Virus record (IMG/VR): IMGVR_UViG_3300045971_001064
Span: 11,256-75,255 of that record
Length of the DNA: 64,000 nt
Source of the DNA: a virus
Strand: one strand, 5' to 3'
Shown here: piece by piece, positions 1 through 64,000 of the stretch
How positions within the stretch are numbered: the stretch's first letter is position 1
Layout of the letters: each line of letters begins with the position of its first letter
Position numbers and translations under genes: made by a program
The notes under the pieces: generated by a model
What the model saw: only the letters and a program-made list of their open reading frames with translations
Database searches by the model: none
Told to the model about the DNA's origin: nothing

Positions 1-106
1 CACTCGGTGGAACGAGAAGAAGGTCCTGCGAGTCATCAACGTAGGGGTCGACGTGCGAAGGTACAGGCCTGTGACGCTTGAAGAACTGCGTGCGGCCGGG
101 CCCTAA
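1..106 (+). CDS. 3' end of a gene running in from the left, resembling a metallophosphoesterase C-terminus
   Basis: Frame 2 reads TRWNEKKVLRVINVGVDVRRYRPVTLEELRAAGP*. INVGVD..Y.PV.LEE is typical of phage calcineurin-like phosphoesterase C-termini. Partial. Confidence 0.45.
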   Translation, partial: TRWNEKKVLRVINVGVDVRRYRPVTLEELRAAGP

Positions 107-111
107 TCTAG
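104..111 (+). promoter_or_regulatory. Putative late promoter TAATCTAG
   Basis: Exact motif 25 nt upstream of ATG 136; recurs before most + strand islands. Confidence 0.6.
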
Positions 112-135
112 GCTGTAGACCTCGGAGGTCCCTCC

Positions 136-714
136 ATGCTGCTGTCTGCTCGAATCCTCAACAACGTCGTGGACGTGAACACCTTCGAGGTGTGCATGAC
201 CCTCGAACTCACGCAGGGCGACGCGCCCACCATCTACTTCGCCCTCATCGACGCCTCGGTCAACAAGCACAAGGACCCGCACGGCCAGCGCTACGTGGCC
301 CCGAGCGACGCGACCCTGAAGGTGGTCTTGCAGGACATCAACACCGCGGTGACGCTGACCAAGTACGCGACACGCCCCTTCCCCGGCGACCAGAGCATCT
401 GGTCCATCTCCTTCAACCCGGTGACCGACGCCACGTCCATGGCAAGCCTGCTCGGCACCTACGCGCTCAAGCTGACCCTGACCGAGCCCGGCACGACCCT
501 CCCGGCCGCGTGGTCTGCCACGACCGTCTACGCCCTCGACGACCTCGTGTCCTACAGCGGGGGGCTGTTCCGCTCGTTCCAGAGCCTCAACCTCAACAAC
601 ACGCCGGGCGAGGTGGCCATCTGGTGGGTGCAGATGAACACCGTCAACACCAAGGTCATCTCGGGCTTCGTCTCGCAGGCCATCTCCATCGCGCGCTCGT
701 CGCCGGAGTTCTAG
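136..714 (+). CDS. Putative virion protein with an inserted CBM5/12-like carbohydrate-binding module
   Basis: Contains AWSATTVYALDDLVSYSGGLFRS...NTPG....WW; high-GC codon usage; lies in a structural island. Confidence 0.55.
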   Translation: MLLSARILNNVVDVNTFEVCMTLELTQGDAPTIYFALIDASVNKHKDPHGQRYVAPSDATLKVVLQDINTAVTLTKYATRPFPGDQSIWSISFNPVTDATSMASLLGTYALKLTLTEPGTTLPAAWSATTVYALDDLVSYSGGLFRSFQSLNLNNTPGEVAIWWVQMNTVNTKVISGFVSQAISIARSSPEF

Positions 715-717
715 GCC

Positions 718-1602
718 ATGGCCATCTTCACCACCCCATCACCTCCGGGCTCGGTCGGCTACGGTGCTGGCGACAAGGTCAAGGTCGGCTCCGAGTACGA
801 CAACGCCGTCGACGCGCAGGCGGCAGTCACCCGCGTCGAGCCGCTCATCACCGTCGACCAGTTGAAGGACCGCTACCTCTTCGGCATCCCGCTCGTGGCG
901 CCTCTGCCCGACCCGCTCACCAAGAAGCGCGCGGTCATGTCGGATGAGATGCTGAGGGACGCCATCGTTCGCGCGGTGAGCACCGTCGAGGCGGCCATCG
1001 GGGCTGGCTTCCACATCATCCCCACCCAGATTCAGCGCCGCCTGCCCTTCGACCGCGCCGAGTACATGTCGCTGGGGTTCTTCCGCATCCCTGAGACACC
1101 CATCCTCCGCGTCTCGGAGTTGAAGGTGAAGACGGCCGACGGCGCCGGAGTCTACGAGGTGCCGTGCAACTGGCTCGACCCGGGCCAGTTCAAGAAGGGC
1201 CAGATTTCCGTCATCCCCCTCATGCCCGCCAGCCTCTACGGCGGCAGCGCACTGCCCGCCTCCTCCGGCGGCGCGGCGTGGATTGCCATCCTCGGCAACA
1301 TGGGCTGGGTGGCGTCGTACTGGACGCTGACGGCCATCGTGGGCTTCGAGGAAGGGCACATCCCGATGCAGGTGAACGAGGCCGTCGGCCTCACCGCCGC
1401 CATCGACGTCCTCGGCAAGCTCGCCGCACTCTACCGCGTCCAGAGCTACAGCACCGGGCTCGACTCGGCCAGCCAGTCCGTCAGCACAGCCGGTGTCGCC
1501 CTGTACGACAACGCCATCCAGCGCATGCAGGATGAGTTGAAGAGCAAGGTGAACCAGTTGAAGGGCCGCTACTACAAGCGCATCTTCGTCGACAACGTCT
1601 AG
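718..1602 (+). CDS. Putative head-tail adaptor / head completion protein
   Basis: N-terminal helix DEMLRDAIVRAVSTVEAAIG, a beta-rich insert, and a C-terminal LDSASQSVS..helix layout typical of myovirus adaptors. Confidence 0.5.
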   Translation: MAIFTTPSPPGSVGYGAGDKVKVGSEYDNAVDAQAAVTRVEPLITVDQLKDRYLFGIPLVAPLPDPLTKKRAVMSDEMLRDAIVRAVSTVEAAIGAGFHIIPTQIQRRLPFDRAEYMSLGFFRIPETPILRVSELKVKTADGAGVYEVPCNWLDPGQFKKGQISVIPLMPASLYGGSALPASSGGAAWIAILGNMGWVASYWTLTAIVGFEEGHIPMQVNEAVGLTAAIDVLGKLAALYRVQSYSTGLDSASQSVSTAGVALYDNAIQRMQDELKSKVNQLKGRYYKRIFVDNV

Positions 1603-1611
1603 AGGCCTCGC

Positions 1612-4600
1612 GTGAGCAACGGCTACTGGGTGTCCAAATGCGGCCTTCGAGTGCCGAAGGCCGACAACCCGCTGCGCAAGCAGTGGGACGCCGCCTATCT
1701 TGCGCGCGTGTCCGACTACTTCGGCGACAAGGACCGCGACCTCGTCCCCGCCCACATCCCGGTCTCGAAGCTCATCGGCGGCCATGGCGCCAGCGCCGAC
1801 AACAGCCGCGGCCAGTTCTACGTCCGCCTCCTGAAGCTCGGTGAGCGCATCCCGCCCATCGTGGTCTCGGAGATGGGTGACGGCAACTACCACGTCCTCG
1901 ACGGCAACCACCGCGTCGCCGCGGCTCAGGTCTCAGGCACCTCGCACCTGCACGCGCTCGTCATCAAGGACAAGAAGGGCGCCAAGCCGCGCTCGACCTC
2001 GCCCCACGTCTTCACCGGCACCAAGGTCAAGAAGCTGGGCGCGAAGCCGATGAAGAAGAGCGAGGGGGCCGACATCCTCGACCTCTCGAAGCACGAGCGC
2101 GAGGTCCCGCCCGAGTTGCCTCAGCGCATCATCCACGCTCTCTGGGCCATCCGCCAGCCGGGCGTGCTGACCGACGAGCTTCGCCAGCCCCAGTACCGCT
2201 CCAACCCCGACCCGTTCGCTGGGCACTGCTTCGTCGCGACCAACGCGCTCTACCACCTCATCGACGGCCCGAAGACCGGCTGGAGCATGAAGTGCATCCA
2301 CAAGGAGCACATGGAGGGGCTGGCGGACGACTCGCACTGGTTCCTCCAGCACAAGAAGACGGGCCACATCATCGACCCGACCGCGGACCAGTTCGACTCG
2401 GTGCCGCCGTACGAGAAGGCCGTGTCGAAGGGCACCAGCCAGACCGGCGAGGACGTGGGCAAGCCGACTCAGCGCGCCGAGAAGGTCATCAAGCGCGCGA
2501 GGGCTGTGATGGCTGGCGAGCCGCTGACCAAGGGCGAAGAGGAGATGGAGAAGGCCGAGTCGAGCCCCGAGTTCGAGTCGTGGTTCTCGGGCTCGAAGGC
2601 TGTCGACCACGAGGGCAAGCCGCTGAAGTTCTTCCACGGCACCTCGAAGGACAGGGACTTCCACACCTTCAAGACGGGCCAGCGTGGCGCGTGGTTCACT
2701 GACGACCCCGAGGAGGCCAGCCTCTACGCGGACCAGAACGACAGCCGCGGGGCCAAGCTCGACCGCTACACGATGCAGTACAAGGAGCACAACACCGCGG
2801 GCCGCGTCATCCCGGTGCACCTGTCCATCAAGAACCCCTACACGCCGAGCTTCGAGGAGTTCAAGGAGATGAAGCACGCCCAGAACTACGCTTGGGCGCA
2901 GCGGAAGCTCTTCGAGAAGGCGAAGCTGGCAGGGCACGACGGCGCCAACATGGGCGCTGGCATCTGGGTCGCCTTCAACCCGAACCAAATCAAGTCGGTC
3001 TTCAACACCAAGCCGACTCAGCACCTCGCCATCCACAAGGCGGAACTCGCCAAGGCCATCGCCCCCGGCACGCAGACGGGCAGCTTCAACAAGGACGTCG
3101 CGCAGGAGTGGGACTACAGCCACCTGCTGCCCCAGCACGCGCGTGACGAGGGCTACCGCATCCGCCTCATCGCCCACAAGTACAAGGGCGGCGCGGGCAA
3201 CAGCGGCCACGTGCAGGTCCTCGCTCGCCAGACCGTCGACGGCCGCACTCGGCATGTTGGTGCGACGACCGGCCACTTCGACGGCGGGACCGTGCTGGTG
3301 CGTGACGCGCTGGTGGAGGAGAAGGACCGTGGCGCCAGCCGACGCAAGGCCGGGAAGAAGCCGCTCGGCGTGGGCACGGCGCTGTACGAGGCGCTCTACG
3401 CGCACGCTCGTGCTCAGCTTGGCTGCACCGCCGCCGAGGGCGACATCCACTCGACCTCCGCCCACAACGTGCACCGCAAGCTGTCGCGGAAGCACGGGCT
3501 CACCTACGAAGGCAAGCCGAACATCAGGCGCACTGGCGGCCTCGGGTACCGCGACATGGACGAGTGGCGTGAGACTCCTGCCTCCGACCACGACGGCAAG
3601 TACGAGGAGTACGGCTACCGGCTGCCCGACGTCCTTGAGCCGAAGCAGACGAACAGCTTCGCCGAGCACAAGCTCCCCGGCTCGCTGCACGCTGAGGGCT
3701 ACCGGCTCAACATCTCCCACAGCCCCGACACGACCATCGGCACCATCCACCGCCACGGCGAGGTCCTCGGCCACATCGAGTTGACGCCCAAGGGCCACGC
3801 CTTCGAGGAGTGGACGGGCGAGAACAACCGGACCGGGCTCAGCGACGCCGTGCTGTCCGTGCTCCGCGGCCACATGGGAGGCGAGGCCGGGCACGACGAG
3901 TGGAATAACGCCTCCAAGCCCGAGCAGATGATGAAGGCTGAGCAGGTCGACCTCACCGACTTGCTCAAGGCCATCCGCCCCACGAAGCAGGTCAAGTTCG
4001 ACAAGCTGCCCGAGCCTCCCACTGGCAGGCGCCCCGACAGCACCCGCCCGCCTCTGCCCGGCTACAAGGCGCAGCCGTACGGCAGCGATAAGAACAACAC
4101 CTTCGACTACAGCCACCTCCTGCCGAAGGAGTTCCAAGGCAAGTACCGCATCTACGTCCACACCACGGACTACACTGGCGAGAAGGGCCACGAGCGTCAG
4201 TCCACGGTCACAGTTCACCGCGCGCCGCAGCCCGGGCCCACGCCCGTCGACATGGCTGCTCGCGAGCCCATCCTGACCGCCTACGGCAACCACATCAAGG
4301 TGCCGACCAACAACATCCGCACCGAGGGGCTGTACAGGCAGGCCATCCAGCCGCACATCATGCCTCTCACGGACCGTCGCGCTGCGGGCATCACCCCGTA
4401 CGCCATGATGGCCCTGCTGGCTCACGCGCGCAACAACCACGGCATCAAGATGCTCGACATCCCTGAGCACACGCCTGCGGCCTCCAACATGATTCGCCGC
4501 TACTTGGGGCTCATCGGCGCCAAGTACGAGGGGCAGCAGGTCCCGAACCCCCAGCACGGCGATGCCCAGTACGACCCCTTCGTCCGCGACCCCGAGCACA

Positions 4601-7600
4601 TGTTCACGGGCCAGCGGGTCATGCTGAAGGCCGAGGACATCGGACCGGCGGACGGCAGCCACATCACCGCCCCGCACCAGAGCTACGTCCACGGCGCCGC
4701 GGCCAAGCCCTTCGGCACCGAGTACGAGGGCGGCAAGAACGTCTGGGGACGCAACCACCCGGGCAAGAGCAACAAGGGTCGCACGCTGATGGTCCAGTTC
4801 TCCTCCGACCTGCTTCAGGGCGGGCGAAAGAAGGATGAGGCGGACCAGTACTACGACAAGCTCTACTCGAAGCGCGAGGGCTACCACCGGGGACAGGATT
4901 TCTGGGAGGTGCCGCAGTGGCAGGCTCACATGGCGCACTCGATGCCGAACGCCGACCACTACACGGTGCGCGACCCCGAGGAGGCCATCAAGTTCATGGG
5001 CGCGGCGGGCTACGACCACGTGGCCTTCTCCGCTCTCGACGTCAACAAGGACTTCGTCCGTCGCCTCGCTGAGGGCGCTCCTGACCAGCACGTCGTCGTC
5101 GGCGGCTACACGGACATGGCGCACTTCGGGGACCTGAAGAACGTCTCCGTGCACCCGAGCATCAAGAGCTTCGTCGAGTCCGAGGGCCACACCTACCAGC
5201 CCGGCTACGACTACCGGCACTTCACCGGGATGAAGACCATCCCGCGCCTGACCCTGAGCGACGGCTGCCGCCACCAGTGCACCTTCTGCTGCGTGCCCAA
5301 GCAGGTCAACGAGAAGACCCGAGAGGAGATTCTCCAGCAGGCCGACAGCTTCGCCACGCACCTGCCCAGCGACCTCATCTACCTGAACGACAAGACCTTC
5401 GGGCAAGCGAAGAACCACGCGATGCTGCCGGAAATCTACCAGCGCATCAAGGCGAAGAACCCCGGCTTCAAGGGCTTCATCATCCAGACGACCGCGGCGC
5501 AGATGAAGCGCTTCACGCCCGAGTACATGAAGCAGGCGGGCATCAAGCACGTGGAGCTTGGCGTGGAGTCGGTCAACGACCCCATCCTCAAGGCCCACAA
5601 GAAGCCCGCCACCGAGGCCATCATCGAGGACGCCGCCAACAAGGTGCGCGCCGCCGGGGCCAGCCTCATCCCGAACATCATGGTCGGCCTGCCGGGCGAG
5701 GACCGCACCACGTACGCGCGGACGCTGGGCTGGCTCCAGAAGCACCGCGACATCATCAGCCACGTGAACGCCTACAACCTCGCCCTCTACGACGACAGCG
5801 AGCTTGGGAAGAAGCTCCAAGTCATCAACGCGGCCGACCGTGACGAGAACGTGCAGCAGAAGTCGTGGCACACCGACCCGCAGGCGCACGCCGACTTCGC
5901 GAAGGCGCTCTTCGGGTTCGCCAACGGCCAGTTGGACCAGCCCATCGGCCACACGCAGTTGGTGAAGTTCGAGGACCTCGTCCTGCTGGACCTCAAGAAG
6001 AACCAGCCCCTCCCCGGCCACGAGCAGGTCGGCGAGCAGCTTGGGTCGAACCCGGGCGGCGTCTACCAGCACAAGAAGACCGGTAAGCAGTACTACGTGA
6101 AGTTCGCGCCGACCAACGACCACGCGCACAACGAGCACCTCGCCTTCCACCTGTACCAAGCGGCTGGCGTCCCGACCCCGAACGTCTCGCTGGTCGAGCA
6201 CCAGAAGGGCAAGCTCGCCACCACCTCCGAGATGCTCCCGGCCGTGGACCTTGAGACCAACGCGGACTACCACAACGCGGCCCAGCACTTCGGGGCTCAT
6301 GCGTGGCTGGCCAACTGGGACGCGCTCGTCTCGGGCAACACGGTGAACGTCGAAGGCGTGCCCCACACCATCGACGCTGGCGGCGCTCTCCAGTACCGCG
6401 CCATGGGCGGGCCCAAGGGCAACCTCTTCGGCACTCAGGTCGGCGAGTTCAGCACGATGCGCGACCTGAAGATGAACGGCGCCGCTCGCGCCTTCCAGCG
6501 CCTGTCCCCTGACGAGGTCGCTGCCTCGGTCGCTCGTGTCGGCAACGTCTCGGACCAGACCATCGACGAGTTGGTGCGCGCCTATGGCCCCGTCGAGAAG
6601 GAGAAGGCGGAGTGGCTGGCCAGCACCCTGAAGGCCCGCAAGCAGCACCTGCTCGCTCAGGCTCACGCTGAGACCGGCATCAAGCCGCTGGGGAAGGCGG
6701 AGGGCCCGCACCCGTACTTCGCCGCGGCTGACGAGGCTCCGACGAACGAGGGCATCGAGGCGGCTGAGCAGGCCTACCACGGCGGCGTGGCCAACCTCGG
6801 CGACCCGGACGCGGCCCACCACATTCAGGGCATGGGCGGGTACTTCGACTACCGCTCGCACTTGGAGAACGCCGCGCACCAGCACCTCGGTGCCGAGTTC
6901 CCGGTGTGGCGCAACATGTCGGTCGAGCAGTACCGCGGCTGGCGCAACGGTGAGAACGTCGGGCCGGTGAGCGTCACCCTGAACCCCGACGTGGCGCGCA
7001 ACTGGAGCAAGCTCGCAGCGGTCAAGGGCGAGCGCTCGGTGGTGCAGTTGAAGGCTACGCCCGCCTCCATCCTGATGCGCGGCCGTCCCGAGGAGCACGA
7101 GTTGGTCATCGACGGCGACCAAGTCGAGCTTCCCATGGCCAAGGCTCAGGCCTTCATGAAGAGCCCCGCCTTCCGACACATCGCCTCAGGCAAGGTCGTG
7201 GCGACGCCCGTCTTCCACGACACCGCGCACTTGGGTCGCGTGGCGAAGCTGAAGTTCGACAAGGAGAACGACGAGTACCCCGAGGCATACACGCACTGGG
7301 AGGCGGGCTTCCTCGACCACGCTGGCAACTTCTTCAACCGCGAGGACGCGCTCAGGGCCGTCAGCACTTCCAAGACCCCCTCCTCGACCATCAGCGCCGC
7401 GATGCAGGCCGACGGCGGCTTGGAGTCGACGCAGTACGCCGCGGGCCAGAGCAAGGGCATCTTCAAGGCTGAGGTCGACCGCCACGACCCTGTCTCCTGC
7501 GTCGTCATGGTGCAGGACGCGCTGGGCCGCACTCTCTGGGGCAAGCGCAAGGACGGCAAGTACACGATGCCCGCCGGTCACGCCAACCAGAACGAGTTGC

Positions 7601-9627
7601 CTCCCGACTGCGCCAAGCGCGAGTTGATGGAGGAGGCGGGCCTGAAGGCTGAGGCGCTCTGGCTCATCGGCTCCGCCAACGGCAACGAGGGCCCTGTCCA
7701 CGTCTACCACGCCGTCAGCCACGGCAAGGCGTGCACCGACCTCGACCCGGACCGCGAGATGGCTTCGTGGGAGTGGGTCGACTGCCTTCGCGGCCCGCCT
7801 CCGCACATCACCGCCAACCTCGCCCACAACCCCAACGCCGTCTACGCGCTCATGGGCTGGGAGCAGCCGCTGGCGAAGGGCGCCATGCAGCGCGTCGCCC
7901 CGATGAAGCACCCGCCGAACAAGAACCCGTCGTACCCTGACCCGAGGATGCTGCACAACTGGCAGGAGGGCGCGGAAGACGTCCCTTCCGACGGCCGCAA
8001 CAGCATCAAGCCCATGGCTGGCCCAGTGTTGGCGCGCGGCCTTCACAGGCTGCACGGTCACACTCAGGTCCGACGCAGCGCTGAGACCGGCGAGCGCGAG
8101 TTCCTCCTGCACCGCGGCGTGGGCGCTCTGGAGTACAGCCTCGGTGACCGAGGGCCCGGCAGCTTCGCTCCCAACGAACTGTCTTCGTGGACGCCTCACC
8201 GCGATGTCGCTGAGCGGTTCTCTCGTAACGTAGTGACGGCTTGGATTCCCGAGGGGCACATCCATGCTCTGGGCTCCATGAACCCGTGGAGCAATGACTC
8301 GGACCTGAAGAGGGAGAGCGAGGTCATCGTCCGCCCGGGGCAGTTCGAGCGGCACCAGCCTGCGATGGCCAAGTCCGAGGACGACGAGCAGGAAGCTCCT
8401 CCTCGTCCGCCGCCCGACCGCAGCTACGAGCGCCGCTTCCCTCTGCCTGAGTACTCGCACTTCGGGCCGAAGAACATCCACAAGCAGTGGAAGAACACCC
8501 AGTACCTCGACGAGCCCAGCAGGGAGAACCCGGGCGAGCGCAAGAGCATCTGGGACCTCGACCAGCGCGACATCGACCCAATCCGCGAGATGGACTTCAA
8601 GAGGAACGCTCCGCACCTGAGCACCATCTCGAAGGCCGTCCACAAGATGGTGGGCGGGACCAAGGCGTACTCCTCCGACCGGATTCACGACTTCATCGTC
8701 GACTCCGACCTGCCTTCGCAGAGTGAGCACCCCGACTTCCCCGGCACGTTCACTTCTCAGGCCTTCCACAGCGACACCGGCAACCACATCGCGAAGGAGG
8801 ACGCCAAGCGGCTCGCGTACCTCTTCGGCGACGACGAGGCGGTGAGCCACAAGGACTCCGTCCCCTCCTTCAAGATGGCTCTGCACGAGATGATGCACGG
8901 CGCGTCCGGCCAGTACAAGTACGACACGCACGACCGCCGCTTCATCGAGGAGGCGACGACCGAGGTGCTGGCTCAGCACTACATGCCGCAGGTCCTCAAG
9001 CACTCGCACGACATCGACCTCAGCTACTACGGCGGCGGCCATGAGAACCCTCTGGTCCGCATCGACTCGAAGACCGGCGAGACCTACCTCGACCGGCCCG
9101 TGTCCTACCACGGCTGGGTGGACAAGTTCGCGAAGGTCGTGGCTCACATCGAAGGACTCGACGAGCCCGCCAAGCTCGACGAGACCGGGCACTACAGCGG
9201 CGACGAGCACGACGAGAAGGAGCGCAAGCTCAGCCACATGGTCGCGTGGTACGCCCTCAAGATGAAGCAGATGGGGCATCACGAGTCCTCGCGCTCGACT
9301 TGGTTGCAGCAGATGTGGATTCACAGGAAGCTGGGCGTCAGCCCGCCCGCGGTCGCCGTCTCGCATCCGTACTACGGCATCCGCAATCGTCTCCACGACC
9401 TCGCCTTCGACCCCATCGGGAAGCACTACGTCTTCAATGCGGAGACCAACAAGCACGAGGAGGTCGACCCGCCGCGCGGCATCTTCCACCACTCGCGCGA
9501 GGTCACCCGGGACACCCTAAAGGCCATCACCGAAGAGCTTGCCAAGACGCACCGGCTGAGCTATGTTAGGGTGAGCGACCCCGGCTACGAGGCCGCCAAC
9601 CCGGAGAAGGACCCTTATGCCCCGTAA
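1612..9627 (+). CDS. Giant polyvalent polyprotein (2671 aa): ParB-like, papain-like, ART, 2-3 GNAT-like, B12/radical SAM, HipA/PI3-4K-like kinase, ART, unknown, Nudix, ART, zincin
   Basis: Motifs in order: VLDGNHR; GHC..SHW..IDPTADQF; FHGT..GAWFT..VHL.IKNP..AFNPNQIKS; GVGTALY; CxxxCxxC with VELGVES and GLPGED; YYVK..NEH..NWD..IDAG; WRN..SVT..EEHELV; Nudix box GHANQNE...RELMEEAGL; HRG..SSW..ESEVIV; HEMMH..EE. GTG start with GAGG upstream. Confidence 0.8.
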   Translation: MSNGYWVSKCGLRVPKADNPLRKQWDAAYLARVSDYFGDKDRDLVPAHIPVSKLIGGHGASADNSRGQFYVRLLKLGERIPPIVVSEMGDGNYHVLDGNHRVAAAQVSGTSHLHALVIKDKKGAKPRSTSPHVFTGTKVKKLGAKPMKKSEGADILDLSKHEREVPPELPQRIIHALWAIRQPGVLTDELRQPQYRSNPDPFAGHCFVATNALYHLIDGPKTGWSMKCIHKEHMEGLADDSHWFLQHKKTGHIIDPTADQFDSVPPYEKAVSKGTSQTGEDVGKPTQRAEKVIKRARAVMAGEPLTKGEEEMEKAESSPEFESWFSGSKAVDHEGKPLKFFHGTSKDRDFHTFKTGQRGAWFTDDPEEASLYADQNDSRGAKLDRYTMQYKEHNTAGRVIPVHLSIKNPYTPSFEEFKEMKHAQNYAWAQRKLFEKAKLAGHDGANMGAGIWVAFNPNQIKSVFNTKPTQHLAIHKAELAKAIAPGTQTGSFNKDVAQEWDYSHLLPQHARDEGYRIRLIAHKYKGGAGNSGHVQVLARQTVDGRTRHVGATTGHFDGGTVLVRDALVEEKDRGASRRKAGKKPLGVGTALYEALYAHARAQLGCTAAEGDIHSTSAHNVHRKLSRKHGLTYEGKPNIRRTGGLGYRDMDEWRETPASDHDGKYEEYGYRLPDVLEPKQTNSFAEHKLPGSLHAEGYRLNISHSPDTTIGTIHRHGEVLGHIELTPKGHAFEEWTGENNRTGLSDAVLSVLRGHMGGEAGHDEWNNASKPEQMMKAEQVDLTDLLKAIRPTKQVKFDKLPEPPTGRRPDSTRPPLPGYKAQPYGSDKNNTFDYSHLLPKEFQGKYRIYVHTTDYTGEKGHERQSTVTVHRAPQPGPTPVDMAAREPILTAYGNHIKVPTNNIRTEGLYRQAIQPHIMPLTDRRAAGITPYAMMALLAHARNNHGIKMLDIPEHTPAASNMIRRYLGLIGAKYEGQQVPNPQHGDAQYDPFVRDPEHMFTGQRVMLKAEDIGPADGSHITAPHQSYVHGAAAKPFGTEYEGGKNVWGRNHPGKSNKGRTLMVQFSSDLLQGGRKKDEADQYYDKLYSKREGYHRGQDFWEVPQWQAHMAHSMPNADHYTVRDPEEAIKFMGAAGYDHVAFSALDVNKDFVRRLAEGAPDQHVVVGGYTDMAHFGDLKNVSVHPSIKSFVESEGHTYQPGYDYRHFTGMKTIPRLTLSDGCRHQCTFCCVPKQVNEKTREEILQQADSFATHLPSDLIYLNDKTFGQAKNHAMLPEIYQRIKAKNPGFKGFIIQTTAAQMKRFTPEYMKQAGIKHVELGVESVNDPILKAHKKPATEAIIEDAANKVRAAGASLIPNIMVGLPGEDRTTYARTLGWLQKHRDIISHVNAYNLALYDDSELGKKLQVINAADRDENVQQKSWHTDPQAHADFAKALFGFANGQLDQPIGHTQLVKFEDLVLLDLKKNQPLPGHEQVGEQLGSNPGGVYQHKKTGKQYYVKFAPTNDHAHNEHLAFHLYQAAGVPTPNVSLVEHQKGKLATTSEMLPAVDLETNADYHNAAQHFGAHAWLANWDALVSGNTVNVEGVPHTIDAGGALQYRAMGGPKGNLFGTQVGEFSTMRDLKMNGAARAFQRLSPDEVAASVARVGNVSDQTIDELVRAYGPVEKEKAEWLASTLKARKQHLLAQAHAETGIKPLGKAEGPHPYFAAADEAPTNEGIEAAEQAYHGGVANLGDPDAAHHIQGMGGYFDYRSHLENAAHQHLGAEFPVWRNMSVEQYRGWRNGENVGPVSVTLNPDVARNWSKLAAVKGERSVVQLKATPASILMRGRPEEHELVIDGDQVELPMAKAQAFMKSPAFRHIASGKVVATPVFHDTAHLGRVAKLKFDKENDEYPEAYTHWEAGFLDHAGNFFNREDALRAVSTSKTPSSTISAAMQADGGLESTQYAAGQSKGIFKAEVDRHDPVSCVVMVQDALGRTLWGKRKDGKYTMPAGHANQNELPPDCAKRELMEEAGLKAEALWLIGSANGNEGPVHVYHAVSHGKACTDLDPDREMASWEWVDCLRGPPPHITANLAHNPNAVYALMGWEQPLAKGAMQRVAPMKHPPNKNPSYPDPRMLHNWQEGAEDVPSDGRNSIKPMAGPVLARGLHRLHGHTQVRRSAETGEREFLLHRGVGALEYSLGDRGPGSFAPNELSSWTPHRDVAERFSRNVVTAWIPEGHIHALGSMNPWSNDSDLKRESEVIVRPGQFERHQPAMAKSEDDEQEAPPRPPPDRSYERRFPLPEYSHFGPKNIHKQWKNTQYLDEPSRENPGERKSIWDLDQRDIDPIREMDFKRNAPHLSTISKAVHKMVGGTKAYSSDRIHDFIVDSDLPSQSEHPDFPGTFTSQAFHSDTGNHIAKEDAKRLAYLFGDDEAVSHKDSVPSFKMALHEMMHGASGQYKYDTHDRRFIEEATTEVLAQHYMPQVLKHSHDIDLSYYGGGHENPLVRIDSKTGETYLDRPVSYHGWVDKFAKVVAHIEGLDEPAKLDETGHYSGDEHDEKERKLSHMVAWYALKMKQMGHHESSRSTWLQQMWIHRKLGVSPPAVAVSHPYYGIRNRLHDLAFDPIGKHYVFNAETNKHEEVDPPRGIFHHSREVTRDTLKAITEELAKTHRLSYVRVSDPGYEAANPEKDPYAP

Positions 9628-9847
9628 GGACTACCGCACGCTCATCGCCGCCGAAGCGGTCGTCATGGAGCCGCGCTCGACGGCCGAGCAGGTCAAGGCT
9701 GCAATCGCCTCGGTCGACGCACTCGGGGACCGCGAGCAGTCGGTCGCCATCCGCCAGACCCTCACGCACGAGGCCCACCACCGCGCAGACGCCCCGGGGA
9801 ACGACGCAGAGGGCTCGGACGAGGCCTCGGAGGGGTCCGGCCACTAG
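9617..9847 (+). CDS. Hypothetical protein
   Basis: Overlaps the upstream stop; plausible codon usage. Confidence 0.45.
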   Translation: MPRKDYRTLIAAEAVVMEPRSTAEQVKAAIASVDALGDREQSVAIRQTLTHEAHHRADAPGNDAEGSDEASEGSGH

Positions 9848-9893
9848 AATCGCTCCACGGGGCACGCAGGAAGTCTGGCGCGGCTTGGCGAGG

Positions 9894-9904
9894 CGTGCTA
9901 GGAT
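9894..9904 (+). promoter_or_regulatory. Extended -10 promoter CGTGC-TAGGAT
   Basis: Same CGTGCTA core as eight - strand promoters. Confidence 0.45.
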
Positions 9905-10151
9905 GAAGGGAACAGGCAGTGAACCAGCGGAAGGAGACCGACCCTGCGAGGGAGTCCGTCAAAGCCCTCTACCACCAAACCTGCTTAAACCCACGTTCTT
10001 TCAGACCAATCCTTGAATCGCAGCACGGTCCACTGACTCTGGCCGATACAAAGAGTCGAGGAATGGCGGCCACTTACGACCGCCCCCGGGCCACCGGGTG
10101 CTGTGAACAGGACGGGGGCGTGCGCCGCCCGCGGTAGTCATCGAGGAAGTC

Positions 10152-10421
10152 ATGGTCAAGCTGGTCATCAAGCTGCTGGACTCAGGCAAGAGCGAGACGT
10201 TCATCGGGTCCGAGAAGGACGCCGAGCAGCGCCTGCGCGTCCTGTTCCCCCGCGAGACCGAGCACACCGGCCGCCTCATGTCGTGCATCTCGGCCATCAA
10301 CGCCGAGGGCTTCGGCGAGGTCGACGTGGCTCCGTACATGCCGCCTCCCGAGCGCAACCTGCTGCCCAAGGACTACGACGCCGACGTGCACCGCGAAGAC
10401 CCGTGGCCGCGCTCCGAGTAG
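10152..10421 (+). CDS. Hypothetical protein
   Basis: SD GAGGA; typical codon usage. Confidence 0.65.
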   Translation: MVKLVIKLLDSGKSETFIGSEKDAEQRLRVLFPRETEHTGRLMSCISAINAEGFGEVDVAPYMPPPERNLLPKDYDADVHREDPWPRSE

Positions 10422-10448
10422 CAGCAATCTGTAGAGCGTGCCCGCCGG

Positions 10449-10456
10449 TAATCTAG
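10449..10456 (+). promoter_or_regulatory. Putative late promoter TAATCTAG
   Basis: Exact motif; ATG 10463 follows within 8 nt of the hexamer. Confidence 0.6.
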
Positions 10457-10462
10457 GTGGGG

Positions 10463-13400
10463 ATGGCCCCTCCCAAGAGCAACGTCAACCCCGCGGGCTC
10501 TGGCCCCTTCTTCCACGCGAAGGGGCACGAGGTGTCGAAGGGCCACAAGCTGGCCAACGGCGGCAACTCGTGGGACTGCCAGTCGTGCGGTCAGGACTAC
10601 GACCCCGACGAAGTGTTCGCCGAGCACGAACTTCCTGAGGACGACGGGCTCGGCGGCGAGACCGTGAAGGTCACCAAGCCCTCGGTCACTCCGTCGCTCT
10701 CACCTATGCAGGCTGCTCAGAAGGTGAGCGCGCTGCTCGATGGCACGCCCGACGTCAAGCCGTCCGGCGTCGTGCAGATGGAGGCGCCTGCTGGCTTGGC
10801 CAACATGGGCGAGCGGCTGGTGGGGCAGAACAAGACGGCGAAGCAGAACCGCCGCTGCTGGCAAGGGCCCGGCAGCGAAGCCCTGCACGCCCAGTTCAAC
10901 CACCGCATCCACACGCCCCTCGCCAACGTCTCGCTGGAGGGTGAGCACTTCGACCACCATCACGGCGCGTGGCTCAAGATTCAGGGCAACTCGCTCTACG
11001 TCGCCAACAAGCTCATCGGCGACTCGCGCGTCAGCCATGACACGCCCCTCAGTCACATCGACCTGTACAGCGCCTACAAGAGCACCCCGCACGCTCCGGC
11101 GTCGACGTTCCTGAAGTACCTCGTGCACCGCATCAACCACGTCGAGGACTACGAGGACCCGACCAAGGGGCACAAGCTCGACGTCGCCTTCAAGGAGTTG
11201 GTCCAGCGCGGCGGCGCGGCCGAGAAGAACGGCCACATCTCCATCCAAGACCTGCACGACTGGACCGACAGGCACGCCACCACCGTGGTGCCGCAGTTGC
11301 TGGCCGAGAAGCAGCGCATGCAGATGGACGTGGCGCGCGGCATCGGGCTCAACGTCCGCAGCATCAACGGCGAGCCCCACGTGGCGCTCACCCGCGGGCT
11401 CAACTCGGACATCATGCAGGACGAGCACTCGCTCTCCTCGCATGCTGACACGGTCGACACCGGCTTCGGCTCCGACATGCACCACTCGTGGGTGCCGCTG
11501 AAGGACCTCTGGTTCCTGTACGACCTCGACCGCACCGCGCGCTCCCACATCCACATGGGGCCCGAGGACGAGGCGCTCATCTCGAACACGGGCCCGCGCT
11601 ACGAGGCCTCGGCGCACGACGTCAAGAAGAACCGCATCAAGCGCTGGCCGAGCCAGCACCCCTACGTCTACGACGACATGTCGGACGAGAGCCTCGCCAA
11701 GCTGCTGAGCGGCGCGTCGTCCAACCCTGACGCCGACAACGAACTGAAGTACGCCATCAAGGACCACAAGAACGCTGGCCCGGCCGTCTGGGCGTTCGAG
11801 CGCAGGCGGTTCGAGGATGCCGGGATGACGCCTGAACTGGGTCGCCCGCCCATCGGCGCCTTCGGCTACAAGTGGTACCCTCGCGAAGAGGTGATGAAGG
11901 CCGCTGCGCTCTCGAAGGTCAGCGTCGACGGCCCCGCGTGGTTCCGCAACCAGAACCTCAACGCACAGGACTTGGAGACGTTGTCGGCGAAGCTCTTCGA
12001 CGGCGAGCCGAAGAAGAACAGCTACTCGGGCCTCGTCGATGAGGGGGCTCAGCAACTGCTCACGCACCCCGCGATGAACTCGCACGTGCTGGAGCGCATC
12101 TGGAGGGCGCAGCACGGCTCGCCGTGGGCTCCGACGCTGCTGGAGTCGCCTCTGGCCACCCACCAGATGCGCGAGGACGCCATCGAGCAGGCGAAGTTCA
12201 TGTCGGGAGCCGGGCTCCTCGCGCCCCTGAAGCTCATGCGGGCAGTGACGAGCAACCCTCACCACACCGAAGAGCAGGCGCAGAAGGTCTTCGACTGGGC
12301 CGTGCAGAACGGGATGTTCAGGGACAACGAGGACCTGCACAACGCCATCGCTCGCGCGAAGCTCCCGGCCGAGACGGTGCTGAAGCTGTACGACCGCCGC
12401 GACGAGTTGGGTGAAGAGCAGGCCGTCAGGAACTCCTCCCGCGGCTTCGAGCCCGGCGGGCACCTCACGCCGGATGAGCGGCGAGAGTACAATACGCTCG
12501 GGGCCATCAAGAACGACTTCATGCAGGTGCACCCCGACGCCAACGTCGTTGCCCGGGTCGCGGCGTCCAAGCCCGGCCGAGTCTCGCCGCTCACGCTCCT
12601 CCAGCGCCTGAGTTGCAACGGCGGGACCTTGGAGCCCGTGTTGCAGGCTGCCCTCATCACCGAGTGCGAGCACCTCTACGGCCACGGCACCCCTCACCTC
12701 GGCTCGACTCGCCAGCCGGTGGTGGAGTTCTTGGAGAAGCTGGCCGGGGCGAAGGGGCTCTCGCAGGAGAGCATCAACTACCTCGCGCACTACAAGGACA
12801 ACTTGGTGCGTGAGGTCCTCGGCCTCAACAAGAGCATCGCGCCCGAGCAGCTTCGCGCCGCCTTCCCCAAGGGCGTCCAGTTCCCCGAGCGCTCGAACAT
12901 CCACTACGAGACCGGCACCCACACCGGCACCATCGCCGAGGAGCTTGGGCAGGCCTACTGGCGCCGCAAGCAGTACGCTGAGAAGAAGGCCAAGCTCCAC
13001 TTCATCAAGCCCCTGCCCGCGGACCTCGCCAAGTCGAGCGAGGAGGACCTGTGGCGCGCGGCTGCACGGCACTGGCTGGCCGACCAGACGACCAAGGGGT
13101 TCTACGCCGTCATCCACAAGGACGTCGCCGAGGGCGCTCTCCGGGACAAGGCCATCGAGCCCCAGTTCACGGACGAGTTGCTGGACGGCGAGGCCGTGTT
13201 CGGTCGCCCTGCCACGCCCGAGAACCTCATCAAGCTCCAGAAGCTGGCTGGCCCGGACGAGGTGGTGGCCTACTTCGAGACACCTGTCGCTCCTCGTGAG
13301 CACACCGACGGCAGCCTGTACTGGACCGAGCGCGTGCCCTGCGAGACCATCCAGTTGGCGGACGTGGGCGACGAGCCGCTCGCCAAGATGCACACGCCCC

Positions 13401-16400
13401 TCACCTTCCCGAAGCTGGGCGTCGAGGACGATAGGCGCGAGACGAAGGTCGTCACCACTCCTCGTGAGCGCCAGACCTTCAACCGCGCCGCGGGCAACAT
13501 GTTTGCCCGTGAGAGCTACGTCACCGACGACAGGAGCCAAGGCGACATCTACGAGAGGTTCCGCGAGAACCCGGCGATGAAGCAGGCCACCATCGACCGC
13601 GACACCGCGACCATCGCCAAGGACAGGCACGTCGGCGCCCAGTACACAGGCAACGCTGGCGTCGGCCACCCGGGCCACGGCGCCCCGCGCGACGAGCGCG
13701 ACCTCATCCCCGACGCGGGCACCGGGGCGTCTGCCACGTCGGCCGCCTTCGCGCCTTCGTCTGCTCCTCGTCGGAAGCTCAACCCGGCTGAGGCTGCCGC
13801 GTGGAGCGACCCGACCTACCTGCCGAGCACGCTGCATCACGAAGACCTCCACCGCATCTTCGCGCGGGTCCAGCACAAGCACGGCGAGCGCGGCCGGGAG
13901 ATGTTGGCCCGCAACCTCGTCCACGTGCTGCCTCAGGACCTCCAGTCGGCGGTGATGAAGCACCTGTTCTACGCGCAGCCGAAGAACATGAACGAGCCCT
14001 TCCCCGAGGAAGAGGCCATCACCGAGTTGACGTCGTACCTGAACAGCCCTCAGATGCGCGACGGCTTCCACAAGAAGCAGCAGCACTCGTCCGAGCAGCA
14101 GAAGGCCTTCCACGACAAGATGAAGCGCGCCTACCGGCTCCTGCTGGCGGTCTCGCCCACGGTCGACGAGGGCTGGCTGCACCACGAGAAGCCGTGGATG
14201 AAGCGTGGCGTGGCCATGCGCAAGTTCACCGAGCCCCAGTCCGGCACCGGGCTGTCGGCCGCCGAGGCCCACGAGGTCTTCCGCGGCTCGAACAAGCTGA
14301 CGAAGTCGCGCCCAGACCTGCTCGACGCCAACTCCTTCGCGTTCGCCTTCGAGACCGACCCGACCTTGATGGACAGCATCGACGCGCGCCACTGGGAGTT
14401 GGAGTTGCGCAAGATGGGGAGCTTGAACGAGTACCCTACGGCCGCCTCGAACTTCATCAAGGAGTTCCAGAAGCGGACCGTGCACAACGGGTTCGACGAG
14501 CGCCTCGGCCGCTACCACAACACCACGGGCGACAACACCGAGGGCACTCTCATCGTCATGTCTCCGCGCATCAAGGCATGGAGCGACAAGCCGACCGTGG
14601 GCCTCGACTGGATTCAGGCGCTGAAGCAGGGTAACGGCGACGGGCACCGGTCCATGAAGTTCATCACCGACCTCGCCGACAAGCATGGCGTCAGCGTCGA
14701 GTTGCACGTGGGCAGTGACGGCGGCGCCAAGACGTCGCCCAAGTCGATGCTCCACAAGTTCTACAAGAAGCACGGCTTCGTGAAGCGCGGCAAGTTCGAG
14801 AAGGACATCCTCGTCAGGCACGCGACCACGCACGCTGTCACCGAGCCGGGCGAGACGTTGAAGCTGGGCTCGACGATGCGGACCATCAAGAAGGCTGAGG
14901 AGGAGTTCGACCTCGCCAAGATGGCCGTGGTCCACGACGACCCCGAGAGCCCGATGACGGTCTACCGCGTCGAGGACCCCGAGACCAACCTCGGCCCCTA
15001 CACCGACCCCGACGAACCGCCCTCGAAGGTGGAGCCTCCGCGCGGCCAGACCCTCCGCGACCGGACCACCGGCTACCGCCGCGCCAAGACGCACCCGAAC
15101 CCCGAGCCCGAGACCGACTTCGATGCGCGCGACTACCGGGACTTCGAGGCCCAGTACAAGAAGGTGCGCTTCGGCTTCATGTCCCGGCAGGACGCCTACA
15201 ACTGGTTCGGCCGCGACCTCTCCGGCGCTGTCCGGGAGCAGGAGCACCCGCCTTCCTACAAGGTGGTGAAGGTGCTGGCGCGCAAGGTGTGGAAGTCGCG
15301 CACGGGCAAGCAGGTCTTCTTCGTGCCGCACAAGCCAGTCAAGAAGAGCGAGCCCGAGGGCGACGTGCTGGAGAAGATGTCGGTCTTCCACGACGACCCG
15401 AAGAATCCGCGCAAGGTCTACCGCGTCGAGGATTATCATGGCCGCGGCCCGTACCAGAACAAGTACGACGTGATGCCGGACAAGGAGCGCGACCCCCGGT
15501 GGGCCGCGAAGCGCCCGAACCCCGGTCGCGACTTCCCGGCCAAGGAGTGGTCGCAGAACCCCGAGGGCGGCGTCTTCGGCTTCGCTCGCCCAGAGGATGC
15601 TGTCGAGTGGTTTGGTCCGCATCGCCTCGCTCGCCTTAAGGCCACAGGCTTCGAGCTTCGTGAAGTGCTGGCTCACAAGGCCTACCTCTCGAACTCCGGT
15701 AGGCAGGTGGTGTTCCAGCGTTCTCCTCCTCCGCCATCTGGCGCGCGACCAGCCAACCCGGTAGTCCCTGTACCGAAGGTCAAGGGGCCGTGGGTTCCAC
15801 ATCCTGAGGCCGCTGAGCACGCGGTGACGGCTCTGCGTAACGCCCACGACCAGCACCTCGACACGCTCTCGGCGGCCTTCGGCAAGCTGCCCAAGCAGAA
15901 GCAGGTCAAGGTCGAAGGGTTGGAGGACTCATTCCAGCAGGCTCTCTCGGAGAAGGATGCCGAGTCGCTGAAGGACCACCCCTTCGTCCAGTGGGCTCGC
16001 ACCGTGGTTCCTGAGTTCGGTCAGTCCATGCAGAAGAGCGAGGACTTCGTGTTGCCCACCGAGAGCATCCTGAAGCCCGGCGAGGAGTCGGCTGCCAAGC
16101 TCATGCTCGGCCACCGCAAGGACCACGAGACCGCTCTCAAGGCCGCTCGCTTCCTCACCGGCCGCAAGGAGCCCGTCGACGAGAACCTGTTCACGCTGGC
16201 CCTCAACGTCTTCGACGGCGACTTCGAGCGGGCCGCTCTGTTCGCCGTGGGGATGACGGACTCCGAGGCCAACCTGAAGGCCTTGCGCGCCGCCCTCAAG
16301 CTGGGTGAGTTCTCGCAGGAGACCACCGAGTTGTCGAAGAACGAGCCGGGCACGCCTCACATCGAGAGCGTGAACCCGGGCGCTCCTGACGCGACGCCCA

Positions 16401-17242
16401 CCGCCGACGAGGTGAAGCGCGGCGTGACGGCCGGTCTGGTGCAGCCGCTCAAGCTCGGCGGGAAGCACTCGAAGGGCTCCATGGCTGTGCGCGACCCGAA
16501 GACGGGCAACACTTGGTTGCTCAAGCCCGGCGCCGGGAAGGCTTCGCCCGCGGCTGGCGTGCGTGATGGAGCTTCGTCGCAGTCTGCGCGCGAAGCCGCC
16601 TTCTGGCACTGCATGGACCGAACGGGTCTCGGCAACTACGGCCCCAAGTGCGACCTGCTCGAAGTGAATGGCGGACAGGTTGCGGCGATGAAGCTGCTGG
16701 GCCCGTCTTGGAAAAGCGCCGACGAACAGAACCGCAAGGTCGACGGTTGGGCACGTGAGATTCTCCAGCCCTACCTCGACCGCGGCGACGTCCACCGTAT
16801 CGCGGCTTTGTTCTGGGTCTTGGGCGAAAGTGACGCCCATGGTCAGAACGTCCTCGTGCACGCAGAGTCAATCGCTCTCATCGACCACGGCTCCTCGTTT
16901 GCTGGTCCGAACTTCAACCCCGGCCGCGACAGCAAGTCGTTTACCCCCTACATCCTGCGCGTGTTCGCTCCGGCGGGCTACACCAAGAAGAAGCCCGAGG
17001 ACCGCATCTCCGGTCTGCCCGTGTTGATGCCTGCTGGCGACATCGCGCTGAGGAAGTGGGTGCACAGCATCGACCCCGGGCTCATCTCCGAGACCATGGG
17101 CTCGCACGGCATCGGGCAGGTGGAGCAGGAGGCTGTGCTGGAACGACTCAACGACCTCCAGCACCACGAGGGCCCGAGCCTGAGCCGCTACGTCAACGAA
17201 CTCTGGGCGGGTGTGGTTCTTCCTCCGCACTTGAGGAGCTAG
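10463..17242 (+). CDS. Second giant polyvalent polyprotein (~2260 aa): ART-like, helical repeats, unknown, zincin, GNAT-like, two tandem VYRVE domains, PI3/4K-like kinase
   Basis: Motifs LTRG..LSS..EDEALI; HEDLH..EEEAITE; GNGDG..ADKHGV..HKFYKKHGF; duplicated VYRVE..GPY..FGF..WF; WLLKP..REAA..DAHGQN..IDHG. Confidence 0.75.
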   Translation: MAPPKSNVNPAGSGPFFHAKGHEVSKGHKLANGGNSWDCQSCGQDYDPDEVFAEHELPEDDGLGGETVKVTKPSVTPSLSPMQAAQKVSALLDGTPDVKPSGVVQMEAPAGLANMGERLVGQNKTAKQNRRCWQGPGSEALHAQFNHRIHTPLANVSLEGEHFDHHHGAWLKIQGNSLYVANKLIGDSRVSHDTPLSHIDLYSAYKSTPHAPASTFLKYLVHRINHVEDYEDPTKGHKLDVAFKELVQRGGAAEKNGHISIQDLHDWTDRHATTVVPQLLAEKQRMQMDVARGIGLNVRSINGEPHVALTRGLNSDIMQDEHSLSSHADTVDTGFGSDMHHSWVPLKDLWFLYDLDRTARSHIHMGPEDEALISNTGPRYEASAHDVKKNRIKRWPSQHPYVYDDMSDESLAKLLSGASSNPDADNELKYAIKDHKNAGPAVWAFERRRFEDAGMTPELGRPPIGAFGYKWYPREEVMKAAALSKVSVDGPAWFRNQNLNAQDLETLSAKLFDGEPKKNSYSGLVDEGAQQLLTHPAMNSHVLERIWRAQHGSPWAPTLLESPLATHQMREDAIEQAKFMSGAGLLAPLKLMRAVTSNPHHTEEQAQKVFDWAVQNGMFRDNEDLHNAIARAKLPAETVLKLYDRRDELGEEQAVRNSSRGFEPGGHLTPDERREYNTLGAIKNDFMQVHPDANVVARVAASKPGRVSPLTLLQRLSCNGGTLEPVLQAALITECEHLYGHGTPHLGSTRQPVVEFLEKLAGAKGLSQESINYLAHYKDNLVREVLGLNKSIAPEQLRAAFPKGVQFPERSNIHYETGTHTGTIAEELGQAYWRRKQYAEKKAKLHFIKPLPADLAKSSEEDLWRAAARHWLADQTTKGFYAVIHKDVAEGALRDKAIEPQFTDELLDGEAVFGRPATPENLIKLQKLAGPDEVVAYFETPVAPREHTDGSLYWTERVPCETIQLADVGDEPLAKMHTPLTFPKLGVEDDRRETKVVTTPRERQTFNRAAGNMFARESYVTDDRSQGDIYERFRENPAMKQATIDRDTATIAKDRHVGAQYTGNAGVGHPGHGAPRDERDLIPDAGTGASATSAAFAPSSAPRRKLNPAEAAAWSDPTYLPSTLHHEDLHRIFARVQHKHGERGREMLARNLVHVLPQDLQSAVMKHLFYAQPKNMNEPFPEEEAITELTSYLNSPQMRDGFHKKQQHSSEQQKAFHDKMKRAYRLLLAVSPTVDEGWLHHEKPWMKRGVAMRKFTEPQSGTGLSAAEAHEVFRGSNKLTKSRPDLLDANSFAFAFETDPTLMDSIDARHWELELRKMGSLNEYPTAASNFIKEFQKRTVHNGFDERLGRYHNTTGDNTEGTLIVMSPRIKAWSDKPTVGLDWIQALKQGNGDGHRSMKFITDLADKHGVSVELHVGSDGGAKTSPKSMLHKFYKKHGFVKRGKFEKDILVRHATTHAVTEPGETLKLGSTMRTIKKAEEEFDLAKMAVVHDDPESPMTVYRVEDPETNLGPYTDPDEPPSKVEPPRGQTLRDRTTGYRRAKTHPNPEPETDFDARDYRDFEAQYKKVRFGFMSRQDAYNWFGRDLSGAVREQEHPPSYKVVKVLARKVWKSRTGKQVFFVPHKPVKKSEPEGDVLEKMSVFHDDPKNPRKVYRVEDYHGRGPYQNKYDVMPDKERDPRWAAKRPNPGRDFPAKEWSQNPEGGVFGFARPEDAVEWFGPHRLARLKATGFELREVLAHKAYLSNSGRQVVFQRSPPPPSGARPANPVVPVPKVKGPWVPHPEAAEHAVTALRNAHDQHLDTLSAAFGKLPKQKQVKVEGLEDSFQQALSEKDAESLKDHPFVQWARTVVPEFGQSMQKSEDFVLPTESILKPGEESAAKLMLGHRKDHETALKAARFLTGRKEPVDENLFTLALNVFDGDFERAALFAVGMTDSEANLKALRAALKLGEFSQETTELSKNEPGTPHIESVNPGAPDATPTADEVKRGVTAGLVQPLKLGGKHSKGSMAVRDPKTGNTWLLKPGAGKASPAAGVRDGASSQSAREAAFWHCMDRTGLGNYGPKCDLLEVNGGQVAAMKLLGPSWKSADEQNRKVDGWAREILQPYLDRGDVHRIAALFWVLGESDAHGQNVLVHAESIALIDHGSSFAGPNFNPGRDSKSFTPYILRVFAPAGYTKKKPEDRISGLPVLMPAGDIALRKWVHSIDPGLISETMGSHGIGQVEQEAVLERLNDLQHHEGPSLSRYVNELWAGVVLPPHLRS

Positions 17243-17245
17243 ACG

Positions 17246-17253
17246 TAATCTAG
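17246..17253 (+). promoter_or_regulatory. Putative late promoter TAATCTAG (leaderless)
   Basis: ATG 17258 lies 6 nt after the TAATCT hexamer. Confidence 0.55.
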
Positions 17254-17257
17254 AGGC

Positions 17258-17740
17258 ATGACCCTCACGTGCCCAAGGTGCAAGGCTGCTAAGCCGTCCG
17301 ACCAGTTCAATCGCGACGTGAGTCGCCCAAGCGGAAGGCAGGTGTCCTGCCGAGCGTGTGAGAAGGTCTACCGCGACACGATGATGGACAGGACCAAGAG
17401 GTCGGCCGACAACAAGGCTTGGCGCTTGGCCAATCGCGAGTACGTTCGTGCCGAGAACCGCGCGTGGCACTACCGCGCCAACTACGGCATGACCATCGCC
17501 GACTACGACGCGCTGTTGCTGAAGCAGGGCGGTGGATGTGCGGTCTGCAAGACTAAGAAGACCGGCACGCGCAACCACTTCTTCTGCGTCGACCACCGCC
17601 ACGTCGATGGCTACGACGCGCTGGTGGCCGAGGAGAAGCGGCGTCACGTCCGCGGCCTGCTCTGTGTGACCTGCAACTTGGTAGCCGGGAAGCTGGAGGA
17701 GTTCCCCGGCGCCTTCGAGGCCTACGTGGCGGGGCTCTAG
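17258..17740 (+). CDS. Endonuclease VII-family HNH homing endonuclease
   Basis: YGMTIADYDALL.KQGGGCAVC...VDH.H...VRGLLC..CN, plus an N-terminal CxxC/CxxC. Confidence 0.85.
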   Translation: MTLTCPRCKAAKPSDQFNRDVSRPSGRQVSCRACEKVYRDTMMDRTKRSADNKAWRLANREYVRAENRAWHYRANYGMTIADYDALLLKQGGGCAVCKTKKTGTRNHFFCVDHRHVDGYDALVAEEKRRHVRGLLCVTCNLVAGKLEEFPGAFEAYVAGL

Positions 17741-18267
17741 ACGTCCAGCCTCATCTGCTTGGCCTGCTGCGCCTTCCACATGGTGCCGAAGCTGGTGCCG
17801 GTGACCGCAGCGGCCCGGCGGATGGACATGCCTGACGCCATCAGCTTCAGCCCCTTCGCCACCGCCTTGGGGTCGACCGGCCGCCGCCCGTTGCCCACGC
17901 GCCTGTCCGGCTTCACGTAGCGGTCGTACTCCTTCAGCGCCTTCCGGATGGTGGCGATGAGCTTGCGCTCGGCCTTGACGATGGCCAGCGCCGTCAGCGC
18001 ACGGTCACCGACGCCCGGCATCATCGGCCCGCGCGCCATCTCCTCTAGACGCCTCGCCGCTTGCTCCTTCTCGATGTCCGTCGTCCGCAAGGGCCGGAGG
18101 GGCGGCAGGCCAGCGGCGCGGCGCTCGATGGGGGTGTAGCCCGCGTACCCCGGCTCGCCCTCGCGCAGCGCCTTCTTCTTGTAGTCGGCGTACTCCTTCT
18201 GCGTCTTGATGGAGCCCTTGATGCTGATGTTGGGGTCGAGGCCACTGATGCGGTCGAGGAAGCTCAC
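17737..18267 (-). CDS. HTH DNA-binding protein
   Basis: GTG start with SD AAGGAG; C-terminal KGLKLMASGMSIRRAAAVTGTSFGTMWK helix-turn-helix. Confidence 0.6.
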   Translation of the reverse strand: MSFLDRISGLDPNISIKGSIKTQKEYADYKKKALREGEPGYAGYTPIERRAAGLPPLRPLRTTDIEKEQAARRLEEMARGPMMPGVGDRALTALAIVKAERKLIATIRKALKEYDRYVKPDRRVGNGRRPVDPKAVAKGLKLMASGMSIRRAAAVTGTSFGTMWKAQQAKQMRLDV

Positions 18268-18746
18268 AGGTTCTCCTTGGGGTAGCTGAGGATGGGGATG
18301 ACGTCGCCCCAGTACGCGCGGACCCGCTTGCCAGCGTCCTGCGTGCGGCGGTAGCGACGGCTGAAGGCGCGCTCGATGACCATGCTCTCGTAGACTTGGA
18401 TGGGCAGCGGGTAGCCGATGCCGGGGTCGTGGACCACGCCGTTGAGCAGGAGCACCCAGTGCCCCCACATCGTCTTGTTGTCGACCACGGACATGACCGC
18501 GAACTCGGGCAGGCGGGTGAGCTTGCCCTTGCGCCGGTAGAAGCTGGAGCACTTCCCGACCTTCATGCCGAGCTTGCGCAGGCCTCGGACGAGGTCCTCG
18601 ACGTCGGTCCCGGCTTCACGCAGGGTGGAGACGCCGACTGCCGCGGTGGCCTCGTCGAGCGTCACGTTGGCAGCCATGGCAACCACCGCCTGACCGCACA
18701 TGCCGCTTGAGTCCGGCTGGAGGAGCGGCTTGACGGAGAAGGTCAT
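18264..18746 (-). CDS. Peptidase C39-like papain-fold protein
   Basis: LQ....CGQAVVAM ... GHWVLL.G.VHDP (Q-C-H-D). Confidence 0.7.
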   Translation of the reverse strand: MTFSVKPLLQPDSSGMCGQAVVAMAANVTLDEATAAVGVSTLREAGTDVEDLVRGLRKLGMKVGKCSSFYRRKGKLTRLPEFAVMSVVDNKTMWGHWVLLLNGVVHDPGIGYPLPIQVYESMVIERAFSRRYRRTQDAGKRVRAYWGDVIPILSYPKENL

Positions 18747-19042
18747 GTCGCCTGCCGCACGTCGTGGACGGTGAGCTTCCAGCCGCAGTTGGGGCACTTG
18801 TGCCCTTCGGTCTGGTAGGTCTCGGTGAAGCCGACCAGCCTGTACTTCCACACGCCGACCTGCCCCTCGACCGGCTTGCCCTCGATGACCCAGCAGGGCT
18901 GCTCGCGGTCCTCGTTCAACTCGCCCTTGCGAAGCTGGAGAATCTGGGCGCCGAACCGGTGGCCGACCTTCTCCACCAGTTCGAGGTTGGTGTGCTCCTT
19001 CCCGTCGGCGAGGATGGCTGCAAGCTGGTCGAGGCGGTTCAT
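18743..19042 (-). CDS. Winged-helix / zinc-ribbon hypothetical protein
   Basis: HTNLELVEKVGHRFGAQILQLRK; C-terminal CPNC; TAGGAT 6 nt upstream of the ATG. Confidence 0.55.
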   Translation of the reverse strand: MNRLDQLAAILADGKEHTNLELVEKVGHRFGAQILQLRKGELNEDREQPCWVIEGKPVEGQVGVWKYRLVGFTETYQTEGHKCPNCGWKLTVHDVRQAT

Positions 19043-19051
19043 GGCCCTATC

Positions 19052-19390
19052 CTAGCTCAGGTGCGTGCCCTGCGCCACGTTCTTGCCGGAGAACATCATG
19101 AACGAGCGGGAGGTGAAGACCTTGCCGTCGTAGGTGCTCTTGCTCACCTTGGTCTCGGTGGCGATGACCTGCCAGCGGAGGCCCGGCTTGGGCTTGACCA
19201 GCGCGAGCGCGTCGGCGACCAGCTTGTCCATCTCGAAGGTGTCGATGGGCGCGTCGAGGGCCCGGTCGGCGAGGTGGATGGTCTGGAACTTCGCCGTCCG
19301 GTTGCGGCCGTAGACGCCCTTGACGTGCAGGCGGTACTCCATCACGGTGGTCTCGGCGTCGGCGGCGGTCACTGCGGTCTGGGTGGTCAT
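19052..19390 (-). CDS. Hypothetical early protein (leaderless)
   Basis: ATG 7 nt after the TAGACT -10 of a TTGACA-N17 promoter. Confidence 0.65.
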   Translation of the reverse strand: MTTQTAVTAADAETTVMEYRLHVKGVYGRNRTAKFQTIHLADRALDAPIDTFEMDKLVADALALVKPKPGLRWQVIATETKVSKSTYDGKVFTSRSFMMFSGKNVAQGTHLS

Positions 19391-19426
19391 AGGAAGCAGT
19401 CTACTCCTTCTCGGGTTCGATGTCAA
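19388..19426 (-). promoter_or_regulatory. Sigma70-type leaderless promoter P1
   Basis: TTGACA-N17-TAGACT-N7-ATG. Confidence 0.8.
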
Positions 19427-19694
19427 GCGACCATTCCGGCCAGCCGCTGCCGTAGTACTTGGGGCCGAAGCTGATGTCCCAGCGCTCGACCGGCGCCTTG
19501 GCGCACTCGGCCATGGTGAACCAGCAGAGCATGTCGTGCTCGCCCTTGTCGGCCTTCCTGAGCCTGACCGACCAGCAGCAGGTCCCGGCCGAGCGGGTGC
19601 CCCAGCAGCGCCACCAAGCGTTCGGGCGGGGCTGCTCTAGGACCTCGAAGCCAAGGGCCTCCAGACGCTCCCTGATGACCTGAGAGGCCTTCAT
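19401..19694 (-). CDS. Hypothetical protein
   Basis: MKASQVIRERLE...; ATGA overlap with the upstream gene. Confidence 0.55.
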   Translation of the reverse strand: MKASQVIRERLEALGFEVLEQPRPNAWWRCWGTRSAGTCCWSVRLRKADKGEHDMLCWFTMAECAKAPVERWDISFGPKYYGSGWPEWSLDIEPEKE

Positions 19695-20026
19695 CCGGCG
19701 TCCTTGACCACTTCGTCGAGGCGGGTGACGACGTGCCCTCTCTCCCGCGACCGCTCGTGCCCGCCATATTCGGAGCGGAGCATGCCCGCCGCGGTCTGGC
19801 AGATGTGGACCTGCCGACGCCGCTCGCTCTTCGAGGTCGACTTCACACTGACCAGCCACGAGGCCGTGCCAGCGATGATGTCGCCGAAGTAGACGGCCAT
19901 CTTCTGGTAGTTGCGCAGGGCGAAGAAGAGGGTGCGGATGTCCTCGTCCGACATGCCCGGCTTCCCGGTGTCGACCATGGACTGCATGTACTTCTTCTCG
20001 ATGTCGTCGATGTTGAAGGTGCTCAC
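19691..20026 (-). CDS. Hypothetical protein
   Basis: GTG start overlapping the upstream stop. Confidence 0.55.
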   Translation of the reverse strand: MSTFNIDDIEKKYMQSMVDTGKPGMSDEDIRTLFFALRNYQKMAVYFGDIIAGTASWLVSVKSTSKSERRRQVHICQTAAGMLRSEYGGHERSRERGHVVTRLDEVVKDAG

Positions 20027-20265
20027 ATCGCCCCCATGCCCGGGAAGGTGGGGTTCTTGTCGCACCAGTCCTGCGCGCCCTCGCGGGTCAGGAAGGGCTT
20101 CCGGCCGAGGCCCGAGGTGCCGTCCGGGTGCACGACGGTCCAGCCGACGTTGACCATCTTCCAGTTCAGCTTGTCGGCCTCGGTGGTCCACGGGCAGGCG
20201 CCGCGGACAGAGGCGGTGAGGCCGGAGGTGTGCTTCCAGACGCGGGCGACGGCGACGGTGCTCAT
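20023..20265 (-). CDS. Hypothetical protein
   Basis: ORF in a tightly packed - strand block. Confidence 0.55.
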   Translation of the reverse strand: MSTVAVARVWKHTSGLTASVRGACPWTTEADKLNWKMVNVGWTVVHPDGTSGLGRKPFLTREGAQDWCDKNPTFPGMGAM

Positions 20266-20266
20266 G

Positions 20267-20563
20267 CTAGACCCCCTTGAGGAACGCGAGGATGGCGTTG
20301 CGGGTGTGCTTGATGCCGAGCGCCTTGCAGGCGTTCTTGAAGCCCTGACCGTCGTGGTTGAAGGAGCCGGTGCACAGCGCCCCCATCATCTTGATGTGGA
20401 CGCCAGCGACGCCGCCGAAGAAGGGCGCGTCGCCCATGACGCTGGCCACCATGTTGGGGCTGTAGTCGCTGGGGTTGGCGCGGACAGCGGCTTCGAGGCC
20501 AGCGCGGTAGGCGTCGGAGAAGGCGGCGAAGCGGTCGTCACGGAAGGCGTTGGGGTCGTTCAT
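20267..20563 (-). CDS. Hypothetical early protein (leaderless)
   Basis: MNDPNAF...; start set by promoter P2. Confidence 0.65.
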   Translation of the reverse strand: MNDPNAFRDDRFAAFSDAYRAGLEAAVRANPSDYSPNMVASVMGDAPFFGGVAGVHIKMMGALCTGSFNHDGQGFKNACKALGIKHTRNAILAFLKGV

Positions 20564-20599
20564 GGGAAGGAGTGTACCAGAGCCGGGGCCCGGTGTCAA
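20561..20599 (-). promoter_or_regulatory. Sigma70-type leaderless promoter P2
   Basis: TTGACA-N17-TACACT-N7-ATG; the upstream gene's TGA lies inside the -35. Confidence 0.85.
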
Positions 20600-20934
20600 G
20601 CCCGCCCGGAGAGCAGGTTGGCGATGGCGTAGGCCACGAGCCAGTGACGCGGGCGGTCGAGGATGTCCGTGGCGGTGATGGGGCCCGGGGAGGTCTGGCG
20701 GAAGGCCTTGACGTTCAGGGCGAAGCGAGCGCGCTCGTCGTCGGTGTAGCGGTCGATGGCGGTCGAGGTCTTCCGGGCCCGCGCGTAAATCATGCGCTCC
20801 CGGACGGAGGTGGCGATGGCCGAGTCGATGTCGTGCCAGTAGCGGTTGAACAGGTCCGCGGCGTGCAGGTCCTCCACGAGGCTGTACCACGTGTAGTCGG
20901 AGAGGTCGTTCCCGGCGGCGAGCTTGGTGGTCAT
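20596..20934 (-). CDS. Hypothetical early protein (leaderless)
   Basis: MTTKLAAG...; start set by P3. Confidence 0.65.
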   Translation of the reverse strand: MTTKLAAGNDLSDYTWYSLVEDLHAADLFNRYWHDIDSAIATSVRERMIYARARKTSTAIDRYTDDERARFALNVKAFRQTSPGPITATDILDRPRHWLVAYAIANLLSGRA

Positions 20935-20970
20935 GGGAAGGAGTATACGCTGGTCAGGGTGGGAAGTCAA
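20932..20970 (-). promoter_or_regulatory. Sigma70-type leaderless promoter P3
   Basis: TTGACT-N17-TATACT-N7-ATG. Confidence 0.85.
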
Positions 20971-20973
20971 GCT

Positions 20974-21375
20974 CTACAGCTTGGTCTCGGAGCCGCAGAA
21001 GCCGAAGCCGCGGAGGGAGCCCGAGACCTTGCCGCGCTTGCCGATGACGAACCAGCAGCCAGCGCCGCCCGAGATGTGCCCGTTGACCTCGACCATGACG
21101 CTGCCGGAGATGACCTTGTTGGGGCTGCCCTTGCGGCCCTCGATGACGGTCTTGAGGTCGACCTTGACGGTCAGGTTCGGCTTGTTGCCGAAGTAGTCGG
21201 CCTCGACGAGGGTCTTGCGGGCCAGCAGCCTGACGGCCGCCACTTGCGTGGAGGTCATGCTGAGCTTCATGTACTGAGCCCACGGCCGGAGGGCAGCGTC
21301 GACCCGCACGGACTGGGCGGCGTAGCGGACGTTCTCTTCGGCGCGGAAGGCGGCGATGGTCTCGGTGTCGGTCAT
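20974..21375 (-). CDS. Hypothetical early protein (leaderless)
   Basis: MTDTETI...; start set by P4. Confidence 0.65.
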   Translation of the reverse strand: MTDTETIAAFRAEENVRYAAQSVRVDAALRPWAQYMKLSMTSTQVAAVRLLARKTLVEADYFGNKPNLTVKVDLKTVIEGRKGSPNKVISGSVMVEVNGHISGGAGCWFVIGKRGKVSGSLRGFGFCGSETKL

Positions 21376-21410
21376 GGTGGTGTTGTACCATGGGGCGTCT
21401 CAGGTGTCAA
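21373..21410 (-). promoter_or_regulatory. Sigma70-type leaderless promoter P4
   Basis: TTGACA-N17-TACAAC-N6-ATG. Confidence 0.8.
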
Positions 21411-21499
21411 GACCCTCCTCCTACGGACTTTCTCCCGGACATCTCGGGCATCGAGGGTGATAGAAGCCCCCAATCTTCCTAGTAGAAAGAGGGAACACC

Positions 21500-21718
21500 A
21501 TGCCCGTCTACCTGAACGTGAAGCAGATGTCCTTGAGCCACACTCCGCCCGGCGCCGCCATCCCGCTGCCGGTGGCCTTCCTCGTCATGCCAGTCGTGGG
21601 GCTGGCGTTCCTGATGTTCCTCCCGGCCGTCGGCTTCGTGCTGGTCGGCAAGCACCTCGTCGTCGAGTGCGCCAAGACGCTGCCTCGCATCAGGGCGTGG
21701 TTCTGGCGCGAGGCCTAG
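21500..21718 (+). CDS. Small membrane protein
   Basis: Hydrophobic segment PVAFLVMPVVGLAFLMFLPAVGFVLVG; CAATCT at 21471 and SD AGAGGG upstream. Confidence 0.55.
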   Translation: MPVYLNVKQMSLSHTPPGAAIPLPVAFLVMPVVGLAFLMFLPAVGFVLVGKHLVVECAKTLPRIRAWFWREA

Positions 21719-21984
21719 CGCAGCATCCGGCACAGCAGGTTGGTGTCCTCGGGGCGGCTCTTCAGGTCGAGGCTGCTCGACTGGCCGATGCACTTCCAGT
21801 CGCCACCAATCTGAGCCACGAAGCCAGCCGAGAGCAGGACCTCGCGGCACGCCTTGTTGTTGTCGTACCACTTGTCGCCGAAGTAGCGCTGGCAGAAGTC
21901 GGCGTGCGTGATGAAGGCCGGGAAGATGAGGACAGCGCCGCCGCCCTCCAGCGTGTCGATGCAGACGTACTTGGCGTTCTCCAT
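21715..21984 (-). CDS. Hypothetical protein
   Basis: MENAKYVCID...; overlaps the sigma gene stop. Confidence 0.6.
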   Translation of the reverse strand: MENAKYVCIDTLEGGGAVLIFPAFITHADFCQRYFGDKWYDNNKACREVLLSAGFVAQIGGDWKCIGQSSSLDLKSRPEDTNLLCRMLR

Positions 21985-22643
21985 CACTCCTCCAGCATGC
22001 CGCGGGTGCGCTGGAGGATGACGGACTCCAGCTTGCGAACGGTCTCGCGTGCCACGCCGTAGCGCAGCGCCAGCGCGTCGAGCTTCATCGGCCGCTCGGA
22101 GAGCAGACGGTTGTAGACGAGGTCGCGGCAGAGGGCGAGCTTGTCGTACTTCTTCGAGGCGTCGGCGTGCAGGCTCGCGATGATGCGCTCCATGGCCTGC
22201 CGCACGCGGTCGGTGTTGTCGTAGGACAGGGCGATGTCCTCGGGAGTCGGGGCGTCGTCGGGGAGCATGTCGCTCCAGTCGCGGCCGTCCTCGCCGACCG
22301 GCGCGTCCAGCGAGACGTCGCTGCTGGCCGTGCGCACGTTGACCACCACCACCGAGGAGTTGGTGTTCCGCGAGCGCTTCACCTCGGTGCGGGCCCACTG
22401 CGCCGCCCAGAAGCGGAACTGGTAGCCCTTGGTCGGGTTGAAGCTGGGGATGGCGCTCTCCAAGATGGCGAGCCGCGCCACCTGCGCGAGGTCCTCCCGC
22501 TCGGCCTCCGTGCAGCGCCACTTGCCGACGATGGCCAGCACGTCGCGCTCGCAGAAGGCGAGGACGTCGCTGACGGCCTTGCGGTCACCGGCCTTGGCGC
22601 GGATAGCGAGGTCGTTCTGCTCGGCGGGGGTGAGACTCTTCAC
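21984..22643 (-). CDS. Phage RNA polymerase sigma factor (sigma70 family)
   Basis: Region 2 EREDLAQVARLAILESA..FNPTKGYQF; SLDAPVG..WSDMLPD; region 4 HTH KLDALALRYGVARETVRKLE; SD AAGGAG; TTGACG upstream. Confidence 0.85.
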   Translation of the reverse strand: MKSLTPAEQNDLAIRAKAGDRKAVSDVLAFCERDVLAIVGKWRCTEAEREDLAQVARLAILESAIPSFNPTKGYQFRFWAAQWARTEVKRSRNTNSSVVVVNVRTASSDVSLDAPVGEDGRDWSDMLPDDAPTPEDIALSYDNTDRVRQAMERIIASLHADASKKYDKLALCRDLVYNRLLSERPMKLDALALRYGVARETVRKLESVILQRTRGMLEE

Positions 22644-22779
22644 GTGTGACTCCTTGGCTGTGGACGGATGTTATCTCACGAATGGCTGCGCGCGTCAACT
22701 ACTTCCGCTTGGGGCTCGTACACCTTCGAGATGACCCGAAGTTGCTGGAGCGCGCGGCGGCGTACGTGCGAGAGCATGC

Positions 22780-23934
22780 TCAGAGTGCCACGTAGAGGCG
22801 AGCCTTGGGGAAGCGCGGGATACCGTCGGCGGTCAGGTCCTGATACTTGACGGTCAGCTTCTTGCCGACCATCGCCGCAGCCAGCTTCGCGACGACTGCA
22901 AGCTCCCCCATCATCGGCGTGTTGAAGCTCTTCCCGCTGGGCGTCTCGCAGGTGAAGACGGGGTACTCGACCGTCCGCTGCTCGCCGCCGCTGATGACCG
23001 TGCGGGTCTCGTACTGCACGCCGATGCACTGGTACTCGGCATCGAGGAACTTCTTCAGCTTCAGCAGGTCAGCGGACCGCTTGCCCACGTAGAGCCCGGC
23101 GAGATTGCGCGCCATGGCGCCCTCGTAGCCCGCCTCCAAGAAGGCCTCGAACAGGGCGTTCATCTCGGTCTCGTTCTGCACGATGACCGTGGGGGCGAGG
23201 ACGAGCGGGTGCTGCTGGGCGCAGGCGAACTCCTTCGTCAGCCAAGCCAGCCGCTGCGCGTAGGTCTCGGCCGTGACGACGTCGTAGATGTGGTACTCGA
23301 CCACCTCGTGGCCCACCTTGGGCTCCGCGGACCGCAGGATGGAGGTGAGCCCCTCGAACGTGAGGCTCATGGTGTAGGCCTCGCCGTCGAACCAGTGCTC
23401 GCCGGTCGGGAAGGTCATCTCCAGCGCCCGCTGGATGTGGGGCACGGAGTTGATGGGCTTCCGGGTGCGGGACCAGAGGGTGCAGACTCCTCCCTTGACG
23501 TGCGCCAGCGTCCGGTGGCCGTCGTACTTGCGCTGGATGGCGCACGGGAACTTGAGCGCCTTGGGCTTCTTCTCGATGGGGAAGGCGAGCATGGGGTCGA
23601 CACCGCCCTCGACGAGGTCAGACCCCTCCCCCGTCATGGCTGCTTCCTTGCTGGCGCAGTACCCCTTGGCCTTCTGCTGCTTCTCCCACTTCGACAGCGC
23701 CTGAGCGCAGGCCTGCTCGTAGGGCGAGGTCTCGTTCTTCTTGCCGACGTTCTTGCCCTTGGCGATGATGTCGCGGGTCTCTTGGAACTGGCCGCCCTCC
23801 TGCCCCCAGCGCGTGGAGATGATGGCGCTGACGGTCGGCAGAGCGCCACCCGAGTCCACGAGGATGTGCCACTCGATGACGTTGCCGTTCTCGGCCAGCT
23901 TGTAGAGAGTGGGGAATGTGGTCGGGTTGGGCAT
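22780..23934 (-). CDS. ATP-dependent DNA ligase
   Basis: Motif I QRKYDGHR, FDGEAY, YHIYDV, EGAMAR, LLKLKKFLDAEY, and OB-fold LTVKYQ..T.DGIPRFP. Confidence 0.92.
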   Translation of the reverse strand: MPNPTTFPTLYKLAENGNVIEWHILVDSGGALPTVSAIISTRWGQEGGQFQETRDIIAKGKNVGKKNETSPYEQACAQALSKWEKQQKAKGYCASKEAAMTGEGSDLVEGGVDPMLAFPIEKKPKALKFPCAIQRKYDGHRTLAHVKGGVCTLWSRTRKPINSVPHIQRALEMTFPTGEHWFDGEAYTMSLTFEGLTSILRSAEPKVGHEVVEYHIYDVVTAETYAQRLAWLTKEFACAQQHPLVLAPTVIVQNETEMNALFEAFLEAGYEGAMARNLAGLYVGKRSADLLKLKKFLDAEYQCIGVQYETRTVISGGEQRTVEYPVFTCETPSGKSFNTPMMGELAVVAKLAAAMVGKKLTVKYQDLTADGIPRFPKARLYVAL

Positions 23935-23943
23935 GGTGGTGTT

Positions 23944-24261
23944 CTACTCCCCTTTCGCCATCAGCGCAAGTCCCAAGATGGAAATCGCCATGCCGAGGTA
24001 CTGCACCCGGCTGGGGCGGAATCCGTAGTAGGCGAGCGCCATGAGGGCGGAGATGGTGAGGGTGACCTCGAAGATGAGGGTGATGAGCGGCAGGGACAGA
24101 GTCGAGAACTTGGCAAGGTAGTTCCACGCGAGCACCGGCACGAGCCCGGTCGCCGGACCCCACCACGCACTGATGGTGCCAGCGCGGATGGAGGTCATGA
24201 TGGTGGCCGAGATGTAGCCGCCGATGGCGATGAGCACGAAGCCGAAGAGCGTGTGGAGCAT
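23944..24261 (-). CDS. Four-TM small membrane protein (SMR/DMT-like)
   Basis: 105 aa with four hydrophobic segments. Confidence 0.55.
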   Translation of the reverse strand: MLHTLFGFVLIAIGGYISATIMTSIRAGTISAWWGPATGLVPVLAWNYLAKFSTLSLPLITLIFEVTLTISALMALAYYGFRPSRVQYLGMAISILGLALMAKGE

Positions 24262-24573
24262 CTACTTGCCCTTGGTGCAGTTGGTGGGGTTGCAGCCGGT
24301 CGGGCAGCAGAGGGGCTCGCCGATGAGTTCCTCCAGCGGACGCGGCACCTCTGGGTACGCCATCGACCTCGCGATGACGAGGTCCTCCCAGCACTCCCGC
24401 TCGCGCTCCTTGGCGTCGGCCAGCTTCTTCGTCTTGAGGTCGAACTCCTCCTGAGCCTCCTTCAGTCCGGCCTTGGCGTCAGCCAACTCATCCTGCACGC
24501 GGATGTGGTGCATGGTGGCGCGGTGGTAGGCCTCGGCAGCGACGACGGTCTTGGTGATGGGAGGGATGCTCAC
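24262..24573 (-). CDS. Coiled-coil hypothetical protein
   Basis: GTGA overlap start; heptad-rich. Confidence 0.55.
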   Translation of the reverse strand: MSIPPITKTVVAAEAYHRATMHHIRVQDELADAKAGLKEAQEEFDLKTKKLADAKERERECWEDLVIARSMAYPEVPRPLEELIGEPLCCPTGCNPTNCTKGK

Positions 24574-24857
24574 GGCGTCACCAGCTTCATCATGGCGCGG
24601 CCCATGGTGACGTCGCCGTTGCGGAAGGCGATGGCGAGGCACAGCGCGCCGTCGAGGGTCGGGGCGACGACGCTGGTGTCCTGTCCGTCGACGTAGGGGT
24701 GGAACTGGTTCAGATGGCCGCCAGCGGTCAGCCCCGTGTCCTTCTCCCGCTTCACGACCTCGGTCGGGGTGAACTCCACGATGGAGTAGGGCCCCACCTC
24801 GTGGGTCTGCTCGACGCGCCCCCAGACGAAGCGCAGGCCGTTCGGTCCGTTGGCCAT
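24570..24857 (-). CDS. Hypothetical protein
   Basis: Packed ORF. Confidence 0.55.
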   Translation of the reverse strand: MANGPNGLRFVWGRVEQTHEVGPYSIVEFTPTEVVKREKDTGLTAGGHLNQFHPYVDGQDTSVVAPTLDGALCLAIAFRNGDVTMGRAMMKLVTP

Positions 24858-24859
24858 GG

Positions 24860-25105
24860 CTAGTACCTCACCGTGCAGCCCTTGAAGACGAGGCCGCAGC
24901 AGACGGTGCCCTTGGCGCGCACGCCGAGCGCGTTGATGGCGCTGAAGCCGGTGGCCGAGAAGTCGCTCTCCGCGCAGGCGAAGGGCTCGTAGCCGGTGAT
25001 GCGGATGTCCCTGAAGCCCGCCGACTCCAGAGTCCGCCGGGCGTCGTCCTCGTTGGTGCAGGCGACGAGGGAGATGAGCAGCAGCGCGGCGAGGATGCTC
25101 TTCAT
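24860..25105 (-). CDS. Phage lipoprotein
   Basis: Lipobox LVAC; pattern ARR.LE..GF.DI.ITGY..F.C...D...TGF.A...G.VC.G..KG.T.R of a recurrent phage family. Confidence 0.7.
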   Translation of the reverse strand: MKSILAALLLISLVACTNEDDARRTLESAGFRDIRITGYEPFACAESDFSATGFSAINALGVRAKGTVCCGLVFKGCTVRY

Positions 25106-25734
25106 GACGCCTTCTTTCTGAGGTTGGAGGCGGCCTCCTTGGCAGCCTTGATGCGGTTCTGGCGGTCCTGCTCCAGCGCCTTCTCGTAGGCGTCGATGGC
25201 CTTCGCGGGGATGCGCTGGACGCCCTTGGGGACGCGCTGGACCTTCGGCTGGGGCTTGGCCGCCCGAGCGGGCTTCGAGGCCTTGGCGGCCTTGCGGAGG
25301 GCCTCCTTGCACATCTCCAGCCCCTCGACCACGACGAGCCGGTCGAGCACCTTGTAGCCCTCGGTCTTCATGTACTCGGCAGCCTTCTTCGGGTCGCGAG
25401 ACAGCAGCACCTTGAAGACGAGGACGGCCTCCTGCACCGCTCCGCGCTTGGCAGCGGCCTCCTCGTGCCGCCGCTTGTCGGCCAGCGCCGAGATGGGGAG
25501 CTTGGTCACGAACTCGTAGCGCCGCTCCTCGGGCTTGGCCGCGTCGGCCAGCACGCGCACGCGCTGGACGTTGTCCTCACCGCCGTACGGCTCGAAGTCG
25601 CGGCCGGTGACGGTCTTGCTGAAGGCGTCCATGGCCTGCTCGCGCTTGTTGAGGCTGCTGGCCTCCGGGGCACGGTCGTTCTTGAGGAACTCGTGCAACT
25701 CCGCCATCGAGAACTGCGTCTGCTCGGTCACCAT
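25102..25734 (-). CDS. Hypothetical basic helical protein
   Basis: SD AGGAG; CGTGC-TATCAT promoter upstream. Confidence 0.6.
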   Translation of the reverse strand: MVTEQTQFSMAELHEFLKNDRAPEASSLNKREQAMDAFSKTVTGRDFEPYGGEDNVQRVRVLADAAKPEERRYEFVTKLPISALADKRRHEEAAAKRGAVQEAVLVFKVLLSRDPKKAAEYMKTEGYKVLDRLVVVEGLEMCKEALRKAAKASKPARAAKPQPKVQRVPKGVQRIPAKAIDAYEKALEQDRQNRIKAAKEAASNLRKKAS

Positions 25735-25762
25735 GGTCGCTCCTGTTGAGGTGGGTCTCGGG

Positions 25763-25773
25763 ATGATAGCACG
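25763..25773 (-). promoter_or_regulatory. Extended -10 promoter CGTGC-TATCAT
   Basis: Intergenic, upstream of 25734. Confidence 0.6.
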
Positions 25774-25791
25774 CGGCTCAGCCGCGCGCCA

Positions 25792-26271
25792 CTAGCAGGG
25801 GGTCGAGGGGTAGGAGGCGTTGGCGCGCTTCAGCGCCTCGTTGTACTCGTCGGGCGACACGACGGCGAGGCCCTTGCGGACGAACTCGGTCTCGATGGTG
25901 CGCACGAGCTTGCCGTTGCGGCGGTCGTAGGAGGCGTTGGTCCGGACGTCCCAGATGACGTAGGCGATGTCGGAGATGCGCTTCTCGGCCAGCCCGACGG
26001 CCGGGTCGCTCTCGAAGACCTCGGTGCCGTTGTCGAGCGCGAACAGGGCGGCCTCCTTCCACGACTCGAAGCCGAAGATGACCATCTCGTTGTCGACCGG
26101 GTAGGTCGCGATGCTCTTGTGCTTCACGCCGCTCCGCGGGTTGGCGCGGGTGAAGGGCTGGCTGGAGTCGCCGCAGTCGCTGTGCCCGTGCACCGGCACG
26201 AAGACGAGGTGCGGGGTGCCGATGAAGTGCTTGAGGTACCGGGGCAGGTTCTTGACGGGGGAGTTGGTCAT
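25792..26271 (-). CDS. Hypothetical early protein (leaderless)
   Basis: MTNSPVK...; start set by P5. Confidence 0.65.
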   Translation of the reverse strand: MTNSPVKNLPRYLKHFIGTPHLVFVPVHGHSDCGDSSQPFTRANPRSGVKHKSIATYPVDNEMVIFGFESWKEAALFALDNGTEVFESDPAVGLAEKRISDIAYVIWDVRTNASYDRRNGKLVRTIETEFVRKGLAVVSPDEYNEALKRANASYPSTPC

Positions 26272-26306
26272 GGAAGGAGTGTACCCTAGTTCGAGGTGGG
26301 AGTCAA
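26269..26306 (-). promoter_or_regulatory. Sigma70-type leaderless promoter P5
   Basis: TTGACT-N17-TACACT-N6-ATG. Confidence 0.85.
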
Positions 26307-26309
26307 GGC

Positions 26310-26585
26310 CTACAGCTTCCCGGCGAGGTACTCGGCGAGGTGGATGGCCGAATCGGCGTCCGAGCACATGAAGTGGCCGACCATCGCGCGGCCGTTGGTG
26401 CGGCAGCCGAAGAGCACGGCCTCGACGGAGTGAGTGTCGCCGCCGCGGTCGGGCATGAAGGGGGTGACCTCGACCCGGACGGTCTCGCTCGACGCGGTGC
26501 CGTAGACGTGGCGGAACTTGCGGACCTTGCCGTCGACGACGCAGGGAGCCTTCTTGTCGCTGGAGATGCGGAATGAGTTGGTCAT
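26310..26585 (-). CDS. Hypothetical early protein (leaderless)
   Basis: MTNSFRI...; start set by P6. Confidence 0.65.
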   Translation of the reverse strand: MTNSFRISSDKKAPCVVDGKVRKFRHVYGTASSETVRVEVTPFMPDRGGDTHSVEAVLFGCRTNGRAMVGHFMCSDADSAIHLAEYLAGKL

Positions 26586-26620
26586 GGAAGGAGTGTACCA
26601 CCAGCCCGGACACGAGTCAA
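26583..26620 (-). promoter_or_regulatory. Sigma70-type leaderless promoter P6
   Basis: TTGACT-N17-TACACT-N6-ATG. Confidence 0.85.
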
Positions 26621-26803
26621 GCGCGCAGCCGCTCATTCTCGGTGATGTAGGGTCTGATGTCGGGAATAACCGACGTCATTTCGGGCGTTTCAACTATTAT
26701 CACCCGAAACTCCAGTGATTCCGCTGAGTCGTCTTTCCTCGACAGCCGATGTCGCCATCGCCCGACACAAGCGCGTGCAATCATTCATGTAAAGGAGCAA
26801 CAC

Positions 26804-27103
26804 ATGACCACCAAGAACTTCAGCATCGTCGGCGCCGGTCTCGGTCTCACTGCCTTCCTCGCGGTCGGGCTGCTGCCTGCCGTCCTGTACGGGGGCTACG
26901 CGGGCCTGATGCTGGCCAGCGGCATCGCGGGCACGCCTGTCCAGCCGACGGCCCTCGTCAAGGGGCTCATCGTCTTCGGGATGGTGCTCGGCGTGACCGG
27001 CGTGGCCTCGCTCTTCGCGGTGCTCGGCTCGGTGGCTGGCGCGGCCGTGGGGGCGCTCACGGCGCCAGTCAGGCGCTCGATGGCGCCTCAAGGCGACCGC
27101 TAG
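26804..27103 (+). CDS. Glycine-rich small membrane protein
   Basis: Strong SD AAAGGAG; 99 aa, almost entirely hydrophobic. Confidence 0.7.
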   Translation: MTTKNFSIVGAGLGLTAFLAVGLLPAVLYGGYAGLMLASGIAGTPVQPTALVKGLIVFGMVLGVTGVASLFAVLGSVAGAAVGALTAPVRRSMAPQGDR

Positions 27104-27789
27104 ACGCCCTTCGCGTCAAGCTCGTCGACCATGCCCTTGAACCGGGCGATGTCGACCAGCTTGGCGCGGCCCTCGTGGACCGTGAACTTGGAGAAGTCCT
27201 TGAGCGGCGCGTGCGGGCGCTTGACCTTCAGCAGGCTGGTCTTCCCGGCGGTCATCTCGATGCGTGCGTGCATGCCGTGGCGGTCGGCCTTCTTCACGAC
27301 CTCGAAGCTCGTGGGGAAGTAGGCACTGGCGCCGACGCTGACCCAGCTTTTGGCGCCCGGGATGCGGATGAGCGCCCAGCGGATGCCGTCGTAGACGCAG
27401 TCCCACCTCTGACCACCCTCGATGCCGCCGGACATCGCCTTCATCCACTCGGGGCGGTTCGGCTCCTTCACCTTGCGCTCCGGCTTCGGCGGAGGCGGCT
27501 CGTACGGCACTGGCGCGGGCAGCGCGGCGCCGCAGGACGGGCAGTGCTTCCACCAGTCAGGGCGCACGTGAAGAACGCAGCCGCAGGGGTAGCGGTACTT
27601 GTCGTCCTCGCAGACCCAGCGCGCTTCCTCGTTGTCGCCGCCGTCGTGAAGCCACTTGGGCACGCCATTCTCTTCGGGGATGGGCCACTTCGCAGCCGCC
27701 CACCCACCGCCGAACTTGGGCCAGATGACGTACTTGCCGTCGTTGGAGTGGTGGTAGCCCTCAGAGTCCTTCTTGCCGAAGACCAGCAT
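27100..27789 (-). CDS. Hypothetical protein with a zinc ribbon
   Basis: CGC..CPSC followed by a proline-rich linker. Confidence 0.55.
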   Translation of the reverse strand: MLVFGKKDSEGYHHSNDGKYVIWPKFGGGWAAAKWPIPEENGVPKWLHDGGDNEEARWVCEDDKYRYPCGCVLHVRPDWWKHCPSCGAALPAPVPYEPPPPKPERKVKEPNRPEWMKAMSGGIEGGQRWDCVYDGIRWALIRIPGAKSWVSVGASAYFPTSFEVVKKADRHGMHARIEMTAGKTSLLKVKRPHAPLKDFSKFTVHEGRAKLVDIARFKGMVDELDAKGV

Positions 27790-27986
27790 CAGTCCTCCGG
27801 GTAGAAGACGGTGTAGGGGTAGTGGAGCCCTTCCTGAGAGTCGAAGACCACCTTGGCTGCGGCCGACTGCTCGCGCGTCAGCGAGCCGAGGAAGTAGACG
27901 ACCTGCTCTTGGTTGGGGAAGTTGTCCCAGCGCCACGCAGGCTGCGTGTGGCGGCCGACCTCGTCGAGTTGCTGAACGCCGCCCAT
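27789..27986 (-). CDS. Hypothetical protein
   Basis: Packed ORF. Confidence 0.45.
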   Translation of the reverse strand: MGGVQQLDEVGRHTQPAWRWDNFPNQEQVVYFLGSLTREQSAAAKVVFDSQEGLHYPYTVFYPED

Positions 27987-27988
27987 GG

Positions 27989-28543
27989 CTACGCCCTCTT
28001 GGTCATGTACGTGCGGGCGGTGGCCAGCGCGTCACGGGGGAGCAGCACGTTGAAGAACTCCTCGCCGCAGGTGGCGCAGACGACCTCCTTGGCGGGGGCG
28101 TCGGGGTCGATGACTTGGGCGTCCGGGGACGGCTGCTGGTGCTCGCAGTAGACCGGGTCGTTCTCGACGGCCCACTCCGAGCCCAGCGAGCGCGGGATGT
28201 AGAGCATGCCGATGCGGTCGGAGTGGGCGATGCCCTCCTGCATGCCGCGCGAGACGCCGCGGTCGGTGTAGAGGGCGCGGAAGGCTCCCGCCGCCAACAG
28301 CGCCTCGGCCATCTTGAACCCGGCCTCGATGCCCTGCTTGCGCTGCTCGGGCTTGGTGTCGTCGAGCGCGCCGGGGAAGAAGCCGTGGGAGCCGTAGGGC
28401 ACCTCGCCGCGAGCGAGGCAGTCCTGAATCGCCGCGCGCAGGTAGGCGATGTTCCGGCGGTAGGCCACCGGGTTGGCGCCCGCGTAGGGGCTCTCGATGA
28501 TGCAGACGCGGGTGGCTCGGGTGTCGCTGTTGGGGCTGGTCAT
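27989..28543 (-). CDS. Nucleoside deoxyribosyltransferase-like fold protein
   Basis: VCIIESPYAG...N..Y.R.A..DCL.RGE.PY.SH...GI.AG...LYTD.G.S.GM..GI; C-terminal zinc ribbon. Confidence 0.65.
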   Translation of the reverse strand: MTSPNSDTRATRVCIIESPYAGANPVAYRRNIAYLRAAIQDCLARGEVPYGSHGFFPGALDDTKPEQRKQGIEAGFKMAEALLAAGAFRALYTDRGVSRGMQEGIAHSDRIGMLYIPRSLGSEWAVENDPVYCEHQQPSPDAQVIDPDAPAKEVVCATCGEEFFNVLLPRDALATARTYMTKRA

Positions 28544-28551
28544 GTGTGCTC

Positions 28552-28809
28552 CTAGAAGGCGATGTCGCCGGAGGTCAGGTAGCTGGTGCGGCGGCGGATG
28601 TAGGTGTCTGCGATGGTGATGTGCACCGTGCCGTCGACGAGGGTGTACTTCTCGCCCATCACGAGCATGTCGCCTGTGAGGATGGAGGTGCGGTCCTTCG
28701 GCAAGGAGCTTGCGTTGAGGAGGTTGAAGATGCGCTGGGCGGCTTCGTCTCGGCGCTCCTGACTGACGGCGGCACCGTTCCAGTTCTCCATCTTTGCGAT
28801 GTTGGGCAT
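28552..28809 (-). CDS. Hypothetical protein
   Basis: SD GAGGAGAG; extended -10 promoter at 28906-28916. Confidence 0.55.
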   Translation of the reverse strand: MPNIAKMENWNGAAVSQERRDEAAQRIFNLLNASSLPKDRTSILTGDMLVMGEKYTLVDGTVHITIADTYIRRRTSYLTSGDIAF

Positions 28810-28905
28810 GCGCTCTCCTCTGAGGTGGTGTCAGGCCCACCCTGCTACAGGGAATCGGCCGCTAAGCCATCAGGACGTTCATCCGTCGTGGAGCCTGACA
28901 CAGAG

Positions 28906-28916
28906 ACCATAGCACG
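28906..28916 (-). promoter_or_regulatory. Extended -10 promoter CGTGC-TATGGT
   Basis: Intergenic, back to back with TAATCTAG at 28945. Confidence 0.55.
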
Positions 28917-28944
28917 ACCCCTCGACGTGCGCCACTCTGGGCCG

Positions 28945-28952
28945 TAATCTAG
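28945..28952 (+). promoter_or_regulatory. Putative late promoter TAATCTAG
   Basis: Heads the 28976-35268 island. Confidence 0.65.
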
Positions 28953-28975
28953 GGAGGGTACAGGAGAACTTCCAG

Positions 28976-29293
28976 ATGCCCACGGTCACCGAGAAGCACA
29001 TCGCCAACAAGAAGCGCATCGGCACTCTCGACGGGAAGCCCGTCATCGAGTTGATGACCACGGGCGGCCTGTACATGGTGGTCATGAACAAGAATGGCAA
29101 CGTGGAGACGCTCGGCACTGGTCCTCACCGCGCTGTCGCCCGCTTCCTCGCCAAGAAGCGCGAGCCGAACCTCGTCGTCACCGAGCTTTCCAAGTCGGAC
29201 TGGCTCGACGAGGCGGCCATCATGTCGGTGGCTCCGAAGTACGAGGAGTTGGCCGAGCGCTTCAACGAGTTGGCTCGCGGCATCGTCAGGTAG
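28976..29293 (+). CDS. Hypothetical virion-associated protein
   Basis: SD AGGAG; first gene of a late island. Confidence 0.65.
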   Translation: MPTVTEKHIANKKRIGTLDGKPVIELMTTGGLYMVVMNKNGNVETLGTGPHRAVARFLAKKREPNLVVTELSKSDWLDEAAIMSVAPKYEELAERFNELARGIVR

Positions 29294-29295
29294 AG

Positions 29296-30135
29296 ATGGC
29301 GACTGGCAACAAAGCGCGCGAGGCAGGGACGACCCTGTTCACGCTCCTCCCTGAGGAGTCGACGACACTCGACGTCGTCGCGTTCGACCATCTCGTCCGC
29401 ATCCGCGGCGTGAAGTTCGTGCACCACCGCGCCATCCCGTGCCCTGTCGGCCTCACCGACGAGAACGACGTCCACCGCACCCACGCCGACCACTCGGGCT
29501 GCTCGAACGGCTTCATCTACAAGCCCATCGGCCGAGTCACGGCCGTCTTCACCTCGAACGCCACCGACCCGAAGAAGGTCAACGAGGGCATGTTCGACGG
29601 CTCGACGGTCGTCATCACGTTCCCTCGCTTCTACGACGAGCCCGCCGACAAGCGTATCATGGTCCGCCCCATCGACCGGCTGTACTTGGAGGAGGAAGAC
29701 CTCCTCGTGGCCATCTGGGACAAGACGCACCGCCGCAACGACGGCCAGCCCGACCGAGCGGAGTTCCCCATCGTGAAGGTGGAGCACCTCGTCGACGCCA
29801 ACGAGGCGTGGTGGACGCAGGGAGTGGACTTCGACGTCATCGCCGGGAACATCGTGTGGCGCGCGGGCCGAGGCCCTGCGACGGGCACGGTCTTCTCGGT
29901 CTGGTACCAGTACAGGCCCTACTGGTACATCGACCGCCTCATTCACGAGATTCGCGTCTCTCCTGTTCCCGACTACTTGGACGGCAATCTTATCGCCATG
30001 GAGCGACTCGCCTACGGCGCGATGTGCCAGCGCGAGTACGTCTACAGGAACCAGCAGAATGACGACCTCGCTCCTGACAACAGGGGTAGGAAGCAGCGCG
30101 GACCGGATAGTCCCGAACCCTCCGAGGTCTTCTAG
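29296..30135 (+). CDS. Putative neck / head-closure protein
   Basis: IPCP....C.NGFIY motif followed by a beta-barrel (RPIDRLYL, GVDFDV...I.W, FSVWY), typical of large myovirus neck proteins. Confidence 0.55.
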   Translation: MATGNKAREAGTTLFTLLPEESTTLDVVAFDHLVRIRGVKFVHHRAIPCPVGLTDENDVHRTHADHSGCSNGFIYKPIGRVTAVFTSNATDPKKVNEGMFDGSTVVITFPRFYDEPADKRIMVRPIDRLYLEEEDLLVAIWDKTHRRNDGQPDRAEFPIVKVEHLVDANEAWWTQGVDFDVIAGNIVWRAGRGPATGTVFSVWYQYRPYWYIDRLIHEIRVSPVPDYLDGNLIAMERLAYGAMCQREYVYRNQQNDDLAPDNRGRKQRGPDSPEPSEVF

Positions 30136-30711
30136 ATGAGCGCGAAGACCCATAGCGGCTCGCCGTGTAAGGTGTGCGAGATGACCGAGAGGTATGTCTC
30201 GTATCCTCACAACTGCGTCGCTTGCGCCCGTCGTCGGGCGAAGCTGCGTCTGGTAGAGCGTCGCGAACAGGTGAAGGCGACCGCTGACCGGTGGAGACTC
30301 GCTCACGTGGTGCAGATGAGGGCTTATCGCACCAAGTGGCGCCGGGCTCACCCAGCAAAGGCCCGGCAGTGCGCAGCGGCGTATCTGGAGAGCGGGCCCG
30401 AGGCGCGACTTCGGACACGCCTCCGGAAGAGGCTCTACCATGCGCTGGTGGACGGTTCCAAGGTTGGCTCCGCAGTCCGCGACCTCGGCTGCACCATCCC
30501 AGAACTTCGTCTTCATCTAGAGAAGCTCTTCCAGTCCGGCATGACATGGGAGAACTGGTCTCCGACTGGCTGGCACATCGACCACATCAAGCCGCTGGCC
30601 AACTTCGACCTGACTGACCGGCCGCAGTTCCTGAAGGCCTGCCACTACACCAACCTCCAGCCGCTATGGGCCAGCGACAATCTAGCCAAGGGCGCCAGAG
30701 AGGCAGCCTAA
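30136..30711 (+). CDS. HNH homing endonuclease
   Basis: LGCTI.EL..HLE..F..GM.WEN....WHIDHIKPL..FDL.......HY.NLQPLW..DN..KG. Confidence 0.88.
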   Translation: MSAKTHSGSPCKVCEMTERYVSYPHNCVACARRRAKLRLVERREQVKATADRWRLAHVVQMRAYRTKWRRAHPAKARQCAAAYLESGPEARLRTRLRKRLYHALVDGSKVGSAVRDLGCTIPELRLHLEKLFQSGMTWENWSPTGWHIDHIKPLANFDLTDRPQFLKACHYTNLQPLWASDNLAKGAREAA

Positions 30712-30713
30712 CT

Positions 30714-31505
30714 ATGAGCCACCTCAACTCGTTCCTCAAGGCCGTGCTCGGCGACGACGCGGCTGGTGCTCTGAAGAAGGCCGCTGACCGCTCCGACTCG
30801 CTCGCCACCGTACTCGGCGCGCGCACTGTCGTGGGCTGGGTGGGTCTTGCTTCGCGCTGGGGCTACGAGGGCGAGGTGCCCGGCCTGCCCGGCTCCTACC
30901 TGCGCTTCGCCAAGGCCGAGGGCGGGTTCGAGGGCCAGATTCGCCTCGGGAAGAACGACTACAGCTTCAAGGGCGTTGACCTGCCGCACGTTGCGGCCGG
31001 GCTGTCGGTGGCGCTGGGCGCCGACCAGACTCCGGATGTGGACCTCCGGGACGCCGAACTTGCCGCGCTCGGGCAGAACATCGACCTGCTGCTCAAGACG
31101 CAGGTCATCAAGAGCGAGGAGTCATCCTCCAGCGGGTCAGGGTCGGAGGAGTCGAGCGAGGAGCTTGAGAAGTTCGATGCTCCCGGCGCCGCGGCCACGC
31201 AGAAGGCTCCAGCCGGTCCGGTCGATGGCGGCTTCACGGCTCCCTTGGCCAAGCAGCCCGGCCGAGCCAAGAAGAAGAAGTTCGGCGCCAAGCTGACCAT
31301 GTCGCAGGCGTCCTCGAAGTGCTCGGTCTGCGATGCGCCCCAGTTCGCGGGAGACATCTTCGTTGGCTGCCACTGCCTCAAGGACCTCGCCAAGAACGCC
31401 TCGGCTACCGCTGTCGACGGCGGCTACTTCATCGAGTTCGACCCAGCCTTCTGGTCGCGCGAGGACGCCACTCTGCTGCTGGACATCGTCGGGGAGGGCG
31501 CCTAG
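30714..31505 (+). CDS. Putative head protein with K[S/A]E-type motifs
   Basis: FAKAE, VIKSEE, LEKFD, LAKQ, LAKN; CxxC..CxC near the C-terminus. Confidence 0.6.
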   Translation: MSHLNSFLKAVLGDDAAGALKKAADRSDSLATVLGARTVVGWVGLASRWGYEGEVPGLPGSYLRFAKAEGGFEGQIRLGKNDYSFKGVDLPHVAAGLSVALGADQTPDVDLRDAELAALGQNIDLLLKTQVIKSEESSSSGSGSEESSEELEKFDAPGAAATQKAPAGPVDGGFTAPLAKQPGRAKKKKFGAKLTMSQASSKCSVCDAPQFAGDIFVGCHCLKDLAKNASATAVDGGYFIEFDPAFWSREDATLLLDIVGEGA

Positions 31506-33008
31506 ATGGCTGACAAGAAGGCGACTCTGCACTGGTACGGCCACCCGGTCAAGGACGAGGCGCACGCCACGAACCTCGACCTGAAGGCCGCGACCTACCA
31601 GTTCCACCACGGCATGGACCGGCACGAGGCCGAGAACAAGGCCAAGCACGAGGACCGCGTCGAGCGGCACCAGAAGGCTGCCGCACACCACCTCGACGGC
31701 ATGAAGGCCGCGCACGCCGTGGGCAACCACGAGGACGCGCAGCAGCACCACATGATGTACACCCTGCACGCCAAGGCGCTCGGCTTCGAGACCAACGGCG
31801 CCGTGCCGCCCGAGGTGGCGAAGTGGCAGGGCTCCAAGGCAGAGAAGCACGCCTACACCTTCAAGGGCCACGGGGACGACCAGTTCCTCACCGAGCCCGT
31901 GACCATGTCGCCCGCTCCGCTCGGCAAGTCCGAGGAGAGCACGCTCGACGCGACCTGCGAGAACTGCGGCAACCAGCGCTCGCCCATCGAGGTCAAGAAC
32001 GACTACTGCTCCGGCTGCGCCAAGGAGATTGACGACGCGGCTCAGCAGGGGCAAGCCAACATGCACTGGCAGGAGAAGCCCAGCTTCGGCGGCTACGGCC
32101 ACGAGGCGAAGAGCAAGCTGGAGGGCTACCTCCGAGGCCTCGGCATCGAGGGCGCGCAGGTCGAGGACATCGAGCCCGAGACCGTCGTGCACCGCTCTCC
32201 TGAGATGCAGGACGCTGCCCAGAAGCGGGCCCACGCCAAGATGCGGGAGTTCATCGGCGGCGGCAAGTGGTGGCCGAAGCCCGAGCCCACGTCGCCCGTG
32301 GCTGCCGTCCCGTCGGCTGGCGCCCCGACTCTCTCGGCTCCCAAGTACGGCCACCTGCGCATCGTGAAGGCTGAGGCGTGGCCTCACATCCTCGCCTCGT
32401 GGCGCAACCTCGCCAAGGCCGACCCGGAGCAGGCGCAGGGCCGCGTGAAGCAGTTCGACGCGCGCCGCACGTGGCTGCGTCACCGCCACCTCCCCGAGGA
32501 GAAGGCCTTCGACTACTCGTCGTGGCTGACCCCGGGCCAGCACCAGAACGGCTACCGGATGTTCGTGCTCAGCCACGGCAACGGCAACCCGGTCCGCGTC
32601 CACATCACGCACAACAACCAGAAGGCGGCGACCGCCAGCGGGAACGTGGACCAAGGTGACTTGGAGGTCGAGAACTACTCGCTCTCGCACCCCTCCCATC
32701 ACGACCGCGGTCTGGAGGCTTCGGCCCTCAACGCGATGTTCGGACACGCGAAAAGCCATCTCGGAGCCAACTACTTGAGCCACGGTTTTTTCACCCCCGA
32801 GGCCTCTGGCTTCATCGAGGCCATGGCCAAGCCGCATGGACTGGAGTTGGGGGATGCGGAGGACATCGACGAAGGAGAGACTCCTGTCGACCAGAAGCCA
32901 GCCACTCTTGTGTCGGGTGGGGTGAAGATGTACAGTAAGGTGCGGGGGCGCCACCCTCGCTCAATGCCGCCACGTTGGTGGGCTACGGACAAGGAACTCG
33001 ACGACTAA
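31506..33008 (+). CDS. Putative head cargo protein: His-rich N-domain, zinc ribbon, GNAT-like C-domain
   Basis: LGKSEE, IVKAE and LAKAD linkers; FDYSSWL..GYRMFV module shared with the 2671-aa protein. Confidence 0.6.
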   Translation: MADKKATLHWYGHPVKDEAHATNLDLKAATYQFHHGMDRHEAENKAKHEDRVERHQKAAAHHLDGMKAAHAVGNHEDAQQHHMMYTLHAKALGFETNGAVPPEVAKWQGSKAEKHAYTFKGHGDDQFLTEPVTMSPAPLGKSEESTLDATCENCGNQRSPIEVKNDYCSGCAKEIDDAAQQGQANMHWQEKPSFGGYGHEAKSKLEGYLRGLGIEGAQVEDIEPETVVHRSPEMQDAAQKRAHAKMREFIGGGKWWPKPEPTSPVAAVPSAGAPTLSAPKYGHLRIVKAEAWPHILASWRNLAKADPEQAQGRVKQFDARRTWLRHRHLPEEKAFDYSSWLTPGQHQNGYRMFVLSHGNGNPVRVHITHNNQKAATASGNVDQGDLEVENYSLSHPSHHDRGLEASALNAMFGHAKSHLGANYLSHGFFTPEASGFIEAMAKPHGLELGDAEDIDEGETPVDQKPATLVSGGVKMYSKVRGRHPRSMPPRWWATDKELDD

Positions 33009-33009
33009 C

Positions 33010-33020
33010 CGTGCTACAAT
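33010..33020 (+). promoter_or_regulatory. Extended -10 promoter CGTGC-TACAAT
   Basis: Near-consensus, immediately upstream of the GIY-YIG ATG 33032. Confidence 0.65.
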
Positions 33021-33031
33021 ATAAGTTAACT

Positions 33032-33646
33032 ATGACCCCTCGCTTCCTTATCTATGGACTCATCGACCCGCGCTCGGGAGAGTTGCGGTACGTGGGGAAG
33101 AGTGTGACTGGGTTGGCGAGACCAAGACAGCACGTCCAGCCGGTTTTCTTGAAGCGTGAGGGCTCGACCCACAAGGCAAACTGGCTCCGTCAGCTTCTGG
33201 CTGCTGGGCTGAAGCCCGAGGTCGAGGTGTTGGAGACCCATTTCATCGCCTACTTCCGCAGCATCGGCTGTCGGCTGACGAATCTAACGGATGGCGGCGA
33301 CGGGCTGTTGGGGCGAAAGGTGTCTGCTGAGACGCGCAGACGCATCTCACTTTCCAACACCGGAAAGAAGCGTTCTGACTTGTCGCGGCAGATGATGTCA
33401 CAGAAGCGTCTCGGAGCAGCGCCCTACAACAAGGGATGCGTTATGTCGCCTGAGCAGAGAGCCAAGCTGTCGGCGACTCAAGGTGGTCGGCCGTTTGTGG
33501 ACCAGAATGGGGTGGTCTATCAGACGCAAGGCGAAGCTGTCCGCAAGCTGGGGCTGTGTCAAGGCAACGTCAGTCGAGTGCTGAACGGCAGCTACAGCGC
33601 AACCGGCGGCTTCACTTTCAAGTACGCGGAGGCCGTGTGCAGCTAA
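33032..33646 (+). CDS. GIY-YIG homing endonuclease (NUMOD3/HTH tail), probably inactivated by an in-frame deletion
   Basis: LIYGLIDPRSGELRYVGKS; lacks 12 aa that are present in the paralog at 45257. Confidence 0.85.
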   Translation: MTPRFLIYGLIDPRSGELRYVGKSVTGLARPRQHVQPVFLKREGSTHKANWLRQLLAAGLKPEVEVLETHFIAYFRSIGCRLTNLTDGGDGLLGRKVSAETRRRISLSNTGKKRSDLSRQMMSQKRLGAAPYNKGCVMSPEQRAKLSATQGGRPFVDQNGVVYQTQGEAVRKLGLCQGNVSRVLNGSYSATGGFTFKYAEAVCS

Positions 33647-35067
33647 ACTTTTCGTGGCACTTCGATGCGGACGCCGACATCGAACGCGCCTTGCTCTACG
33701 ACAAAGTGGAGGAAGCGGGCCGCATCGGCCAGAGCGTCGAGGCCGCGAACCGCGTGCTGGAGTCGTGGGTCCTGCGCTCGCACGGCCGCATCGTCTCGGA
33801 CGAGGGCACCTCGGGCGCCGCGCAGTTGGCTGCCGAGTACCTCGAAGAGCTTCCAGACATCGTGAGGCAGGTCGAGGAGGTCACCAGCGCCCGGATGTTC
33901 GTGGGCGTCGGCTCCGAGCCCAGCGAGGCTGCCATCGCTCGCAAGGTGGCCGAGAAGCGTGGCGGCTCGCCTGCCATCGTGCTCTACACCCCTGACCTGT
34001 CCTCCGAGGCCCGTGAGGACGACGAGTTCTCCGACGACGACGCTGACACGCTGGAGGTCGGCGACGGCGGCGGTGGTGGGGACGACGACACCGGTCTGGC
34101 CAAGGCCGAGGACAACCAGCAGGAGGGCGGGGAGGCCACTCAGGTCGCTCAGGGGAAGCTCTCGCCCGGTGCGGCGGCTCCGAGCCCACCCCCGAGCCCC
34201 GGCATCAGCGCAGGCTCTCCCAGCGCTCCACAGGGGCAGCCGCAGCAGGGTGGCCAGCCTCCGGGCGGCGGCCAGCCCTCCGAAGAGGACGTCATGGGCG
34301 CCGTCGGGCAGGCCTTGGAGCAGTTCAAGGCTCAGGTGCCCTTCTTCGAGCAGCAGGTGAAGCAGGCCAACCCGCAGGCCTACGCCGCGGTCATGGGGAT
34401 GGTACAGGGTCTCATCGCCCTCGCTCAGACTCTGGCTGGTGGCGATGCCGAGGGCACACCGCCTGAGGGCGCCGCTCAGGGTGGCGGGCAGCCGGTAGCC
34501 AAGTCCGAGACCAGCAAGGTCGAGGTCGACCCGCGCCGCCCGGCCTACGCGCCCGAGTTCCTCCGCAAGCTGTACGACGGGGCCGACGTGGTGAAGGGTG
34601 AGGCGTCGCCGACTGGCGCGCACTACAAGGAGTTCGTGGCTGGGTTCGAGCACGAGGCCATGGAGCACCCGCACCTGAACGCCGAGCAGGCCGCGCTCAC
34701 CGCCAAGCAGCATCTGGCCGAGGACCCCCAGTACTACTCGAAGCTCGGGTTGCTGGAGGAGTCAGGCGTCATCGGCGAGGGCTCGGAGCCGCTGGACAAG
34801 AACCTCAACCTGCCAGTCGGCTCGCGCGGTGTTGGACAGCACGCTCGCAGCATCGCGGTCGAGGAGCCCGTCACCGGCAAGAAGACGTGGCACCAGATGG
34901 CTTCAGGCCGCAAGCTGTCGGGCGATGGCCACGCCCTCTCAACGCTGGTGGGCGAGTGTCCGTCCGCTGACACACCAGAGTCCCGCGCGTCGAAGGCAGG
35001 CCTCGTGGGCACCCCAACTACCGCGCAAGAGAAGCCCCCTCAAACTGCACAACTCCCCGGGAAGTAG
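33637..35067 (+). CDS. Putative head protein with a degenerate mCpol/GGDEF-like N-domain and low-complexity linkers
   Basis: GTG start with GGAGG SD; MFVGVG.EPSEA.IA.KVAEKRGG; LAKAE, VAKSE, VVKGE, LDKN; GFEHEAMEHPH....A..HLAEDPQYYSKL. Confidence 0.65.
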   Translation: MQLNFSWHFDADADIERALLYDKVEEAGRIGQSVEAANRVLESWVLRSHGRIVSDEGTSGAAQLAAEYLEELPDIVRQVEEVTSARMFVGVGSEPSEAAIARKVAEKRGGSPAIVLYTPDLSSEAREDDEFSDDDADTLEVGDGGGGGDDDTGLAKAEDNQQEGGEATQVAQGKLSPGAAAPSPPPSPGISAGSPSAPQGQPQQGGQPPGGGQPSEEDVMGAVGQALEQFKAQVPFFEQQVKQANPQAYAAVMGMVQGLIALAQTLAGGDAEGTPPEGAAQGGGQPVAKSETSKVEVDPRRPAYAPEFLRKLYDGADVVKGEASPTGAHYKEFVAGFEHEAMEHPHLNAEQAALTAKQHLAEDPQYYSKLGLLEESGVIGEGSEPLDKNLNLPVGSRGVGQHARSIAVEEPVTGKKTWHQMASGRKLSGDGHALSTLVGECPSADTPESRASKAGLVGTPTTAQEKPPQTAQLPGK

Positions 35068-35070
35068 ACC

Positions 35071-35268
35071 ATGACCACCACGAAGAAGAACCTCATCGCC
35101 CTCTCAGCGGGCTTCGCCGTCATGGTCGGAACAGCCATCGCCGCTTACGCCATCCCCATCCCGTTCCTGCGCGACGCCATCAACGAGCACCTCTTCGCGC
35201 TCATCGTGTGGAGCGGCGTGACCCTGCTCGGCGGCAAGACCGCTCGCCTCGTCTACGGCAAGCTGTAG
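35071..35268 (+). CDS. Two-TM small membrane protein (holin-like)
   Basis: Two hydrophobic segments; similar to 39501..39713. Confidence 0.55.
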   Translation: MTTTKKNLIALSAGFAVMVGTAIAAYAIPIPFLRDAINEHLFALIVWSGVTLLGGKTARLVYGKL

Positions 35269-35387
35269 CGGCACGGGGACAGCGACCCCACATCTCCGGC
35301 AGCGCTGGTCGTAGGTCACGAACGGTTGGGCGCCGCAGTGGCCGCAGTTCGCCCAGAACTCCGAGCACGCCGTGTCGAGCGGCATCG

Positions 35388-35603
35388 TCATCCGCGACCG
35401 CCGTGCTTCAGGCCGAGCTTGTACCACGTGCAGGTCGACCAGTCCACGACGCCGTCGCACTTGAGGCAGCGGTGCTTCTCGTCGTGGCGCGTGCCCGTAG
35501 TGGAGGCCAGCACGAAGTCGTGAGGGCCGACGCAGCCCTCCAGTCGCTTCTGGTTGGCCTTCACCTCTTCCCACATCTTCAGCAACTCTTCGCGGCTCAG
35601 CAT
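35388..35603 (-). CDS. Small zinc-finger protein
   Basis: C..H ... C..C; SD GGAGG. Confidence 0.55.
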   Translation of the reverse strand: MLSREELLKMWEEVKANQKRLEGCVGPHDFVLASTTGTRHDEKHRCLKCDGVVDWSTCTWYKLGLKHGGRG

Positions 35604-35618
35604 GCTGCCTCCGTTCCT

Positions 35619-36017
35619 TTACTTGGAGTCGGTCTTGGACAAGGATGCGTTGAGAACCTTGCGCTCTGCCAGACGCTCGGCGATGGTCTTGTTGCCCTTG
35701 GCGAGCCCGCTGAGGCTGCCTGCGGGGAAGGCGCCGTCCTTGTCGGCCTCGACCTTGGTGACGCCCTTGTAGAACTTCGGGGCCCGCTTCGCCGACTCCT
35801 CCAGCGTCTCGACCTCAGGCGCGGGCGGAACGTAGACGGACTCCGGCCGCACTCGGTCCGCGTCGTACTTGATGGGCGCCCCGGTGTACTCGTCGTCGAA
35901 GCCATCAGCAGCGGCCCAGCCGTACTGGCCATCCTTGTGCTCGCCCTTGTGGCCCGTCTCCAACTCGCAGGTGAGCAGGTAGACGGGGTGGCTGAAGCGA
36001 CGGTAGCACTGGGTCAC
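35619..36017 (-). CDS. Hypothetical protein
   Basis: GTGA overlap; C.L..GH.G.H motif. Confidence 0.5.
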   Translation of the reverse strand: MTQCYRRFSHPVYLLTCELETGHKGEHKDGQYGWAAADGFDDEYTGAPIKYDADRVRPESVYVPPAPEVETLEESAKRAPKFYKGVTKVEADKDGAFPAGSLSGLAKGNKTIAERLAERKVLNASLSKTDSK

Positions 36018-37168
36018 TGAAGCTCCGTTCCGCCCTTGCGCAGCTTGTAGGCCTCGCTCACGCTCTTGAGGATGACCCGCTCCTCGGCGCTCTTGGTCTT
36101 GACCACGACGCCCTCTCGGATGTGGCTGGCGAGCGTGCTCGTGCCACTGGTCAACTCCAGCAGCTTCGCCTCGCTGAAGGGGCCGTCGTAGAGCACGGGG
36201 ACATGCTCCAGCCCGAGTGCCTCGCAGACGAGTTGCGTCCGGTGCCACGACAGCCACCGCTTGGCGTCGAGGTCGTAGATGTCGAAGACCTTGAACCATA
36301 CCTGCCCAGACTCGGCGCCGTACTTCAGGTCCTGCACAGCGCCGTACACCTCTCCGTACAGGAAGAGGCGGGCGAAGGCCTTGTTGAGCAGGTTGGCGAA
36401 GTCGTACTGGTCAGCCACCTGCCAGTAGAGGCTGCGCTTGAGCGGGCCCCGGCCCGGACGCTTGAGGACCTTGGTGCGGACCCACTCGCCGAAGCGCTCG
36501 CGGAGGAGCGGCACCCGGCTGGCCATGTCGCGCCAGAAGTGGTTGCGCGAGCCGACGTAGAGTTGCCCGTTGGCCCAGCCGAAGCGCGCGTTGGTGCCAT
36601 GGAGCTTCTCGGTGAGGACCACCTCGTCGCCGTCGGTCAGCAGGTGCCTGTTCCGCTTGTAGGGCTCGATGTCGTAGACCGGCACGCCGGGGTCCTCCTC
36701 GTGCGTGCGAAGCTGGTCGTGGAAGCACCAGTGCCAGAAGTGCCCGGCGAGCCCGCGCTTCGAGGGGATGCTCAGTCCCGGCGTCGACGTGCCCCAGTTG
36801 TCGGGGACCTTGTCCTGATGCTTGGCGATGCCGAGGTCGCCTGAGCAGTCGTGCCCCACCCCTCCATCCTTCAGGCCGTCCGAACCCAGCTTGAGGGGGC
36901 CGGTGAGAGGCAGCAGGAGCCCCTCGCTGTAGACGCCGCGCAGGCGCTTGGCCTTGATGCGGCGGTGCTCGCCGAGGAACTCGGTGCCGGGCACGGTGGG
37001 CGGGATGACGGCGTCGACGGGCACGTAGATGGCGACGTCGCCCTCGACGTAGTCGCCGGTCCGGATGACGACGGTCTCGCCCTCGACCACGGTGGTCGAC
37101 AGGGTGTCAGCGTTGGCGTGCTTCTCGACGGCGCCGATGCGAACGATGGGGCAGGTGAAGGTGCTCAT
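36014..37168 (-). CDS. RNA ligase (DRB0094/Rnl5-like)
   Basis: N-terminal OB fold HANAD.L...GD.AIY.P.D...RI....LRG.YSEGLLLP; motifs TEKLHGTN, GEVYG, FDI, VPVLY, REGVVVK, LKSVS..Y. Confidence 0.9.
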   Translation of the reverse strand: MSTFTCPIVRIGAVEKHANADTLSTTVVEGETVVIRTGDYVEGDVAIYVPVDAVIPPTVPGTEFLGEHRRIKAKRLRGVYSEGLLLPLTGPLKLGSDGLKDGGVGHDCSGDLGIAKHQDKVPDNWGTSTPGLSIPSKRGLAGHFWHWCFHDQLRTHEEDPGVPVYDIEPYKRNRHLLTDGDEVVLTEKLHGTNARFGWANGQLYVGSRNHFWRDMASRVPLLRERFGEWVRTKVLKRPGRGPLKRSLYWQVADQYDFANLLNKAFARLFLYGEVYGAVQDLKYGAESGQVWFKVFDIYDLDAKRWLSWHRTQLVCEALGLEHVPVLYDGPFSEAKLLELTSGTSTLASHIREGVVVKTKSAEERVILKSVSEAYKLRKGGTELQ

Positions 37169-37175
37169 GGCTCTC

Positions 37176-37808
37176 CTAGCGCTGGCCGTGGGTGCAGTGG
37201 CTGAGGGGGACGCGGCAGTACGAGCAGATGGGTTGCGCTGAAGCGCGCAGGTAGGGGTGGATGTGCTTGCGGCACCAGCGGCCTTCACCGCCGACTCCGC
37301 TGTACAGCCCGCGTTCTGGGCAGCCGGGCTCGGAGCAGGGGGTGTGAGCGGGGCAGTACTTGGTGTAGCCCTTGCCATCGAAGTAGCGGTAGCAGTCGGA
37401 GCAGTAGTCGTGTGGGTCGCACGTCGGCTCCGGCATCTTGACGGTGTGGTGCCCGGACACCATGGCGGGCTGCTTCTTCTTCCACTCCACGGTCGTGGGC
37501 GTCACGCCCTCGGTGGAGATGAACTCGCTGATGGCGAGGGTCATCTCGCCTCGCGCGGTGTGCAGCACCGCGTACCCCTTCGACGCTCCTCCCCAGTAAC
37601 CCCGCCCGACATCGACGCGCACCAGCACGGCGCCCTTGAGGAGGACACCGTTGAAGAAGACCTGCGAGTTCGGAAGGTCGGCGATGTTCGTCACTTCCAG
37701 CACGGCGCCCTTGTTGAAGTCGAGCACGGGCACGTGAGCTTCCTCGCGCACCTCCTCTTGGACGGTGACGGGCTTGGTGGTGATGCGCTCGAAGTGGGTG
37801 GTCTTCAT
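37176..37808 (-). CDS. Hypothetical protein with a Cys-rich C-terminus
   Basis: Multiple CxxC / CxxH pairs. Confidence 0.55.
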   Translation of the reverse strand: MKTTHFERITTKPVTVQEEVREEAHVPVLDFNKGAVLEVTNIADLPNSQVFFNGVLLKGAVLVRVDVGRGYWGGASKGYAVLHTARGEMTLAISEFISTEGVTPTTVEWKKKQPAMVSGHHTVKMPEPTCDPHDYCSDCYRYFDGKGYTKYCPAHTPCSEPGCPERGLYSGVGGEGRWCRKHIHPYLRASAQPICSYCRVPLSHCTHGQR

Positions 37809-38083
37809 CGCGTGGTCCTCTTGCGGGTAGGCTTGGGTGGCGGAACGGGTGAGGCGCTGTAGGCCCGGTCAGCGATGCGCTCGTTCCGCATCCACTGCTC
37901 CTTCGTGGGCAGGTCCTCGCGGAAGGCGCGACGCGCGCAGGCCTCGCAGCAAGCCACGGAGTCGCCAGTCACCTTGGCGCCGTCAGGCAGCAGGGCCCAG
38001 CACTTGGTGGGCGTGCGGCAGAAGCAGCAGCGCTCCTGACCCCAGACGCCCATGTCCTTCGGCTCCTGCTCGACGAAAATCAT
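37805..38083 (-). CDS. Zinc-finger hypothetical protein
   Basis: ERCCFCRTPT..W...VACC..CA. Confidence 0.55.
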   Translation of the reverse strand: MIFVEQEPKDMGVWGQERCCFCRTPTKCWALLPDGAKVTGDSVACCEACARRAFREDLPTKEQWMRNERIADRAYSASPVPPPKPTRKRTTR

Positions 38084-38532
38084 GGCGAGAACCTCTGGTA
38101 GCTGTGGGTGCAGACGTGGGTGCACCACTCGGCGTGGCGCGTGTTGCGCAGCTTGCCGCAGCAGGGCGATGGAGCTTCGAGGCAGACCTCGCAGTGGCGC
38201 TCGCGGAAGAGCGCTGCCTCCTCGGGCGTCCTTGTTCTCACCGCAGCCTCTCCGGGCAGCGGGTGGCAGATGTGGCAGGCCGAGCCGTCGCACTCATGCT
38301 GCTGCGTGAACCCCTGCCTGCCCGCGATGTAGCCGTGCTCGGGCTGGGTGGCCAGCATGTGGACGGTCTTGGGGTCGAAGCTCGGCCCGTAGCTGACGTT
38401 GTGGAAGATGCCGATGAGCCGCGGCACGCCGTCCGCGTCGTTGAGGTAGACGCGAGCCTTGGCGCCGTACCAGACCTTCGGCTTACGGCGGAGGCCGAGT
38501 CGGACCAGCAGTCTGTTCCACCAGAGTGGCAT
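38080..38532 (-). CDS. Partial tail-tube paralog fused to a Cys/His-rich domain
   Basis: KPKVWYGAKA...GIFHNVSYGPSFD matches KSKVLHGARA...GIFNNVSYGVTYD of the tube at 48354; leaderless start from TAGGAT-N6-ATG. Confidence 0.65.
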   Translation of the reverse strand: MPLWWNRLLVRLGLRRKPKVWYGAKARVYLNDADGVPRLIGIFHNVSYGPSFDPKTVHMLATQPEHGYIAGRQGFTQQHECDGSACHICHPLPGEAAVRTRTPEEAALFRERHCEVCLEAPSPCCGKLRNTRHAEWCTHVCTHSYQRFSP

Positions 38533-38538
38533 GCACAC

Positions 38539-38549
38539 ATCCTAGCACG
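38539..38549 (-). promoter_or_regulatory. Extended -10 leaderless promoter CGTGC-TAGGAT-N6-ATG
   Basis: Direct sequence. Confidence 0.65.
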
Positions 38550-38571
38550 GCCCTCCCGACGGCGCCACCGG

Positions 38572-38578
38572 TAATCTA
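38572..38578 (+). promoter_or_regulatory. Putative late promoter TAATCTA
   Basis: Heads the 38606 island. Confidence 0.6.
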
Positions 38579-38605
38579 TCAGGTGAGAGCGAGACCTACT
38601 TCGGC

Positions 38606-39499
38606 ATGAGCAACATCACCGTCACCCTCGATACTTCGGGCATCGGCGAGGTCATGCGCGAAATCGCGGCCGTGCAGGAGGAGGTCGCGAAGAAGGTCGG
38701 CGACCTCGCTGCCCAGACGCACCTGCACATCAAGGAGCAGGTCCAGCAGAAGCTGACGAGCCGCCGCCAGATGTACGACGACGCCCTCGACAACGTGGTG
38801 GAGGTCTCGCCCGGCGTCCACGTCATCACGCTGAAGAAGGAAGCGGTCTGGATTGAGGAGGGGATGGACGCCCACTCGATGGTGGACGACCTCCTCAAGA
38901 ACAACGCCAAGACCGCGAAGGACGGCTCGAAGTACAAGGTCATCCCCTTCGAGCACGACAAGGGCGGGGCGAGCCAGACTCTCCAGACCAACACACTCAA
39001 CATGGCCCTGCGCACGGAGTTGAAGAAGCGCAACATCCCGTACAAGGGCATCGAGCGTGGGCCGGGCGGCGCGCCGAAGTCGGGCCTGCTCCACAAGTTC
39101 AACATGATGGACTCGCCCAACCGCCCCGCGGGCACTGCTGGGAAGCCGGGCTGGGGCAAGGGCCCTGAGGGCGCAGTGATGCAGGGCCCGAACTCGCTCG
39201 GTGGCTCGGGTGGCGGGACGCCTCTGCTCAAGGGCGTGCGCATCTACCAGACCGCGCTCTTCAAGAAGGATGCTGCTGGCAACGAAGTCCCCGACCTCGA
39301 CAAGAAGGGCAAGCAGAAGGCCACGCGCAGCATCATGACCTTCCGCGTGGTGTCGTCCAAGCACAAGGGCGTGAAGTGGGAGCACCCCGGCATCGAGGGG
39401 ACGCACTTCTTCGAGGAGGCCGAGACGTGGGCCAAGCAGGAGTGGGACAACCACATCGTGCCCGACATCGTCAAGAAGTTCGATTCACCGGGAGGATAG
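38606..39499 (+). CDS. Putative neck / tail-completion protein
   Basis: ..RR.MY.DAL...W.E.G...HSM...LL..AKT.KDGS.Y..IPF.H...FR.VS.K...W.HPG......EEA pattern of large myovirus neck proteins. Confidence 0.6.
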   Translation: MSNITVTLDTSGIGEVMREIAAVQEEVAKKVGDLAAQTHLHIKEQVQQKLTSRRQMYDDALDNVVEVSPGVHVITLKKEAVWIEEGMDAHSMVDDLLKNNAKTAKDGSKYKVIPFEHDKGGASQTLQTNTLNMALRTELKKRNIPYKGIERGPGGAPKSGLLHKFNMMDSPNRPAGTAGKPGWGKGPEGAVMQGPNSLGGSGGGTPLLKGVRIYQTALFKKDAAGNEVPDLDKKGKQKATRSIMTFRVVSSKHKGVKWEHPGIEGTHFFEEAETWAKQEWDNHIVPDIVKKFDSPGG

Positions 39500-39500
39500 T

Positions 39501-39713
39501 ATGAGCTTCAAGTTCAACAAGGACGAGGCGTTGTCGTGGGCTCTGTCCTTCGCGGTCATGCTCGGCATCGGCGTCGCAGCGCACGCAGCCTTCCACACCT
39601 ACTCGGTTGCCCACGACAGCATCACGTTCGTCACGGTGATGGTGTGGGGCGCGGTCGCTGCCTCGGGCCGCGTGGCGAAGGACGTCTCGGCCGCGCTGCT
39701 CGCTAGACGCTGA
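39501..39713 (+). CDS. Two-TM small membrane protein (holin-like)
   Basis: Paralog-like similarity to 35071..35268. Confidence 0.55.
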   Translation: MSFKFNKDEALSWALSFAVMLGIGVAAHAAFHTYSVAHDSITFVTVMVWGAVAASGRVAKDVSAALLARR

Positions 39714-40230
39714 CCGGCTCGTCGAGCGGGTCCTTGGGGCTCAGGGGCTTCGCCTTCTTCGGCTCGGGCTTCTTCTCTGCCGCCTTGCACTCGTTGAACA
39801 GGTTGACGCTGGTCGCCTCGGCCCACTCCTCAGTGAAGCCGAGGATGGCCTGCTTCTCGTACTCCGTGCCGTCGACGTTCTCGACCGCCTTGAGCCCGCC
39901 GCGGATGACCGAGTCGTAGGTGAACTTGGCGAGCCCGGCGCACGTGGGCAGCTTGTCGTACTCCGCGACCGCCTCCGGATTCAGGCAGGTGGCCAGAGCC
40001 GAGTCCCCGGCGAGGTTGCAGGTGAGCTTGATGAAGCCGCGGCCGTTGTCGGTGGTGGCCATCGGCAGTGCGGTCCGGTAGCAGGCCTTCGCGGTCATCG
40101 CGGCCACCACGCGACAGACCTTGCCCATGTCGGGCTCGCCCGCCTTCGCCACGAGCGGCAGCGCGAGGAAGAGCAGGATGGCCACGATGAAGAAGGCGGC
40201 GACGAAGCGGGCGAAGCTGCGGTTGGTCAC
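39703..40230 (-). CDS. Secreted / membrane-anchored Cys-containing protein
   Basis: Signal-peptide-like N-terminus; SD AAGGAG; CGTGC-TACGGT promoter at 40256-40266. Confidence 0.6.
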   Translation of the reverse strand: MTNRSFARFVAAFFIVAILLFLALPLVAKAGEPDMGKVCRVVAAMTAKACYRTALPMATTDNGRGFIKLTCNLAGDSALATCLNPEAVAEYDKLPTCAGLAKFTYDSVIRGGLKAVENVDGTEYEKQAILGFTEEWAEATSVNLFNECKAAEKKPEPKKAKPLSPKDPLDEPVSV

Positions 40231-40270
40231 GTGACGCTCCTTGGGGGAAAGAGATACCGTAGCACGGCGG

Positions 40271-40561
40271 CTACTTCGCCGCCACGACCTTCCATCCGTC
40301 CTGCGACTTCTCGATGCCGTAGGCCACCCGCTCGGCGTAGGTGGGGATGCTCTTGACGAGCTTCCACCCGTAGCTGTGGCGCTTCGGCTTGGGGAAGCCC
40401 GGCGTCGGTGCGAAGATGACGGTGCGGTTGATGAGCACCTTGCCTGACTCCATGACCGCGATGACCTCGCGCTCCCACGAGATGAGTGGGCTCTTCGGCT
40501 CCTTGTTCTCCTTCACCAGCCGGTACTGCTCCTTCTGTCCGCCTGCGCTGAGCTTGGCCAT
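40271..40561 (-). CDS. Hypothetical protein
   Basis: SD AGGAG. Confidence 0.55.
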   Translation of the reverse strand: MAKLSAGGQKEQYRLVKENKEPKSPLISWEREVIAVMESGKVLINRTVIFAPTPGFPKPKRHSYGWKLVKSIPTYAERVAYGIEKSQDGWKVVAAK

Positions 40562-40700
40562 GTCGTCTCCTAGAGGAAGGTGAGGGTGTACCAGCCCGCG
40601 TGCGAGGCGCTCTCGTGCACGTGGAAGTGGACGCTGCCGGGAAGCTGGCTGATGAAGGCGGCGAGAGACGTCTCGGAGCGGAACTCGATGGTGCGGGCCA

Positions 40701-41129
40701 TTACTCCTCCCCGAGGGCGTTGAGGGCCTTGACGACGGAGTCGCGGACGTCGCTCTCGAACTCGCTGCGGAACTTCATGCGGCCGACAGGCGTGTTGAGG
40801 AGCGCGTTGGTGTTCTTGAGCGCGTCGACCAGTCCCTTCGCCGCGGGCATGCCGGTCCGGTAGTAGACCTCGCCCTTGTCGCTGTTCCAGCCGGTGCGGA
40901 CGAAGACGGCGCCGTCGAAGGCCATGGCGGCCGGGAGCTTCTTGACCTGCTCGTACTCGAAGGGCGCGTCGAGCTTCATGTGGAGCCAGCGGAAGCCGGT
41001 CTCCTTGTCGGTGAACTCGTAGCTGACCGGGTAGACGTCGTCGAGGCCGGTGGCGCGGGACTGGTGGGCCTTGCAGGCGTCGCAGGAGCCGCAGGGGAGG
41101 GCGTAGCCGGGGCGGGCGCAGTCGGTCAT
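40701..41129 (-). CDS. Hypothetical protein
   Basis: N-terminal C..C..C; packed ORF. Confidence 0.55.
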   Translation of the reverse strand: MTDCARPGYALPCGSCDACKAHQSRATGLDDVYPVSYEFTDKETGFRWLHMKLDAPFEYEQVKKLPAAMAFDGAVFVRTGWNSDKGEVYYRTGMPAAKGLVDALKNTNALLNTPVGRMKFRSEFESDVRDSVVKALNALGEE

Positions 41130-41130
41130 G

Positions 41131-41379
41131 TCAGACCTCGGTGGGCAGCATGTTGGAGGACCGGACGGCCGTCAGGCAGTCCGAGGCGTACTTCTCGGCG
41201 GCGGAGAGCTTGCGGCTCAGGTCGCAGTAGACGGCGTGCTCGTAGTCGCACTGCTCGCCTGCGCGCCGCTTCGCGTCGTACCGCTCCCGGGCGTCGTGGA
41301 AGTGGTTGTTGGCGAGGATGCAGTCGTGCTGCGCGCGGGTGAAGGCGTCCTGAAGATACTGCTTGGCGGCTCGGGTCAT
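41131..41379 (-). CDS. Hypothetical early protein (leaderless)
   Basis: MTRAAKQ...; start set by P7. Confidence 0.65.
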   Translation of the reverse strand: MTRAAKQYLQDAFTRAQHDCILANNHFHDARERYDAKRRAGEQCDYEHAVYCDLSRKLSAAEKYASDCLTAVRSSNMLPTEV

Positions 41380-41414
41380 GGAAGGAGTGTACCTGAAGTC
41401 GAGGTGGGTGTCAA
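41377..41414 (-). promoter_or_regulatory. Sigma70-type leaderless promoter P7
   Basis: TTGACA-N17-TACACT-N6-ATG. Confidence 0.85.
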
Positions 41415-41417
41415 GGC

Positions 41418-41774
41418 CTACAGGGTCACGGCCCACGCGAGGCCCAGCATCGTCAGCCCGGCGGCGTGGTGGCTGGTCTTCCGCACGAGCCCCATGGCCA
41501 CCAGCGACCGGCAGGTGCGGTGCCACGCCGAGGAGGCGATGCGGCCGTCCGGGGCCAGCGAGTAGCCGTGGCGGGTGAAGCTGCGGAGGAAGTCCTTCTG
41601 TGAATCCGAGAGCTTGACCTTGGGGAAGGTGTCGTCGCCCACCAAGTGCATGGTCATCGGGGCGCCGATGCGGGCAGCGGCCTTCTCTGCGGTCTCGCGG
41701 TCGTGGAAGGTGGCGAGGTCGGGCTGGCCGTCGGCGGCGATGAACTTGACCACGTAGAGGAGGGAGCGAGCCAT
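41418..41774 (-). CDS. Hypothetical early protein with a C-terminal winged helix (leaderless)
   Basis: KLSDSQKDFL...TC.SLV.MGLV; start set by P8. Confidence 0.6.
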   Translation of the reverse strand: MARSLLYVVKFIAADGQPDLATFHDRETAEKAAARIGAPMTMHLVGDDTFPKVKLSDSQKDFLRSFTRHGYSLAPDGRIASSAWHRTCRSLVAMGLVRKTSHHAAGLTMLGLAWAVTL

Positions 41775-41809
41775 GGATGCAGTGTACGCCATCTTGACGC
41801 CCGTGTCAA
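41772..41809 (-). promoter_or_regulatory. Sigma70-type leaderless promoter P8
   Basis: TTGACA-N17-TACACT-N6-ATG. Confidence 0.85.
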
Positions 41810-42147
41810 GTCGGCGTGTTCTCATCCTTTGGGGTGGAAGGCTGGAGGCTGGCCTCGACCATGTTCGCCGCGCCGCGGCAGATGTCGGCGAGGTCGAGCG
41901 CCGAGGCCATGTCGTCGGGGTGCCTCTTGTCGAAGTCGCGGCACATCAGCTTGGCGACGTTGACCATCTCCTCGATGCAGGCCGACATCCACTTCAGGCG
42001 GTAGTGCGGGAAGGGCTCGTTCTTGGAGAGCGCCTCGTACATGGCGGCTCGCAGCTTGAGCCCGTGCTGGAGGCGGACCGAGGTGCGCGATGACTCGACG
42101 GCGTCACCCAGCACGGTCGCGATGAGGTCGAGGTCCTGACGAGGCAT
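41806..42147 (-). CDS. Hypothetical protein (leaderless)
   Basis: CGTGC-TACAGT-N6-ATG; its TGA lies in the P8 -35. Confidence 0.6.
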   Translation of the reverse strand: MPRQDLDLIATVLGDAVESSRTSVRLQHGLKLRAAMYEALSKNEPFPHYRLKWMSACIEEMVNVAKLMCRDFDKRHPDDMASALDLADICRGAANMVEASLQPSTPKDENTPT

Positions 42148-42188
42148 GCGAGTACTGTAGCACGGCCGCACGCAATCTTCCACTCAGA

Positions 42189-42998
42189 ATGGCCACCACC
42201 GAAGTCACTGGCATCTTCCAGACGCCCATCATCGTCAGGAGCGCCATCATCAAGTCCTTGCAGGAACTTCGGGAGGACCCGACTCTCATCGAGGACGCCC
42301 TCGCCTGCCTCGTGCAGGACGACCTGACCGCGGCGCGCTACGGCGAGAAGACCGTGGCCCAGTGCGTGGAGTGGTTCACGAAGACCAACATCCCGGTCAA
42401 GCTCGGCCTCAGCCTGACGCAGTTGACCTCGCCGTGCATCTCGGTGGAGTTGAGCGGCGGCGACGAGACCGAAGCCACACTCGGCGACGTCAACTACACG
42501 CCCAGCGAAGAGGACCCGCGTCGCCCCGGGCACTACCGCCAACTCGCCTCGGTGCACTCGCGCGAGAGCGTGAACGTCATCGTCATGGTGCAGGGCGAGG
42601 TCGAGTACCTGCTCTTCCTGTCCTCGCTGCTGCGCTTCGCCGTCCTTCGCCACAAGGAGGACCTCTTCGACGACCGCGGCTTCGCTCGGATGACGTGGGG
42701 CGCTGGCGTGTTCGGCTCGATGCCCGAGGCTCCGGGACGCGAGAACTTCTTCGCCAACACCGTCCGCGTGACCGGCTACGTGCGCCACGTCTGGCCCGTC
42801 CCGCTCGCGAAGGACCAGCCCGACACCGCCATCAGCAGCGTGCCGTTCGGGCCGCGCGTCGCTCCTGTAGCGCAGAACACCGAGGGCACCGCGACAAGCG
42901 TTCCGGCGACGCCCTCCGAGCCCGGGCCCGCTGGAGCCAATCCCTTCGACCCGGCGAACTGGCTGGACAGGGACATCATCTCGGGGAAGAAGACCTAA
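42189..42998 (+). CDS. Putative tail terminator / sheath stabiliser
   Basis: P.I.V.L....E....LG..., position upstream of the sheath; CAATCT at 42173. Confidence 0.55.
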   Translation: MATTEVTGIFQTPIIVRSAIIKSLQELREDPTLIEDALACLVQDDLTAARYGEKTVAQCVEWFTKTNIPVKLGLSLTQLTSPCISVELSGGDETEATLGDVNYTPSEEDPRRPGHYRQLASVHSRESVNVIVMVQGEVEYLLFLSSLLRFAVLRHKEDLFDDRGFARMTWGAGVFGSMPEAPGRENFFANTVRVTGYVRHVWPVPLAKDQPDTAISSVPFGPRVAPVAQNTEGTATSVPATPSEPGPAGANPFDPANWLDRDIISGKKT

Positions 42999-43015
42999 CC
43001 CCGTGAGCCCGCACC

Positions 43016-43023
43016 TAATCTAG
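43016..43023 (+). promoter_or_regulatory. Putative late promoter TAATCTAG
   Basis: 8 nt before ATG 43031. Confidence 0.6.
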
Positions 43024-43030
43024 GGTCAAG

Positions 43031-45256
43031 ATGCCTCGACGCGCACCGCTTCCCCCGGGGACTGACCCACGTGAGCATCCTGCCCTCAAGGGCGGGCATG
43101 TGGTCATCCTTGGCGGCGAGAAGCCGCTCTTCACGGCGAGTGGTCCCGTCGGCCACGCCGCGCTCGGCCAGATGCTTGAGCAGAAGGGCTTCGACTATGA
43201 GCCCTGCCACGGCAAGTACCAAGGCGACAAGCAGCCCTCGTACATCGTCCACGTGCGCAACGACGGCGAGGACGAGACACTCAAGGGCATCGCCCGCAGG
43301 ATGGGGCAGGAGTCGGTTGTCCACTCCGAGGGCGGCAAGCACCAGCTTGTCTACCTGAACGGCGACAACGCGGGCAAGGCGACCGCCCCGGCTGGTGGGC
43401 TGGAGTGGTACGGCGACAACGAGCCCGACGACAACTACACCACGCTGTACGGCGCGAGCGGTGAGCCGCTCGGCCACTTCAAGTACAACATGGACTTCGA
43501 CAACCCGATGGTGCCCGATGGTCCGGGCCCGATGGTCGATGTTCCTGAGGCAGCGAAGCAGGTCCTGAAGTCGGCGGTTGAGTCCTACCGCGGCATCCTG
43601 CTCGACCTCCGCAAGCGCGAGACCGACAAGCTGTCCAAGAAGCTGAACCCGGGCATGGGCGCTGACCGTGACCAGCACACCGGCTCGCACCCCGACGGCT
43701 CAAGCCTCTCGCTCAACCGCCCGAGCCATCCCTTCAGCGAGCCCGCCCGAGCCACGAGCGGCGGCGCCATCGACGGTCGCATCGCCAAGTACATGACCGA
43801 GGGTGGACGCAAGGGCAAGGTCCGTGGCAACAAGCCCTCAAGCGACATCTCGACTCAGGGCCCACACGGCCGCTCATCTCCCCACTCAGGCAACATCGTC
43901 AGCAAGACGGAGAACCCGATGAAGCTCCATGACCTCATGAAGTCGCAGGCTCAGGCCGTCAAGAAGTTCGGGGAGGAGGGCTTCCAGCCCACCAACAAGT
44001 TCTCGAACAAGCTCGCCGCTGGCCGCGAGAAGTCGCCCGAGGGTTCTCCCGCCGCTGCTGGGGCGAAGGACACCTTCACGCAGCGCGCGACCACGCCGTC
44101 GAGCCCGGGCGCCTTCAAGGCCGAGGAGAGCATGGGCAAGGCCCAGTGCCAGTGCGGCAAGGGCGAGTGCAAGTGGTGCGGCAAGGCTCCTCCGAAGCCG
44201 CGCCCCGGCAACGAGCAGGGTGAGCATGGCGGCAGCCCGAAGAAGCCCGCCTACCAGCCCGGCGACGAGGTCAAGAAGAGCATCTGGAAGAAGATGCCTG
44301 AGATGACCAAGGCTCAGACCAACGCGCACGCCTCGGCGAAGCGCAACGGTGGGACCATCAAGCTCGGCAAGCAGGAGTTCTACCTCGACCACCAGAACCC
44401 CACCGTTCCGAAGGAGGACGATGCGTCCATCCCCGGCGGCAAGGAGACCGGCTGGCGCACGGGTGGGCAGAAGCCGAAGAGCGTCGAGCGCAGCGGCTCA
44501 GGCGGCGGCATCTCCGGCAACAAGCCCAAGGCGGGCCCTGACCAGAAGAACACCTCGGAGAACAGCGTGACCGAGGGCACCGTGCCGAAGTCGAGCGGCA
44601 AGAACGACCTCATCGAGAAGGCTGCTGCCGACTTCCATAAGCGGACCGGCAACAAGTTCAAGAAGTACGAGTACGACAACGGCAAGTGCAAGGAGTGTGG
44701 CGCCGGTCTCGACGACTCGGGCTACTGCTCCCGCACCAACCACGACGACGAGGATGAGAGGCCGTCCCCTGAGCAGTCCGCTCTGGACGAGGGCCGCCAC
44801 AACCCGCAGGACTTCGAGAAGGCCGCGCCGAGCATGGGCGCTCCGAAGGCCCCGTCTGCTGGTGGCGCTGGCTCGCCGACCTTGAGCGGCGGCGCCTCCA
44901 AGAAGCCGCCCACCACCCACGCGACCGCGAACGCTGTGGGCTTCGGCAAGGCGCTGATGCCGTTCTCGGCCCAGCAGCACGGCGCGCAGGCTGCGCACGG
45001 CGCCGCTGGTGGTGGCGCTGCTCCGACTGCCGCTCCTGCGGTCACTCCCAAGGCGCCCAGCCAGTTCGACCCGTCCCTCTACGCTCCGCCCGCGGGTGGC
45101 GTGAAGTCGGGTCTGCTCACCGACAAGGACTTCGCCAACGCCAAGGGTCCGATGTCCGGCGTTGGGGTCACTCCTCGTCCTGCTGCACCTGCCGGTCTGC
45201 GCTCGCCCGCCCAGCACAAGGGCATCACCGGCTTCCTCAACGGGAAGGGCGGGTAG
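43031..45256 (+). CDS. Putative head cargo protein: N-terminal SAM-lyase-like domain plus a long disordered region with K[S/A]x motifs
   Basis: GHAAL..ML...G....GKY.G.KQPSY.V....IARRMGQESVV..LVY..G..PDDNYT; LMKSQ, FKAEE, MGKAQ, VKKSI, MTKAQ, IEKAA, FEKAA, FGKAL. Confidence 0.65.
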   Translation: MPRRAPLPPGTDPREHPALKGGHVVILGGEKPLFTASGPVGHAALGQMLEQKGFDYEPCHGKYQGDKQPSYIVHVRNDGEDETLKGIARRMGQESVVHSEGGKHQLVYLNGDNAGKATAPAGGLEWYGDNEPDDNYTTLYGASGEPLGHFKYNMDFDNPMVPDGPGPMVDVPEAAKQVLKSAVESYRGILLDLRKRETDKLSKKLNPGMGADRDQHTGSHPDGSSLSLNRPSHPFSEPARATSGGAIDGRIAKYMTEGGRKGKVRGNKPSSDISTQGPHGRSSPHSGNIVSKTENPMKLHDLMKSQAQAVKKFGEEGFQPTNKFSNKLAAGREKSPEGSPAAAGAKDTFTQRATTPSSPGAFKAEESMGKAQCQCGKGECKWCGKAPPKPRPGNEQGEHGGSPKKPAYQPGDEVKKSIWKKMPEMTKAQTNAHASAKRNGGTIKLGKQEFYLDHQNPTVPKEDDASIPGGKETGWRTGGQKPKSVERSGSGGGISGNKPKAGPDQKNTSENSVTEGTVPKSSGKNDLIEKAAADFHKRTGNKFKKYEYDNGKCKECGAGLDDSGYCSRTNHDDEDERPSPEQSALDEGRHNPQDFEKAAPSMGAPKAPSAGGAGSPTLSGGASKKPPTTHATANAVGFGKALMPFSAQQHGAQAAHGAAGGGAAPTAAPAVTPKAPSQFDPSLYAPPAGGVKSGLLTDKDFANAKGPMSGVGVTPRPAAPAGLRSPAQHKGITGFLNGKGG

Positions 45257-45889
45257 TTGGAGGTCTACGGACTCATCGACCCGCGTTCGGGAGAGTTGCG
45301 CTACGTCGGCAAGACGGAGCGCTCGAACGTCGTGCGTCTGAAGAGGCACGTGCATAACGCTCATGAAGGGGTGTCGTCGCACGCCTACAACTGGCTGCGT
45401 CAGCTTCTGGCCGCAGGTCTCAAGCCCGAGGTCTCGGTGCTGGAGGTTCATGAGACCGCCGAAGCTCTGAACGAAGCCGAGCGCCACCTCATCGCCTACT
45501 TCCGGAGCATCGGCTGTGACCTCACGAACGCCACCGAGGGCGGCGATGGCTCTGTCGGGTATCGGCACACCGAGGAGTCCAAGCAGAAGCAGCGGTCCAA
45601 GATGACTGGCCGCCGGTTGACCGAGGAGCACCGAGCCAGCATCTCAGGTGGGCTGATGGGACGCATCGTGTCCCACGCGACGCGCGCCAAGCTGAGCGCC
45701 GCCAACTCGAAGTCCAACTCTTACCGCGCCCAGTCCGTCGTTGACGACGACGGCGTGGTGTACCCGAGCATCAGCGCCGCAGCACGGGCGCTCAATATTC
45801 CGTCAGGAAACATCGCCCGAGCCGTTCGCAACGGGTCTACTGCCGGAGGTCGCGCCTTCGCGCTGACCGACGGTAATCTAGCTGCTTAG
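45257..45889 (+). CDS. GIY-YIG homing endonuclease (NUMOD3 + HTH)
   Basis: VYGLIDPRSGELRYVGKT..RL..H..EAERHLIAY..LTN...GG; TTG start. Confidence 0.88.
   Translation: MEVYGLIDPRSGELRYVGKTERSNVVRLKRHVHNAHEGVSSHAYNWLRQLLAAGLKPEVSVLEVHETAEALNEAERHLIAYFRSIGCDLTNATEGGDGSVGYRHTEESKQKQRSKMTGRRLTEEHRASISGGLMGRIVSHATRAKLSAANSKSNSYRAQSVVDDDGVVYPSISAAARALNIPSGNIARAVRNGSTAGGRAFALTDGNLAA
45874..45881 (+). promoter_or_regulatory. Putative late promoter TAATCTAG inside the GIY-YIG 3' end
   Basis: Upstream of SD AGGAG and the sheath ATG 45898. Confidence 0.65.
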
Positions 45890-45897
45890 GAGAAGCC

Positions 45898-48330
45898 ATG
45901 GCTCAGACTTTCGTCGACGATTCCGGCACACTTGTGATTCCACAGGCCAACGCCAAGTGGGCGACGGCTCCGTCGAACTCCGGCATCGCCACTCGCGGCG
46001 TTGTGGTCCTCGTCGGTGAGGCCGACATCGGCCCCGACTTCTCGCAGGAGGCCGACGGCCTCGCTGGCGCGACCTTCGGGCCCGGCCAGTTCTCCGCCGT
46101 GCAGGCGAAGTACGGCAGCGGCCCCATCGTCGACGCCTTCCGCAACGTCGCCAACCCGTCTCGCGACCCGCAGGTCCGCGGCGCTCCGACTCAGGTCATC
46201 ACCATCAAGACCAACGTGGGCACCAAGGCTCAGGGCGCTCTGACTGGCGGCTACGCGGTCGCCCGCGCCAAGGCTGCTGGCGCCAACGGTAACCTCATCT
46301 CGGTCGAGGTGCAGGGCAAGACCGCCGAGCGCGCTGCGACCATCTCGAAGGCCTTCATCCGGTCCACCGGCACCGAGGCCATCGGCGTCGCTGCCAATGG
46401 CGGCACCCCGGCCACCCTCGTGGTCACCGACCTCACCCCGACCGCCTTCGTGGCGACCAACCTCGCGGCCCTCGGGCTCGTCGGCGTCACCGTCGCTGGT
46501 GGCGTGAACTCGAAGCCCGCCAACGGCCTCGTGGCCGTGACCGCTGAGGTCACCGTCGCTGGCGCCGTCGTCACCATCGCCATCTCCGGCGGGACGTGGT
46601 CGAACCAGCCCGCCGCTGGCTGGACGCTCCTCATCGGCGGCGCCTCGCCCATCATGGGCGGCACCGGACAGAACTCGGGCTACTACGTGGTCACCTCGGC
46701 AACCCCGAGCACCATCGTGGCGAAGAAGATTGTCGACATCGACGGCGCCACCTACACGGCCCCCGTCGCTGTCGCCCCCGGCGCCGCGGCTGACGCGACG
46801 ACCTGCGACGCCTACACCCCGGTGACCTTCACCAACGCCGTGGGCGTGGTCGAGGGGCTCGGCGGCTCGCTGAGCATCTACCGCCCGGTCGCCTCCACCG
46901 GCAGCCACTTCTTCGACACGAGCGCTGCTCCCCTCGCCGCCAGCGTGTTCACCACGTCGACGACCGAGCGCGTGGTCAGCGTCCTCGTCAACAGGAAGAA
47001 CGACAACCTGTCCGAGACCCTGAACGCCGGGGGCAACGTGGCCCTGTCGGTCGGCAAGACGGGCAGCACGGGCGCCACGGTCACCGTGGACGCCACCACC
47101 ATCACCCTGAGCGGCGGCATCGTCCTCACCAAGGCGAGCTTCCAGACCATCGGCGACGTGGCGGCCTACATCAACGCCCAGACCGGCTGGTACGCCTCCA
47201 CCCCGGCGGCCTTCCAGTCCAAGTCCCCGAGCGTGCTCGACCGCGGCGTCTTCAAGGCCGACCAGAACGGCATCGCCTCGACCGGCCCGGCGCGCATCAA
47301 GCTGGACGCCTACGCGGTCGTGACTGCCATCGGCACCAGCAACGGCATCGAGTTCGCCTCCAACCCCACCACCGGTCTCCCGGCGGTGCAGGCGGCGTCC
47401 TTCCTCGCTGGCGGCCTCAAGGGCGGCACCACTGACGCTGTCGTGGCGGCTGCTCTCGCGGCTGCCGGGCTGACCCGCTGCAACTTCGTGGTCACCTGCT
47501 TCTCGCGCGACGCCTCGCTGGACATCGCCGATGGCCTGACCGACTCGACGTCGACCTACACCATCGACGGCATCAACGCCTACAACGCGGCCCACGTGGC
47601 CAGCTTCTCGCAGTTCAAGAAGCGCCGCCCGCGTCAGGCCTTCGTGTCCAAGAAGGGCACGTTCACCGAGGCGAAGACCGCCGCTCAGACGCTGGCCTCG
47701 GCCCGCGTGGCGCTGGCCTTCCAAGACGTCGCTGCTCTGGGCGCCGCCGGGACGCAGTGGTTCCAGCCGTGGATGGGCGCCGTCATCGCCGCGGGCATGC
47801 AGGCCGCGGGCTTCTACCGGCCCATCTTCAACAAGAGCGTCGGGCTGACCGGCGTGACGCAGGCCGCTGGCGACTTCAAATCGCAGGACGATGACCAAGT
47901 CGAGGAGGCTCTGCTCGCAGGCCTGCTCGTCATCCGGCTGCGCGACGGCGGTGGGTTCTCCTTCGTGAGCGACCAGACCACCTACGCCACGGACGAGAAC
48001 TTCGTCTACAACTCGATTCAGGCCATGTACGTCGCCGACGTCATCGCCCAGACAGTCGCCCAGCGGATGGAGCGCGCCTTCGTCGGCCAGTCCTTCGCGG
48101 ACGTCACCGCCGGGGTCGCCCTGTCGTACCTCAAGGGCATCATGGCCGACCTGAAGCGCCTCAAGCTCATCGCCACCTCGGACGACGCGGTCGACGGCTA
48201 CAAGGACGCCAAGGTCGAGATTCGCCCGCCCGCCATGCTGGTGTCGGCTGAGGTCAAGGAGGCGACGGGGCTGTACTTCATCCCCATCAGCTTCCTCGTC
48301 ACGCAGGTCCAGCAGACCGCGCAGCAGTAA
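45898..48330 (+). CDS. Tail sheath protein (with a large insertion domain)
   Basis: N-terminal GVVVLVGEA..GP..YG.G; C-terminal DQTTY..D.NFVYN.I..MYVAD, F.G, VEI.P..M.V..EVK..TGLYFIPI; directly followed by the tube. Confidence 0.9.
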   Translation: MAQTFVDDSGTLVIPQANAKWATAPSNSGIATRGVVVLVGEADIGPDFSQEADGLAGATFGPGQFSAVQAKYGSGPIVDAFRNVANPSRDPQVRGAPTQVITIKTNVGTKAQGALTGGYAVARAKAAGANGNLISVEVQGKTAERAATISKAFIRSTGTEAIGVAANGGTPATLVVTDLTPTAFVATNLAALGLVGVTVAGGVNSKPANGLVAVTAEVTVAGAVVTIAISGGTWSNQPAAGWTLLIGGASPIMGGTGQNSGYYVVTSATPSTIVAKKIVDIDGATYTAPVAVAPGAAADATTCDAYTPVTFTNAVGVVEGLGGSLSIYRPVASTGSHFFDTSAAPLAASVFTTSTTERVVSVLVNRKNDNLSETLNAGGNVALSVGKTGSTGATVTVDATTITLSGGIVLTKASFQTIGDVAAYINAQTGWYASTPAAFQSKSPSVLDRGVFKADQNGIASTGPARIKLDAYAVVTAIGTSNGIEFASNPTTGLPAVQAASFLAGGLKGGTTDAVVAAALAAAGLTRCNFVVTCFSRDASLDIADGLTDSTSTYTIDGINAYNAAHVASFSQFKKRRPRQAFVSKKGTFTEAKTAAQTLASARVALAFQDVAALGAAGTQWFQPWMGAVIAAGMQAAGFYRPIFNKSVGLTGVTQAAGDFKSQDDDQVEEALLAGLLVIRLRDGGGFSFVSDQTTYATDENFVYNSIQAMYVADVIAQTVAQRMERAFVGQSFADVTAGVALSYLKGIMADLKRLKLIATSDDAVDGYKDAKVEIRPPAMLVSAEVKEATGLYFIPISFLVTQVQQTAQQ

Positions 48331-48353
48331 GCGGCATCCTCTAGGAGAGCAAG

Positions 48354-48854
48354 ATGGCCAAGAGCAAGGTTCTTCACGGTGCACGGGCGGTCCTCTGGAT
48401 TGGGACCACGCCGGTCGGCATCTTCAACAACGTGTCGTACGGCGTCACCTACGACATCGCCCCCGTCTACATCCTCGGCCGCGCGTCGGCTGCCGAGTTG
48501 GTGTACACCGGCATGGAGGTCGTGCAGGTCAGCGCCTCCGGCTTCCGCATCTTGGAGAACGGCCCGTTCGCGGTCGTCGACAAGGACACGGGCTCCAGCC
48601 TCCTGCCGAAGTTGCAGGACATCCTGAACTATCAGGACCTGACGGTCTCGCTGCATGACCGTCTGGAGACCGACCCGGCCAAGGGCACTCTGATGGTGCT
48701 CACCAACGTCAAGCCGCAGGGCTTCACGTCGAGCGTCGGCGCTCGCGGCTTGCAGGACATGACCGTGACCTTCCAAGGCCTCCACCTCTCCGACGAGTCC
48801 GGCGCGAACAACGAGGGCGCTGGCGCGGCTGACCTTCCGGCTGGCAGCGACTAG
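48354..48854 (+). CDS. Tail tube protein
   Basis: 166 aa, beta-rich, immediately after the sheath; SD AGGAGAG. Confidence 0.85.
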   Translation: MAKSKVLHGARAVLWIGTTPVGIFNNVSYGVTYDIAPVYILGRASAAELVYTGMEVVQVSASGFRILENGPFAVVDKDTGSSLLPKLQDILNYQDLTVSLHDRLETDPAKGTLMVLTNVKPQGFTSSVGARGLQDMTVTFQGLHLSDESGANNEGAGAADLPAGSD

Positions 48855-48857
48855 CCG

Positions 48858-49124
48858 ATGGTCAGGGCGAAGCTCACGAGGGCCGACGGCTCCACGCTTG
48901 AACTGGAGGGCACTTCGGAAGAGGTGTCCGCAGTTCTTGCGTGGGAGCGCCCGGCTGCCCCGCTGGGCCACTTGCAGCCCCTCGTCCTCCCAATCCCCTA
49001 CCAGCCGCCCGCGAGCCCCATCCCGGGCACGTGGGGGCCCTTCTCTGGCGGCGTCAGCGGGGGCGTCGTTCCCTGCACCGCCACTTCCCCCTTGGACCTG
49101 CCCGTGGCGGCAGCCTCGAACTAG
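48858..49124 (+). CDS. Hypothetical protein
   Basis: KLT..DG..LELEGT.EEV plus a proline-rich tail. Confidence 0.5.
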   Translation: MVRAKLTRADGSTLELEGTSEEVSAVLAWERPAAPLGHLQPLVLPIPYQPPASPIPGTWGPFSGGVSGGVVPCTATSPLDLPVAAASN

Positions 49125-49133
49125 GAGCACATC

Positions 49134-50273
49134 ATGGCCTTCAACCAGAAGCTCGCCCGCATGGGGCAGGACATCCTCGACGCGCTGGAGCAGTACAAGC
49201 TCACGTACGGGGTCTCGTACAACCGTGACCGGGACCTTCAGGTCACCGTGACCGACACCGACCTCGTCAACGGCGGCCCGACCTTGCTCCAGTTCGTCAA
49301 GGCTCCTCAGTTGAAGAACAACCTCTCCAACCCGGTCACCGGGCTGGTCGAGGACGTCTTCACTCCGCACATCATTCAGGTGATGTTCTCGGAGAAGGCC
49401 GCTGCCTTCGAGACCGTCACTGTCACTGGCGTGGTCGGCGGCACTCGCGCGAAGGGCACTATCACCGGGCTCAACGTGCTGGTCGGCAACACCGTCGTGG
49501 TCGGCGGGCACATCTACACCTGCGTCGCCACCGGCACCCGCGCCCCGGGCACGTACGACTTCGACTTCTCCGGCACCAGCGACGCGGACACGATGGCCAA
49601 CCTCGTCATCGCGCTCAACGACTCGCCCACCGGCAACCCGCGCGTGTACGCCGTGCAGGATACCGTCGCCCCGACCAAAATCAACCTGTTCTACGGGGAG
49701 CCGGGCGTCGTCGGCAACGCCATCACGCTGGCCAACGGCGCCGGTCTCAAGTTCACGGTCTCTGGCGCCACGCTGGCCGGTGGCGTCGACGGCGAGTGGC
49801 TTGAGTTCAACGCCAGTGCGAAGACCTTCGCCTTGGCCGCGGGCGAGTTGGTGTGGAACGACCTGTGCTTCCTCGTCGGCGCTACCGACGCTGCAACCAC
49901 CGCCTCTCTCAAGACGTTCCTGAACACGAGCGCCTTCAGCGCGTTCCTCACCGCCATCGACTCCGCCCCGCCTTCTGCCACCAGCCTCGACTTGGTCTCG
50001 CTGACCGCGGGCACGGGGAGCAACGGCCTCACGTGGACTGACTCTGGCGGCGGGCTGCATGCCGTCAACGGCGCTTGGGCCGGTGGCACCGACACGGGCA
50101 CCACCAGCCTCATGCGCGCCAAGATTCTGGCCGAGTGCTTCACCAAGGGCTCGCAGGTCGACATCTACCGCCCGAACGTGGAGACCGGCGTCCCGGCCAC
50201 GGACGCCTTCATCGACGGGAACCTGCTCTGGTCCTACCGTAACCTCTCGTGGGGCAACCTGTCCCACATGTAA
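49134..50273 (+). CDS. Virion protein with an inserted Ig-like / sheath-like beta module
   Basis: Thr/Gly-rich core with GNAITLA..TVSGATLAGGVDG; SD AGGAG. Confidence 0.6.
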   Translation: MAFNQKLARMGQDILDALEQYKLTYGVSYNRDRDLQVTVTDTDLVNGGPTLLQFVKAPQLKNNLSNPVTGLVEDVFTPHIIQVMFSEKAAAFETVTVTGVVGGTRAKGTITGLNVLVGNTVVVGGHIYTCVATGTRAPGTYDFDFSGTSDADTMANLVIALNDSPTGNPRVYAVQDTVAPTKINLFYGEPGVVGNAITLANGAGLKFTVSGATLAGGVDGEWLEFNASAKTFALAAGELVWNDLCFLVGATDAATTASLKTFLNTSAFSAFLTAIDSAPPSATSLDLVSLTAGTGSNGLTWTDSGGGLHAVNGAWAGGTDTGTTSLMRAKILAECFTKGSQVDIYRPNVETGVPATDAFIDGNLLWSYRNLSWGNLSHM

Positions 50274-50305
50274 GACACGGAGTCCTGCTCCTCTGTGCAT
50301 GAACG

Positions 50306-50333
50306 AGCCCCGCTGGTGCGGGGCTTTTCATTT
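50306..50333 (+). terminator. Rho-independent terminator
   Basis: AGCCCCGC-TGGT-GCGGGGCT followed by TTTCATTT, at the end of the tail island. Confidence 0.8.
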
Positions 50334-50558
50334 GGCGAGGCGGTACTCACTCAGGCACTGGAAGCAGACGCCGTTGTCGCGCGCCACGCGGCTGACGTCC
50401 GCGATGGGCACGCGCAGGTCCCAGCCAGCCGACACGCCGCCGCAGAGCGACTTGGTGTCGATGCCACCGCTGAACTTCTGGCCCTTCTCCGTGAGCAACC
50501 TGATGTGCCACTTCGAGCGGCTGGAGGCGTGCACGCTCTCGCAGAACGAGTAGGTCAT
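50328..50558 (-). CDS. Small zinc-binding hypothetical protein
   Basis: H..LCG...C..C pattern. Confidence 0.55.
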   Translation of the reverse strand: MTYSFCESVHASSRSKWHIRLLTEKGQKFSGGIDTKSLCGGVSAGWDLRVPIADVSRVARDNGVCFQCLSEYRLAK

Positions 50559-50821
50559 TTGCGGCAGTCCCCGTTGCACATGCCGTCCTCTTCGAGGATG
50601 GCCTCGGCGCCGCAGCCCGGGCAACGCTGCTCTGGACGTCCGTCCTCGACCTCCAAGATGACCATGTGGACCGAGCGCAGGCTCTTGCCCCAGCGCAGCG
50701 TCATCCTGTTCCCCATGAGCGTGACGCCGAGCCCTGCCTTGGTGTGGAGCTTCTCCCTCAACTCCTCCATCGCCTTCTCGGCGTGGTGAGGGAGCTTCAA
50801 CTCGTAGATGTCGTGTGTCAC
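50555..50821 (-). CDS. Hypothetical protein
   Basis: GTGA overlap; C-terminal CPGC..C..C. Confidence 0.5.
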   Translation of the reverse strand: MTHDIYELKLPHHAEKAMEELREKLHTKAGLGVTLMGNRMTLRWGKSLRSVHMVILEVEDGRPEQRCPGCGAEAILEEDGMCNGDCRK

Positions 50822-51618
50822 TTGTACTCGCTCTCGTGCTTCTGTTGGGCGCTCTCCACCAACTTGACCACGGTCTCGGACGGGATGGTGAAGGCCTTGG
50901 TCGCGTGGAAGCCCTTGCTCTCGTACTTGGCGAGGCGCATCGACACGCGGGCGTGGGACTCGACGCGGTGCTGGATGAGGCGTCGGCACGAGTAGTCCAC
51001 GGCGCCCATGGGGTTGAAGACGAGCGCCTCCCCGTGGAGGTCGATGGCAGCTTGCACCACGGTGAAGTCGAAGGAGTCGATGACGTGCTCGGCGCTCTCG
51101 TACCACCGAATCTTCACCAACTGGACGACCTTGCCGCCGAAGACGTGGCGAAGCTCGAAGGGCGGCACGAGCGTGATGTACGGAGCGCCCTCGAACTCCT
51201 TGGTCCAGAGCAGCTTCCCGTCCTCGCCCACGAACTTGAGCAGTTGCGGGTCCTGCACCTTGAGGCCTTTGGACAGGAGGTAGGCGTACATCTTCTCGAA
51301 GGACTCCTTGCCGTCGAAGAAGATGTCGATGTCGTTGGGGTCGCCGAGGCCCGCGTTGAAGAGCAGGTCCGCCACGTAGCCGCCAGCGAGGAAGACGCCT
51401 TCGACGCTGCAAGGCATGTGGTTGATGACGCCGAGGTTGAGGTCGCGCCCTTCGAGCGCTTGCCACATCACCGTCGCGTACTCCACGTCGCTGCGCTCGT
51501 AGTCCTGCGGCACGTACTCGGCCATCGGCAGGCCGGAGTCGGTGAAGAACTCGCCGCCTGACGCGAGGTCGAGCTTCATGGTGCCGTGGATGGGGGTCAT
51601 CGGGATGAGTTCGGTCAT
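50818..51618 (-). CDS. Nucleotidyltransferase (polyA polymerase / CCA head-like)
   Basis: VFLAGGYVAD....DIDIFF...VQLV...FDFTV.Q...R..KY..KGF. Confidence 0.75.
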   Translation of the reverse strand: MTELIPMTPIHGTMKLDLASGGEFFTDSGLPMAEYVPQDYERSDVEYATVMWQALEGRDLNLGVINHMPCSVEGVFLAGGYVADLLFNAGLGDPNDIDIFFDGKESFEKMYAYLLSKGLKVQDPQLLKFVGEDGKLLWTKEFEGAPYITLVPPFELRHVFGGKVVQLVKIRWYESAEHVIDSFDFTVVQAAIDLHGEALVFNPMGAVDYSCRRLIQHRVESHARVSMRLAKYESKGFHATKAFTIPSETVVKLVESAQQKHESEYK

Positions 51619-51836
51619 GGCAGTATCTCCAGCGGTTGGAAGTCGAAGCGGTTGCACATGCGGATGCTGCGGTTGTTCGGGTACACGGTGTCGACGGTCG
51701 ACAGCATGAACAGGCCTCGCCACGTCGAGTCGACTCTCATCACGGTGCCCGACGGGAACAGGTTGCCGCTCTTGGTCTCGACGCAGCGGACGAGGACGAC
51801 CTTCTGGCCGACGAGGTCACCGCACTTCTCCTTCAC
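51615..51836 (-). CDS. SH3-like hypothetical protein
   Basis: GTGA overlap; short beta-rich ORF. Confidence 0.45.
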   Translation of the reverse strand: MKEKCGDLVGQKVVLVRCVETKSGNLFPSGTVMRVDSTWRGLFMLSTVDTVYPNNRSIRMCNRFDFQPLEILP

Positions 51837-52090
51837 GACTCTCTCGGGGGCCAGCGCCAGACCCAGCCGTCGCCAGCGAGGCTGCGGTGCTCGTTGGGGT
51901 TCAGCGAGACCTTGACGGTCATGTCGAAGTTCTTGCCAGCCGGGTCGAGGATGCGCAGGTAGGCAGCGCTCTCGGCGACGAGAGTCACGATGGCAGCGTA
52001 GGGCTGCGCGTCGGGCTCGCGCCAGCAGTTGTTCTCCAAGTCGTGCCCCGCGTGGTGCGCGTGGACGGTGCGGCCGACGGTGAGCTTCAT
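51833..52090 (-). CDS. Conserved phage hypothetical protein
   Basis: TVGR.VH...AAIVT.V....L.....W.WP.R pattern. Confidence 0.6.
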   Translation of the reverse strand: MKLTVGRTVHAHHAGHDLENNCWREPDAQPYAAIVTLVAESAAYLRILDPAGKNFDMTVKVSLNPNEHRSLAGDGWVWRWPPRES

Positions 52091-52578
52091 GACCGGCCCC
52101 TCTTCCCGTGAACGTAGCAGATGAACAGCGGCTCCTGCCCCGGCTTGCAGATGCACATCTTCTTCTCGCAGGTCTGGGTGTGCAGGTCGAGAGCCCGCTG
52201 GGTGAAGGCCAGCTTCTCCTCGACCCGGCGGGTCTCCTGCCGCGCCTCGGTCAACTGCTGGTCGCGCGTCTGGAAGTCCTTGGTCTTCTCGGCCAGCTTC
52301 CACTCCAAGTCGTGGATGCGGTTCTGCGCCTCAGCCAGCTTGATGGCGGTCTTCATCACCGCGTCCGAGACCCGCTCCGAGGCGACGGCCGTCTTCAGGA
52401 CCCGCACGACCTGCTCGACCAGCTTGCGGCCGACGATGCGCTTGAGCACCTTCGCCTCGCACTGGCAGGCCTCGTTCACCAGCGCCGGGCACAGGACGTG
52501 GTGCGGCAGCCCGGCAGGCCTCGACGTCGCAGGCCGAGCCGGGTAGTCGCCGACGTCGTCCTCGTTCCACTTGCTCAT
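52087..52578 (-). CDS. Coiled-coil hypothetical protein
   Basis: Heptad-rich core; CxC..C..H tail. Confidence 0.55.
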   Translation of the reverse strand: MSKWNEDDVGDYPARPATSRPAGLPHHVLCPALVNEACQCEAKVLKRIVGRKLVEQVVRVLKTAVASERVSDAVMKTAIKLAEAQNRIHDLEWKLAEKTKDFQTRDQQLTEARQETRRVEEKLAFTQRALDLHTQTCEKKMCICKPGQEPLFICYVHGKRGRS

Positions 52579-52958
52579 CAGCGCACCCCTTGGTCGAACA
52601 GCGTGCCGATGCGGTGGTCGGAGTTGCGGCCGACGTGCAGGTTGATGCGGCGGATGGAGCACTTGTCGATGAGGTGCTCCTTGCGCGCCACGATGACGCC
52701 CTCGATGGACGGGTAGAGGATGCGCAGCCCGTTCTCCTTGAGGGGGGCCGGTAGCAGTTCGAGGTCCGCGAACAGGACGTCCTCGCGCCAGTGCAGCTTG
52801 GCGCGGCCGAGCGGAAGGGTCAGCGGCTGAGGGCTTGGGTCCATGTACATGCTGACCTCGACCTCGCCGTCAGGCACCTCGACACCCTCCTTGCGGAAGA
52901 CGTCGCCCGAGGAGTCAGGCACGCCGTCGCAGACCAGAACCGCTACCGTGCCCCTCAC
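52578..52958 (-). CDS. Hypothetical protein, possibly an HK97 prohead-protease-like fold
   Basis: DGVPDSSGDVF..EGV...LG.A.L...LFADLEL...LYPSIEG...I..I.L....N.D.RI. Confidence 0.4.
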   Translation of the reverse strand: MRGTVAVLVCDGVPDSSGDVFRKEGVEVPDGEVEVSMYMDPSPQPLTLPLGRAKLHWREDVLFADLELLPAPLKENGLRILYPSIEGVIVARKEHLIDKCSIRRINLHVGRNSDHRIGTLFDQGVR

Positions 52959-53137
52959 GGCTGCCGCCCGTGCCAGAGCACCGCGGTGAAGGCGACGGTG
53001 AAGATGAAGGCGCCGACGATGGCGCCGCCGTACGTCCACAGCGTGTAGGGGTTGAGCCGCGCGTCCTGCACCATGGCGACGAAGCCCAAGCTGAGCAGGA
53101 AGAGGATGCTCACGACGATGCGGCGCTCGATGCTCAC
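52955..53137 (-). CDS. Two-TM small membrane protein
   Basis: Two hydrophobic segments. Confidence 0.55.
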   Translation of the reverse strand: MSIERRIVVSILFLLSLGFVAMVQDARLNPYTLWTYGGAIVGAFIFTVAFTAVLWHGRQP

Positions 53138-53430
53138 TTGCGGCTCCGCTTCTTGGACACCGCCTTCAGCCCCTCGACGACCTCGTCGGCGAGCTTGCGG
53201 AGCTTCTTCATCGAGACCCTCTTCTTCAGGTCCTTCACCTTCGTGCCGGTCAGGGACTTCGCGACCGCGTCGCGCAGCCCGGCGATGACCTTGTGCTCGT
53301 CGATGTCGGTCGGGCCGCGGTAGCCCTTGGGCGCCGTCTCGGCCTCCTCCTTCACCTTCGCCCGGAGCCGGAGGGTCTCCGCCCGGGTCAGCGGCTTGGT
53401 CTTCTTCTCGACCTCGTAGAAGCCGCGCAT
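53134..53430 (-). CDS. Basic hypothetical protein
   Basis: Lys/Arg-rich. Confidence 0.5.
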   Translation of the reverse strand: MRGFYEVEKKTKPLTRAETLRLRAKVKEEAETAPKGYRGPTDIDEHKVIAGLRDAVAKSLTGTKVKDLKKRVSMKKLRKLADEVVEGLKAVSKKRSRK

Positions 53431-53432
53431 GA

Positions 53433-53633
53433 CTAGGCGACCTCCAGCCCGGCGAGCTTCAGCTTCTCGCGCCAGTCGGCAGCGTCGGCCTCGGCCCGGA
53501 CCTCGCCCTCGAAGCGCCCGTTGACCGGCTGCCCGGCGTCGAACTCGTCGCCGATGCGGGTGTAGCCGATGCGGCTGTTCTTGATGACCGCTGCGTAGCG
53601 GCCCTGCTCTGCGACGACCTCGACGGTGACCAT
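53433..53633 (-). CDS. Hypothetical protein
   Basis: SD AAGGAG; CGTGC-TATGGT promoter at 53661-53671. Confidence 0.6.
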   Translation of the reverse strand: MVTVEVVAEQGRYAAVIKNSRIGYTRIGDEFDAGQPVNGRFEGEVRAEADAADWREKLKLAGLEVA

Positions 53634-53686
53634 GTGCTGCTCCTTGTGCGGGTTGGAACTACCATAGCACGCTGCCTCTGCTGGCG

Positions 53687-53887
53687 CTACTTCACCACCT
53701 CCACTCGCGAGCCGCGCTCGCTGAAGAACCTCTCGGCCTTCTCCACCTTCGACGCCAGCGCGCCGTTCACGATGATGCAGCAGCAGGCGTCCTTGCAGAA
53801 GGTCACCCGCTCGCGGCCGAACATGGCCATGGCGTGCAGCGCCAGTTGGACGGTGCCGGGGCAGATGAGCAGGTTGACGGTCTTCAT
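53687..53887 (-). CDS. Hypothetical protein
   Basis: ATGA overlap. Confidence 0.45.
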   Translation of the reverse strand: MKTVNLLICPGTVQLALHAMAMFGRERVTFCKDACCCIIVNGALASKVEKAERFFSERGSRVEVVK

Positions 53888-54513
53888 GCGGCCCGAGCCT
53901 TCAGCATGTCGGAGTGCGCCGCGATGGCACGAGCCCTCAGGTTGTTCTCGACGAAGGTCTTGTAGGCCGCCAGCAGGCCGTGGGAGATGAGTTCGGCATC
54001 GACCTCGCAGGAGTTGAAGAGGAAGTGAGCCGCGCCGTTGCGCTCCCACCTGCGGAAGTAGTCGCCGAAGGAGGCGCGGTCCTGAGCCCAGATGGCCTTC
54101 TCGGCGTTGCGCTTGAGCCGGTACAGGCGGCAGGCCTCGAACTGCTCGATGTGCCGAAGCTCGTGCGCGATGGTGTGGACGACCTCGTCGACGATGCTGT
54201 TGGCCACGTAGCCACCGGCCCGCTTGCCAACGCGGCCCGGGTAGTACCGGGTGATGGGGTACTCACCTTGGCCGCAGATGCTCCTCGGCAAGGTGCCGAT
54301 GCGCACGACGCAGGACCACTCGCCCTTCTTGACGGCTCGGCGGCCCGTGTCCGGGAAGTAGGCCTTGCCCCACGTCCCGCAGTGACCCTTCTTCGACTCG
54401 ATGGTCAGGCGCACCGGCATGTCGACATGGTTGAAGCACGGAGCGAGGAAGTCCACGATGGCCTTCAGGGCTTCGTCCGACCACTTCGACTTGTTGACGA
54501 GGGTGACGTTCAT
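53884..54513 (-). CDS. Zincin-like metallopeptidase (leaderless early gene)
   Basis: WGKA...V.I...TIAHELRHIEQ...EVDAE. Confidence 0.7.
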   Translation of the reverse strand: MNVTLVNKSKWSDEALKAIVDFLAPCFNHVDMPVRLTIESKKGHCGTWGKAYFPDTGRRAVKKGEWSCVVRIGTLPRSICGQGEYPITRYYPGRVGKRAGGYVANSIVDEVVHTIAHELRHIEQFEACRLYRLKRNAEKAIWAQDRASFGDYFRRWERNGAAHFLFNSCEVDAELISHGLLAAYKTFVENNLRARAIAAHSDMLKARAA

Positions 54514-54549
54514 GGGAGGAAGTTTACCATCATCGAGGGTGGTTGTCAA
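54511..54549 (-). promoter_or_regulatory. Sigma70-type leaderless promoter P9
   Basis: TTGACA-N17-TAAACT-N7-ATG. Confidence 0.85.
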
Positions 54550-54610
54550 GCCCGAAGCTGTCACCGTTCCGTGACAGCCCTGACACGTACGGCCGCGCAA
54601 TCCTTAGAGC

Positions 54611-54730
54611 ATGGAACTCTTCAACGTCGGCGGCGCGACCTTCCACGACCTGCTCCTGTGGGCCCTGCTGGCCACGCCGGGCATCGTCATCACGGGGCTG
54701 GACCTCGCGGGCTGGTGGCCTCAGTGGTAG
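54611..54730 (+). CDS. 39-aa membrane peptide
   Basis: MELFNVGGATFHDLLLWALLATPGIVITGLDLAGWWPQW; CAATCC variant motif just upstream. Confidence 0.4.
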   Translation: MELFNVGGATFHDLLLWALLATPGIVITGLDLAGWWPQW

Positions 54731-54787
54731 CCGCCTGCCTGCTCGTGCTCGGCCTCGTGCGCTGGTGCATGCCGACCGACGACTGAG

Positions 54788-54955
54788 TCACAGCCCCTGC
54801 TGGACGTGGCGCTCCTCCTCCCCGTTCGGGTCGTAGTCGGGCTCGTTGTCCAGCGGCTCGCGGTGCTCCGAGCAGAGGGCGTTGTGCCCCACGTTGGGGC
54901 ATCCCGGCACGCAGCACTCCTGAAGCTCGTCGACTTCGATGTCTAGTGGGTTCAT
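54788..54955 (-). CDS. Small acidic zinc-finger protein (leaderless)
   Basis: C.VPGC....LC.EH; start set by P10. Confidence 0.55.
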   Translation of the reverse strand: MNPLDIEVDELQECCVPGCPNVGHNALCSEHREPLDNEPDYDPNGEEERHVQQGL

Positions 54956-54990
54956 GGTCCCGTTGTACCACGAGCTTTTCCCTTAGTCAA
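54953..54990 (-). promoter_or_regulatory. Sigma70-type leaderless promoter P10
   Basis: TTGACT-N17-TACAAC-N6-ATG. Confidence 0.8.
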
Positions 54991-55006
54991 GCCCAAGGTT
55001 GAGCCC

Positions 55007-55014
55007 TAATCTAG
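55007..55014 (+). promoter_or_regulatory. Putative late promoter TAATCTAG
   Basis: Heads the 55037-56148 island. Confidence 0.65.
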
Positions 55015-55036
55015 GTCCTAGACCCGGAGACAACCT

Positions 55037-55393
55037 ATGGCCAGCCTTCGCCTTCCAGCCGTCACCACCTCGACCACCGCCGTCGGTACCTCCACCGGGT
55101 ACCTCGCCCTCGCCACCACCGTGGGCATCACCCGCCACGCCGTGCTCCAAGTCACTGCCGCAGGCGGCGGCGACGGCGGGTGGCTGTTGCAGGTCGACAG
55201 CATCGTCGATGGCACGCACCTCATCGCGCGCCAGTGCGGCTTCATCGCCGACAGCCCGGTGAACCCGGGCGTGCGCAACCCGCAGAACCTGTCCATCATC
55301 CCGAACGGCGCCGTCGTCGTGATGCCTGAGCAGTGGGTCGCTGACCTGTACTCTGACGACGCTCCGGACTCGCTCTCCATCCCCACCAAGTAG
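55037..55393 (+). CDS. Hypothetical late / virion protein
   Basis: SD GGAGA; beta-rich. Confidence 0.6.
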   Translation: MASLRLPAVTTSTTAVGTSTGYLALATTVGITRHAVLQVTAAGGGDGGWLLQVDSIVDGTHLIARQCGFIADSPVNPGVRNPQNLSIIPNGAVVVMPEQWVADLYSDDAPDSLSIPTK

Positions 55394-55407
55394 TCGAGGG
55401 GTAGCAC

Positions 55408-55821
55408 ATGTCAGACCGCGCGCAGGGGCCAGCTTGCGAGTGGCATGAGGAACGCATCTCTCGCAACGAAGACTCCTTGTCTGACGTGGCGGTGCAGATG
55501 GCTGGCATGAGTGAGCAGTTGAAGCACATGGTCGAGAAGGTTGGCGAGGTCGGCACTCGTCTCGGCGGCGACATCGACCGCTTCCGCGAGGCCAACGAGG
55601 CCGGGCAGAAGAAGCTGATGGTCGAGGTCGAGGCTCTCAAGGTTGCCAACGCCGAGCAGGACGTCAAGCTCGGCACGCTGCTGGCTGACCGGGAGACGCG
55701 AGTGGCGCGCATCGAGGCGCTCAAGAAGGGCGCCGTCTGGGTCGTGGTGGCTCTTCTCGGTGCGGTCGCTACGAAGTGGGGCGAGGCGCTGTACGAGTGG
55801 TTCGCTAAGTCGAAGGGGTAG
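55408..55821 (+). CDS. Coiled-coil protein with a C-terminal TM (holin/hemolysin-like)
   Basis: Long heptad helix, then KKGAVWVVVALLGAVATKW. Confidence 0.6.
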   Translation: MSDRAQGPACEWHEERISRNEDSLSDVAVQMAGMSEQLKHMVEKVGEVGTRLGGDIDRFREANEAGQKKLMVEVEALKVANAEQDVKLGTLLADRETRVARIEALKKGAVWVVVALLGAVATKWGEALYEWFAKSKG

Positions 55822-55824
55822 CTA

Positions 55825-56148
55825 ATGGGAATGGCCGGAACGCGCGACATCCTCGGCAAGTCCGCCATCGCGACCGTGGGTGTCGTTCTGCTCAAGGTCC
55901 TGTTCGCTGGCGCCTCCGTGAAGCTGGGTGAGCAGGCGTACTCCTTTGGGACTATCGACGCGGGCATGGTTGCCGCCCTCCTGACGCCGACGCTCGGCGC
56001 GTACGTGGCCAGCCTTCACGAACGGTTCGAGGATGAGGGGGCCGCACATGTGCCTACCGTCGCGCCAGTCGCGCTCATCGCTCCGATTGCGCCCATCGCC
56101 CCGGTGGCCCCTGTCGCTCCCATCGCTCCCATCGCTCCGGTGGCCTAG
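55825..56148 (+). CDS. Holin-like two-TM protein with a (I/V)AP repeat tail
   Basis: Two TMs; C-terminal VAPVALIAPIAPIAPVAPVAPIAPIAPVA. Confidence 0.55.
   Translation: MGMAGTRDILGKSAIATVGVVLLKVLFAGASVKLGEQAYSFGTIDAGMVAALLTPTLGAYVASLHERFEDEGAAHVPTVAPVALIAPIAPIAPVAPVAPIAPIAPVA
56059..56145 (+). repeat. Degenerate 9-bp tandem repeat encoding (I/V)AP
   Basis: atcgctccc / gtggcccct / gtcgcgcca units, about 9 copies. Confidence 0.75.
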
Positions 56149-56260
56149 CAGGCCTCCAGAGCAGCCCGCGGCAGCTTGGCTGCCGCTTCCACCACCCCTG
56201 CCCGAACGACGCCCCAGCGAGGCGCCCAGCCCCTCCAGCGGGGGTGTCTGGACCATCGAC

Positions 56261-56521
56261 CTAGTCGGGGACGAGGACTGAGGGGCGCTTCCAGAACCCC
56301 TCGCACCCGCAATCGCTGCACCCGCTCCACCAGAACTCCGGCAAGGCCTCGTCGATGGAGTCGCCCCGGATGTGCATGGGGACCGAGATGAGGGCCTCCG
56401 AGTGTCTGGATGCGCTGTGGTGGCACACGCAGGTGTCGAGCGACGCGGCCTTGAGGTCCGGCACCTCACGGCCAGCGAGGAGGTCTTCGGGGTGCTGGAT
56501 GACGACTGGCTGCCAGAGCAT
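56261..56521 (-). CDS. Cys/His hypothetical protein
   Basis: C.C.H....H...C..C.C..F. Confidence 0.5.
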   Translation of the reverse strand: MLWQPVVIQHPEDLLAGREVPDLKAASLDTCVCHHSASRHSEALISVPMHIRGDSIDEALPEFWWSGCSDCGCEGFWKRPSVLVPD

Positions 56522-56524
56522 GTG

Positions 56525-56677
56525 CTAGTCCTTCGGGGTGGCGAGGGCGCGGACGAGGAGGATGGCTGAGGTGCCGACGACCACCGCCACGCCGTAGGTC
56601 ACGGCGAGCGCGAGGCGAAGGGGCATCGCGGTCACGTTGTAGAACTGCGTGAGCTTCTGGTACTGGCGCTCGGTCAC
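56525..56677 (-). CDS. Small membrane protein
   Basis: GTGA overlap; one TM. Confidence 0.4.
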   Translation of the reverse strand: MTERQYQKLTQFYNVTAMPLRLALAVTYGVAVVVGTSAILLVRALATPKD

Positions 56678-56919
56678 GACCTGTACTCCATCGCCGCGGG
56701 CTGGCTGATGAAGCGCCGGGGCGGGTTGTTGGCCGGAGCCGAGACGACGAACGTGCCCTCGGGAGTGGTGATGGTGTCGAAGGGCGAGACGAGCCCGGTC
56801 ATCCACCCGAGCACGTCGATGTCCTTCGCATCGGGGCCAGCGACGCCGAGGTTCTCGGTGACGCCAGCGGGTCCGTGGAAGACGACGCTGCGGTCCGCGT
56901 TGAGGATGAGCCTAGCCAC
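56674..56919 (-). CDS. Hypothetical protein
   Basis: SD GGAGG. Confidence 0.5.
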   Translation of the reverse strand: MARLILNADRSVVFHGPAGVTENLGVAGPDAKDIDVLGWMTGLVSPFDTITTPEGTFVVSAPANNPPRRFISQPAAMEYRS

Positions 56920-57337
56920 GGCGAGCCTCCTTCTTCTGCTGGTCGTACTCCTGCCACATCTGCCAGAGCGCGAGCAGGCTGATGGCCTCCTCGGGCGTGG
57001 AGACGTGCATCACCTGCGGCAAGCGGTAGAAGACGTTGCGGTCGCCCTGCCTGCCCTTGTCGTCGAACCAGCCCACGACGATGACGCGCTTGCCGTAGGC
57101 GAGAGCGGCGCCGCACTCGATGTTGGCGCCGAGCATGCCGTCCTCCCAGAGGAGCACCAGCACCTGCGAGGCCCGGACGGCCATCAGGTCGGTGGCGGCG
57201 ATGGCCGCGTCGGTGGCGTCGTAGGCGCACTTGGGGCCGATGGCCCAGTTGTGCGTGACCTCGTGGCCAGCAGCGTTCAGCAGGGCGACGAAGTCGATGC
57301 AGCGCTGGCGGTCACGGCTCGCAGGGTAGACCTTCAC
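56912..57337 (-). CDS. Nucleoside 2-deoxyribosyltransferase-like protein
   Basis: KVY.AS...GHEV...W...DL.AV..S..LV.....GA.IE.G.ALA.GK.V.VVG...N.FY. Confidence 0.75.
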   Translation of the reverse strand: MKVYPASRDRQRCIDFVALLNAAGHEVTHNWAIGPKCAYDATDAAIAATDLMAVRASQVLVLLWEDGMLGANIECGAALAYGKRVIVVGWFDDKGRQGDRNVFYRLPQVMHVSTPEEAISLLALWQMWQEYDQQKKEARRG

Positions 57338-57555
57338 GGGTAGTTCCTCCGGTCGGTGATGGCGTTGATGTTGACGCGGGTCGCGTACTTGAGCCCCACC
57401 AGCCGCTCTTCCTGCTGTGACGGGAAGAGAGTTGGGCTGTCGTCGCTGACGTTGACCTCAAGGCCAGCGGCCCTGAGAGCATCCGCGATGGCAGCGGCGA
57501 TGGTGCTCTTGCCCGAGTTGAGCGGCCCGTTGATGGTGATGTGGACGTTCTTCAT
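57334..57555 (-). CDS. Short P-loop protein (truncated kinase-like)
   Basis: ITINGPLNSGKST Walker A in only 73 aa. Confidence 0.6.
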   Translation of the reverse strand: MKNVHITINGPLNSGKSTIAAAIADALRAAGLEVNVSDDSPTLFPSQQEERLVGLKYATRVNINAITDRRNYP

Positions 57556-58064
57556 GGCTGCTTCCAGCCGAGCAGGTTGTCGAGGTGGTCCCACATGCGG
57601 ATGATGATGAAGCTGTGCTCGCGGGAAAAGAGCGCCTCGCGGAACTCGGTGTACTCCTTCACGTACATGGCGAGCTTCTTCTCGTTGGGGCCGCGGACCG
57701 AGGTCTCGACGTTGGCGATGCGGTCGGCCAGCTTCACCAGCAGGCCCTGCTGCCCGGCCGCCCTGATGCGCGGGTAGGTGCGGGCGTGGCGCTCCTTCCG
57801 GTTCTCGCCGGGCTGGTCGCTGACCGCGTCCACGAGGTAGGCCACCCGGGGGCCGAAGATGGTCGAGATGTCGTGGAAGGTGACCTTGGTGTCCTCGATG
57901 GTGTCGTGGAGGTAGGTGGCCTCGTAGACGTCGTGGTTGTCGTCGTCGACGTCGAAGCGGCGGAGCACGTCGACCGCGTGGTCGAGGTGGGTGATGTAGT
58001 GCCCGGAGCCGTACTGCTGCCCGATGTGGGCGGCGTAGGCGAAGGCGCGTGCTGGGGTGGTCAT
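57552..58064 (-). CDS. HD-domain hydrolase (SpoT/Mesh1-like)
   Basis: FA..AH.GQ....YI.H...V...A.YLHD.IEDT...LV.AV....LVKLADR..N. Confidence 0.88.
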   Translation of the reverse strand: MTTPARAFAYAAHIGQQYGSGHYITHLDHAVDVLRRFDVDDDNHDVYEATYLHDTIEDTKVTFHDISTIFGPRVAYLVDAVSDQPGENRKERHARTYPRIRAAGQQGLLVKLADRIANVETSVRGPNEKKLAMYVKEYTEFREALFSREHSFIIIRMWDHLDNLLGWKQP

Positions 58065-58099
58065 GGTGCTGTTGTACTCCTACTGGGGCTGGGTGTCAA
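58062..58099 (-). promoter_or_regulatory. Sigma70-type leaderless promoter P11
   Basis: TTGACA-N17-TACAAC-N6-ATG. Confidence 0.8.
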
Positions 58100-58517
58100 G
58101 CGCCTTCTTGCGGAAGGGGCGGAGGGCCATGACGAGGCGCTTCAGGTCGTCGTCGGACAGGGCCTCGACCAGTTCGCGGTCAACGACCGAGCGGTCGAGG
58201 TAGAAGAGGACGCTGTTGACCAGCTTGCGGCGAGCGAGGAGCTTGTCGATTTCCTCGGTCCACGGGCGCATGTACTCCGTCCAGCCCCACGAGCCGCCGT
58301 GTCGCGCAGTGCCGTCGGGAGAGAACTTGTCGATGCCGTCAGAGCCCTTCTCGCGGATGCGAAATGCGCCAGTCGGCGTGATGCGCTCGACGGTGGACTT
58401 GGTGTAGCGCTCGCCTTGAGGTCCGCCGCGCGTGTCGCAGTAGACGCAGACGACGTCACCGACCTTCAAGGACTTCAGCCACGCCTTGTGGGCGTCCGCG
58501 GGCCAGATGCTGCTCAC
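58080..58517 (-). CDS. Hypothetical protein (SH3-like N-part)
   Basis: LKVGD.V...VERITPTG..R...KF..DG. Confidence 0.55.
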   Translation of the reverse strand: MSSIWPADAHKAWLKSLKVGDVVCVYCDTRGGPQGERYTKSTVERITPTGAFRIREKGSDGIDKFSPDGTARHGGSWGWTEYMRPWTEEIDKLLARRKLVNSVLFYLDRSVVDRELVEALSDDDLKRLVMALRPFRKKALDTQPQ

Positions 58518-58657
58518 GGCTTTCTCCAGAAGATGGCGATGGTGGCGCGCAGCCAGTTCATGAAGCGCTCCTTCGTCTCGGCCCACTCGTCGACGTAGGC
58601 GAGATGCCAGCCGAGGCCCTTGCAGGACTCGCACGGCTTCTTGTAGGTGGCCGTCAT
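58514..58657 (-). CDS. Small protein with a CxxCxGxG motif
   Basis: CESCKGLG. Confidence 0.45.
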   Translation of the reverse strand: MTATYKKPCESCKGLGWHLAYVDEWAETKERFMNWLRATIAIFWRKP

Positions 58658-58812
58658 GACTGGCGCTCCTTGAGCTTCTTGTCGAAGGCGACCTGCTTCT
58701 TGTCGGTCCATCCGCAGGACGGGCAGCGCCCGTGGATGAGGTCGCTGCGAGCCATCGCAGCGCCGCAGTCGCGGCACTCGAACTTCTCGATGGCCACGTA
58801 CCAGCGGGTCAC
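58654..58812 (-). CDS. Small zinc-ribbon protein
   Basis: CRDC..CPSC. Confidence 0.45.
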   Translation of the reverse strand: MTRWYVAIEKFECRDCGAAMARSDLIHGRCPSCGWTDKKQVAFDKKLKERQS

Positions 58813-58997
58813 GTCGTCACCTTGGTCCAGCCGCCTTCGAGCAGCCTCTTGCCGTGGAGGGTGCAGGCGCGCTGCGGCTTGCCCCACGAGACCTCCTTCT
58901 TCTCCACGGTCATCGTCGCCGTGTTCTGGCATCGAGCCAGCGGGGCCAGCGGGTTGCGCCACGCCTTCTTCGTCGTCTTGCTCTCGCACATCATCAC
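58809..58997 (-). CDS. Hypothetical protein
   Basis: C...C...C..H. Confidence 0.45.
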   Translation of the reverse strand: MMMCESKTTKKAWRNPLAPLARCQNTATMTVEKKEVSWGKPQRACTLHGKRLLEGGWTKVTT

Positions 58998-59515
58998 GGG
59001 TGCTCCTTCTTGTACTCGGCGGCGACCTGCTCGGCCTCGGCGAGGAACTTGGCTGCCTTCTCACGGTTGGTCTGGGCGTACTTGCGGTGCTGGCCTGCCT
59101 TCTTCTCGTTCTTCATCTCGTCGAACTTGTCGGCCTTGTCGTCGTCGTTGACGGCCAGCTTGGCCCACTTCTCCGCCTCGTCGCGCAGCCGCTGGAGCTT
59201 GTTGGCGGTCTCGTCGTACTCGGTGGGCCTGCCCAGCGCCCGCCAGTGCTCGACAGCCGCCGATGCCGCGGAGGGCATGTGCGCCGACGAGTCGACCACC
59301 ACCAGCTTGCCGGTCTCGCGCCGCACGTCGTCGGCGTCCTCTTCCAGCTTGGTCACGTCCACGTCCCAGTCCTTCACCATACGCCCCTCGACGATGGTCT
59401 CGGCGAGGGTGCGAGCCTTGGGCTTACGCTCCCCGAGCGCGGCGCGCATCGCGGTGTACTTGGCTTGCTGGGCGGCTCGAATCTCGGCTGCACGCTGGGC
59501 GTAGGGATAGTTCAT
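58994..59515 (-). CDS. Helical hypothetical early protein (leaderless)
   Basis: Start set by P12. Confidence 0.65.
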   Translation of the reverse strand: MNYPYAQRAAEIRAAQQAKYTAMRAALGERKPKARTLAETIVEGRMVKDWDVDVTKLEEDADDVRRETGKLVVVDSSAHMPSAASAAVEHWRALGRPTEYDETANKLQRLRDEAEKWAKLAVNDDDKADKFDEMKNEKKAGQHRKYAQTNREKAAKFLAEAEQVAAEYKKEHP

Positions 59516-59550
59516 GAGAGGATTGTACCACGGCTACAGACGCTTGTCAA
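59513..59550 (-). promoter_or_regulatory. Sigma70-type leaderless promoter P12
   Basis: TTGACA-N17-TACAAT-N6-ATG. Confidence 0.88.
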
Positions 59551-59998
59551 GTTCTCCCGCGATGAGGTCGCCCACGTGGGAGTCGCCGAGGACGAGGAGA
59601 GTGGTGCCGTCGGGGAGGGTGCGCACGCGGTGGAGCAACTGGTCCGGCGGAAGAACGAAGGCCCTCAGGAGAGCCGCGGTCCGCTCGCGGGTGATGGCCT
59701 CGAACTCGTGCATGATGTCGCCGATGGGCTGGAGCATCAGAGGGGCGTTGTCGCCGCACGAGCCCCACGCGCAGCCGTGCTGGCAGCCGTACTTGCCGTG
59801 ACGCTTGTGGCCGCAGCGGCAGCCGATGACGTTCCACTGGCCGCGGATGGGCGTGCGGTGGCCGGGCATCCAGTCGTAGAGCTTGCCGCCCTGCGCCAGC
59901 CGGACGCGACGGCTCTTCGCCCAGTAGCGGGACCGGCGGTCCTTCTTCGCGTTGTGGAGGCGGCGGTAGTGCTTCTGGAGCTTGGTGACTCGGGACAT
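59534..59998 (-). CDS. Basic hypothetical protein with a Cys cluster (leaderless)
   Basis: TTGCGC-N17-TAGGAT-N6-ATG upstream (CGTGCTA class). Confidence 0.55.
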   Translation of the reverse strand: MSRVTKLQKHYRRLHNAKKDRRSRYWAKSRRVRLAQGGKLYDWMPGHRTPIRGQWNVIGCRCGHKRHGKYGCQHGCAWGSCGDNAPLMLQPIGDIMHEFEAITRERTAALLRAFVLPPDQLLHRVRTLPDGTTLLVLGDSHVGDLIAGELDKRL

Positions 59999-60043
59999 GT
60001 CGACATCCTAGCACGGCTCGAAGCCGCGCGCAATCTAGAACGC

Positions 60044-60430
60044 ATGGGACTGAAGCTCTACCTCGATGATAATCGCCCGACTCCGCCCGGCTGGACGGCC
60101 GCTCACACCGCCGAGGACGTGCAGCTTCACCTGCTCCACGGCGACGTCGACGACCTCAGCATCGACCGCGACCTCGACATGCCTCACTGCGAGACCTGCC
60201 AGATGCAGTGCGGGCACCACGGGCACAACCACCCCGACGGCCAGCCGCAGAAGGACTGCGCTCACCGCTGCGACTGCCACAACGCGGGCGAGGTGAACGG
60301 CGAGGACCTGACGGAGTGGATGGCTCAGACCGGCCGCTGGCCGAAGAACAGGCCCACGGTCCACTCGCACAACCTGCACGGGGGCATGCGCATCGCCACC
60401 ACCATCGGCGAGCACTTCCCCAAAAAGTAG
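60044..60430 (+). CDS. Cyclic-phosphate-processing receiver-like domain with a Cys/His insertion
   Basis: KLYLDD.R..P.GW....T.E.....LSIDRDL...G.D...W....WP....VHSHN..G; CAATCTAG 7 nt upstream. Missed by the ORF track, which fused it into a longer frame. Confidence 0.75.
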   Translation: MGLKLYLDDNRPTPPGWTAAHTAEDVQLHLLHGDVDDLSIDRDLDMPHCETCQMQCGHHGHNHPDGQPQKDCAHRCDCHNAGEVNGEDLTEWMAQTGRWPKNRPTVHSHNLHGGMRIATTIGEHFPKK

Positions 60431-60517
60431 TGAGCGGGCACGACGGTAGGCACGGCGCCCCGCTCTGTTCAAGGTGACCCGGAAACCTCCTACAAAGAGT
60501 CCGGCACCCAGAAGCTC

Positions 60518-60802
60518 TTACTCCTCCTGCTCCGCCGCGGCCTCGGCTGCCAGCGTGAGCGCCGCCTGCTCCAGCGCGGTCTCGAACTGCACCTCCAGCA
60601 GCGCCGCCTGCCCGCTCGGCGTCAGCGGCTTGGGGAGCACGACCTTGTAGCCCTTCTTCACGCCGAAGAGCACGGCCGCGTTCAGCGTCCGGAAGGTCTT
60701 GGGGAAGAAGTGGGGCGTGGAAATCTGGAAGCCGCTCGGGTCGTAGGCCCGGCGCGAGAAGACGTTGCCCTGCTTGGTGATGACGGCGGTCAACTGGCTC
60801 AT
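60518..60802 (-). CDS. Hypothetical protein
   Basis: SD GGAG; CGTGC-TATGGT promoter at 60869-60879. Confidence 0.55.
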   Translation of the reverse strand: MSQLTAVITKQGNVFSRRAYDPSGFQISTPHFFPKTFRTLNAAVLFGVKKGYKVVLPKPLTPSGQAALLEVQFETALEQAALTLAAEAAAEQEE

Positions 60803-60904
60803 GTGCTGCTCCGTGGACTGCGGGTTGCGTTGGGTGCCGATTCCCAACCCTCTGTTGGCGACAGGTCTACCATAGCACGCAGCCACATGCTCCGCCACCA
60901 GAAG

Positions 60905-60911
60905 TAATCTA
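60905..60911 (+). promoter_or_regulatory. Putative late promoter TAATCTA
   Basis: Heads the chaperone / tape measure island. Confidence 0.6.
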
Positions 60912-60971
60912 CTCCCTGAAGGCGACTGTCGGTCCCGACGGCGCCACCCTCACCCAAATAGGAGCACCGAC

Positions 60972-61376
60972 ATGGCTCAAGCCAAGACCCCCGAAGGCGT
61001 TCTCTTCTCCATCCACCTTGTCGGCGACACGACCGGCAAGCTCTGGACCGGCGAGTTCCGAGCCAAGCCTGTGCTCACCTTCCGTGACAAGCTCCAGTCC
61101 GACCGCATGAAGCGCGACATGCTCGGCGGCGACGGGGCTGGCGCGAGCGCCGAGTCCATCGTGGCCTCGACCATCATCGGCGACCTGACCGTCCGCCTCA
61201 CCGAGACGCCCGAGTGGTGGAAGGAGTCGCAGGGCGGGCTCGGCTTGCAGGACTACAACGTGCTGGAGGCCGTCTACGAGGGCGCCAAGAAGGTGGAGAA
61301 GGAGCACGTCAAGGCCATCGAAGAGGCTGGCAAGAAGGCCGAAGCCGCTCTGCGCGACCCGCCGGAGAAGAAGTAA
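60972..61376 (+). CDS. Tail assembly chaperone
   Basis: 134 aa upstream of the tape measure; G.F.A...LT..D...PEWW....D.NV...VY. Confidence 0.7.
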   Translation: MAQAKTPEGVLFSIHLVGDTTGKLWTGEFRAKPVLTFRDKLQSDRMKRDMLGGDGAGASAESIVASTIIGDLTVRLTETPEWWKESQGGLGLQDYNVLEAVYEGAKKVEKEHVKAIEEAGKKAEAALRDPPEKK

Positions 61377-61501
61377 TGCTGCACGAGCCCCGCTGCCTCA
61401 AGTGCGGCACCAACCGCTGCCTGCTCGTCTACCGTCGCAACGACGGCAAGCCTGAGTGGGTCTGCGCCATCTGCTCAGGCCTCGCTCGCCCGAAGGAATA
61501 G
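61376..61501 (+). CDS. 41-aa zinc-finger protein
   Basis: CLKC...CAIC; TAATG overlap. Confidence 0.5.
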   Translation: MLHEPRCLKCGTNRCLLVYRRNDGKPEWVCAICSGLARPKE

Positions 61502-62077
61502 GTGGACTACTACCAAGCACTCCAGCTTCGCTCGATGCTGGCCGTCAAGCAACCTGACGGCGAGGCCTTCATGCGTCGGGTGAAGAGGTACTACTCGAAG
61601 ACCTTCAGCGTGCCGCTGCCGGACGTTGACGACATCCCCGAGGAGGACGTGCTGGTAGCCTTCTACGAAGAGACCTTCAGCGAGATGTCTGAGGACGACC
61701 GCGACGAGCTTCTCGACGAAATCATGATGACCCCGGAGGAGCGCGTCGCCCGTGAGAAGGCTCACGAGAAGATGGACGAGCGCGACGAGGAGTTCATGAA
61801 GAAGCTGAACGAGGACATCAAGTCCGGCAAGCGCCGCGGGCCTCCTCCCGAGCGGCCCAAGCCCAAGGTCGCCGCATCCCCGGCCGACCCCAAGGAGAAG
61901 GCGCGGCTCATCAAGCAGCGCATCGCGACTGGCATCATGGTGCCGAGCGCGACCGACGGCGACTTTGCCCTGCCTCCTGCTCCTCCCGACATCCACATGA
62001 AGTTCGGGGAAGAGGGTGGCAATCTACCTGCTGAATGGGCCTCCATGGACCCAGTCGTCACTACCCCCAAGAAGTAG
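61502..62077 (+). CDS. Pre-tape-measure tail chaperone-like protein
   Basis: R..KRYYSKTF.VPL...; acidic; directly before the tape measure. Confidence 0.6.
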   Translation: MDYYQALQLRSMLAVKQPDGEAFMRRVKRYYSKTFSVPLPDVDDIPEEDVLVAFYEETFSEMSEDDRDELLDEIMMTPEERVAREKAHEKMDERDEEFMKKLNEDIKSGKRRGPPPERPKPKVAASPADPKEKARLIKQRIATGIMVPSATDGDFALPPAPPDIHMKFGEEGGNLPAEWASMDPVVTTPKK

Positions 62078-62083
62078 GTCATC

Positions 62084-64000
62084 GTGGCCGACAAGAAGTT
62101 CACAATCGCCCTTGAAGGCAAGGTCGCTCCCTCCGTCAAGGCCGTGCTGGCGACGATGGAGCAGGCCGAGCGTACGGGCGTCAAGATGTCCAAGGCCATG
62201 CAGACCGCCGCGGGCACGGGTGGCGGCAACGCTCTTCAGCAGGGGGCGGTGGCCAAGTCGCTGCTCACCCAGAAGAAGCTCTTCGACGACCTGAGCGTGA
62301 GCGGCACCAAGCTCGCCAAGGTCTTGAACGAGCAGGTCTCGCGGTCGCAGCAGGCCCTCCAGAAGTCCTTGATGCTGAACGCGAGCAGCTTGGGTCCTCT
62401 CGTCAAGCAGTACGAGGCGGCTCAGGCCAAGGTCGAGCGCATGGCGTCTGAAGGAGCCAGCGGGAAGACCTTCGACCTCTTCAAGCGCCACGCGCAGGGA
62501 CTCGGGACTCAGGTCACCCAGAACCTCGCCGAGCGGCAGCAGTTGCAGGCGGCAGCCGACACGATGTACGGCGACGGCACCCCGGGCAGCGGCGCCGGGG
62601 GTCCGGGCGGAGGCAGCGGTGGGTTCGGCATGGGCATCACGGGTCGACTGGCTGGCATGGCTGTCGGTCGGGCCGGGGTGCCGTTCGGCGGCGCCATGAT
62701 GGCTGCTGGTGGAGCCATGTCGGTGGTCGCCATCGCTGCGGCTGCGGCCATCGTGGCCGGGAAAATCATCATCGCCAACTCGCAGGGGCTCATCGCCTCG
62801 AACGCTCTGGCTGGCTCCCAGATGTCGCAGCAGTTCGCGAGCCAGCGTGACGCCACGAACCTCTACGGCCGAGCCGCGCTGTCCGCGGACCCCAGCCTCA
62901 GCCGCGACCTCAAGCAGAACACCACTCCCGGCTTCCTCAGGGCTCTGCCGGGCAACGTCTTGGACTCGTTCACCGCCTTGGCTGACATCGGCGGCGCGGG
63001 CTACACAGCCTCCTTCCGCGCGAAGGCAGCGAACCGCGAGCGCGAGCGCATCACGGAGCGCGTCGGCGAACTCGGTGCCGCGAAGGGCCCTCAGGGCGAC
63101 GTCGCCAAGGCTCGCGTGGCTGAGGCGACTCGCATCCTCGGCCTCGACCGCCGCTACGGCCTCGGCACGTACGAAGCTGGCTCTGCGATGGAGTCCAAGT
63201 ACGTGCTCGACCGCGGGTCGCATCAGGCGGCGCTGGGTGCTCTTGCACCGAACGTCGGCGCGAGGAGCGCCAAGTACTACGCCAACGCGGTGCTCGGCGC
63301 GCAGGTCGCGGGCATGGACCAAGGCGCGGCGGCAAGCATCATCGGCCGGACCGCGGTCGGCGGTGGCAACGTGCTGGGCGTGTCGGCTGGCTTCGACCCC
63401 ACCATCCGCGCCCTGATGGGTGAGTCCGTGGCCGGGACCATGGGCGCCAGCAGCATGATGTTCGAGGGCAAGGGCGTCGGGATGGCCCGGGCGCTGGCCG
63501 GTGGCGTCAACGCAGGCGGGGCCGAGGGCGTGCGTCAGGCTCAGCAGGTTGCGCAAGGCGCCTCGCTGTTCGGCGCTCGCATGGGCGGCAACGACCCGTA
63601 CCAGAAGTCGTTCAACATGGCGGCGGCGTCTGCGGCGTTGGGTGACGCCTCGCCCTACCAGAAGGACTTCTTGGCCACGCAGTTGCGCGACCCGTCCGTG
63701 GCCGCTGGCATCATCAAGGACGGGAAGCTGCCCGCCGACTTCCAGCGCATGGGCATCACGCTGGCCCAAGTGAAGACCTTCGCGGCTGCCACTGACCGCT
63801 CCTCGGTCGGCGCGCGGTGGATTGACACTGGCGGCAAGTCGGACGCCGAGAAGCAGATGCGCGCCTTCCAAGAGGCTGGCGGTGTGCGGTCGTGGATGGA
63901 AGGCAAGACGCGGTCGCAGCAGGAGGCCGCCATCAAGACGGCTGCGCCCCTGTACGCCGCCATCCATCGCGGCTCCACTGGCGGCGAGGTCGGCGCGGGC
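62084..64000 (+). CDS. Tape measure protein (5' part, runs off the window)
   Basis: GTG start, open to the window end; Ala/Gly/Gln-rich helical sequence (MADKKFTIALEG...); follows the sheath, tube and chaperones. Confidence 0.75.
   Translation, partial: MADKKFTIALEGKVAPSVKAVLATMEQAERTGVKMSKAMQTAAGTGGGNALQQGAVAKSLLTQKKLFDDLSVSGTKLAKVLNEQVSRSQQALQKSLMLNASSLGPLVKQYEAAQAKVERMASEGASGKTFDLFKRHAQGLGTQVTQNLAERQQLQAAADTMYGDGTPGSGAGGPGGGSGGFGMGITGRLAGMAVGRAGVPFGGAMMAAGGAMSVVAIAAAAAIVAGKIIIANSQGLIASNALAGSQMSQQFASQRDATNLYGRAALSADPSLSRDLKQNTTPGFLRALPGNVLDSFTALADIGGAGYTASFRAKAANRERERITERVGELGAAKGPQGDVAKARVAEATRILGLDRRYGLGTYEAGSAMESKYVLDRGSHQAALGALAPNVGARSAKYYANAVLGAQVAGMDQGAAASIIGRTAVGGGNVLGVSAGFDPTIRALMGESVAGTMGASSMMFEGKGVGMARALAGGVNAGGAEGVRQAQQVAQGASLFGARMGGNDPYQKSFNMAAASAALGDASPYQKDFLATQLRDPSVAAGIIKDGKLPADFQRMGITLAQVKTFAAATDRSSVGARWIDTGGKSDAEKQMRAFQEAGGVRSWMEGKTRSQQEAAIKTAAPLYAAIHRGSTGGEVGAG

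Follow-up and report, generated by a model that had tools for sequence, protein, structure and literature searches.

We propose that a giant protein encoded among the head and tail genes of an uncultured phage related to Myxococcus phage Mx1 is a polyvalent protein, which would be packaged into the prohead, cut there by the prohead protease and ejected to act on host targets; we put the probability of this reading at roughly 0.62. Polyvalent proteins combine ADP-ribosyltransferase (ART), metallopeptidase, kinase and GNAT domains (PMC5512222), and in phages SPN3US, phiKZ and T4, short motifs mark where prohead proteases cut head proteins and ejection proteins (PMC10052503). A short site ending in lysine separates the modules of the protein and recurs in the head proteins.

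A giant gene between capsid and tail sheath

The window, a 64,000-nucleotide stretch of DNA, comes from a 98.7-kb contig of this phage that is about 60% complete and from which protease, portal and terminase genes are absent. Within it, the gene P0001 (database copy P0003; 10463..17242, + strand, as are all features below) is one intact open reading frame encoding a protein of ~251 kDa, with a GC content of 0.65/0.43/0.90 at codon positions 1/2/3. It opens at GTG 10457 or ATG 10463 and ends at 17242, giving 2261 or 2259 amino acids, and the ATG is the likelier start because a GGTGGGG stretch precedes it and the database copy begins there. Seven nucleotides upstream of this ATG lies TAATCTA (10449..10455), a candidate late-promoter -10-like element. 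The window holds nine copies of it where 0.22 would be expected, every one on the + strand; eight sit 5-34 nt upstream of an ATG, and the copy at 60905 has no ATG in the flank examined. The gene lies between those for capsid and tail sheath, a layout syntenic with that of Mx1, and the order of a first polyprotein (P0002), a ~90-aa gene and this second polyprotein is retained in two further phage contigs. We found neither a capsid-targeting sequence nor a MuF domain, and P0001 itself stays below every Pfam cutoff.

A string of separate modules

The evidence supports a string of about ten autonomous modules with enzyme-type invariant residues. Homologs of aa 855-1865 occur in 329 proteins (E <= 1e-3), with the module families recurring in many other architectures. 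Segment-wise folding likewise bears out the original prediction that these are separate units rather than a single structural fold: modelled by themselves, two of them were compact, the ART domain with a pLDDT of 91.4 and the second VYRVE domain with 84.8.

The chain begins with an optional zinc-knuckle-like His/Cys motif (aa 17-52, 10505..10612), in which the expected CxxC is present once, as C41-C44, within an H/H/H...CxxC...YDPDEV pattern common only to P0001 and P0008 and missing in P0004-P0007. A NinF match of this segment is at chance level only. Next comes an R-S-ExE ART domain (aa 190-400, 11024..11656), recognized from alignment and an AF2 model and listed earlier as ART-like. Alignment A6, of 67 homologs, shows no variation at R313, S328 and E372 and very little at E370, and homologs of the domain occur in 58 proteins of many other architectures. 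The sole PDB structures matching the whole model (VIA) are ARTs of the R-S-E type: C3stau2, SpvB, CPILE-a, C2-I, ExoS and ART2.2, over 122-130 residues with Z 4.1-4.4. As in C3stau2, SpvB, C2-I, ExoS and ART2.2, the model has a helical N-subdomain ahead of the beta core, the Arg on the first core strand, the Ser on the next and the ExE where a later strand begins, but there is no sequence similarity to these enzymes. Fold matches to solved ARTs are uniformly weak (Z <=4.4), and the top Foldseek match is to CNFy domains 4-5 (E 0.09).

The long helical region that follows (aa 405-856, 11669..13024) is probably an LRV/HEAT-type solenoid, as judged from 20 same-position regions in relatives, which match LRV_2 (4), HEAT (4), HEAT_2 (3) and LRV (2), at best LRV_2 with E 2.2e-11. 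In P0001 itself the region has no Pfam match and no BLAST self-repeat, and an Atlas feature search gave weak LRV/HEAT leads. Linker 1 (13025..13045; L-A-K859, then S-S-E-E) is kept as LAK-SE in all nine aligned proteins. The domain that had been predicted between LAKSSEE and LAKM proves to be a conserved one of 118 residues (aa 860-977, 13034..13387) with 16 homologs and invariant W, T, G, F and W (alignment A9), which closes with linker 2 (L-A-K977, then M) and has no sequence match in Pfam or PDB. A zincin-like domain comes next (aa 978-1255, 13388..14221), with an N-terminal FPKLGxxDDRRET segment and the HEDLH motif exactly at 13838, where it had been reported. Its predicted HExxH + EE residues are H1128, E1129, H1132, E1185 and E1186; at least 90% of the 61 aligned homologs retain H1132, and the other four are invariant (alignment A7), while neither Pfam nor PDB gives a sequence match to the domain.

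The earlier assignment of a GNAT-like domain to about 14300-14880 was right about the fold family, but its span partly covered a separate small module (aa 1256-1340, 14222..14476), which has 20 homologs in varied positions of other polyproteins. A possible extra site, L-T-K1283 followed by S, lies within this small module and recurs as L-[ST/C/L/R]-[K/R]-[SAN] in eight of nine aligned proteins. The GNAT acetyltransferase module itself (aa 1341-1479, 14477..14893) carries a QGNGDG acetyl-CoA motif and ends in I-K-K1479, then A-E-E-E. Its homolog P0088 (local phmmer E 3.9e-17) reaches 23.0 bits for PF00583 over the aligned stretch, against a cutoff of 20.7. Only P0004 and P0005 share this GNAT cassette; in P0006 its slot is taken by another GNAT.

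Two VYRVE domains follow, and both are real, being 33% identical to each other. Copy 1 (aa 1489-1630, 14921..15346; R1504, Q1619) is preceded by L-A-K1488/M and followed by V-K-K1630/S-E; copy 2 (aa 1641-1775, 15377..15781; R1656, S1745, Q1750) is preceded by L-E-K1640/M. The VYRVE domain is Pfam PF26820 (Phage_T4_Y00F), phrog_1106, whose T4 member is MotB.2 (NP_049628). Copy 2 matches phrog_1106 (E 2.4e-21), PF26820 is precomputed on the database copy, the VYRVE profile matches T4 motB.2 (E 6.7e-7), and the model compares with a PF26820 cluster of the Atlas at TM 0.60/0.66. Members of the family are normally standalone phage proteins of 115-200 aa, about 30 of which match in BFVD, whereas P0001 carries the domain duplicated within a polyprotein. 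The structural matches in the PDB are weak: 17 chains reach Z >= 2, of which 14 belong to the ART superfamily as judged by entry titles (Z 2.2-3.0), and the best match overall (Z 3.6) is an uncharacterised protein. We found no paper on the function of MotB.2, and two family annotations state none.

The C-terminal part comprises two modules that the original prediction did not list, the small module at 14222-14476 being the third addition, and the kinase. The first (aa 1776-1860, 15782..16036), ending in M-Q-K1860, then S-E, has P0018 as its sole homolog and no family match. The second (aa 1861-1961, 16037..16339), ending in L-S-K1961, then N-E, is probably helical, occurs in every one of the nine core-bearing relatives and always stands upstream of the kinase. 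The predicted kinase is a PI3/PI4-kinase-like (HipA-like) domain (aa 1962-2261, 16340..17239): in an alignment of nine relatives and Mx1, PF00454 is matched by eight of ten sequences (best E 1.4e-8) and HipA_C by seven, and K2023, D2126-x-H2128-x-x-N2131 and D2143 are invariant (alignment A3).

How does this chain compare with the first polyprotein? It had been said to share a linker code with it and little else, and this is what emerges: BLASTP and hhalign find only linker-like stretches in common, and the module families differ, although their types overlap (ART, GNAT, kinase, HExxH).

The same site in linkers and head proteins

The modules are separated by L-x-K followed by S, A, M or N, and nine relatives sharing the core keep such linkers at the module borders. 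K859, K977 and K1961 lie in linkers found in all nine aligned proteins with the lysine invariant, and a KSE/KAE site marks the cassette junction in most of them. The strict motif [LIMVF]xK[ASGN]E occurs four times in P0001 against 0.67 expected, a number reached by 7 of 2000 shuffles, and nine times in the first polyprotein against 0.66. The tripeptide [LIMVF]-x-K is common, with 44 occurrences in P0001, and the definition of the cut site therefore leans on conservation and position. The variable cassette 1320-1860 is bounded exactly by linkers, at which relatives swap cassettes. Moreover, (P/L)-L-x-K precedes VYRVE and zincin-like modules in about 50 unrelated proteins, where the VYRVE domain begins at M.

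The capsid protein N-terminus reads LAK/AMEAGG in this phage, LRK/AMEAG in Mx1 and LVK/AMEAG in L008, and the scaffold-like proteins of this phage and of Mx1 have four L-x-K sites each. In the prohead protease of Mx1, FAK/AMEAG follows directly on the protease domain; the N-terminal domain of this enzyme is similar to the head maturation protease gp3.2 of SPO1. Capsid, scaffold-like and protease proteins are classic prohead-protease substrates. The shared L-x-K site thus points to the prohead protease, and not to an embedded metallopeptidase, as the processing enzyme.

It seems unlikely, then, that the HExxH zincin-like module of the same polyvalent cargo does the cutting, whether in cis or in trans, with the prohead protease uninvolved. 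Such cleavage was proposed for polyvalent proteins by Iyer et al. (PMC5512222), both polyproteins of the phage carry the motif (HEDLH at 1128 in P0001, HEMMH at 2425 in P0002), and the zincin-like family is very common in such polyproteins, with homologs in 95 of the 150 representatives. However, this would leave the same site in the three head proteins to be explained, and linkers without any HExxH are seen in the Mx1 kinase protein and in the first polyprotein of both L007 and L008, so that HExxH cleavage there would have to be in trans.

We also doubt that the protein stays uncut, as a giant multi-enzyme protein packaged whole or acting unpackaged late in the cell, with L-x-K serving as a flexible linker or domain cap. 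N4 vRNAP and ArdC/TraC1 are transferred uncut (PMC5512222), the linker residues could be part of the modules, and cleavage is what we infer. Yet the recurrence in capsid, scaffold-like and protease proteins speaks against it, as do the paired sites ~9 residues apart that recur upstream of VYRVE modules, the standalone family members that start near the methionine after the lysine, and the position of the gene within the head/tail block. That the chain is one structural part of the virion, such as a tail, baseplate or tape-measure protein, is hardly credible, for although it is large and encoded among structural genes, it is built as a mosaic of enzyme-type modules in which residues of catalytic type are invariant, its close relatives gain and lose cassettes, and no structural-protein family matches it in Pfam or PHROGs.

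We therefore favor a packaged and processed polyvalent protein. P0001 would be made late alongside the head proteins and enter the prohead, where the SPO1-type prohead serine protease would cut after the lysine of the L-x-K/[S/A/M/N] linkers; at the same site it would trim 13 residues off the capsid protein and dice the scaffold-like protein. The freed pieces (the ART fused to the helical solenoid, the 118-aa domain, the zincin-like domain, the GNAT, two MotB.2-like domains and the kinase) would remain in the capsid and be ejected together with the DNA, and could modify proteins or nucleic acids of the host ahead of any phage gene expression.

Relation to known systems

Like the polyvalent proteins described by Iyer, Burroughs, Anand, de Souza and Aravind in 2017 (PMC5512222), P0001 strings many unrelated effector-type domains on one chain, including the typical ART, HExxH peptidase-like, GNAT and kinase domains; its gene lies among phage late/virion genes, and domains turn over rapidly between relatives. 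It differs in that no module reaches the cutoff of a PolyVal Pfam family, the kinase is PI3/PI4-kinase/HipA-like and not of the truncated Ser/Thr kinase clade, and the module borders share their site with capsid and scaffold-like proteins.

T4 Alt and IPs and the E proteins of phiKZ and SPN3US bear a capsid-type cleavage motif, are cut in the prohead and are ejected with the DNA (PMC10052503). The likeness is that cargo and capsid protein bear the same short motif, with cutting in P0001 being what we infer. In those phages, cleavage occurs after Glu and in most cases takes off a single N-terminal propeptide, whereas the predicted P1 residue in P0001 is Lys and its sites are spread along the entire chain, so that about eight to ten separate modules would be released.

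Mx1 itself (OR576727.2) has in the same slot, between capsid protein and tail sheath, the pair WNM70333 ('NUDIX hydrolase', 1479 aa) and WNM70334 ('kinase', 619 aa). We found no proteomic or N-terminal data for this phage or for Mx1, and the Mx1 genome announcement (PMC10720576) has none. WNM70334 is a quarter of the size of P0001 and is without the ART, solenoid, 118-aa, zincin-like and VYRVE modules. The two share 33% identity across the C-terminal part, which comprises the helical module and the kinase and in which the counterpart of aa 1861-1961 falls within the tblastn match; the Mx1 kinase scores above the PF00454 cutoff and is set off by LKK/GE at the same border.

A mosaic of exchangeable modules

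The polyprotein studied here (P0001, whose residue numbers we use) is encoded by a single unbroken ORF on the plus strand of the window (10457/10463-17242), ATG 10463 being the likelier start, and has a predicted mass of about 251 kDa. Third-position GC in this ORF is 0.90, the strong bias typical of real genes in this genome. The source contig, of which the window is a part, spans 98,738 bp at 66% GC and is about 60% complete (CheckV). Its capsid, sheath, tube and several more late proteins share 30-55% identity with their counterparts in Myxococcus phage Mx1 (OR576727.2) and stand in the same order; the P0001 gene is located between those for the capsid protein and the tail sheath, syntenic with Mx1. 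The neighbouring ORF (1612-9627, 2671 aa), which encodes the first polyprotein (P0002), carries Pfam ART-PolyVal, Radical_SAM and NUDIX domains.

No match above cutoff was obtained when P0001, whole and as ten segments, was compared with Pfam; the Mx1 kinase was the only match by megablast and tblastn of phage records, and a related-locus search among viral contigs returned no relative. A word-indexed protein search found nine relatives (1522-2359 aa), apart from the database's own copy of P0001. Two blocks are common to the nine, residues ~100-1320 and 1860-2261, and the stretch between them is variable. P0004 and P0005 retain the GNAT module and are missing both VYRVE copies, P0006 fills the GNAT slot with a different GNAT, and P0008 has a single VYRVE copy, together with an extra C-terminal DUF3626 module (PF12294, its residues 2020-2359) after the kinase. 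The remaining relatives have almost no sequence between the two blocks. From the same search, P0012 has only the ART module in common with P0001.

Searching exhaustively with residues 855-1865, we obtained 329 proteins at E <= 1e-3 and sorted the best 150 of them by the portion matched. Among these 150, the zincin-like domain is matched by 95 proteins, the VYRVE domain by 61, a small module at 1256-1340 by 20, a 118-aa domain by 16 and the GNAT by 8, so that the modules of P0001 appear there as separate families in a wide range of architectures. With a profile of the N-terminal domain we recovered 58 additional proteins, whose other domains include PI3_PI4_kinase, NUDIX, ART-PolyVal, GNAT, LRV and HEAT. 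At least seven distinct module families are carried on one ORF. Families that are independent and recur in many architectures behave as shuffled modules and not as one structural fold, and we therefore reject the reading of P0001 as a single structural protein, the outcome that would have overturned the original prediction of a polyprotein.

As a separate observation, four proteins (P0012, P0169, P0173 and P0174) combine the ART module with an N-terminal module of ~100 aa, which by eye resembles the second module of P0002 (GHC[YF]VA...DPTA.QF). This resemblance suggests that modules may move between the two polyprotein lineages.

Lysine-ended linkers and the protease that may cut them

The proposed cut site of the linkers falls after the lysine of L-x-K/, with S, A, M or N following (the slash marks the cut). 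In its strict form, [LIMVF]xK[ASGN]E, the motif is over-represented in both polyproteins, with 4 copies against 0.67 expected in P0001 and 9 against 0.66 in P0002. We consider the conservation of the linkers more telling than these counts. The sites at K859, K977 and K1961 are kept in 9/9 aligned proteins with the lysine invariant, and KSE/KAE sites stand at cassette junctions in most of the nine. Where a cassette is absent, the leftover junction is itself a linker, as in P0004, in which ...VIKKSE directly joins the C-terminal block. Some 50 unrelated proteins carry ...K-K-E-E-(P/L)-L-x-K-M ahead of VYRVE modules, a pattern that amounts to two sites about 9 residues apart and that is also seen ahead of both P0001 copies; zincin-like modules come after L-x-K with M, H or F as the next residue. 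Standalone members of the VYRVE family start near the methionine that follows the linker lysine.

The same site recurs in head proteins. The major capsid protein (phrog_752; L002:3901-5337 in genome coordinates of the source contig), encoded upstream of the window, has the N-terminus ...LQALAK/AMEAGG, probably a 13-residue propeptide ending in LAK, and the equivalent site reads ...LRK/AMEAG in Mx1 and ...LVK/AMEAG in another phage contig, L008. The gene immediately before the capsid gene, in scaffold position, encodes a 348-aa protein (L002:2823-3869) whose middle part is a long low-complexity stretch rich in Pro, Ala and Gly and which contains the linker motif four times (MNKSE, MRKSE, LTKAE and LSKAE); its Mx1 counterpart likewise has four sites. 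In Mx1, residues 17-170 of a 1239-aa 'putative prohead protease' (L005:13002-16721) are similar to the head maturation protease gp3.2 of SPO1. Directly after this domain comes a 41-aa copy of the capsid N-terminus, including FAK/AMEAG, and then ~1000 more residues with a kinase-like DRNDGN...HIDN motif at the end. The Mx1 protease thus looks like a polyprotein itself.

Which protease, then, would cut the linkers? Since P0001 carries a zincin-like module of its own, the cuts could be made from within. Three polyproteins have linkers and lack HExxH; a zincin acting purely in cis would therefore leave them unexplained, and we regard cutting by the embedded module as unlikely. Together with the presence of the site in the capsid, scaffold-position and Mx1 protease proteins, these three cases favour the prohead protease, to which we give a probability of roughly 60% as the enzyme that would cut the polyprotein linkers. 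When the Mx1 protein was compared with the source contig, only the capsid N-terminus copy matched; we attribute the missing protease homolog to the incompleteness of the contig. The Mx1 protease domain had no match among PDB sequences, and a literature search on Mx1 virion proteins and on the SPO1-type cleavage site found nothing usable.

The ART-like module and the helical region

Across 67 homologs, the module at aa 190-400 never varies at R313, S328 or E372, and at least 90% of them have E370. In the AF2 model (pLDDT 91.4, pTM 0.89), a beta core comes after a helical subdomain; R313 and S328 sit on successive strands (model residues 122-131 and 142-146), and the ExE opens strand 188-192. 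Foldseek against the PDB found nothing at E <= 0.001, the best match being CNFy domains 4-5 (E 0.09). With VIA, run twice, most rows covered the helical part alone, and the whole model was matched only by R-S-E ARTs, namely C3stau2, SpvB, a Listeria ART toxin, CPILE-a, C2-I, ExoS and ART2.2. These matches are weak (Z 4.1-4.4, rmsd 4.1-5.0, 122-130 residues). The ART profile had no significant match among PDB sequences and was unrelated by hhalign to the three ART-like modules of P0002. We read this module as an R-S-ExE ART, its motif being well supported and its fold evidence weak but consistent.

Helical repeats had been predicted to follow the ART module. For the corresponding region, aa 405-856, P0001 has no Pfam match and BLAST finds no internal repeat, so a repeat demonstrable within P0001 itself is rejected. 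Among 20 same-position regions in relatives, LRV_2 is matched in 4/20, HEAT in 4/20 and LRV in 2/20, and HEAT_2 matches occur too. On the basis of these relatives, and not of this copy, the region is likely a solenoid.

Zincin-like, GNAT, kinase and smaller modules

The zincin-like domain (aa 978-1255) carries an N-terminal FPKLG..DDRRET segment and holds an HExxH with a candidate third zinc ligand downstream. Of 61 aligned homologs, all have H1128, E1129, E1185 and E1186, and at least 90% have H1132. Neither its profile nor its members matched Pfam or PDB sequences; an Atlas search gave a weak lead to LPD23. By hhalign, the zincin and kinase profiles are unrelated to P0002.

Acetyl-CoA is bound in GNATs at a Q/R-x-x-G-x-G/A motif, which Q1391-G-N-G-D-G, read off the sequence of the GNAT module (aa 1341-1479), fits. 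P0001 itself does not match PF00583, which its homolog P0088 matches over the aligned region at 23.0 bits (cutoff 20.7).

At the kinase domain (aa 1962-2261), P0001 scores 17.8 bits for HipA_C (PF07804), below cutoff. PI3_PI4_kinase (PF00454) is matched by 8/10 aligned kinase sequences (best E 1.4e-8), and the Mx1 copy is above its cutoff (34.4 versus 27.1 bits). All ten share K2023, D2126, H2128, N2131 and D2143 (the ATP lysine, the D-x-H-x-x-N loop and the I-D-x-G aspartate), and P0001 has Ala in place of the Arg of the DRH triplet. The kinase profile had no significant match among PDB sequences.

The 118-aa domain (aa 860-977) is conserved, and no relative was found by Pfam segments or by its profile against PDB sequences. 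Two modules, aa 1776-1860 and 1861-1961, are without family assignment. The N-terminal His/Cys stretch, which holds the sole CxxC of P0001, has a counterpart only in P0008.

The VYRVE domain and T4 MotB.2

The two VYRVE modules (aa 1489-1630 and 1641-1775) match phrog_1106, and the P0001 copy in the database has a precomputed assignment to PF26820 (Phage_T4_Y00F). In agreement, the VYRVE model (pLDDT 84.8) has TM scores of 0.60/0.66 to an ESM Atlas cluster named for PF26820, and the profile matches T4 motB.2, an uncharacterised gene (E 6.7e-7). VYRVE had no match in our Pfam copy, which does not contain PF26820, or among PDB sequences; Foldseek of the model against the PDB gave none at E <= 0.001, and the module alone had none among phage records. 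A word-indexed search for standalone relatives of copy 1 found none and an exhaustive search then found many; in BFVD, about 30 standalone uncharacterised phage proteins have the VYRVE fold.

Compared with 48,161 PDB representatives, the VYRVE model reached Z 2 with only 17 chains. Judged from entry titles, and in agreement with a second look, 14/17 belong to the ART superfamily (Z 2.2-3.0): RES toxins, ParT, MbcT, Tne2, TreX, TreTu, PARP13, KptA, pertussis toxin, LT, Scabin, PltA and AvrPphF. The highest score of all (Z 3.6) went to an uncharacterised protein. By hhalign, the VYRVE, ART and 118-aa profiles are unrelated to one another. We take the modelled resemblance as a lead that VYRVE may be related to the ART superfamily, and perhaps the T4 MotB.2/PF26820 domain is a minimal NAD-utilising enzyme of that superfamily. 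A literature search on MotB.2 function found nothing usable.

Comparison with known systems

Frequently, polyvalent proteins unite ART, metallopeptidase, kinase and GNAT domains; packaging and injection have been predicted for them (Iyer et al. 2017, PMC5512222). P0001 fits this architecture, with several unrelated effector-type domains on one chain, and its gene likewise adjoins virion (late) genes. In T4, phiKZ and SPN3US, internal head proteins are processed at a motif that the capsid protein also has, with Glu at P1, and what is removed is mostly N-terminal propeptides (PMC10052503). Here, in contrast, the site ends in Lys, is spread along the whole chain and is where cassettes are exchanged, and several module families have no curated profile in the Pfam copy used. 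For P0001 we infer cleavage, packaging, ejection, enzymatic activity and targets alike.

We tentatively envision L-x-K/ as a general plug-and-play code in phages with an SPO1/Mx1-type prohead protease, by which any flanked module could be recombined, loaded and freed by the protease that matures the capsid; we would hold this broader idea somewhat less probable than not. The delivered modules would include the T4 MotB.2/PF26820 domain and the new R-S-ExE ART and HExxH families. If the reading of P0001 as cargo cut by the prohead protease is right, this phage group loads two giant proteins into its capsid, and the ordinary capsid-maturation protease frees some twenty enzymes. Lys-ended linkers shared with the capsid protein would then make cargo proteins and their cut sites predictable from sequence in many uncultured phages, exchange at linkers would explain the fast turnover of effector sets between relatives, and uncharacterised families would be placed in an early-acting context. 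Candidates for host-takeover or anti-defence enzymes are MotB.2/PF26820, the R-S-ExE ART family (at least 67 members), the HExxH family (at least 95) and the 118-aa domain.

A motif ahead of genes, and neighbouring small genes

All nine TAATCTA copies in the window (104, 10449, 17246, 28945, 38572, 43016, 45874, 55007 and 60905) are on the plus strand, against 0.22 copies expected, with G as the next base in seven of the nine. All copies but one (8/9) stand 5-34 nt upstream of an ATG; the flank examined after the 60905 copy has none. Rfam had no match on window 9500-10500. In three cases the motif stands so close to the ATG that the mRNA would have hardly any leader. Between the two polyprotein genes lies a small gene of 89 aa (10152-10421), and a gene of 89-92 aa occupies the equivalent place in the phage contigs L007 and L008. 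An endonuclease VII-like gene (phrog_2633; 17258-17740) begins 16 nt past the polyprotein stop; the gap holds the TAATCTA copy at 17246, and L007 is arranged likewise.

Follow-up and report, generated by a model that had tools for sequence, protein, structure and literature searches.

Leaderless mRNAs bind 70S ribosomes directly. In bacteria they are known from the Actinobacteria, Deinococcus-Thermus, some delta-proteobacteria and Caulobacter (PMC3160421, PMC8459731), and the three determinants measured for them are an ATG start, weak Shine–Dalgarno (SD) pairing and an open 5′ end (PMC8459731). Typically a TANNNT element stands about 10 nt before an AUG that has no SD site and an accessible 5′ end (PMC3160421, PMC8459731), a layout that recurs in the phage described here. 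Among phages, strong host-type −35/−10 promoters have been predicted from sequence in the Cluster O mycobacteriophages (the Corndog group), as they are here; leftward promoters lie within and beside the structural genes in both cases, and several of the Cluster O SigA-like promoters have their +1 at the first base of the start codon (PMC4351075). The PeSLs of T4-type phages offer a further likeness, since repeated early promoters lie on either side of variable small ORFs, in plastic regions dispersed among conserved genes (PMC2839356, PMC4122927). The nearest cultured relative, Myxococcus phage Mx1 (OR576727.2), has virion genes in common with our phage, in syntenic order, and likewise carries dozens of TTGACN-16/18-TAnnnT promoters, each before one to a few small hypothetical genes and on the strand opposite the virion genes.

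The phage studied here is an uncultured Mx1-like myovirus from a pond. The window, that is, the whole stretch of DNA analysed, comprises 64,000 nt (positions 11,256 to 75,255 of IMG/VR record IMGVR_UViG_3300045971_001064).

RESULTS

Twelve predicted promoters abutting start codons

An initial annotation of the window had listed twelve consensus promoters. An exact scan with CTTGACW-N17-TANAMY returned the same 12, all on the minus strand, while 100 dinucleotide shuffles of the window gave no match. The genome-wide scan proposed in that annotation, run on the entire 98,738-bp contig, added none to them. A relaxed scan allowing up to three mismatches to CTTGACA-N16-GTACACT again recovered these 12 against 2.3 expected, so that the promoter class is sharply bounded. 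The promoters and the ORFs behind them, hereafter cassettes, are the following.

19052–19427, minus strand: cassette 1, promoter 19427–19398, ATG 19390, ORF of 112 aa of no known family
20267–20600, minus strand: cassette 2, promoter 20600–20571, ATG 20563, ORF of 98 aa, head of a four-gene run
20596–20971, minus strand: cassette 3, promoter 20971–20942, ATG 20934, ORF of 112 aa
20974–21411, minus strand: cassette 4, promoter 21411–21382, ATG 21375, ORF of 133 aa, first unit of its island
25792–26307, minus strand: cassette 5, promoter 26307–26278, ATG 26271, ORF of 159 aa
26310–26621, minus strand: cassette 6, promoter 26621–26592, ATG 26585, ORF of 91 aa, island head
41131–41415, minus strand: cassette 7, promoter 41415–41386, ATG 41379, ORF of 82 aa
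41418–41810, minus strand: cassette 8, promoter 41810–41781, ATG 41774, ORF of 118 aa
53884–54550, minus strand: cassette 9, promoter 54550–54521, ATG 54513, ORF of 209 aa with HExxH
54788–54991, minus strand: cassette 10, promoter 54991–54962, ATG 54955, Cys-rich ORF of 55 aa
57552–58100, minus strand: cassette 11, promoter 58100–58071, ATG 58064, HD-domain protein of 170 aa, head of a six-gene run
58994–59551, minus strand: cassette 12, promoter 59551–59522, ATG 59515, ORF of 173 aa

Every cassette has TTGAC[A/T] at −35 with a preceding C, a spacer of exactly 17 nt and a −10 element with TA and an A at position 4; its last base is T in eight cassettes and C in four (TACAAC). A G occupies −13 throughout, and six cassettes have TG at −15/−14. 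By their −35, spacer and −10, the twelve sites are predicted to be promoters of the primary-sigma (sigma70/SigA) type. The conserved positions are mainly those of the two hexamers and −13, and not those of the spacers, which are only slightly more alike than random (5.7 vs 4.4 of 16 positions); two spacer pairs look paralogous (12/16 positions identical between cassettes 5 and 7, and 11/16 in the other pair) and the remainder share little outside the hexamers. No consistent hairpin was found in the 60 nt upstream of the cassettes, the promoter at 54550 alone having one, and the stem-loop terminator joined to a promoter that characterizes a PeSL is absent from them. A second pond-metagenome DNA run contained the same phage at low depth, with no informative variation in the promoters. 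Differences between the two runs cluster at 26.9–27.0 kb, a high-depth repeat-like stretch.

Start codons and transcription units

The gap between −10 and ATG is 6 nt in eight cassettes and 7 nt in four. All 12 ATGs open coding ORFs (55–209 aa, GC3 0.89–1.00) whose coding signal begins at codon 2, a codon-usage gene caller picked the identical ATG in 10 of the 12, and an SD-preceded internal start within the first 45 codons is present in just two; the Pfam HD_4 match of the cassette 11 protein starts at its residue 5. These coding signals mark the cassette ATGs as true starts. Because eight of the ORFs have in-frame upstream starts, which a longest-ORF caller takes, the promoters fix the start codons, in agreement with the earlier proposal that they correct the called starts. 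It had also been proposed that most promoters drive one short gene; this holds for six cassettes, in which a single gene precedes the next promoter, and fails for the other six, which head two to six genes. The downstream cistrons of the multi-gene units have normal SD sites. We found no intrinsic T-run terminators between tandem units, and read-through transcripts must therefore exist.

The first cistrons carry the signatures expected of leaderless translation. ATG is the start codon in 12/12 cassettes, compared with 63 % of 115 other genes (P=0.004). The cassettes pair less strongly with the anti-SD sequence than other genes do (P=0.002), and their 5′ ends are G-poor and unstructured, with a folding energy of −2.1 kcal/mol over the first 30 nt vs −4.3 kcal/mol in other genes (P=0.0005) and less negative folding over the first 30–50 nt generally (P=0.0003–0.002). 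Every cassette has pyrimidines at −1 and −2, so that the A of the ATG is the sole purine there. Ten cassettes have no SD site within reach; in the two with ATGs at 19390 and 58064, AGGAG lies inside the promoter spacer, 12–13 nt 5′ of the ATG, where it precedes the predicted start of transcription. The first cistrons should accordingly be read as leaderless, with a start on the A that is predicted from geometry. The initial annotation had described promoters abutting the ATG, no SD and a leaderless first cistron, and both these signatures and the orthologue comparison below bear it out.

Other promoter classes and the phage sigma factor

Two further promoter classes in the contig also include leaderless members, namely extended −10 promoters (CGTGCTAnnnT; at least six) and AATCTAG promoters (about four). 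Examples, together with the phage sigma factor, are listed here.

59534–60013, minus strand: extended −10 unit, CGTGCTAGGAT, 6 nt, ATG 59998, leaderless, island head
41806–42162, minus strand: extended −10 unit, CGTGCTACAGT, 6 nt, ATG 42147, leaderless
38080–38547, minus strand: extended −10 unit, CGTGCTAGGAT, 6 nt, ATG 38532, leaderless
60032–60430, plus strand: AATCTAG unit, AATCTAG, 5 nt, ATG 60044, leaderless, plus-strand promoter class
21984–22643, minus strand: phage sigma factor of 219 aa, regions 2–4 covered

The notion of a twelve-gene leaderless set is incomplete, since the contig holds at least 10 further leaderless units. The extended −10 promoters stand at island heads, upstream of cassettes, and have a conserved GTGGCGC of their own upstream; a sigma54-type reading of GTGGCGC ... 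GTGCTA was rejected because its spacing does not suit −24/−12. The AATCTAG motif, distinct from that of the cassettes, precedes the tail sheath and other plus-strand virion genes. The sigma factor lies, with a DNA ligase, in the island headed by cassette 6. With a sigma factor of the phage's own and a distinct motif serving the structural genes, early expression of the cassette genes is a plausible and reasonable reading, and the lead genes are, like the early class of other phages, small, poorly conserved and set apart from the virion module.

Lead proteins, relatives and host

No family could be recognized for ten of the 12 lead proteins, and the ‘host takeover’ role that had been suggested for them is consequently a guess; 11 have no homologue in Mx1 or in the related contig G001, and an atlas look-up with the 159-aa protein of cassette 5 gave no usable match. 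The HD protein of cassette 11 belongs to the family of RelA/SpoT-hydrolase, Mesh1 and small alarmone hydrolases, and the HExxH protein of cassette 9 has zincin/SprT-like look-alikes, which we treat as a lead only. A search of viral contigs with peptide patterns from the HD protein found nothing; a larger protein search succeeded.

Among relatives, the −10 element is exactly 6 nt from the ATG of the HD gene in four lineages (L173, L169/L170, L171 and L172) with differing discriminator sequences, whereas the gene is an internal, SD-led cistron in L174, L175 and L176. Some relatives have a full −35/−10 promoter before it and others an extended −10, which blurs the limits of the ‘twelve’ as a temporal class of their own. 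The promoter and ORF of cassette 12 have orthologues in L169 and L173. Nearly all host-type promoters of six related contigs are fused to an ATG (five in G001, three in L175 and two each in L169, L173, L174 and L176), and ATG fusion is, as these contigs indicate, apparently a habit of the phage clade and not a trait of particular genes. Such sites also occur, mostly in tandem, in two T4-like contigs of unrelated large myoviruses (23 in G003 and 17 in G005); the cultured cyanophage S-CREM1 has merely three pattern matches, so these arrays do not typify cyanomyoviruses in general.

Named bacterial homologues of the HD protein come from Myxococcota or delta-proteobacterial metagenome-assembled genomes. 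An actinobacterial host, guessed from GC content, is unsupported, the nearest cultured relative infecting Myxococcus, and the leading C of CTTGAC, which agrees with the rhizobial consensus (PMC3384568), is too weak a clue to the host. Two 8-kb stretches had no megablast match among cultured phages, and a sheath-protein search of genome contigs revealed no relative and hence no prophage evidence on the host.

DISCUSSION

Our current working hypothesis, to which we assign a probability of roughly 0.6, is that these are host-type promoters which start transcription on the A of the ATG and form leaderless, clade-wide, portable and probably early units. The twelve sites would act as strong promoters for the host primary-sigma (sigma70/SigA-type) RNA polymerase, and transcription beginning on the A would make the first cistron a leaderless mRNA. 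The cassettes occupy minus-strand accessory islands inserted among conserved plus-strand virion genes, and would drive small, fast-evolving genes, mostly of unknown function, together with the (p)ppGpp-hydrolase-like and zincin-like proteins. A gene directly behind the promoter would be fused to it at 6–7 nt, while the same gene in an internal position would be given an SD site. Since they need the host holoenzyme alone, the cassettes are probably switched on early, ahead of the takeover by the phage sigma factor at AATCTAG sites. The likeliest reasons for the arrangement may be ordinary ones: hosts presumably translate 5′-AUG mRNAs well, and a promoter plus an ORF would be the smallest portable expression unit. 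What the sequences show is the motif with its geometry, the coding starts, the leaderless-translation signatures and the conservation among relatives; the start site of transcription, its timing, the host and the benefit of leaderlessness are all points that we infer.

That the repeats are recombination or regulator-binding sites which merely resemble the sigma70 consensus is hardly credible. The slight likeness of the spacers, the two paralogous-looking pairs and the gene shuffling mediated by the early-promoter cassettes of T4-type PeSLs (PMC4122927) would suit such sites, but conservation lies in the hexamers and −13, the 17-nt spacing is exact, the orientation is single, the sites stand before genes and there is no stem-loop partner; a recombination role would in any case add to promoter function, not replace it. 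It is improbable, too, that transcription starts a few nucleotides off the A, so that the mRNA has a very short leader or an internal start and is not strictly leaderless. RNA polymerases differ by 1–2 nt in where they start, and the gap is 7 nt at four sites; against this stand the invariant pyrimidines at −1/−2, with the A the only purine, the uniform ATG and the 6-nt distance kept in orthologues with unrelated discriminators.

More is at issue in what leaderlessness might be for. The initial annotation proposed that leaderlessness is adaptive, allowing synthesis of these proteins to go on when SD-dependent initiation is crippled by packaged cargo enzymes or host defences. The phage does encode a polyvalent protein of 2671 aa that combines ART-PolyVal, radical SAM and NUDIX domains, leaderless mRNAs are generally known to bind 70S ribosomes directly, and a (p)ppGpp-hydrolase-like lead gene would fit interference with the host stress response. 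We nevertheless give the proposal little credence, as the later cistrons of the same transcripts and most phage genes, late ones included, rely on SD sites, three relatives have an SD site before the HD gene, each of the three promoter classes includes leaderless starts, nothing was found that targets the ribosome or 16S rRNA, and no function is known for 10 of the 12 lead proteins. Alternatively, a lead gene without an SD would be translated solely from a transcript that begins at its own ATG, and synthesis of its protein would stop when the host-sigma promoters are shut off, despite continued read-through RNA from promoters further upstream. Tandem units without intrinsic terminators, extended −10 promoters upstream of cassettes at island heads and the 10 cassettes with no SD within reach are consistent with such insulation, which is compatible with the main explanation; it is, however, something that we infer, stop codons 8–37 nt upstream of the ATGs make re-initiation by terminating ribosomes possible, and two cassettes have AGGAG 12–13 nt before the ATG. 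We regard it as rather unlikely. A bolder form, in which ATG fusion is a deliberate, clade-wide control restricting synthesis to the gene's own transcript and has arisen independently in the T4-like G003 and G005, is unlikely; if it were true, shut-off of host sigma would halt all accessory proteins at once despite read-through.

On the preferred reading, that of host-type promoters starting on the A, the start codons of about 22 genes are pinned down exactly in an uncultured Mx1-like phage, and so are their transcription units. Gene callers that require an SD or take the longest ORF will misplace such starts, and, judging from how widely these units are spread among viral contigs, phage annotation seems to underrate leaderless initiation. 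No new mechanism is revealed.

Predicted leaderless phage promoters have already been published for the Cluster O mycobacteriophages, and the present phage is a tidy case of a known expression mode. In Cluster O, with an actinobacterial host, three of eight or nine promoters are leaderless (PMC4351075), whereas here all 12 are, other promoter types account for at least 10 more and the rule spans relatives. The PeSLs are composite terminator–promoter units in near-identical repeats (PMC2839356, PMC4122927), whereas the spacers here mostly differ and fusion to the ATG is the defining feature. The bacterial leaderless mRNAs described to date are those of host genes (PMC3160421, PMC8459731); here a phage uses the layout at every full-consensus promoter. 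In Mx1, 32 of 33 promoters (our own count, not a published figure) have a −10-to-start gap of 18–41 nt containing AGGAG, where the present ones are ATG-fused, and they lie in one 35-kb block instead of being scattered in islands between late genes. SD leaders in Mx1 and none in this clade form a clean natural comparison, in which the benefit to a phage of losing the leader could be tested.

Results

The window occupies bases 11256–75255 of a 98,738-bp IMG/VR viral contig that originates from pond metagenomes (DNA sequencing runs), has a GC content of ~66% and is ~60% complete by CheckV estimate. Megablast with two 8-kb stretches gave no close match to the contig among cultured phages. The tail sheath encoded in the window shares 45% identity with its counterpart in Myxococcus phage Mx1 (OR576727.2), the nearest cultured relative, with which the plus-strand virion genes are syntenic; the window also encodes a polyvalent protein of 2671 aa with ART-PolyVal, radical SAM and NUDIX domains. 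Virion genes that are contiguous in Mx1 are split here by four minus-strand islands, which encode a DNA ligase, an RNA ligase and a sigma factor and contain all twelve promoter cassettes; no T-run terminators were seen between promoter units. Kinship with Mx1, together with homologues of the HD-domain protein of cassette 11 from Myxococcota and delta-proteobacteria, points weakly to a host among the Myxococcota.

Minus-strand features of the window
17737–28809, minus strand, accessory island 1
21984–22643, minus strand, sigma factor of 219 aa
35388–38538, minus strand, accessory island 2
39703–42147, minus strand, accessory island 3
50328–59998, minus strand, accessory island 4

Read depth rises 4- to 25-fold in both pond runs at window 26796–27459, where many short divergent contigs occur, and the sequence at ~26.9–27.05 kb is common to other abundant DNA in the pond samples.

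A search of the window with CTTGACW-N17-TANAMY returned exactly the twelve promoters described in the initial annotation, all on the minus strand, and no match in 100 shuffles; extended to the whole contig, as that annotation had proposed, it found no further sites. Up to three mismatches gave the same 12 sites (2.3 expected), and there is therefore no tail of weaker copies. The spacer is always 17 nt, and the ATG follows the −10 hexamer after 6 nt (eight sites) or 7 nt (four sites). Beyond the hexamers, every site has a C before TTGAC and a G at −13, and half of them (6/12) have TG at −15/−14. Cassette 9, alone among the 12, has a strong 10-bp hairpin (window 54551–54580, minus strand) abutting the upstream side of its −35 element.

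The ORFs behind these promoters encode 55–209 aa with a GC3 of 0.89–1.00, and high GC3 sets in at codon 2. A codon-usage gene caller trained on long genes chose the same ATG in ten cases, its start rule over-extending the other two, and only two ORFs have an internal start with a Shine–Dalgarno (SD) site within the first 45 codons. The Pfam HD_4 match in the protein starting at 58064 begins at residue 5. In eight ORFs an earlier in-frame start codon would attract a longest-ORF call, so the promoters do correct such calls, as had been claimed.

Experiments on leaderless mRNAs have measured three determinants: the identity of the start codon, a leader length of zero and the accessibility of the start codon (PMC8459731). 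The start codon is ATG in all twelve genes and GTG or TTG in 37% of the other 115 (P=0.004); anti-SD pairing of the upstream 18 nt is weaker than in other genes (P=0.002). The first 30–50 nt are G-poor and less structured (−2.1 versus −4.3 kcal/mol at 30 nt; P=0.0005). Codon 2 is ACC or AAC in all but one of the twelve genes. Pyrimidines at −1 and −2 throughout leave the A of the ATG as the sole purine there. AGGAG-type sites are found on most other genes, including later cistrons downstream of the twelve promoters.

Eleven of the lead proteins have no homologue in Mx1 or the related contig G001, and ten belong to no Pfam or PHROG family; one looks zincin/SprT-like. The protein encoded at window 57552–58064 (minus strand) carries an HDxxED motif and falls in the RelA/SpoT-hydrolase, Mesh1 and small-alarmone-hydrolase (SAH) family, its PDB matches being RelA/SpoT hydrolase domains, Mesh1 and SAH. 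More than 360 homologues of this small alarmone hydrolase-like HD protein were found, many on phage-like contigs; the protein might reduce (p)ppGpp levels in the infected host.

From these many homologues, eight lineages (67–88% identity) were retrieved, on contigs that have virion genes in common with this phage. In L173 and L169/L170 (GC 0.66–0.67) the HD gene is preceded by TTGACA-N17-TAGGAT, and in L171 and L172 (GC 0.51 and 0.54) by CGTGCTAGGAT, in each case with 6 nt between promoter and ATG. These promoter-bearing relatives have unrelated discriminator sequences. In L174, L175 and L176 the gene is without a promoter and lies internally as an SD-led cistron. Thus every promoter-bearing copy keeps the 6-nt distance, and how translation starts goes with where the gene lies, not with which gene it is. 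The cassette 12 promoter and its 173-aa ORF are also kept in L169 and L173. Promoters of the full-consensus type fused directly to an ATG number five in G001, three in L175 and two each in L169, L173, L174 and L176, before ORFs of 62 to >300 aa.

Two further promoter-like classes were found. An extended −10 motif, CGTGCTAnnnT, has 17 copies on both strands and stands at the head of most minus-strand islands, at divergent junctions. A conserved GTGGCGC occupies a −35-like position 17 nt before its −10, and the motif is kept in relatives of GC 0.51–0.67. In six copies the gap to the ATG is exactly 6 nt (window 59998, 42147 and 38532, and three left of the window), and the rest have SD-bearing leaders of 19–28 nt. 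AATCTAG has no −35-like element. Thirteen of its 14 copies lie on the plus strand, immediately before the genes of the sheath and the polyvalent protein and before other virion and plus-strand genes; about four of the 14 are predicted to be leaderless. In Mx1, AATCTAG is followed after 5 nt by ATG at two sites. The phage sigma factor may use this motif as a late promoter. Predicted leaderless starts thus extend beyond the full-consensus class, which is the only one of the three to be leaderless without exception. Since the HD gene uses a full-consensus promoter in some relatives and an extended −10 in others, with an identical TAGGAT hexamer, we suggest that the host sigma reads both classes.

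Copies of the two further motifs (others of CGTGCTAnnnT lie left of the window, and of AATCTAG on either side)
9895–9904, plus strand, CGTGCTAnnnT
33011–33020, plus strand, CGTGCTAnnnT
25763–25772, minus strand, CGTGCTAnnnT
28906–28915, minus strand, CGTGCTAnnnT
38539–38548, minus strand, CGTGCTAnnnT
40256–40265, minus strand, CGTGCTAnnnT
42154–42163, minus strand, CGTGCTAnnnT
53661–53670, minus strand, CGTGCTAnnnT
60005–60014, minus strand, CGTGCTAnnnT
105, plus strand, AATCTAG
10450, plus strand, AATCTAG
17247, plus strand, AATCTAG
28946, plus strand, AATCTAG
30679, plus strand, AATCTAG
43017, plus strand, AATCTAG
45875, plus strand, AATCTAG
55008, plus strand, AATCTAG
60032, plus strand, AATCTAG

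A pattern scan of IMG/VR gave at least 116 matching loci; 80 were retrieved, with 81 sites (GC 29–66%), 76 of which lead into an ORF of at least 40 aa. The T4-like (Kyanoviridae-like) contigs G003 (L156–L163) and G005 (L164–L167) have 23 and 17 sites of CTTGACA-N17-TACAAT-ACACAC-ATG, mostly as tandem units with ORFs of 45–143 aa. Their overall GC is 0.40, and most sites lie in terminal regions of GC 0.55 (133–146 kb in G003; 68–75.5 kb in G005). Beside the G005 array is a 56%-identical homologue of window 30448–30711. Many viral contigs of GC ~0.4 that are not related to one another (L042, L044, L053, L062, L063, L088 and L093 in IMG/VR) share an ORF of 153–154 aa fused to a consensus promoter; it may be a leaderless regulator gene.

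Discussion

The twelve-promoter finding is real and well formed, and its reading as promoters with predicted leaderless starts is well supported by sequence and comparison, the strongest support for the leaderless layout coming from the relatives. It is also fair to infer that these are early promoters, given their type, the phage's own sigma factor and the separate motif that precedes the virion genes.

The initial annotation went further, proposing that leaderless starts keep these genes translated when canonical initiation is impaired. This gains no support: the same transcripts carry SD-led cistrons, late genes rely on SD sites, the HD gene is SD-led in three relatives, and no ribosome-directed function was found. 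It is more economical to suppose that hosts of this clade would translate 5'-AUG mRNAs well and that a promoter plus an ORF would be the minimal portable unit. In some delta-proteobacteria ~16% of genes are predicted to be leaderless (PMC3160421), and in myxobacteria a leaderless pexR mRNA has been proposed (PMC12754779). As a testable addition to the leaderless reading, the missing SD site would tie translation of each lead gene to the gene's own promoter.

Mx1 has 33 promoters of equivalent type before small hypothetical genes in a minus-strand block at 86–122 kb, but 32 of them are separated from the annotated start by 18–41 nt, in which an AGGAG-like site occurs, and the remaining one is fused, whereas all twelve are fused here. 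In that block (L039), the spacers of nearly all 33 contain GGATCT or AGATCC, and a conserved ACCTCGAACA stands ahead of the AGGAG site in the leaders; these may be an operator and a leader element, of which we know of no description.

Phage transcripts are often leaderless according to a phage transcriptomics study (PMC5312081), and Cluster O mycobacteriophages have at least eight predicted SigA-like promoters, in three of which the start codon begins at +1 (PMC4351075). The plastic regions of T4-type phages contain repeated early-promoter cassettes, termed PeSLs (PMC4122927); PeSLs have a stem–loop and near-identical copies, whereas the present units lack a consistent stem–loop and their spacers, two similar pairs apart, have little in common. 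The promoter–ATG design of G003 and G005 is the same as that described here, although the phages are unrelated.

Follow-up and report, generated by a model that had tools for sequence, protein, structure and literature searches.

A small gene encoding a protein of 150 residues (P0001) lies on the minus strand at positions 38080–38532, its reading frame being supported by the GC3 frame profile and by homologues in seven lineages; it will be called the fragment gene below. The window, which is the whole stretch of 64,000 nucleotides analysed here, comprises bases 11256–75255 of an uncultured viral contig of 98.7 kb, with a G+C content of 66% and an estimated completeness of ~60%. A search of sequencing runs found DNA of the source phage in pond metagenomes, and the same search listed no RNA sequencing runs carrying its sequence. 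Judged from sequence, this uncultured phage is related to Myxococcus phage Mx1, which is described as having a long contractile tail (PMC10720576).

The fragment gene is adjoined, in the window as well as in every relative, by a divergent plus-strand gene for a protein of 297 residues (38606–39499, phrog_16819), the Mx1 homologue of which is situated in the structural-gene block. The tail sheath gene (45898–48330, plus strand) was assigned through a match to PF04984 (E 6e-7) that, at 29.8 bits, is slightly below the curated cut-off of 31.4, and its product is homologous to the annotated sheath of Mx1 (~40% identity). It directly precedes the tail tube gene (48354–48854, plus strand), which codes for a full-length paralogue of the fragment protein, comprising 166 residues and sharing 46–50% identity with the product of the gene that follows the sheath gene in Mx1. 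The 166-residue protein is a genuine contractile-tail tube, in view of the position of its gene after the sheath, the match of its family profile to the tail tube of phage 812 (8q01_A, E 5e-6), and the best Foldseek matches of its model, which comprise tail tubes from phages, from diffocin and monocin, and from related injection systems.

The GC3 values in the frame of the fragment gene are 0.73–1.00 from position ~38560 down to 38080 and average 0.90 over the whole open reading frame (38080–38538), after which the signal moves into the frame used by the following gene on the minus strand. The stop codon of the fragment gene overlaps the ATG of that next gene (ATGA). Since the profile fits the fragment frame throughout, the Cys/His-rich C terminus is translated and is not an artefact of the frame; its origin from an overlapping open reading frame of 162 residues (37805–38293) is excluded by the same profile, as well as by the homologues. 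Every homologue begins with M-R-N/K-L-W, which makes the ATG at 38532 the likely start, as read from the alignment, and disfavours the GTG at 38538.

The protein consists of several distinct parts. Residues 1–16 (38485–38532, minus strand) form a leader with the pattern M-x-x-L-W-x-R-L-L-x-x-L-G-x-R, in which Trp5, Arg7, Leu9, and Arg15 are invariant. The leader is the best-conserved part of the N-terminal module (N-module) and has no counterpart in the tube. A helix spanning residues 3–11 is predicted with low confidence in the AlphaFold2 model. A signal peptide or an amphipathic membrane helix was considered for this part and found no support, as the hydrophobic moment is 0.12–0.29 and no long hydrophobic run is present. 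Residues 17–72 (38317–38484, minus strand) form the tube-like segment, homologous by BLASTP and profile–profile comparison to residues 3–54 of the tube, which correspond to strands β1–β4. The turn between β1 and β2 is five residues longer in the fragment family than in the tube and carries an invariant D-G pair. An insertion of 20 residues (79–98; 38239–38298, minus strand) that adds six further Cys/His residues is specific to the window, with none of the homologues in the family alignments carrying it. The C-terminal Cys/His module, with nine invariant Cys/His residues, extends from residue 104 to residue 150 (38083–38223, minus strand).

The AlphaFold2 model of the fragment, based on an alignment of three sequences and with a pLDDT of 50, was taken for its secondary structure alone. 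It includes a predicted hairpin at residues 21–31 and 37–48, compared with strands 7–16 and 19–30 in the tube. The ESM Atlas model of the fragment is of equally low quality and has no meaningful structural neighbours. The predicted complex of the tube with residues 1–80 of the fragment received a score of 0.01, with both folds being uncertain.

Homology of the N-module to the tail tube

An earlier note on this DNA had aligned residues ~17–61 of the fragment with the N terminus of the phage's own tube, and this relationship is confirmed by sequence and profile comparisons. A direct BLASTP alignment contains 17 identities in 45 positions (E 3e-7), and when all six frames of the 98.7-kb record are searched, the fragment and the tube find only each other (E 9.5e-4 and 2.5e-3). 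The same note had named a pairwise HMM comparison as one check; hhalign, comparing the profile of three full-length homologues with that of 31 tube sequences, returned a significant match (E 2e-9). Profile–profile comparison of six N-modules gives E 2.8e-10 over 52 columns, placing fragment residues 17–72 on tube residues 3–54, and the same register is found (E 2.9e-6) with only three members, excluding the protein from the window and its two most tube-like relatives. A search of the complete Mx1 genome with the N-module profile yields a single match, the Mx1 tube gene (E 3.5e-5), with no fragment gene found by this search.

In both families the G, F, Y-G, and L at the core of the hairpin vary little or not at all, and these are the positions that the fragment shares with the tube. 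Only 61% of the aligned codons are identical, and many of the differences are synonymous or involve the families of serine codons, which argues that the duplication is old and speaks against both a recent recombination with the tube gene and antisense pairing to it. The conclusion that the fragment gene arose long ago by duplication of the 5' end of the tube gene, and now exists as an independent small gene, is thus well supported by the sequence comparisons.

The relationship to the tube family applies only to residues 17–72 of the fragment. The complete tube fold, which consists of ~140–170 residues forming two sheets and a helix and can assemble into hexameric rings, is absent from the fragment, and the alignment stops at residue 54 of the 166 in the tube, beyond which the fragment continues with a linker and the Cys/His module. 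The fragment was also considered as a shrunken tube paralogue of full length, since MAFFT aligned the C termini of both proteins; this was rejected, because the profile support ends at tube residue 54. Compared with contractile tail tubes (those of the source phage and Mx1, that of phage 812 (8q01), and the Hcp / T4 gp19 fold), the fragment has the same predicted β1–β2 hairpin and the same core positions, but it retains only about one third of the fold and differs in the added leader, the longer turn, and the unrelated C terminus. Its gene is not found directly 3' of the sheath gene; it is located 9.8 kb from the tube gene, on the opposite strand, within an RNA-ligase cassette.

Promoter and RNA-ligase cassette

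The promoter assigned to the fragment gene (38539–38567, minus strand) is an enriched bipartite motif consisting of a −35-like TGGCGC (38567–38562), a 17-nt spacer that ends with TGC, and the −10 element TAGGAT (38544–38539). In the earlier note, the gene had been described as leaderless and preceded by a CGTGCTA promoter, and on the level of sequence this description is borne out. CGTGCTA itself occurs at 10 sites, compared with 4.6 expected; its pattern indicates that it belongs to a bipartite, sigma-70-type extended −10 promoter (TGn + TAnnnT), with TGGCGC-N15-19-TANNNT being present at seven sites, compared with 0.9 expected and with none of 100 shuffled sequences reaching seven. These sites are located directly upstream of small genes, most of which are on the minus strand. 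At the starts at 38532, 42147 (confirmed by homologue alignment), and 59998, the gap between the −10 element and the ATG is six nucleotides, so that the A of the ATG is the seventh nucleotide after the −10 element, and the promoter together with a gap of 6–7 nucleotides is kept in four relatives (L009, L015, L017, and L020). With such spacing, transcription of the fragment gene would begin with the A of the ATG at 38532 and give a leaderless mRNA. The promoter may be an early, or at least a non-late, one. Alignment of the promoter sites also reveals an upstream element, TAGATTAC (38571–38578, minus strand), which is common to several promoters of this class and is found 5' of the homologues in the same four relatives. 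Read on the plus strand, TAGATTAC might provide a TAATCT −10 element for the divergent gene of 297 residues.

The position of the gene on the opposite strand and in an accessory block, pointed out in the earlier note, can now be specified as the head of a minus-strand cassette that is antisense within the structural-gene region and located between plus-strand genes. The order of its tightly coupled genes is the fragment gene, a gene for 92 residues, a gene for 210 residues, and an RNA ligase gene. The second cistron (37805–38083, minus strand) encodes a Cys-rich protein with 79% identity to that of L009, is translationally coupled, and is absent from the operons of L015 and L020. The third cistron (37176–37808, minus strand) encodes a protein with a Cys/His-rich C terminus and has a homologue in L020 and none in L015. 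No paralogues of the second cistron, the third cistron, or the C-terminal Cys/His module of the fragment were found within the record. The last gene (36014–37168, minus strand), the start of which was placed by alignment to the homologues in L006 and L015, encodes an RNA ligase of the DraRnl (DRB0094) type with an N-terminal OB fold and an adenylyltransferase domain (PF09414, E 7.6e-35; PF21189, E 9.6e-12). Its match to TIGR02306 (E 1.9e-35) is under the curated cut-off.

The fragment gene is the first cistron ahead of the RNA ligase in the window, L006/L009, L018, L020, and L015, although the genes between the two vary among the relatives; in L015, a fragment gene of 75 codons directly overlaps the start of the ligase. 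In L017 the operon opens in the same way, but the contig stops short of the position of the ligase. The complete genome of Mx1 includes neither a fragment gene nor a ligase of the DraRnl type. In the most distant member of the family, L011, the fragment gene is found 2.3 kb downstream of the sheath and tube genes and on the same strand; it has no extended −10 promoter of the type present in the window, and its contig of 16 kb contains no ligase. This position may be the original site of the duplication.

Such an arrangement would be expected if the fragment protein served the RNA ligase, or the RNA-repair cassette, as an accessory subunit or regulator, with an exapted β domain explaining the homology to the tube and with the Cys/His module binding nucleic acid. 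The gene is located upstream of the ligase gene and is translationally coupled; the overlap in L015, the joint presence of both genes in five lineages (the sixth contig ends early) and their joint absence from Mx1, as well as the small Cys/His-rich proteins that make up the remaining operon, all point in this direction. A synteny shared by descent is, however, not independent evidence, and the link between the fragment gene and the ligase may be inherited among related phages and need not reflect functional coupling. L011 has the fragment gene on a contig with no ligase, and the fast-changing surface of the fragment, described below, is unlike that of a partner of a fixed enzyme, the ligase itself having a dN/dS of 0.4–0.6. 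We also know of no requirement for a partner in ligases of the DraRnl type. Taken together, these points make a role subordinate to the ligase quite unlikely.

A place in the particle, for example as a protein of the tube end or of the lumen, is suggested by the tube-derived strands and by the location of the cassette inside the structural-gene region. Nevertheless, the opposite strand, the separate promoter, the association with a ligase and small Cys-rich partners, the absence from Mx1, and the fast evolution are all atypical for a minor virion or tail component, and we regard that assignment as very improbable.

Family members, Cys/His module, and evolutionary rates

In collections of 5.8 and 1.8 billion proteins, the fragment family is represented by seven lineages (~7 clusters), compared with at least 58 clusters of tubes. 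All members belong to uncultured Mx1-like phages, with 36–57% identity between them and with the reading frame open in each of the seven lineages. A tblastn search of 50,697 phage records with the fragment returned no match, and scans of IMG/VR, JGI metagenome contigs, and GTDB genomes with alignments of the family or of the Cys/His module yielded no confirmed loci.

What all members have in common is the 16-residue leader and the tube-like sheet, with the C terminus being optional. The N-module is combined with the Cys/His module in four of the seven lineages (P0001, P0002, P0003, and P0070), it constitutes the entire protein in P0062 (63 residues) and P0063 (75 residues), and it is followed by a different, helical C terminus in P0065 (112 residues). 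The existence of members limited to the N-module, as well as of one with another C terminus, marks the N-module as the functional core. The earlier note had mentioned neither the conserved leader nor the association with an RNA ligase, nor that the C-terminal module is optional.

The description of the rest of the protein as a Cys/His-rich domain, given in the same note, agrees with the coding GC3 signal and with the recurrence of the module in homologues. The nine invariant residues follow the pattern H-C-x2-C-x7-C-x7-H-x3-C-x-H-x-C-x-H, which is probably a two-metal zinc site, and the module is almost invariant across the three closest homologues. It is also found without the N-module, at either end of unrelated small proteins (P0064 and P0066–P0069) encoded on phage-like contigs, where the surroundings are arrays of small genes with no assigned family. 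Searches of Pfam, NCBIfam, PHROGs, and the sequences in the PDB returned no match to the module, which is thus previously undescribed; no described family was found for the N-module either.

Evolutionary rates were estimated by pairwise counting between the window and L009, for which the dS values of the compared genes are similar (0.3–0.6). The tube is nearly unchanged (95% amino-acid identity, dN 0.04, dN/dS 0.09), as is the neighbour of 297 residues (91%, dN 0.05, dN/dS 0.12), followed by the sheath (86%, dN/dS 0.31) and the RNA ligase (76%, dN 0.19, dN/dS 0.44). For the whole fragment protein the identity is 45–57%, depending on the alignment, with a dN/dS of 0.76, and this value conceals very different parts. 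The dN/dS is 0.20 for the leader and 0.41 for the Cys/His module, whereas the tube-like segment is only ~32% identical, with a dN of 0.70, ~17 times that of the tube, and a dN/dS of ~1.2. Across seven pairs, the dN/dS ranges from 0.5 to 1.8 in the tube-like segment and from 0.12 to 0.31 in the leader; for the Cys/His module, which can be compared in five of these pairs, it is 0.4–1.0. The values for the tube-like segment, obtained by pairwise counting over ~45 codons with extreme GC3 bias, are rough and noisy, and a high ratio could equally result from relaxed constraint on a linker or scaffold. Even so, the difference from the tube is large, and the tube-like segment does not change in step with it. 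P0003 and P0065 have no pairwise BLASTP match to the tubes of their own phages.

A high dN/dS in the tube-like part, together with the truncated appearance of the versions of 63 and 75 residues, is what a decaying, functionless remnant of the duplication would display. The reading frame has nevertheless stayed open across the seven lineages at their considerable divergence, the leader is under clear constraint, the residues defining the fold are kept, the GC3 is 0.9, and the promoter and leaderless start are conserved; a mere relic is therefore barely credible.

Possible roles of the fragment protein

The fast surface on a conserved scaffold, the accessory distribution, the host-type promoter, and the RNA-repair neighbour together favour a host-directed reading, in which the fragment is a non-structural binding module, free in the cytoplasm, for a variable partner. 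We put this forward tentatively, at somewhat less than an even chance, as the best explanation of the sequence data. The protein would be made from a promoter of the host-sigma type and would stay free in the cytoplasm without becoming part of the tail. A small binding module would be formed by the leader together with the hairpin scaffold; the surface of this module would change fast because its partner is variable, and this variability would make a host factor the most likely partner. The putative zinc module would then be an add-on effector or a second binding site, and the whole cassette could act as a host-takeover or counter-defence unit in which the ligase performs RNA repair. The fragment is, in any case, not needed to build a tail of this kind, since Mx1 has no such gene and forms the same type of tail.

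A different role, that of a regulator or chaperone of tail assembly, is suggested by the very part of the tube that was copied, namely the N-terminal sheet, which builds the barrel of the lumen. Strands of the fragment might pair with tube subunits, with the terminator, or with the ring interface, and might thereby slow down or cap polymerisation, or shield the monomer. In phage 812, which is the closest solved relative by sequence, the N termini of the tube insert between the subunits of the tail terminator and thus make assembly contacts with it (PMC12886913). The gene in L011, located just 3' of those of the sheath and tube and on the same strand, would also fit such a role. However, a partner of a tube that is 95% conserved should itself stay conserved, and the divergence of the tube-like part, with a dN/dS near 1, weakens the idea. 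The presence of the same tail type in Mx1, which has no such gene, and the placement of the gene in an antisense ligase cassette outside the tail module also argue against it, leaving an assembly role unlikely.

The earlier note had put forward a possible decoy, in which the fragment would present a face resembling that of the tube monomer to a sensor of the conserved tube N terminus. This is one version of the host-directed reading and takes up about half of the probability given to that reading; it is attractive but doubtful. If the fragment were such a mimic, it would be expected to keep the surface of its own tube. What is found is that two phages with tubes that are 95% identical differ widely in the tube-like parts of their fragment proteins (~32% identity), with only the residues of the fold core being shared with the tube. 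The loss of tube-like surface residues in some members, as well as the failure of P0003 and P0065 to match their own tubes, weakens strict mimicry. In a related version of the idea, an early, abundant copy of the best-conserved part of the tube, translated from a leaderless mRNA, would block a host sensor of unassembled tube protein without activating it, and the ligase would repair the damage should the defence be set off nonetheless; this, too, has only a small probability in our estimate. A literature search on tail-tube decoys found general reviews only.

The precedent quoted in the earlier note differs from what had been claimed for it. DSAD1 of SPbeta had been cited there as a phage mimic, but the published description is that of an allosteric inhibitor that engages the C-terminal domain of DSR2 in its open form and prevents the tube from binding, and the term mimic is never applied to it (PMC10981675). 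The idea common to DSAD1 and the putative decoy is only that of a phage protein stopping a defence triggered by the monomeric tube.

The reuse of tube sequences for a second role is in itself well known. Tube initiators, tail terminators, and fusions of Hcp with effectors all retain the whole tube fold and work inside the machine. The fragment resembles these paralogues in the reuse of a tube sequence, but they keep the full fold within the machine, whereas the fragment is a partial fold encoded in an accessory operon.

Phage structural proteins are common triggers of bacterial immunity, and we know of no counter-measure made from a piece of the trigger. If the decoy reading were true, the fragment would provide the first example of an anti-defence protein that originated from the structural protein sensed by the same defence, and its fast-changing surface would record an arms race with the sensor. 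Even if that reading fails, the locus provides a defined case in which the 5' end of a structural gene was turned to an accessory role, a new Cys/His module found in different small phage proteins, among which it moves, and, for Mx1-like myxophages, a defined class of promoters that precede putatively leaderless genes. With its conservation, its own promoter, its rate unlike that of the tube, and its usual position beside an RNA-repair enzyme, the fragment family is a clean candidate for such a counter-measure.

A looser parallel is offered by phage T4, in which the early peptide Stp acts alongside the RNA-repair proteins Pnk and Rnl1, and in which gp63 is both an RNA ligase and a tail-fibre attachment factor. 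There is no sequence relation between these proteins and those of the cassette, the ligase of the window being of the DraRnl type and not an Rnl1. By analogy, Stp, Pnk, and Rnl1 may be compared with the cassette, in that an RNA ligase and a small protein made early by the phage take part in one counter-defence story, and gp63 as an RNA ligase with historical ties to tail morphogenesis.

Promoters of the small genes

Small genes, located mainly on the minus strand, are driven by a predicted promoter class, in which TAGATTAC is positioned upstream and is followed in the window sequence by TGGCGC, 17 nt, and CGTGC-TAnnnT. Sites of this class are found at 9876-9904 on the plus strand, as well as at 25763-25791, 28906-28934, 38539-38567, 40260-40266, 42158-42164, 53665-53671, 60009-60015, and 60873-60879 on the minus strand. 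Three genes, starting at 38532, 42147, and 59998, are probably leaderless, since their ATG lies 6 nt past the -10 element. Other genes of this class carry leaders of ~22 nt and a Shine-Dalgarno site.

The gene of a 175-aa protein (39703-40230, minus strand), with a signal-peptide-like N terminus and its own CGTGCTA promoter, is the second fast-evolving gene in the block, beside the fragment gene. Its product is only 38% identical to the counterpart in the uncultured relative L009, with dN/dS of about 1.4.

The Cys/His module and an additional insertion

The C-terminal Cys/His module of the fragment protein (38083-38223, minus strand) follows the pattern F-R-D/E-R-H-C-x2-C ... C-x-H-x-C-x-H-x-F/Y-Q and has no match in the databases. 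Judged from sequence, this module, also present in P0064 and P0066-P0069, which differ in architecture, is a mobile domain; it is located at the N- or C-terminal end of small proteins that are otherwise unrelated and are encoded in phage-like gene arrays. One of them, P0066, additionally includes a DnaJ-like C-x2-C-x-G-x-G motif. Among the fragment proteins, only the one encoded in the window carries an insertion of 20 aa (38239-38298, minus strand), which adds six Cys/His residues and may form a further small metal-binding knuckle.

The tube region and possible homing-type nucleases

Directly 3' of the tube, Mx1 has an 89-aa gene (L005 15493-15762, Mx1 record 42740-43009) labeled 'RNA ligase A' in its record. 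This name is doubtful, since the 88-aa window gene paired with it by position alone (48858-49124, plus strand) has no hit among the PHROGs and NCBIfam families.

In L009, an endonuclease VII-type gene (PF02945; L009 13195-13656, plus strand) is inserted between sheath and tube, whereas the corresponding interval of the window contains none. The window copy, 31% identical, lies at 17258-17740 (plus strand), and the gene looks like a mobile homing-type nuclease. Downstream of a CGTGCTA promoter, a low-GC stretch (33010-33100, plus strand) includes an ORF with the N terminus M-T-P-R-F-L-I-Y-G-L-I-D-P, which by eye resembles the start of a GIY-YIG homing endonuclease.
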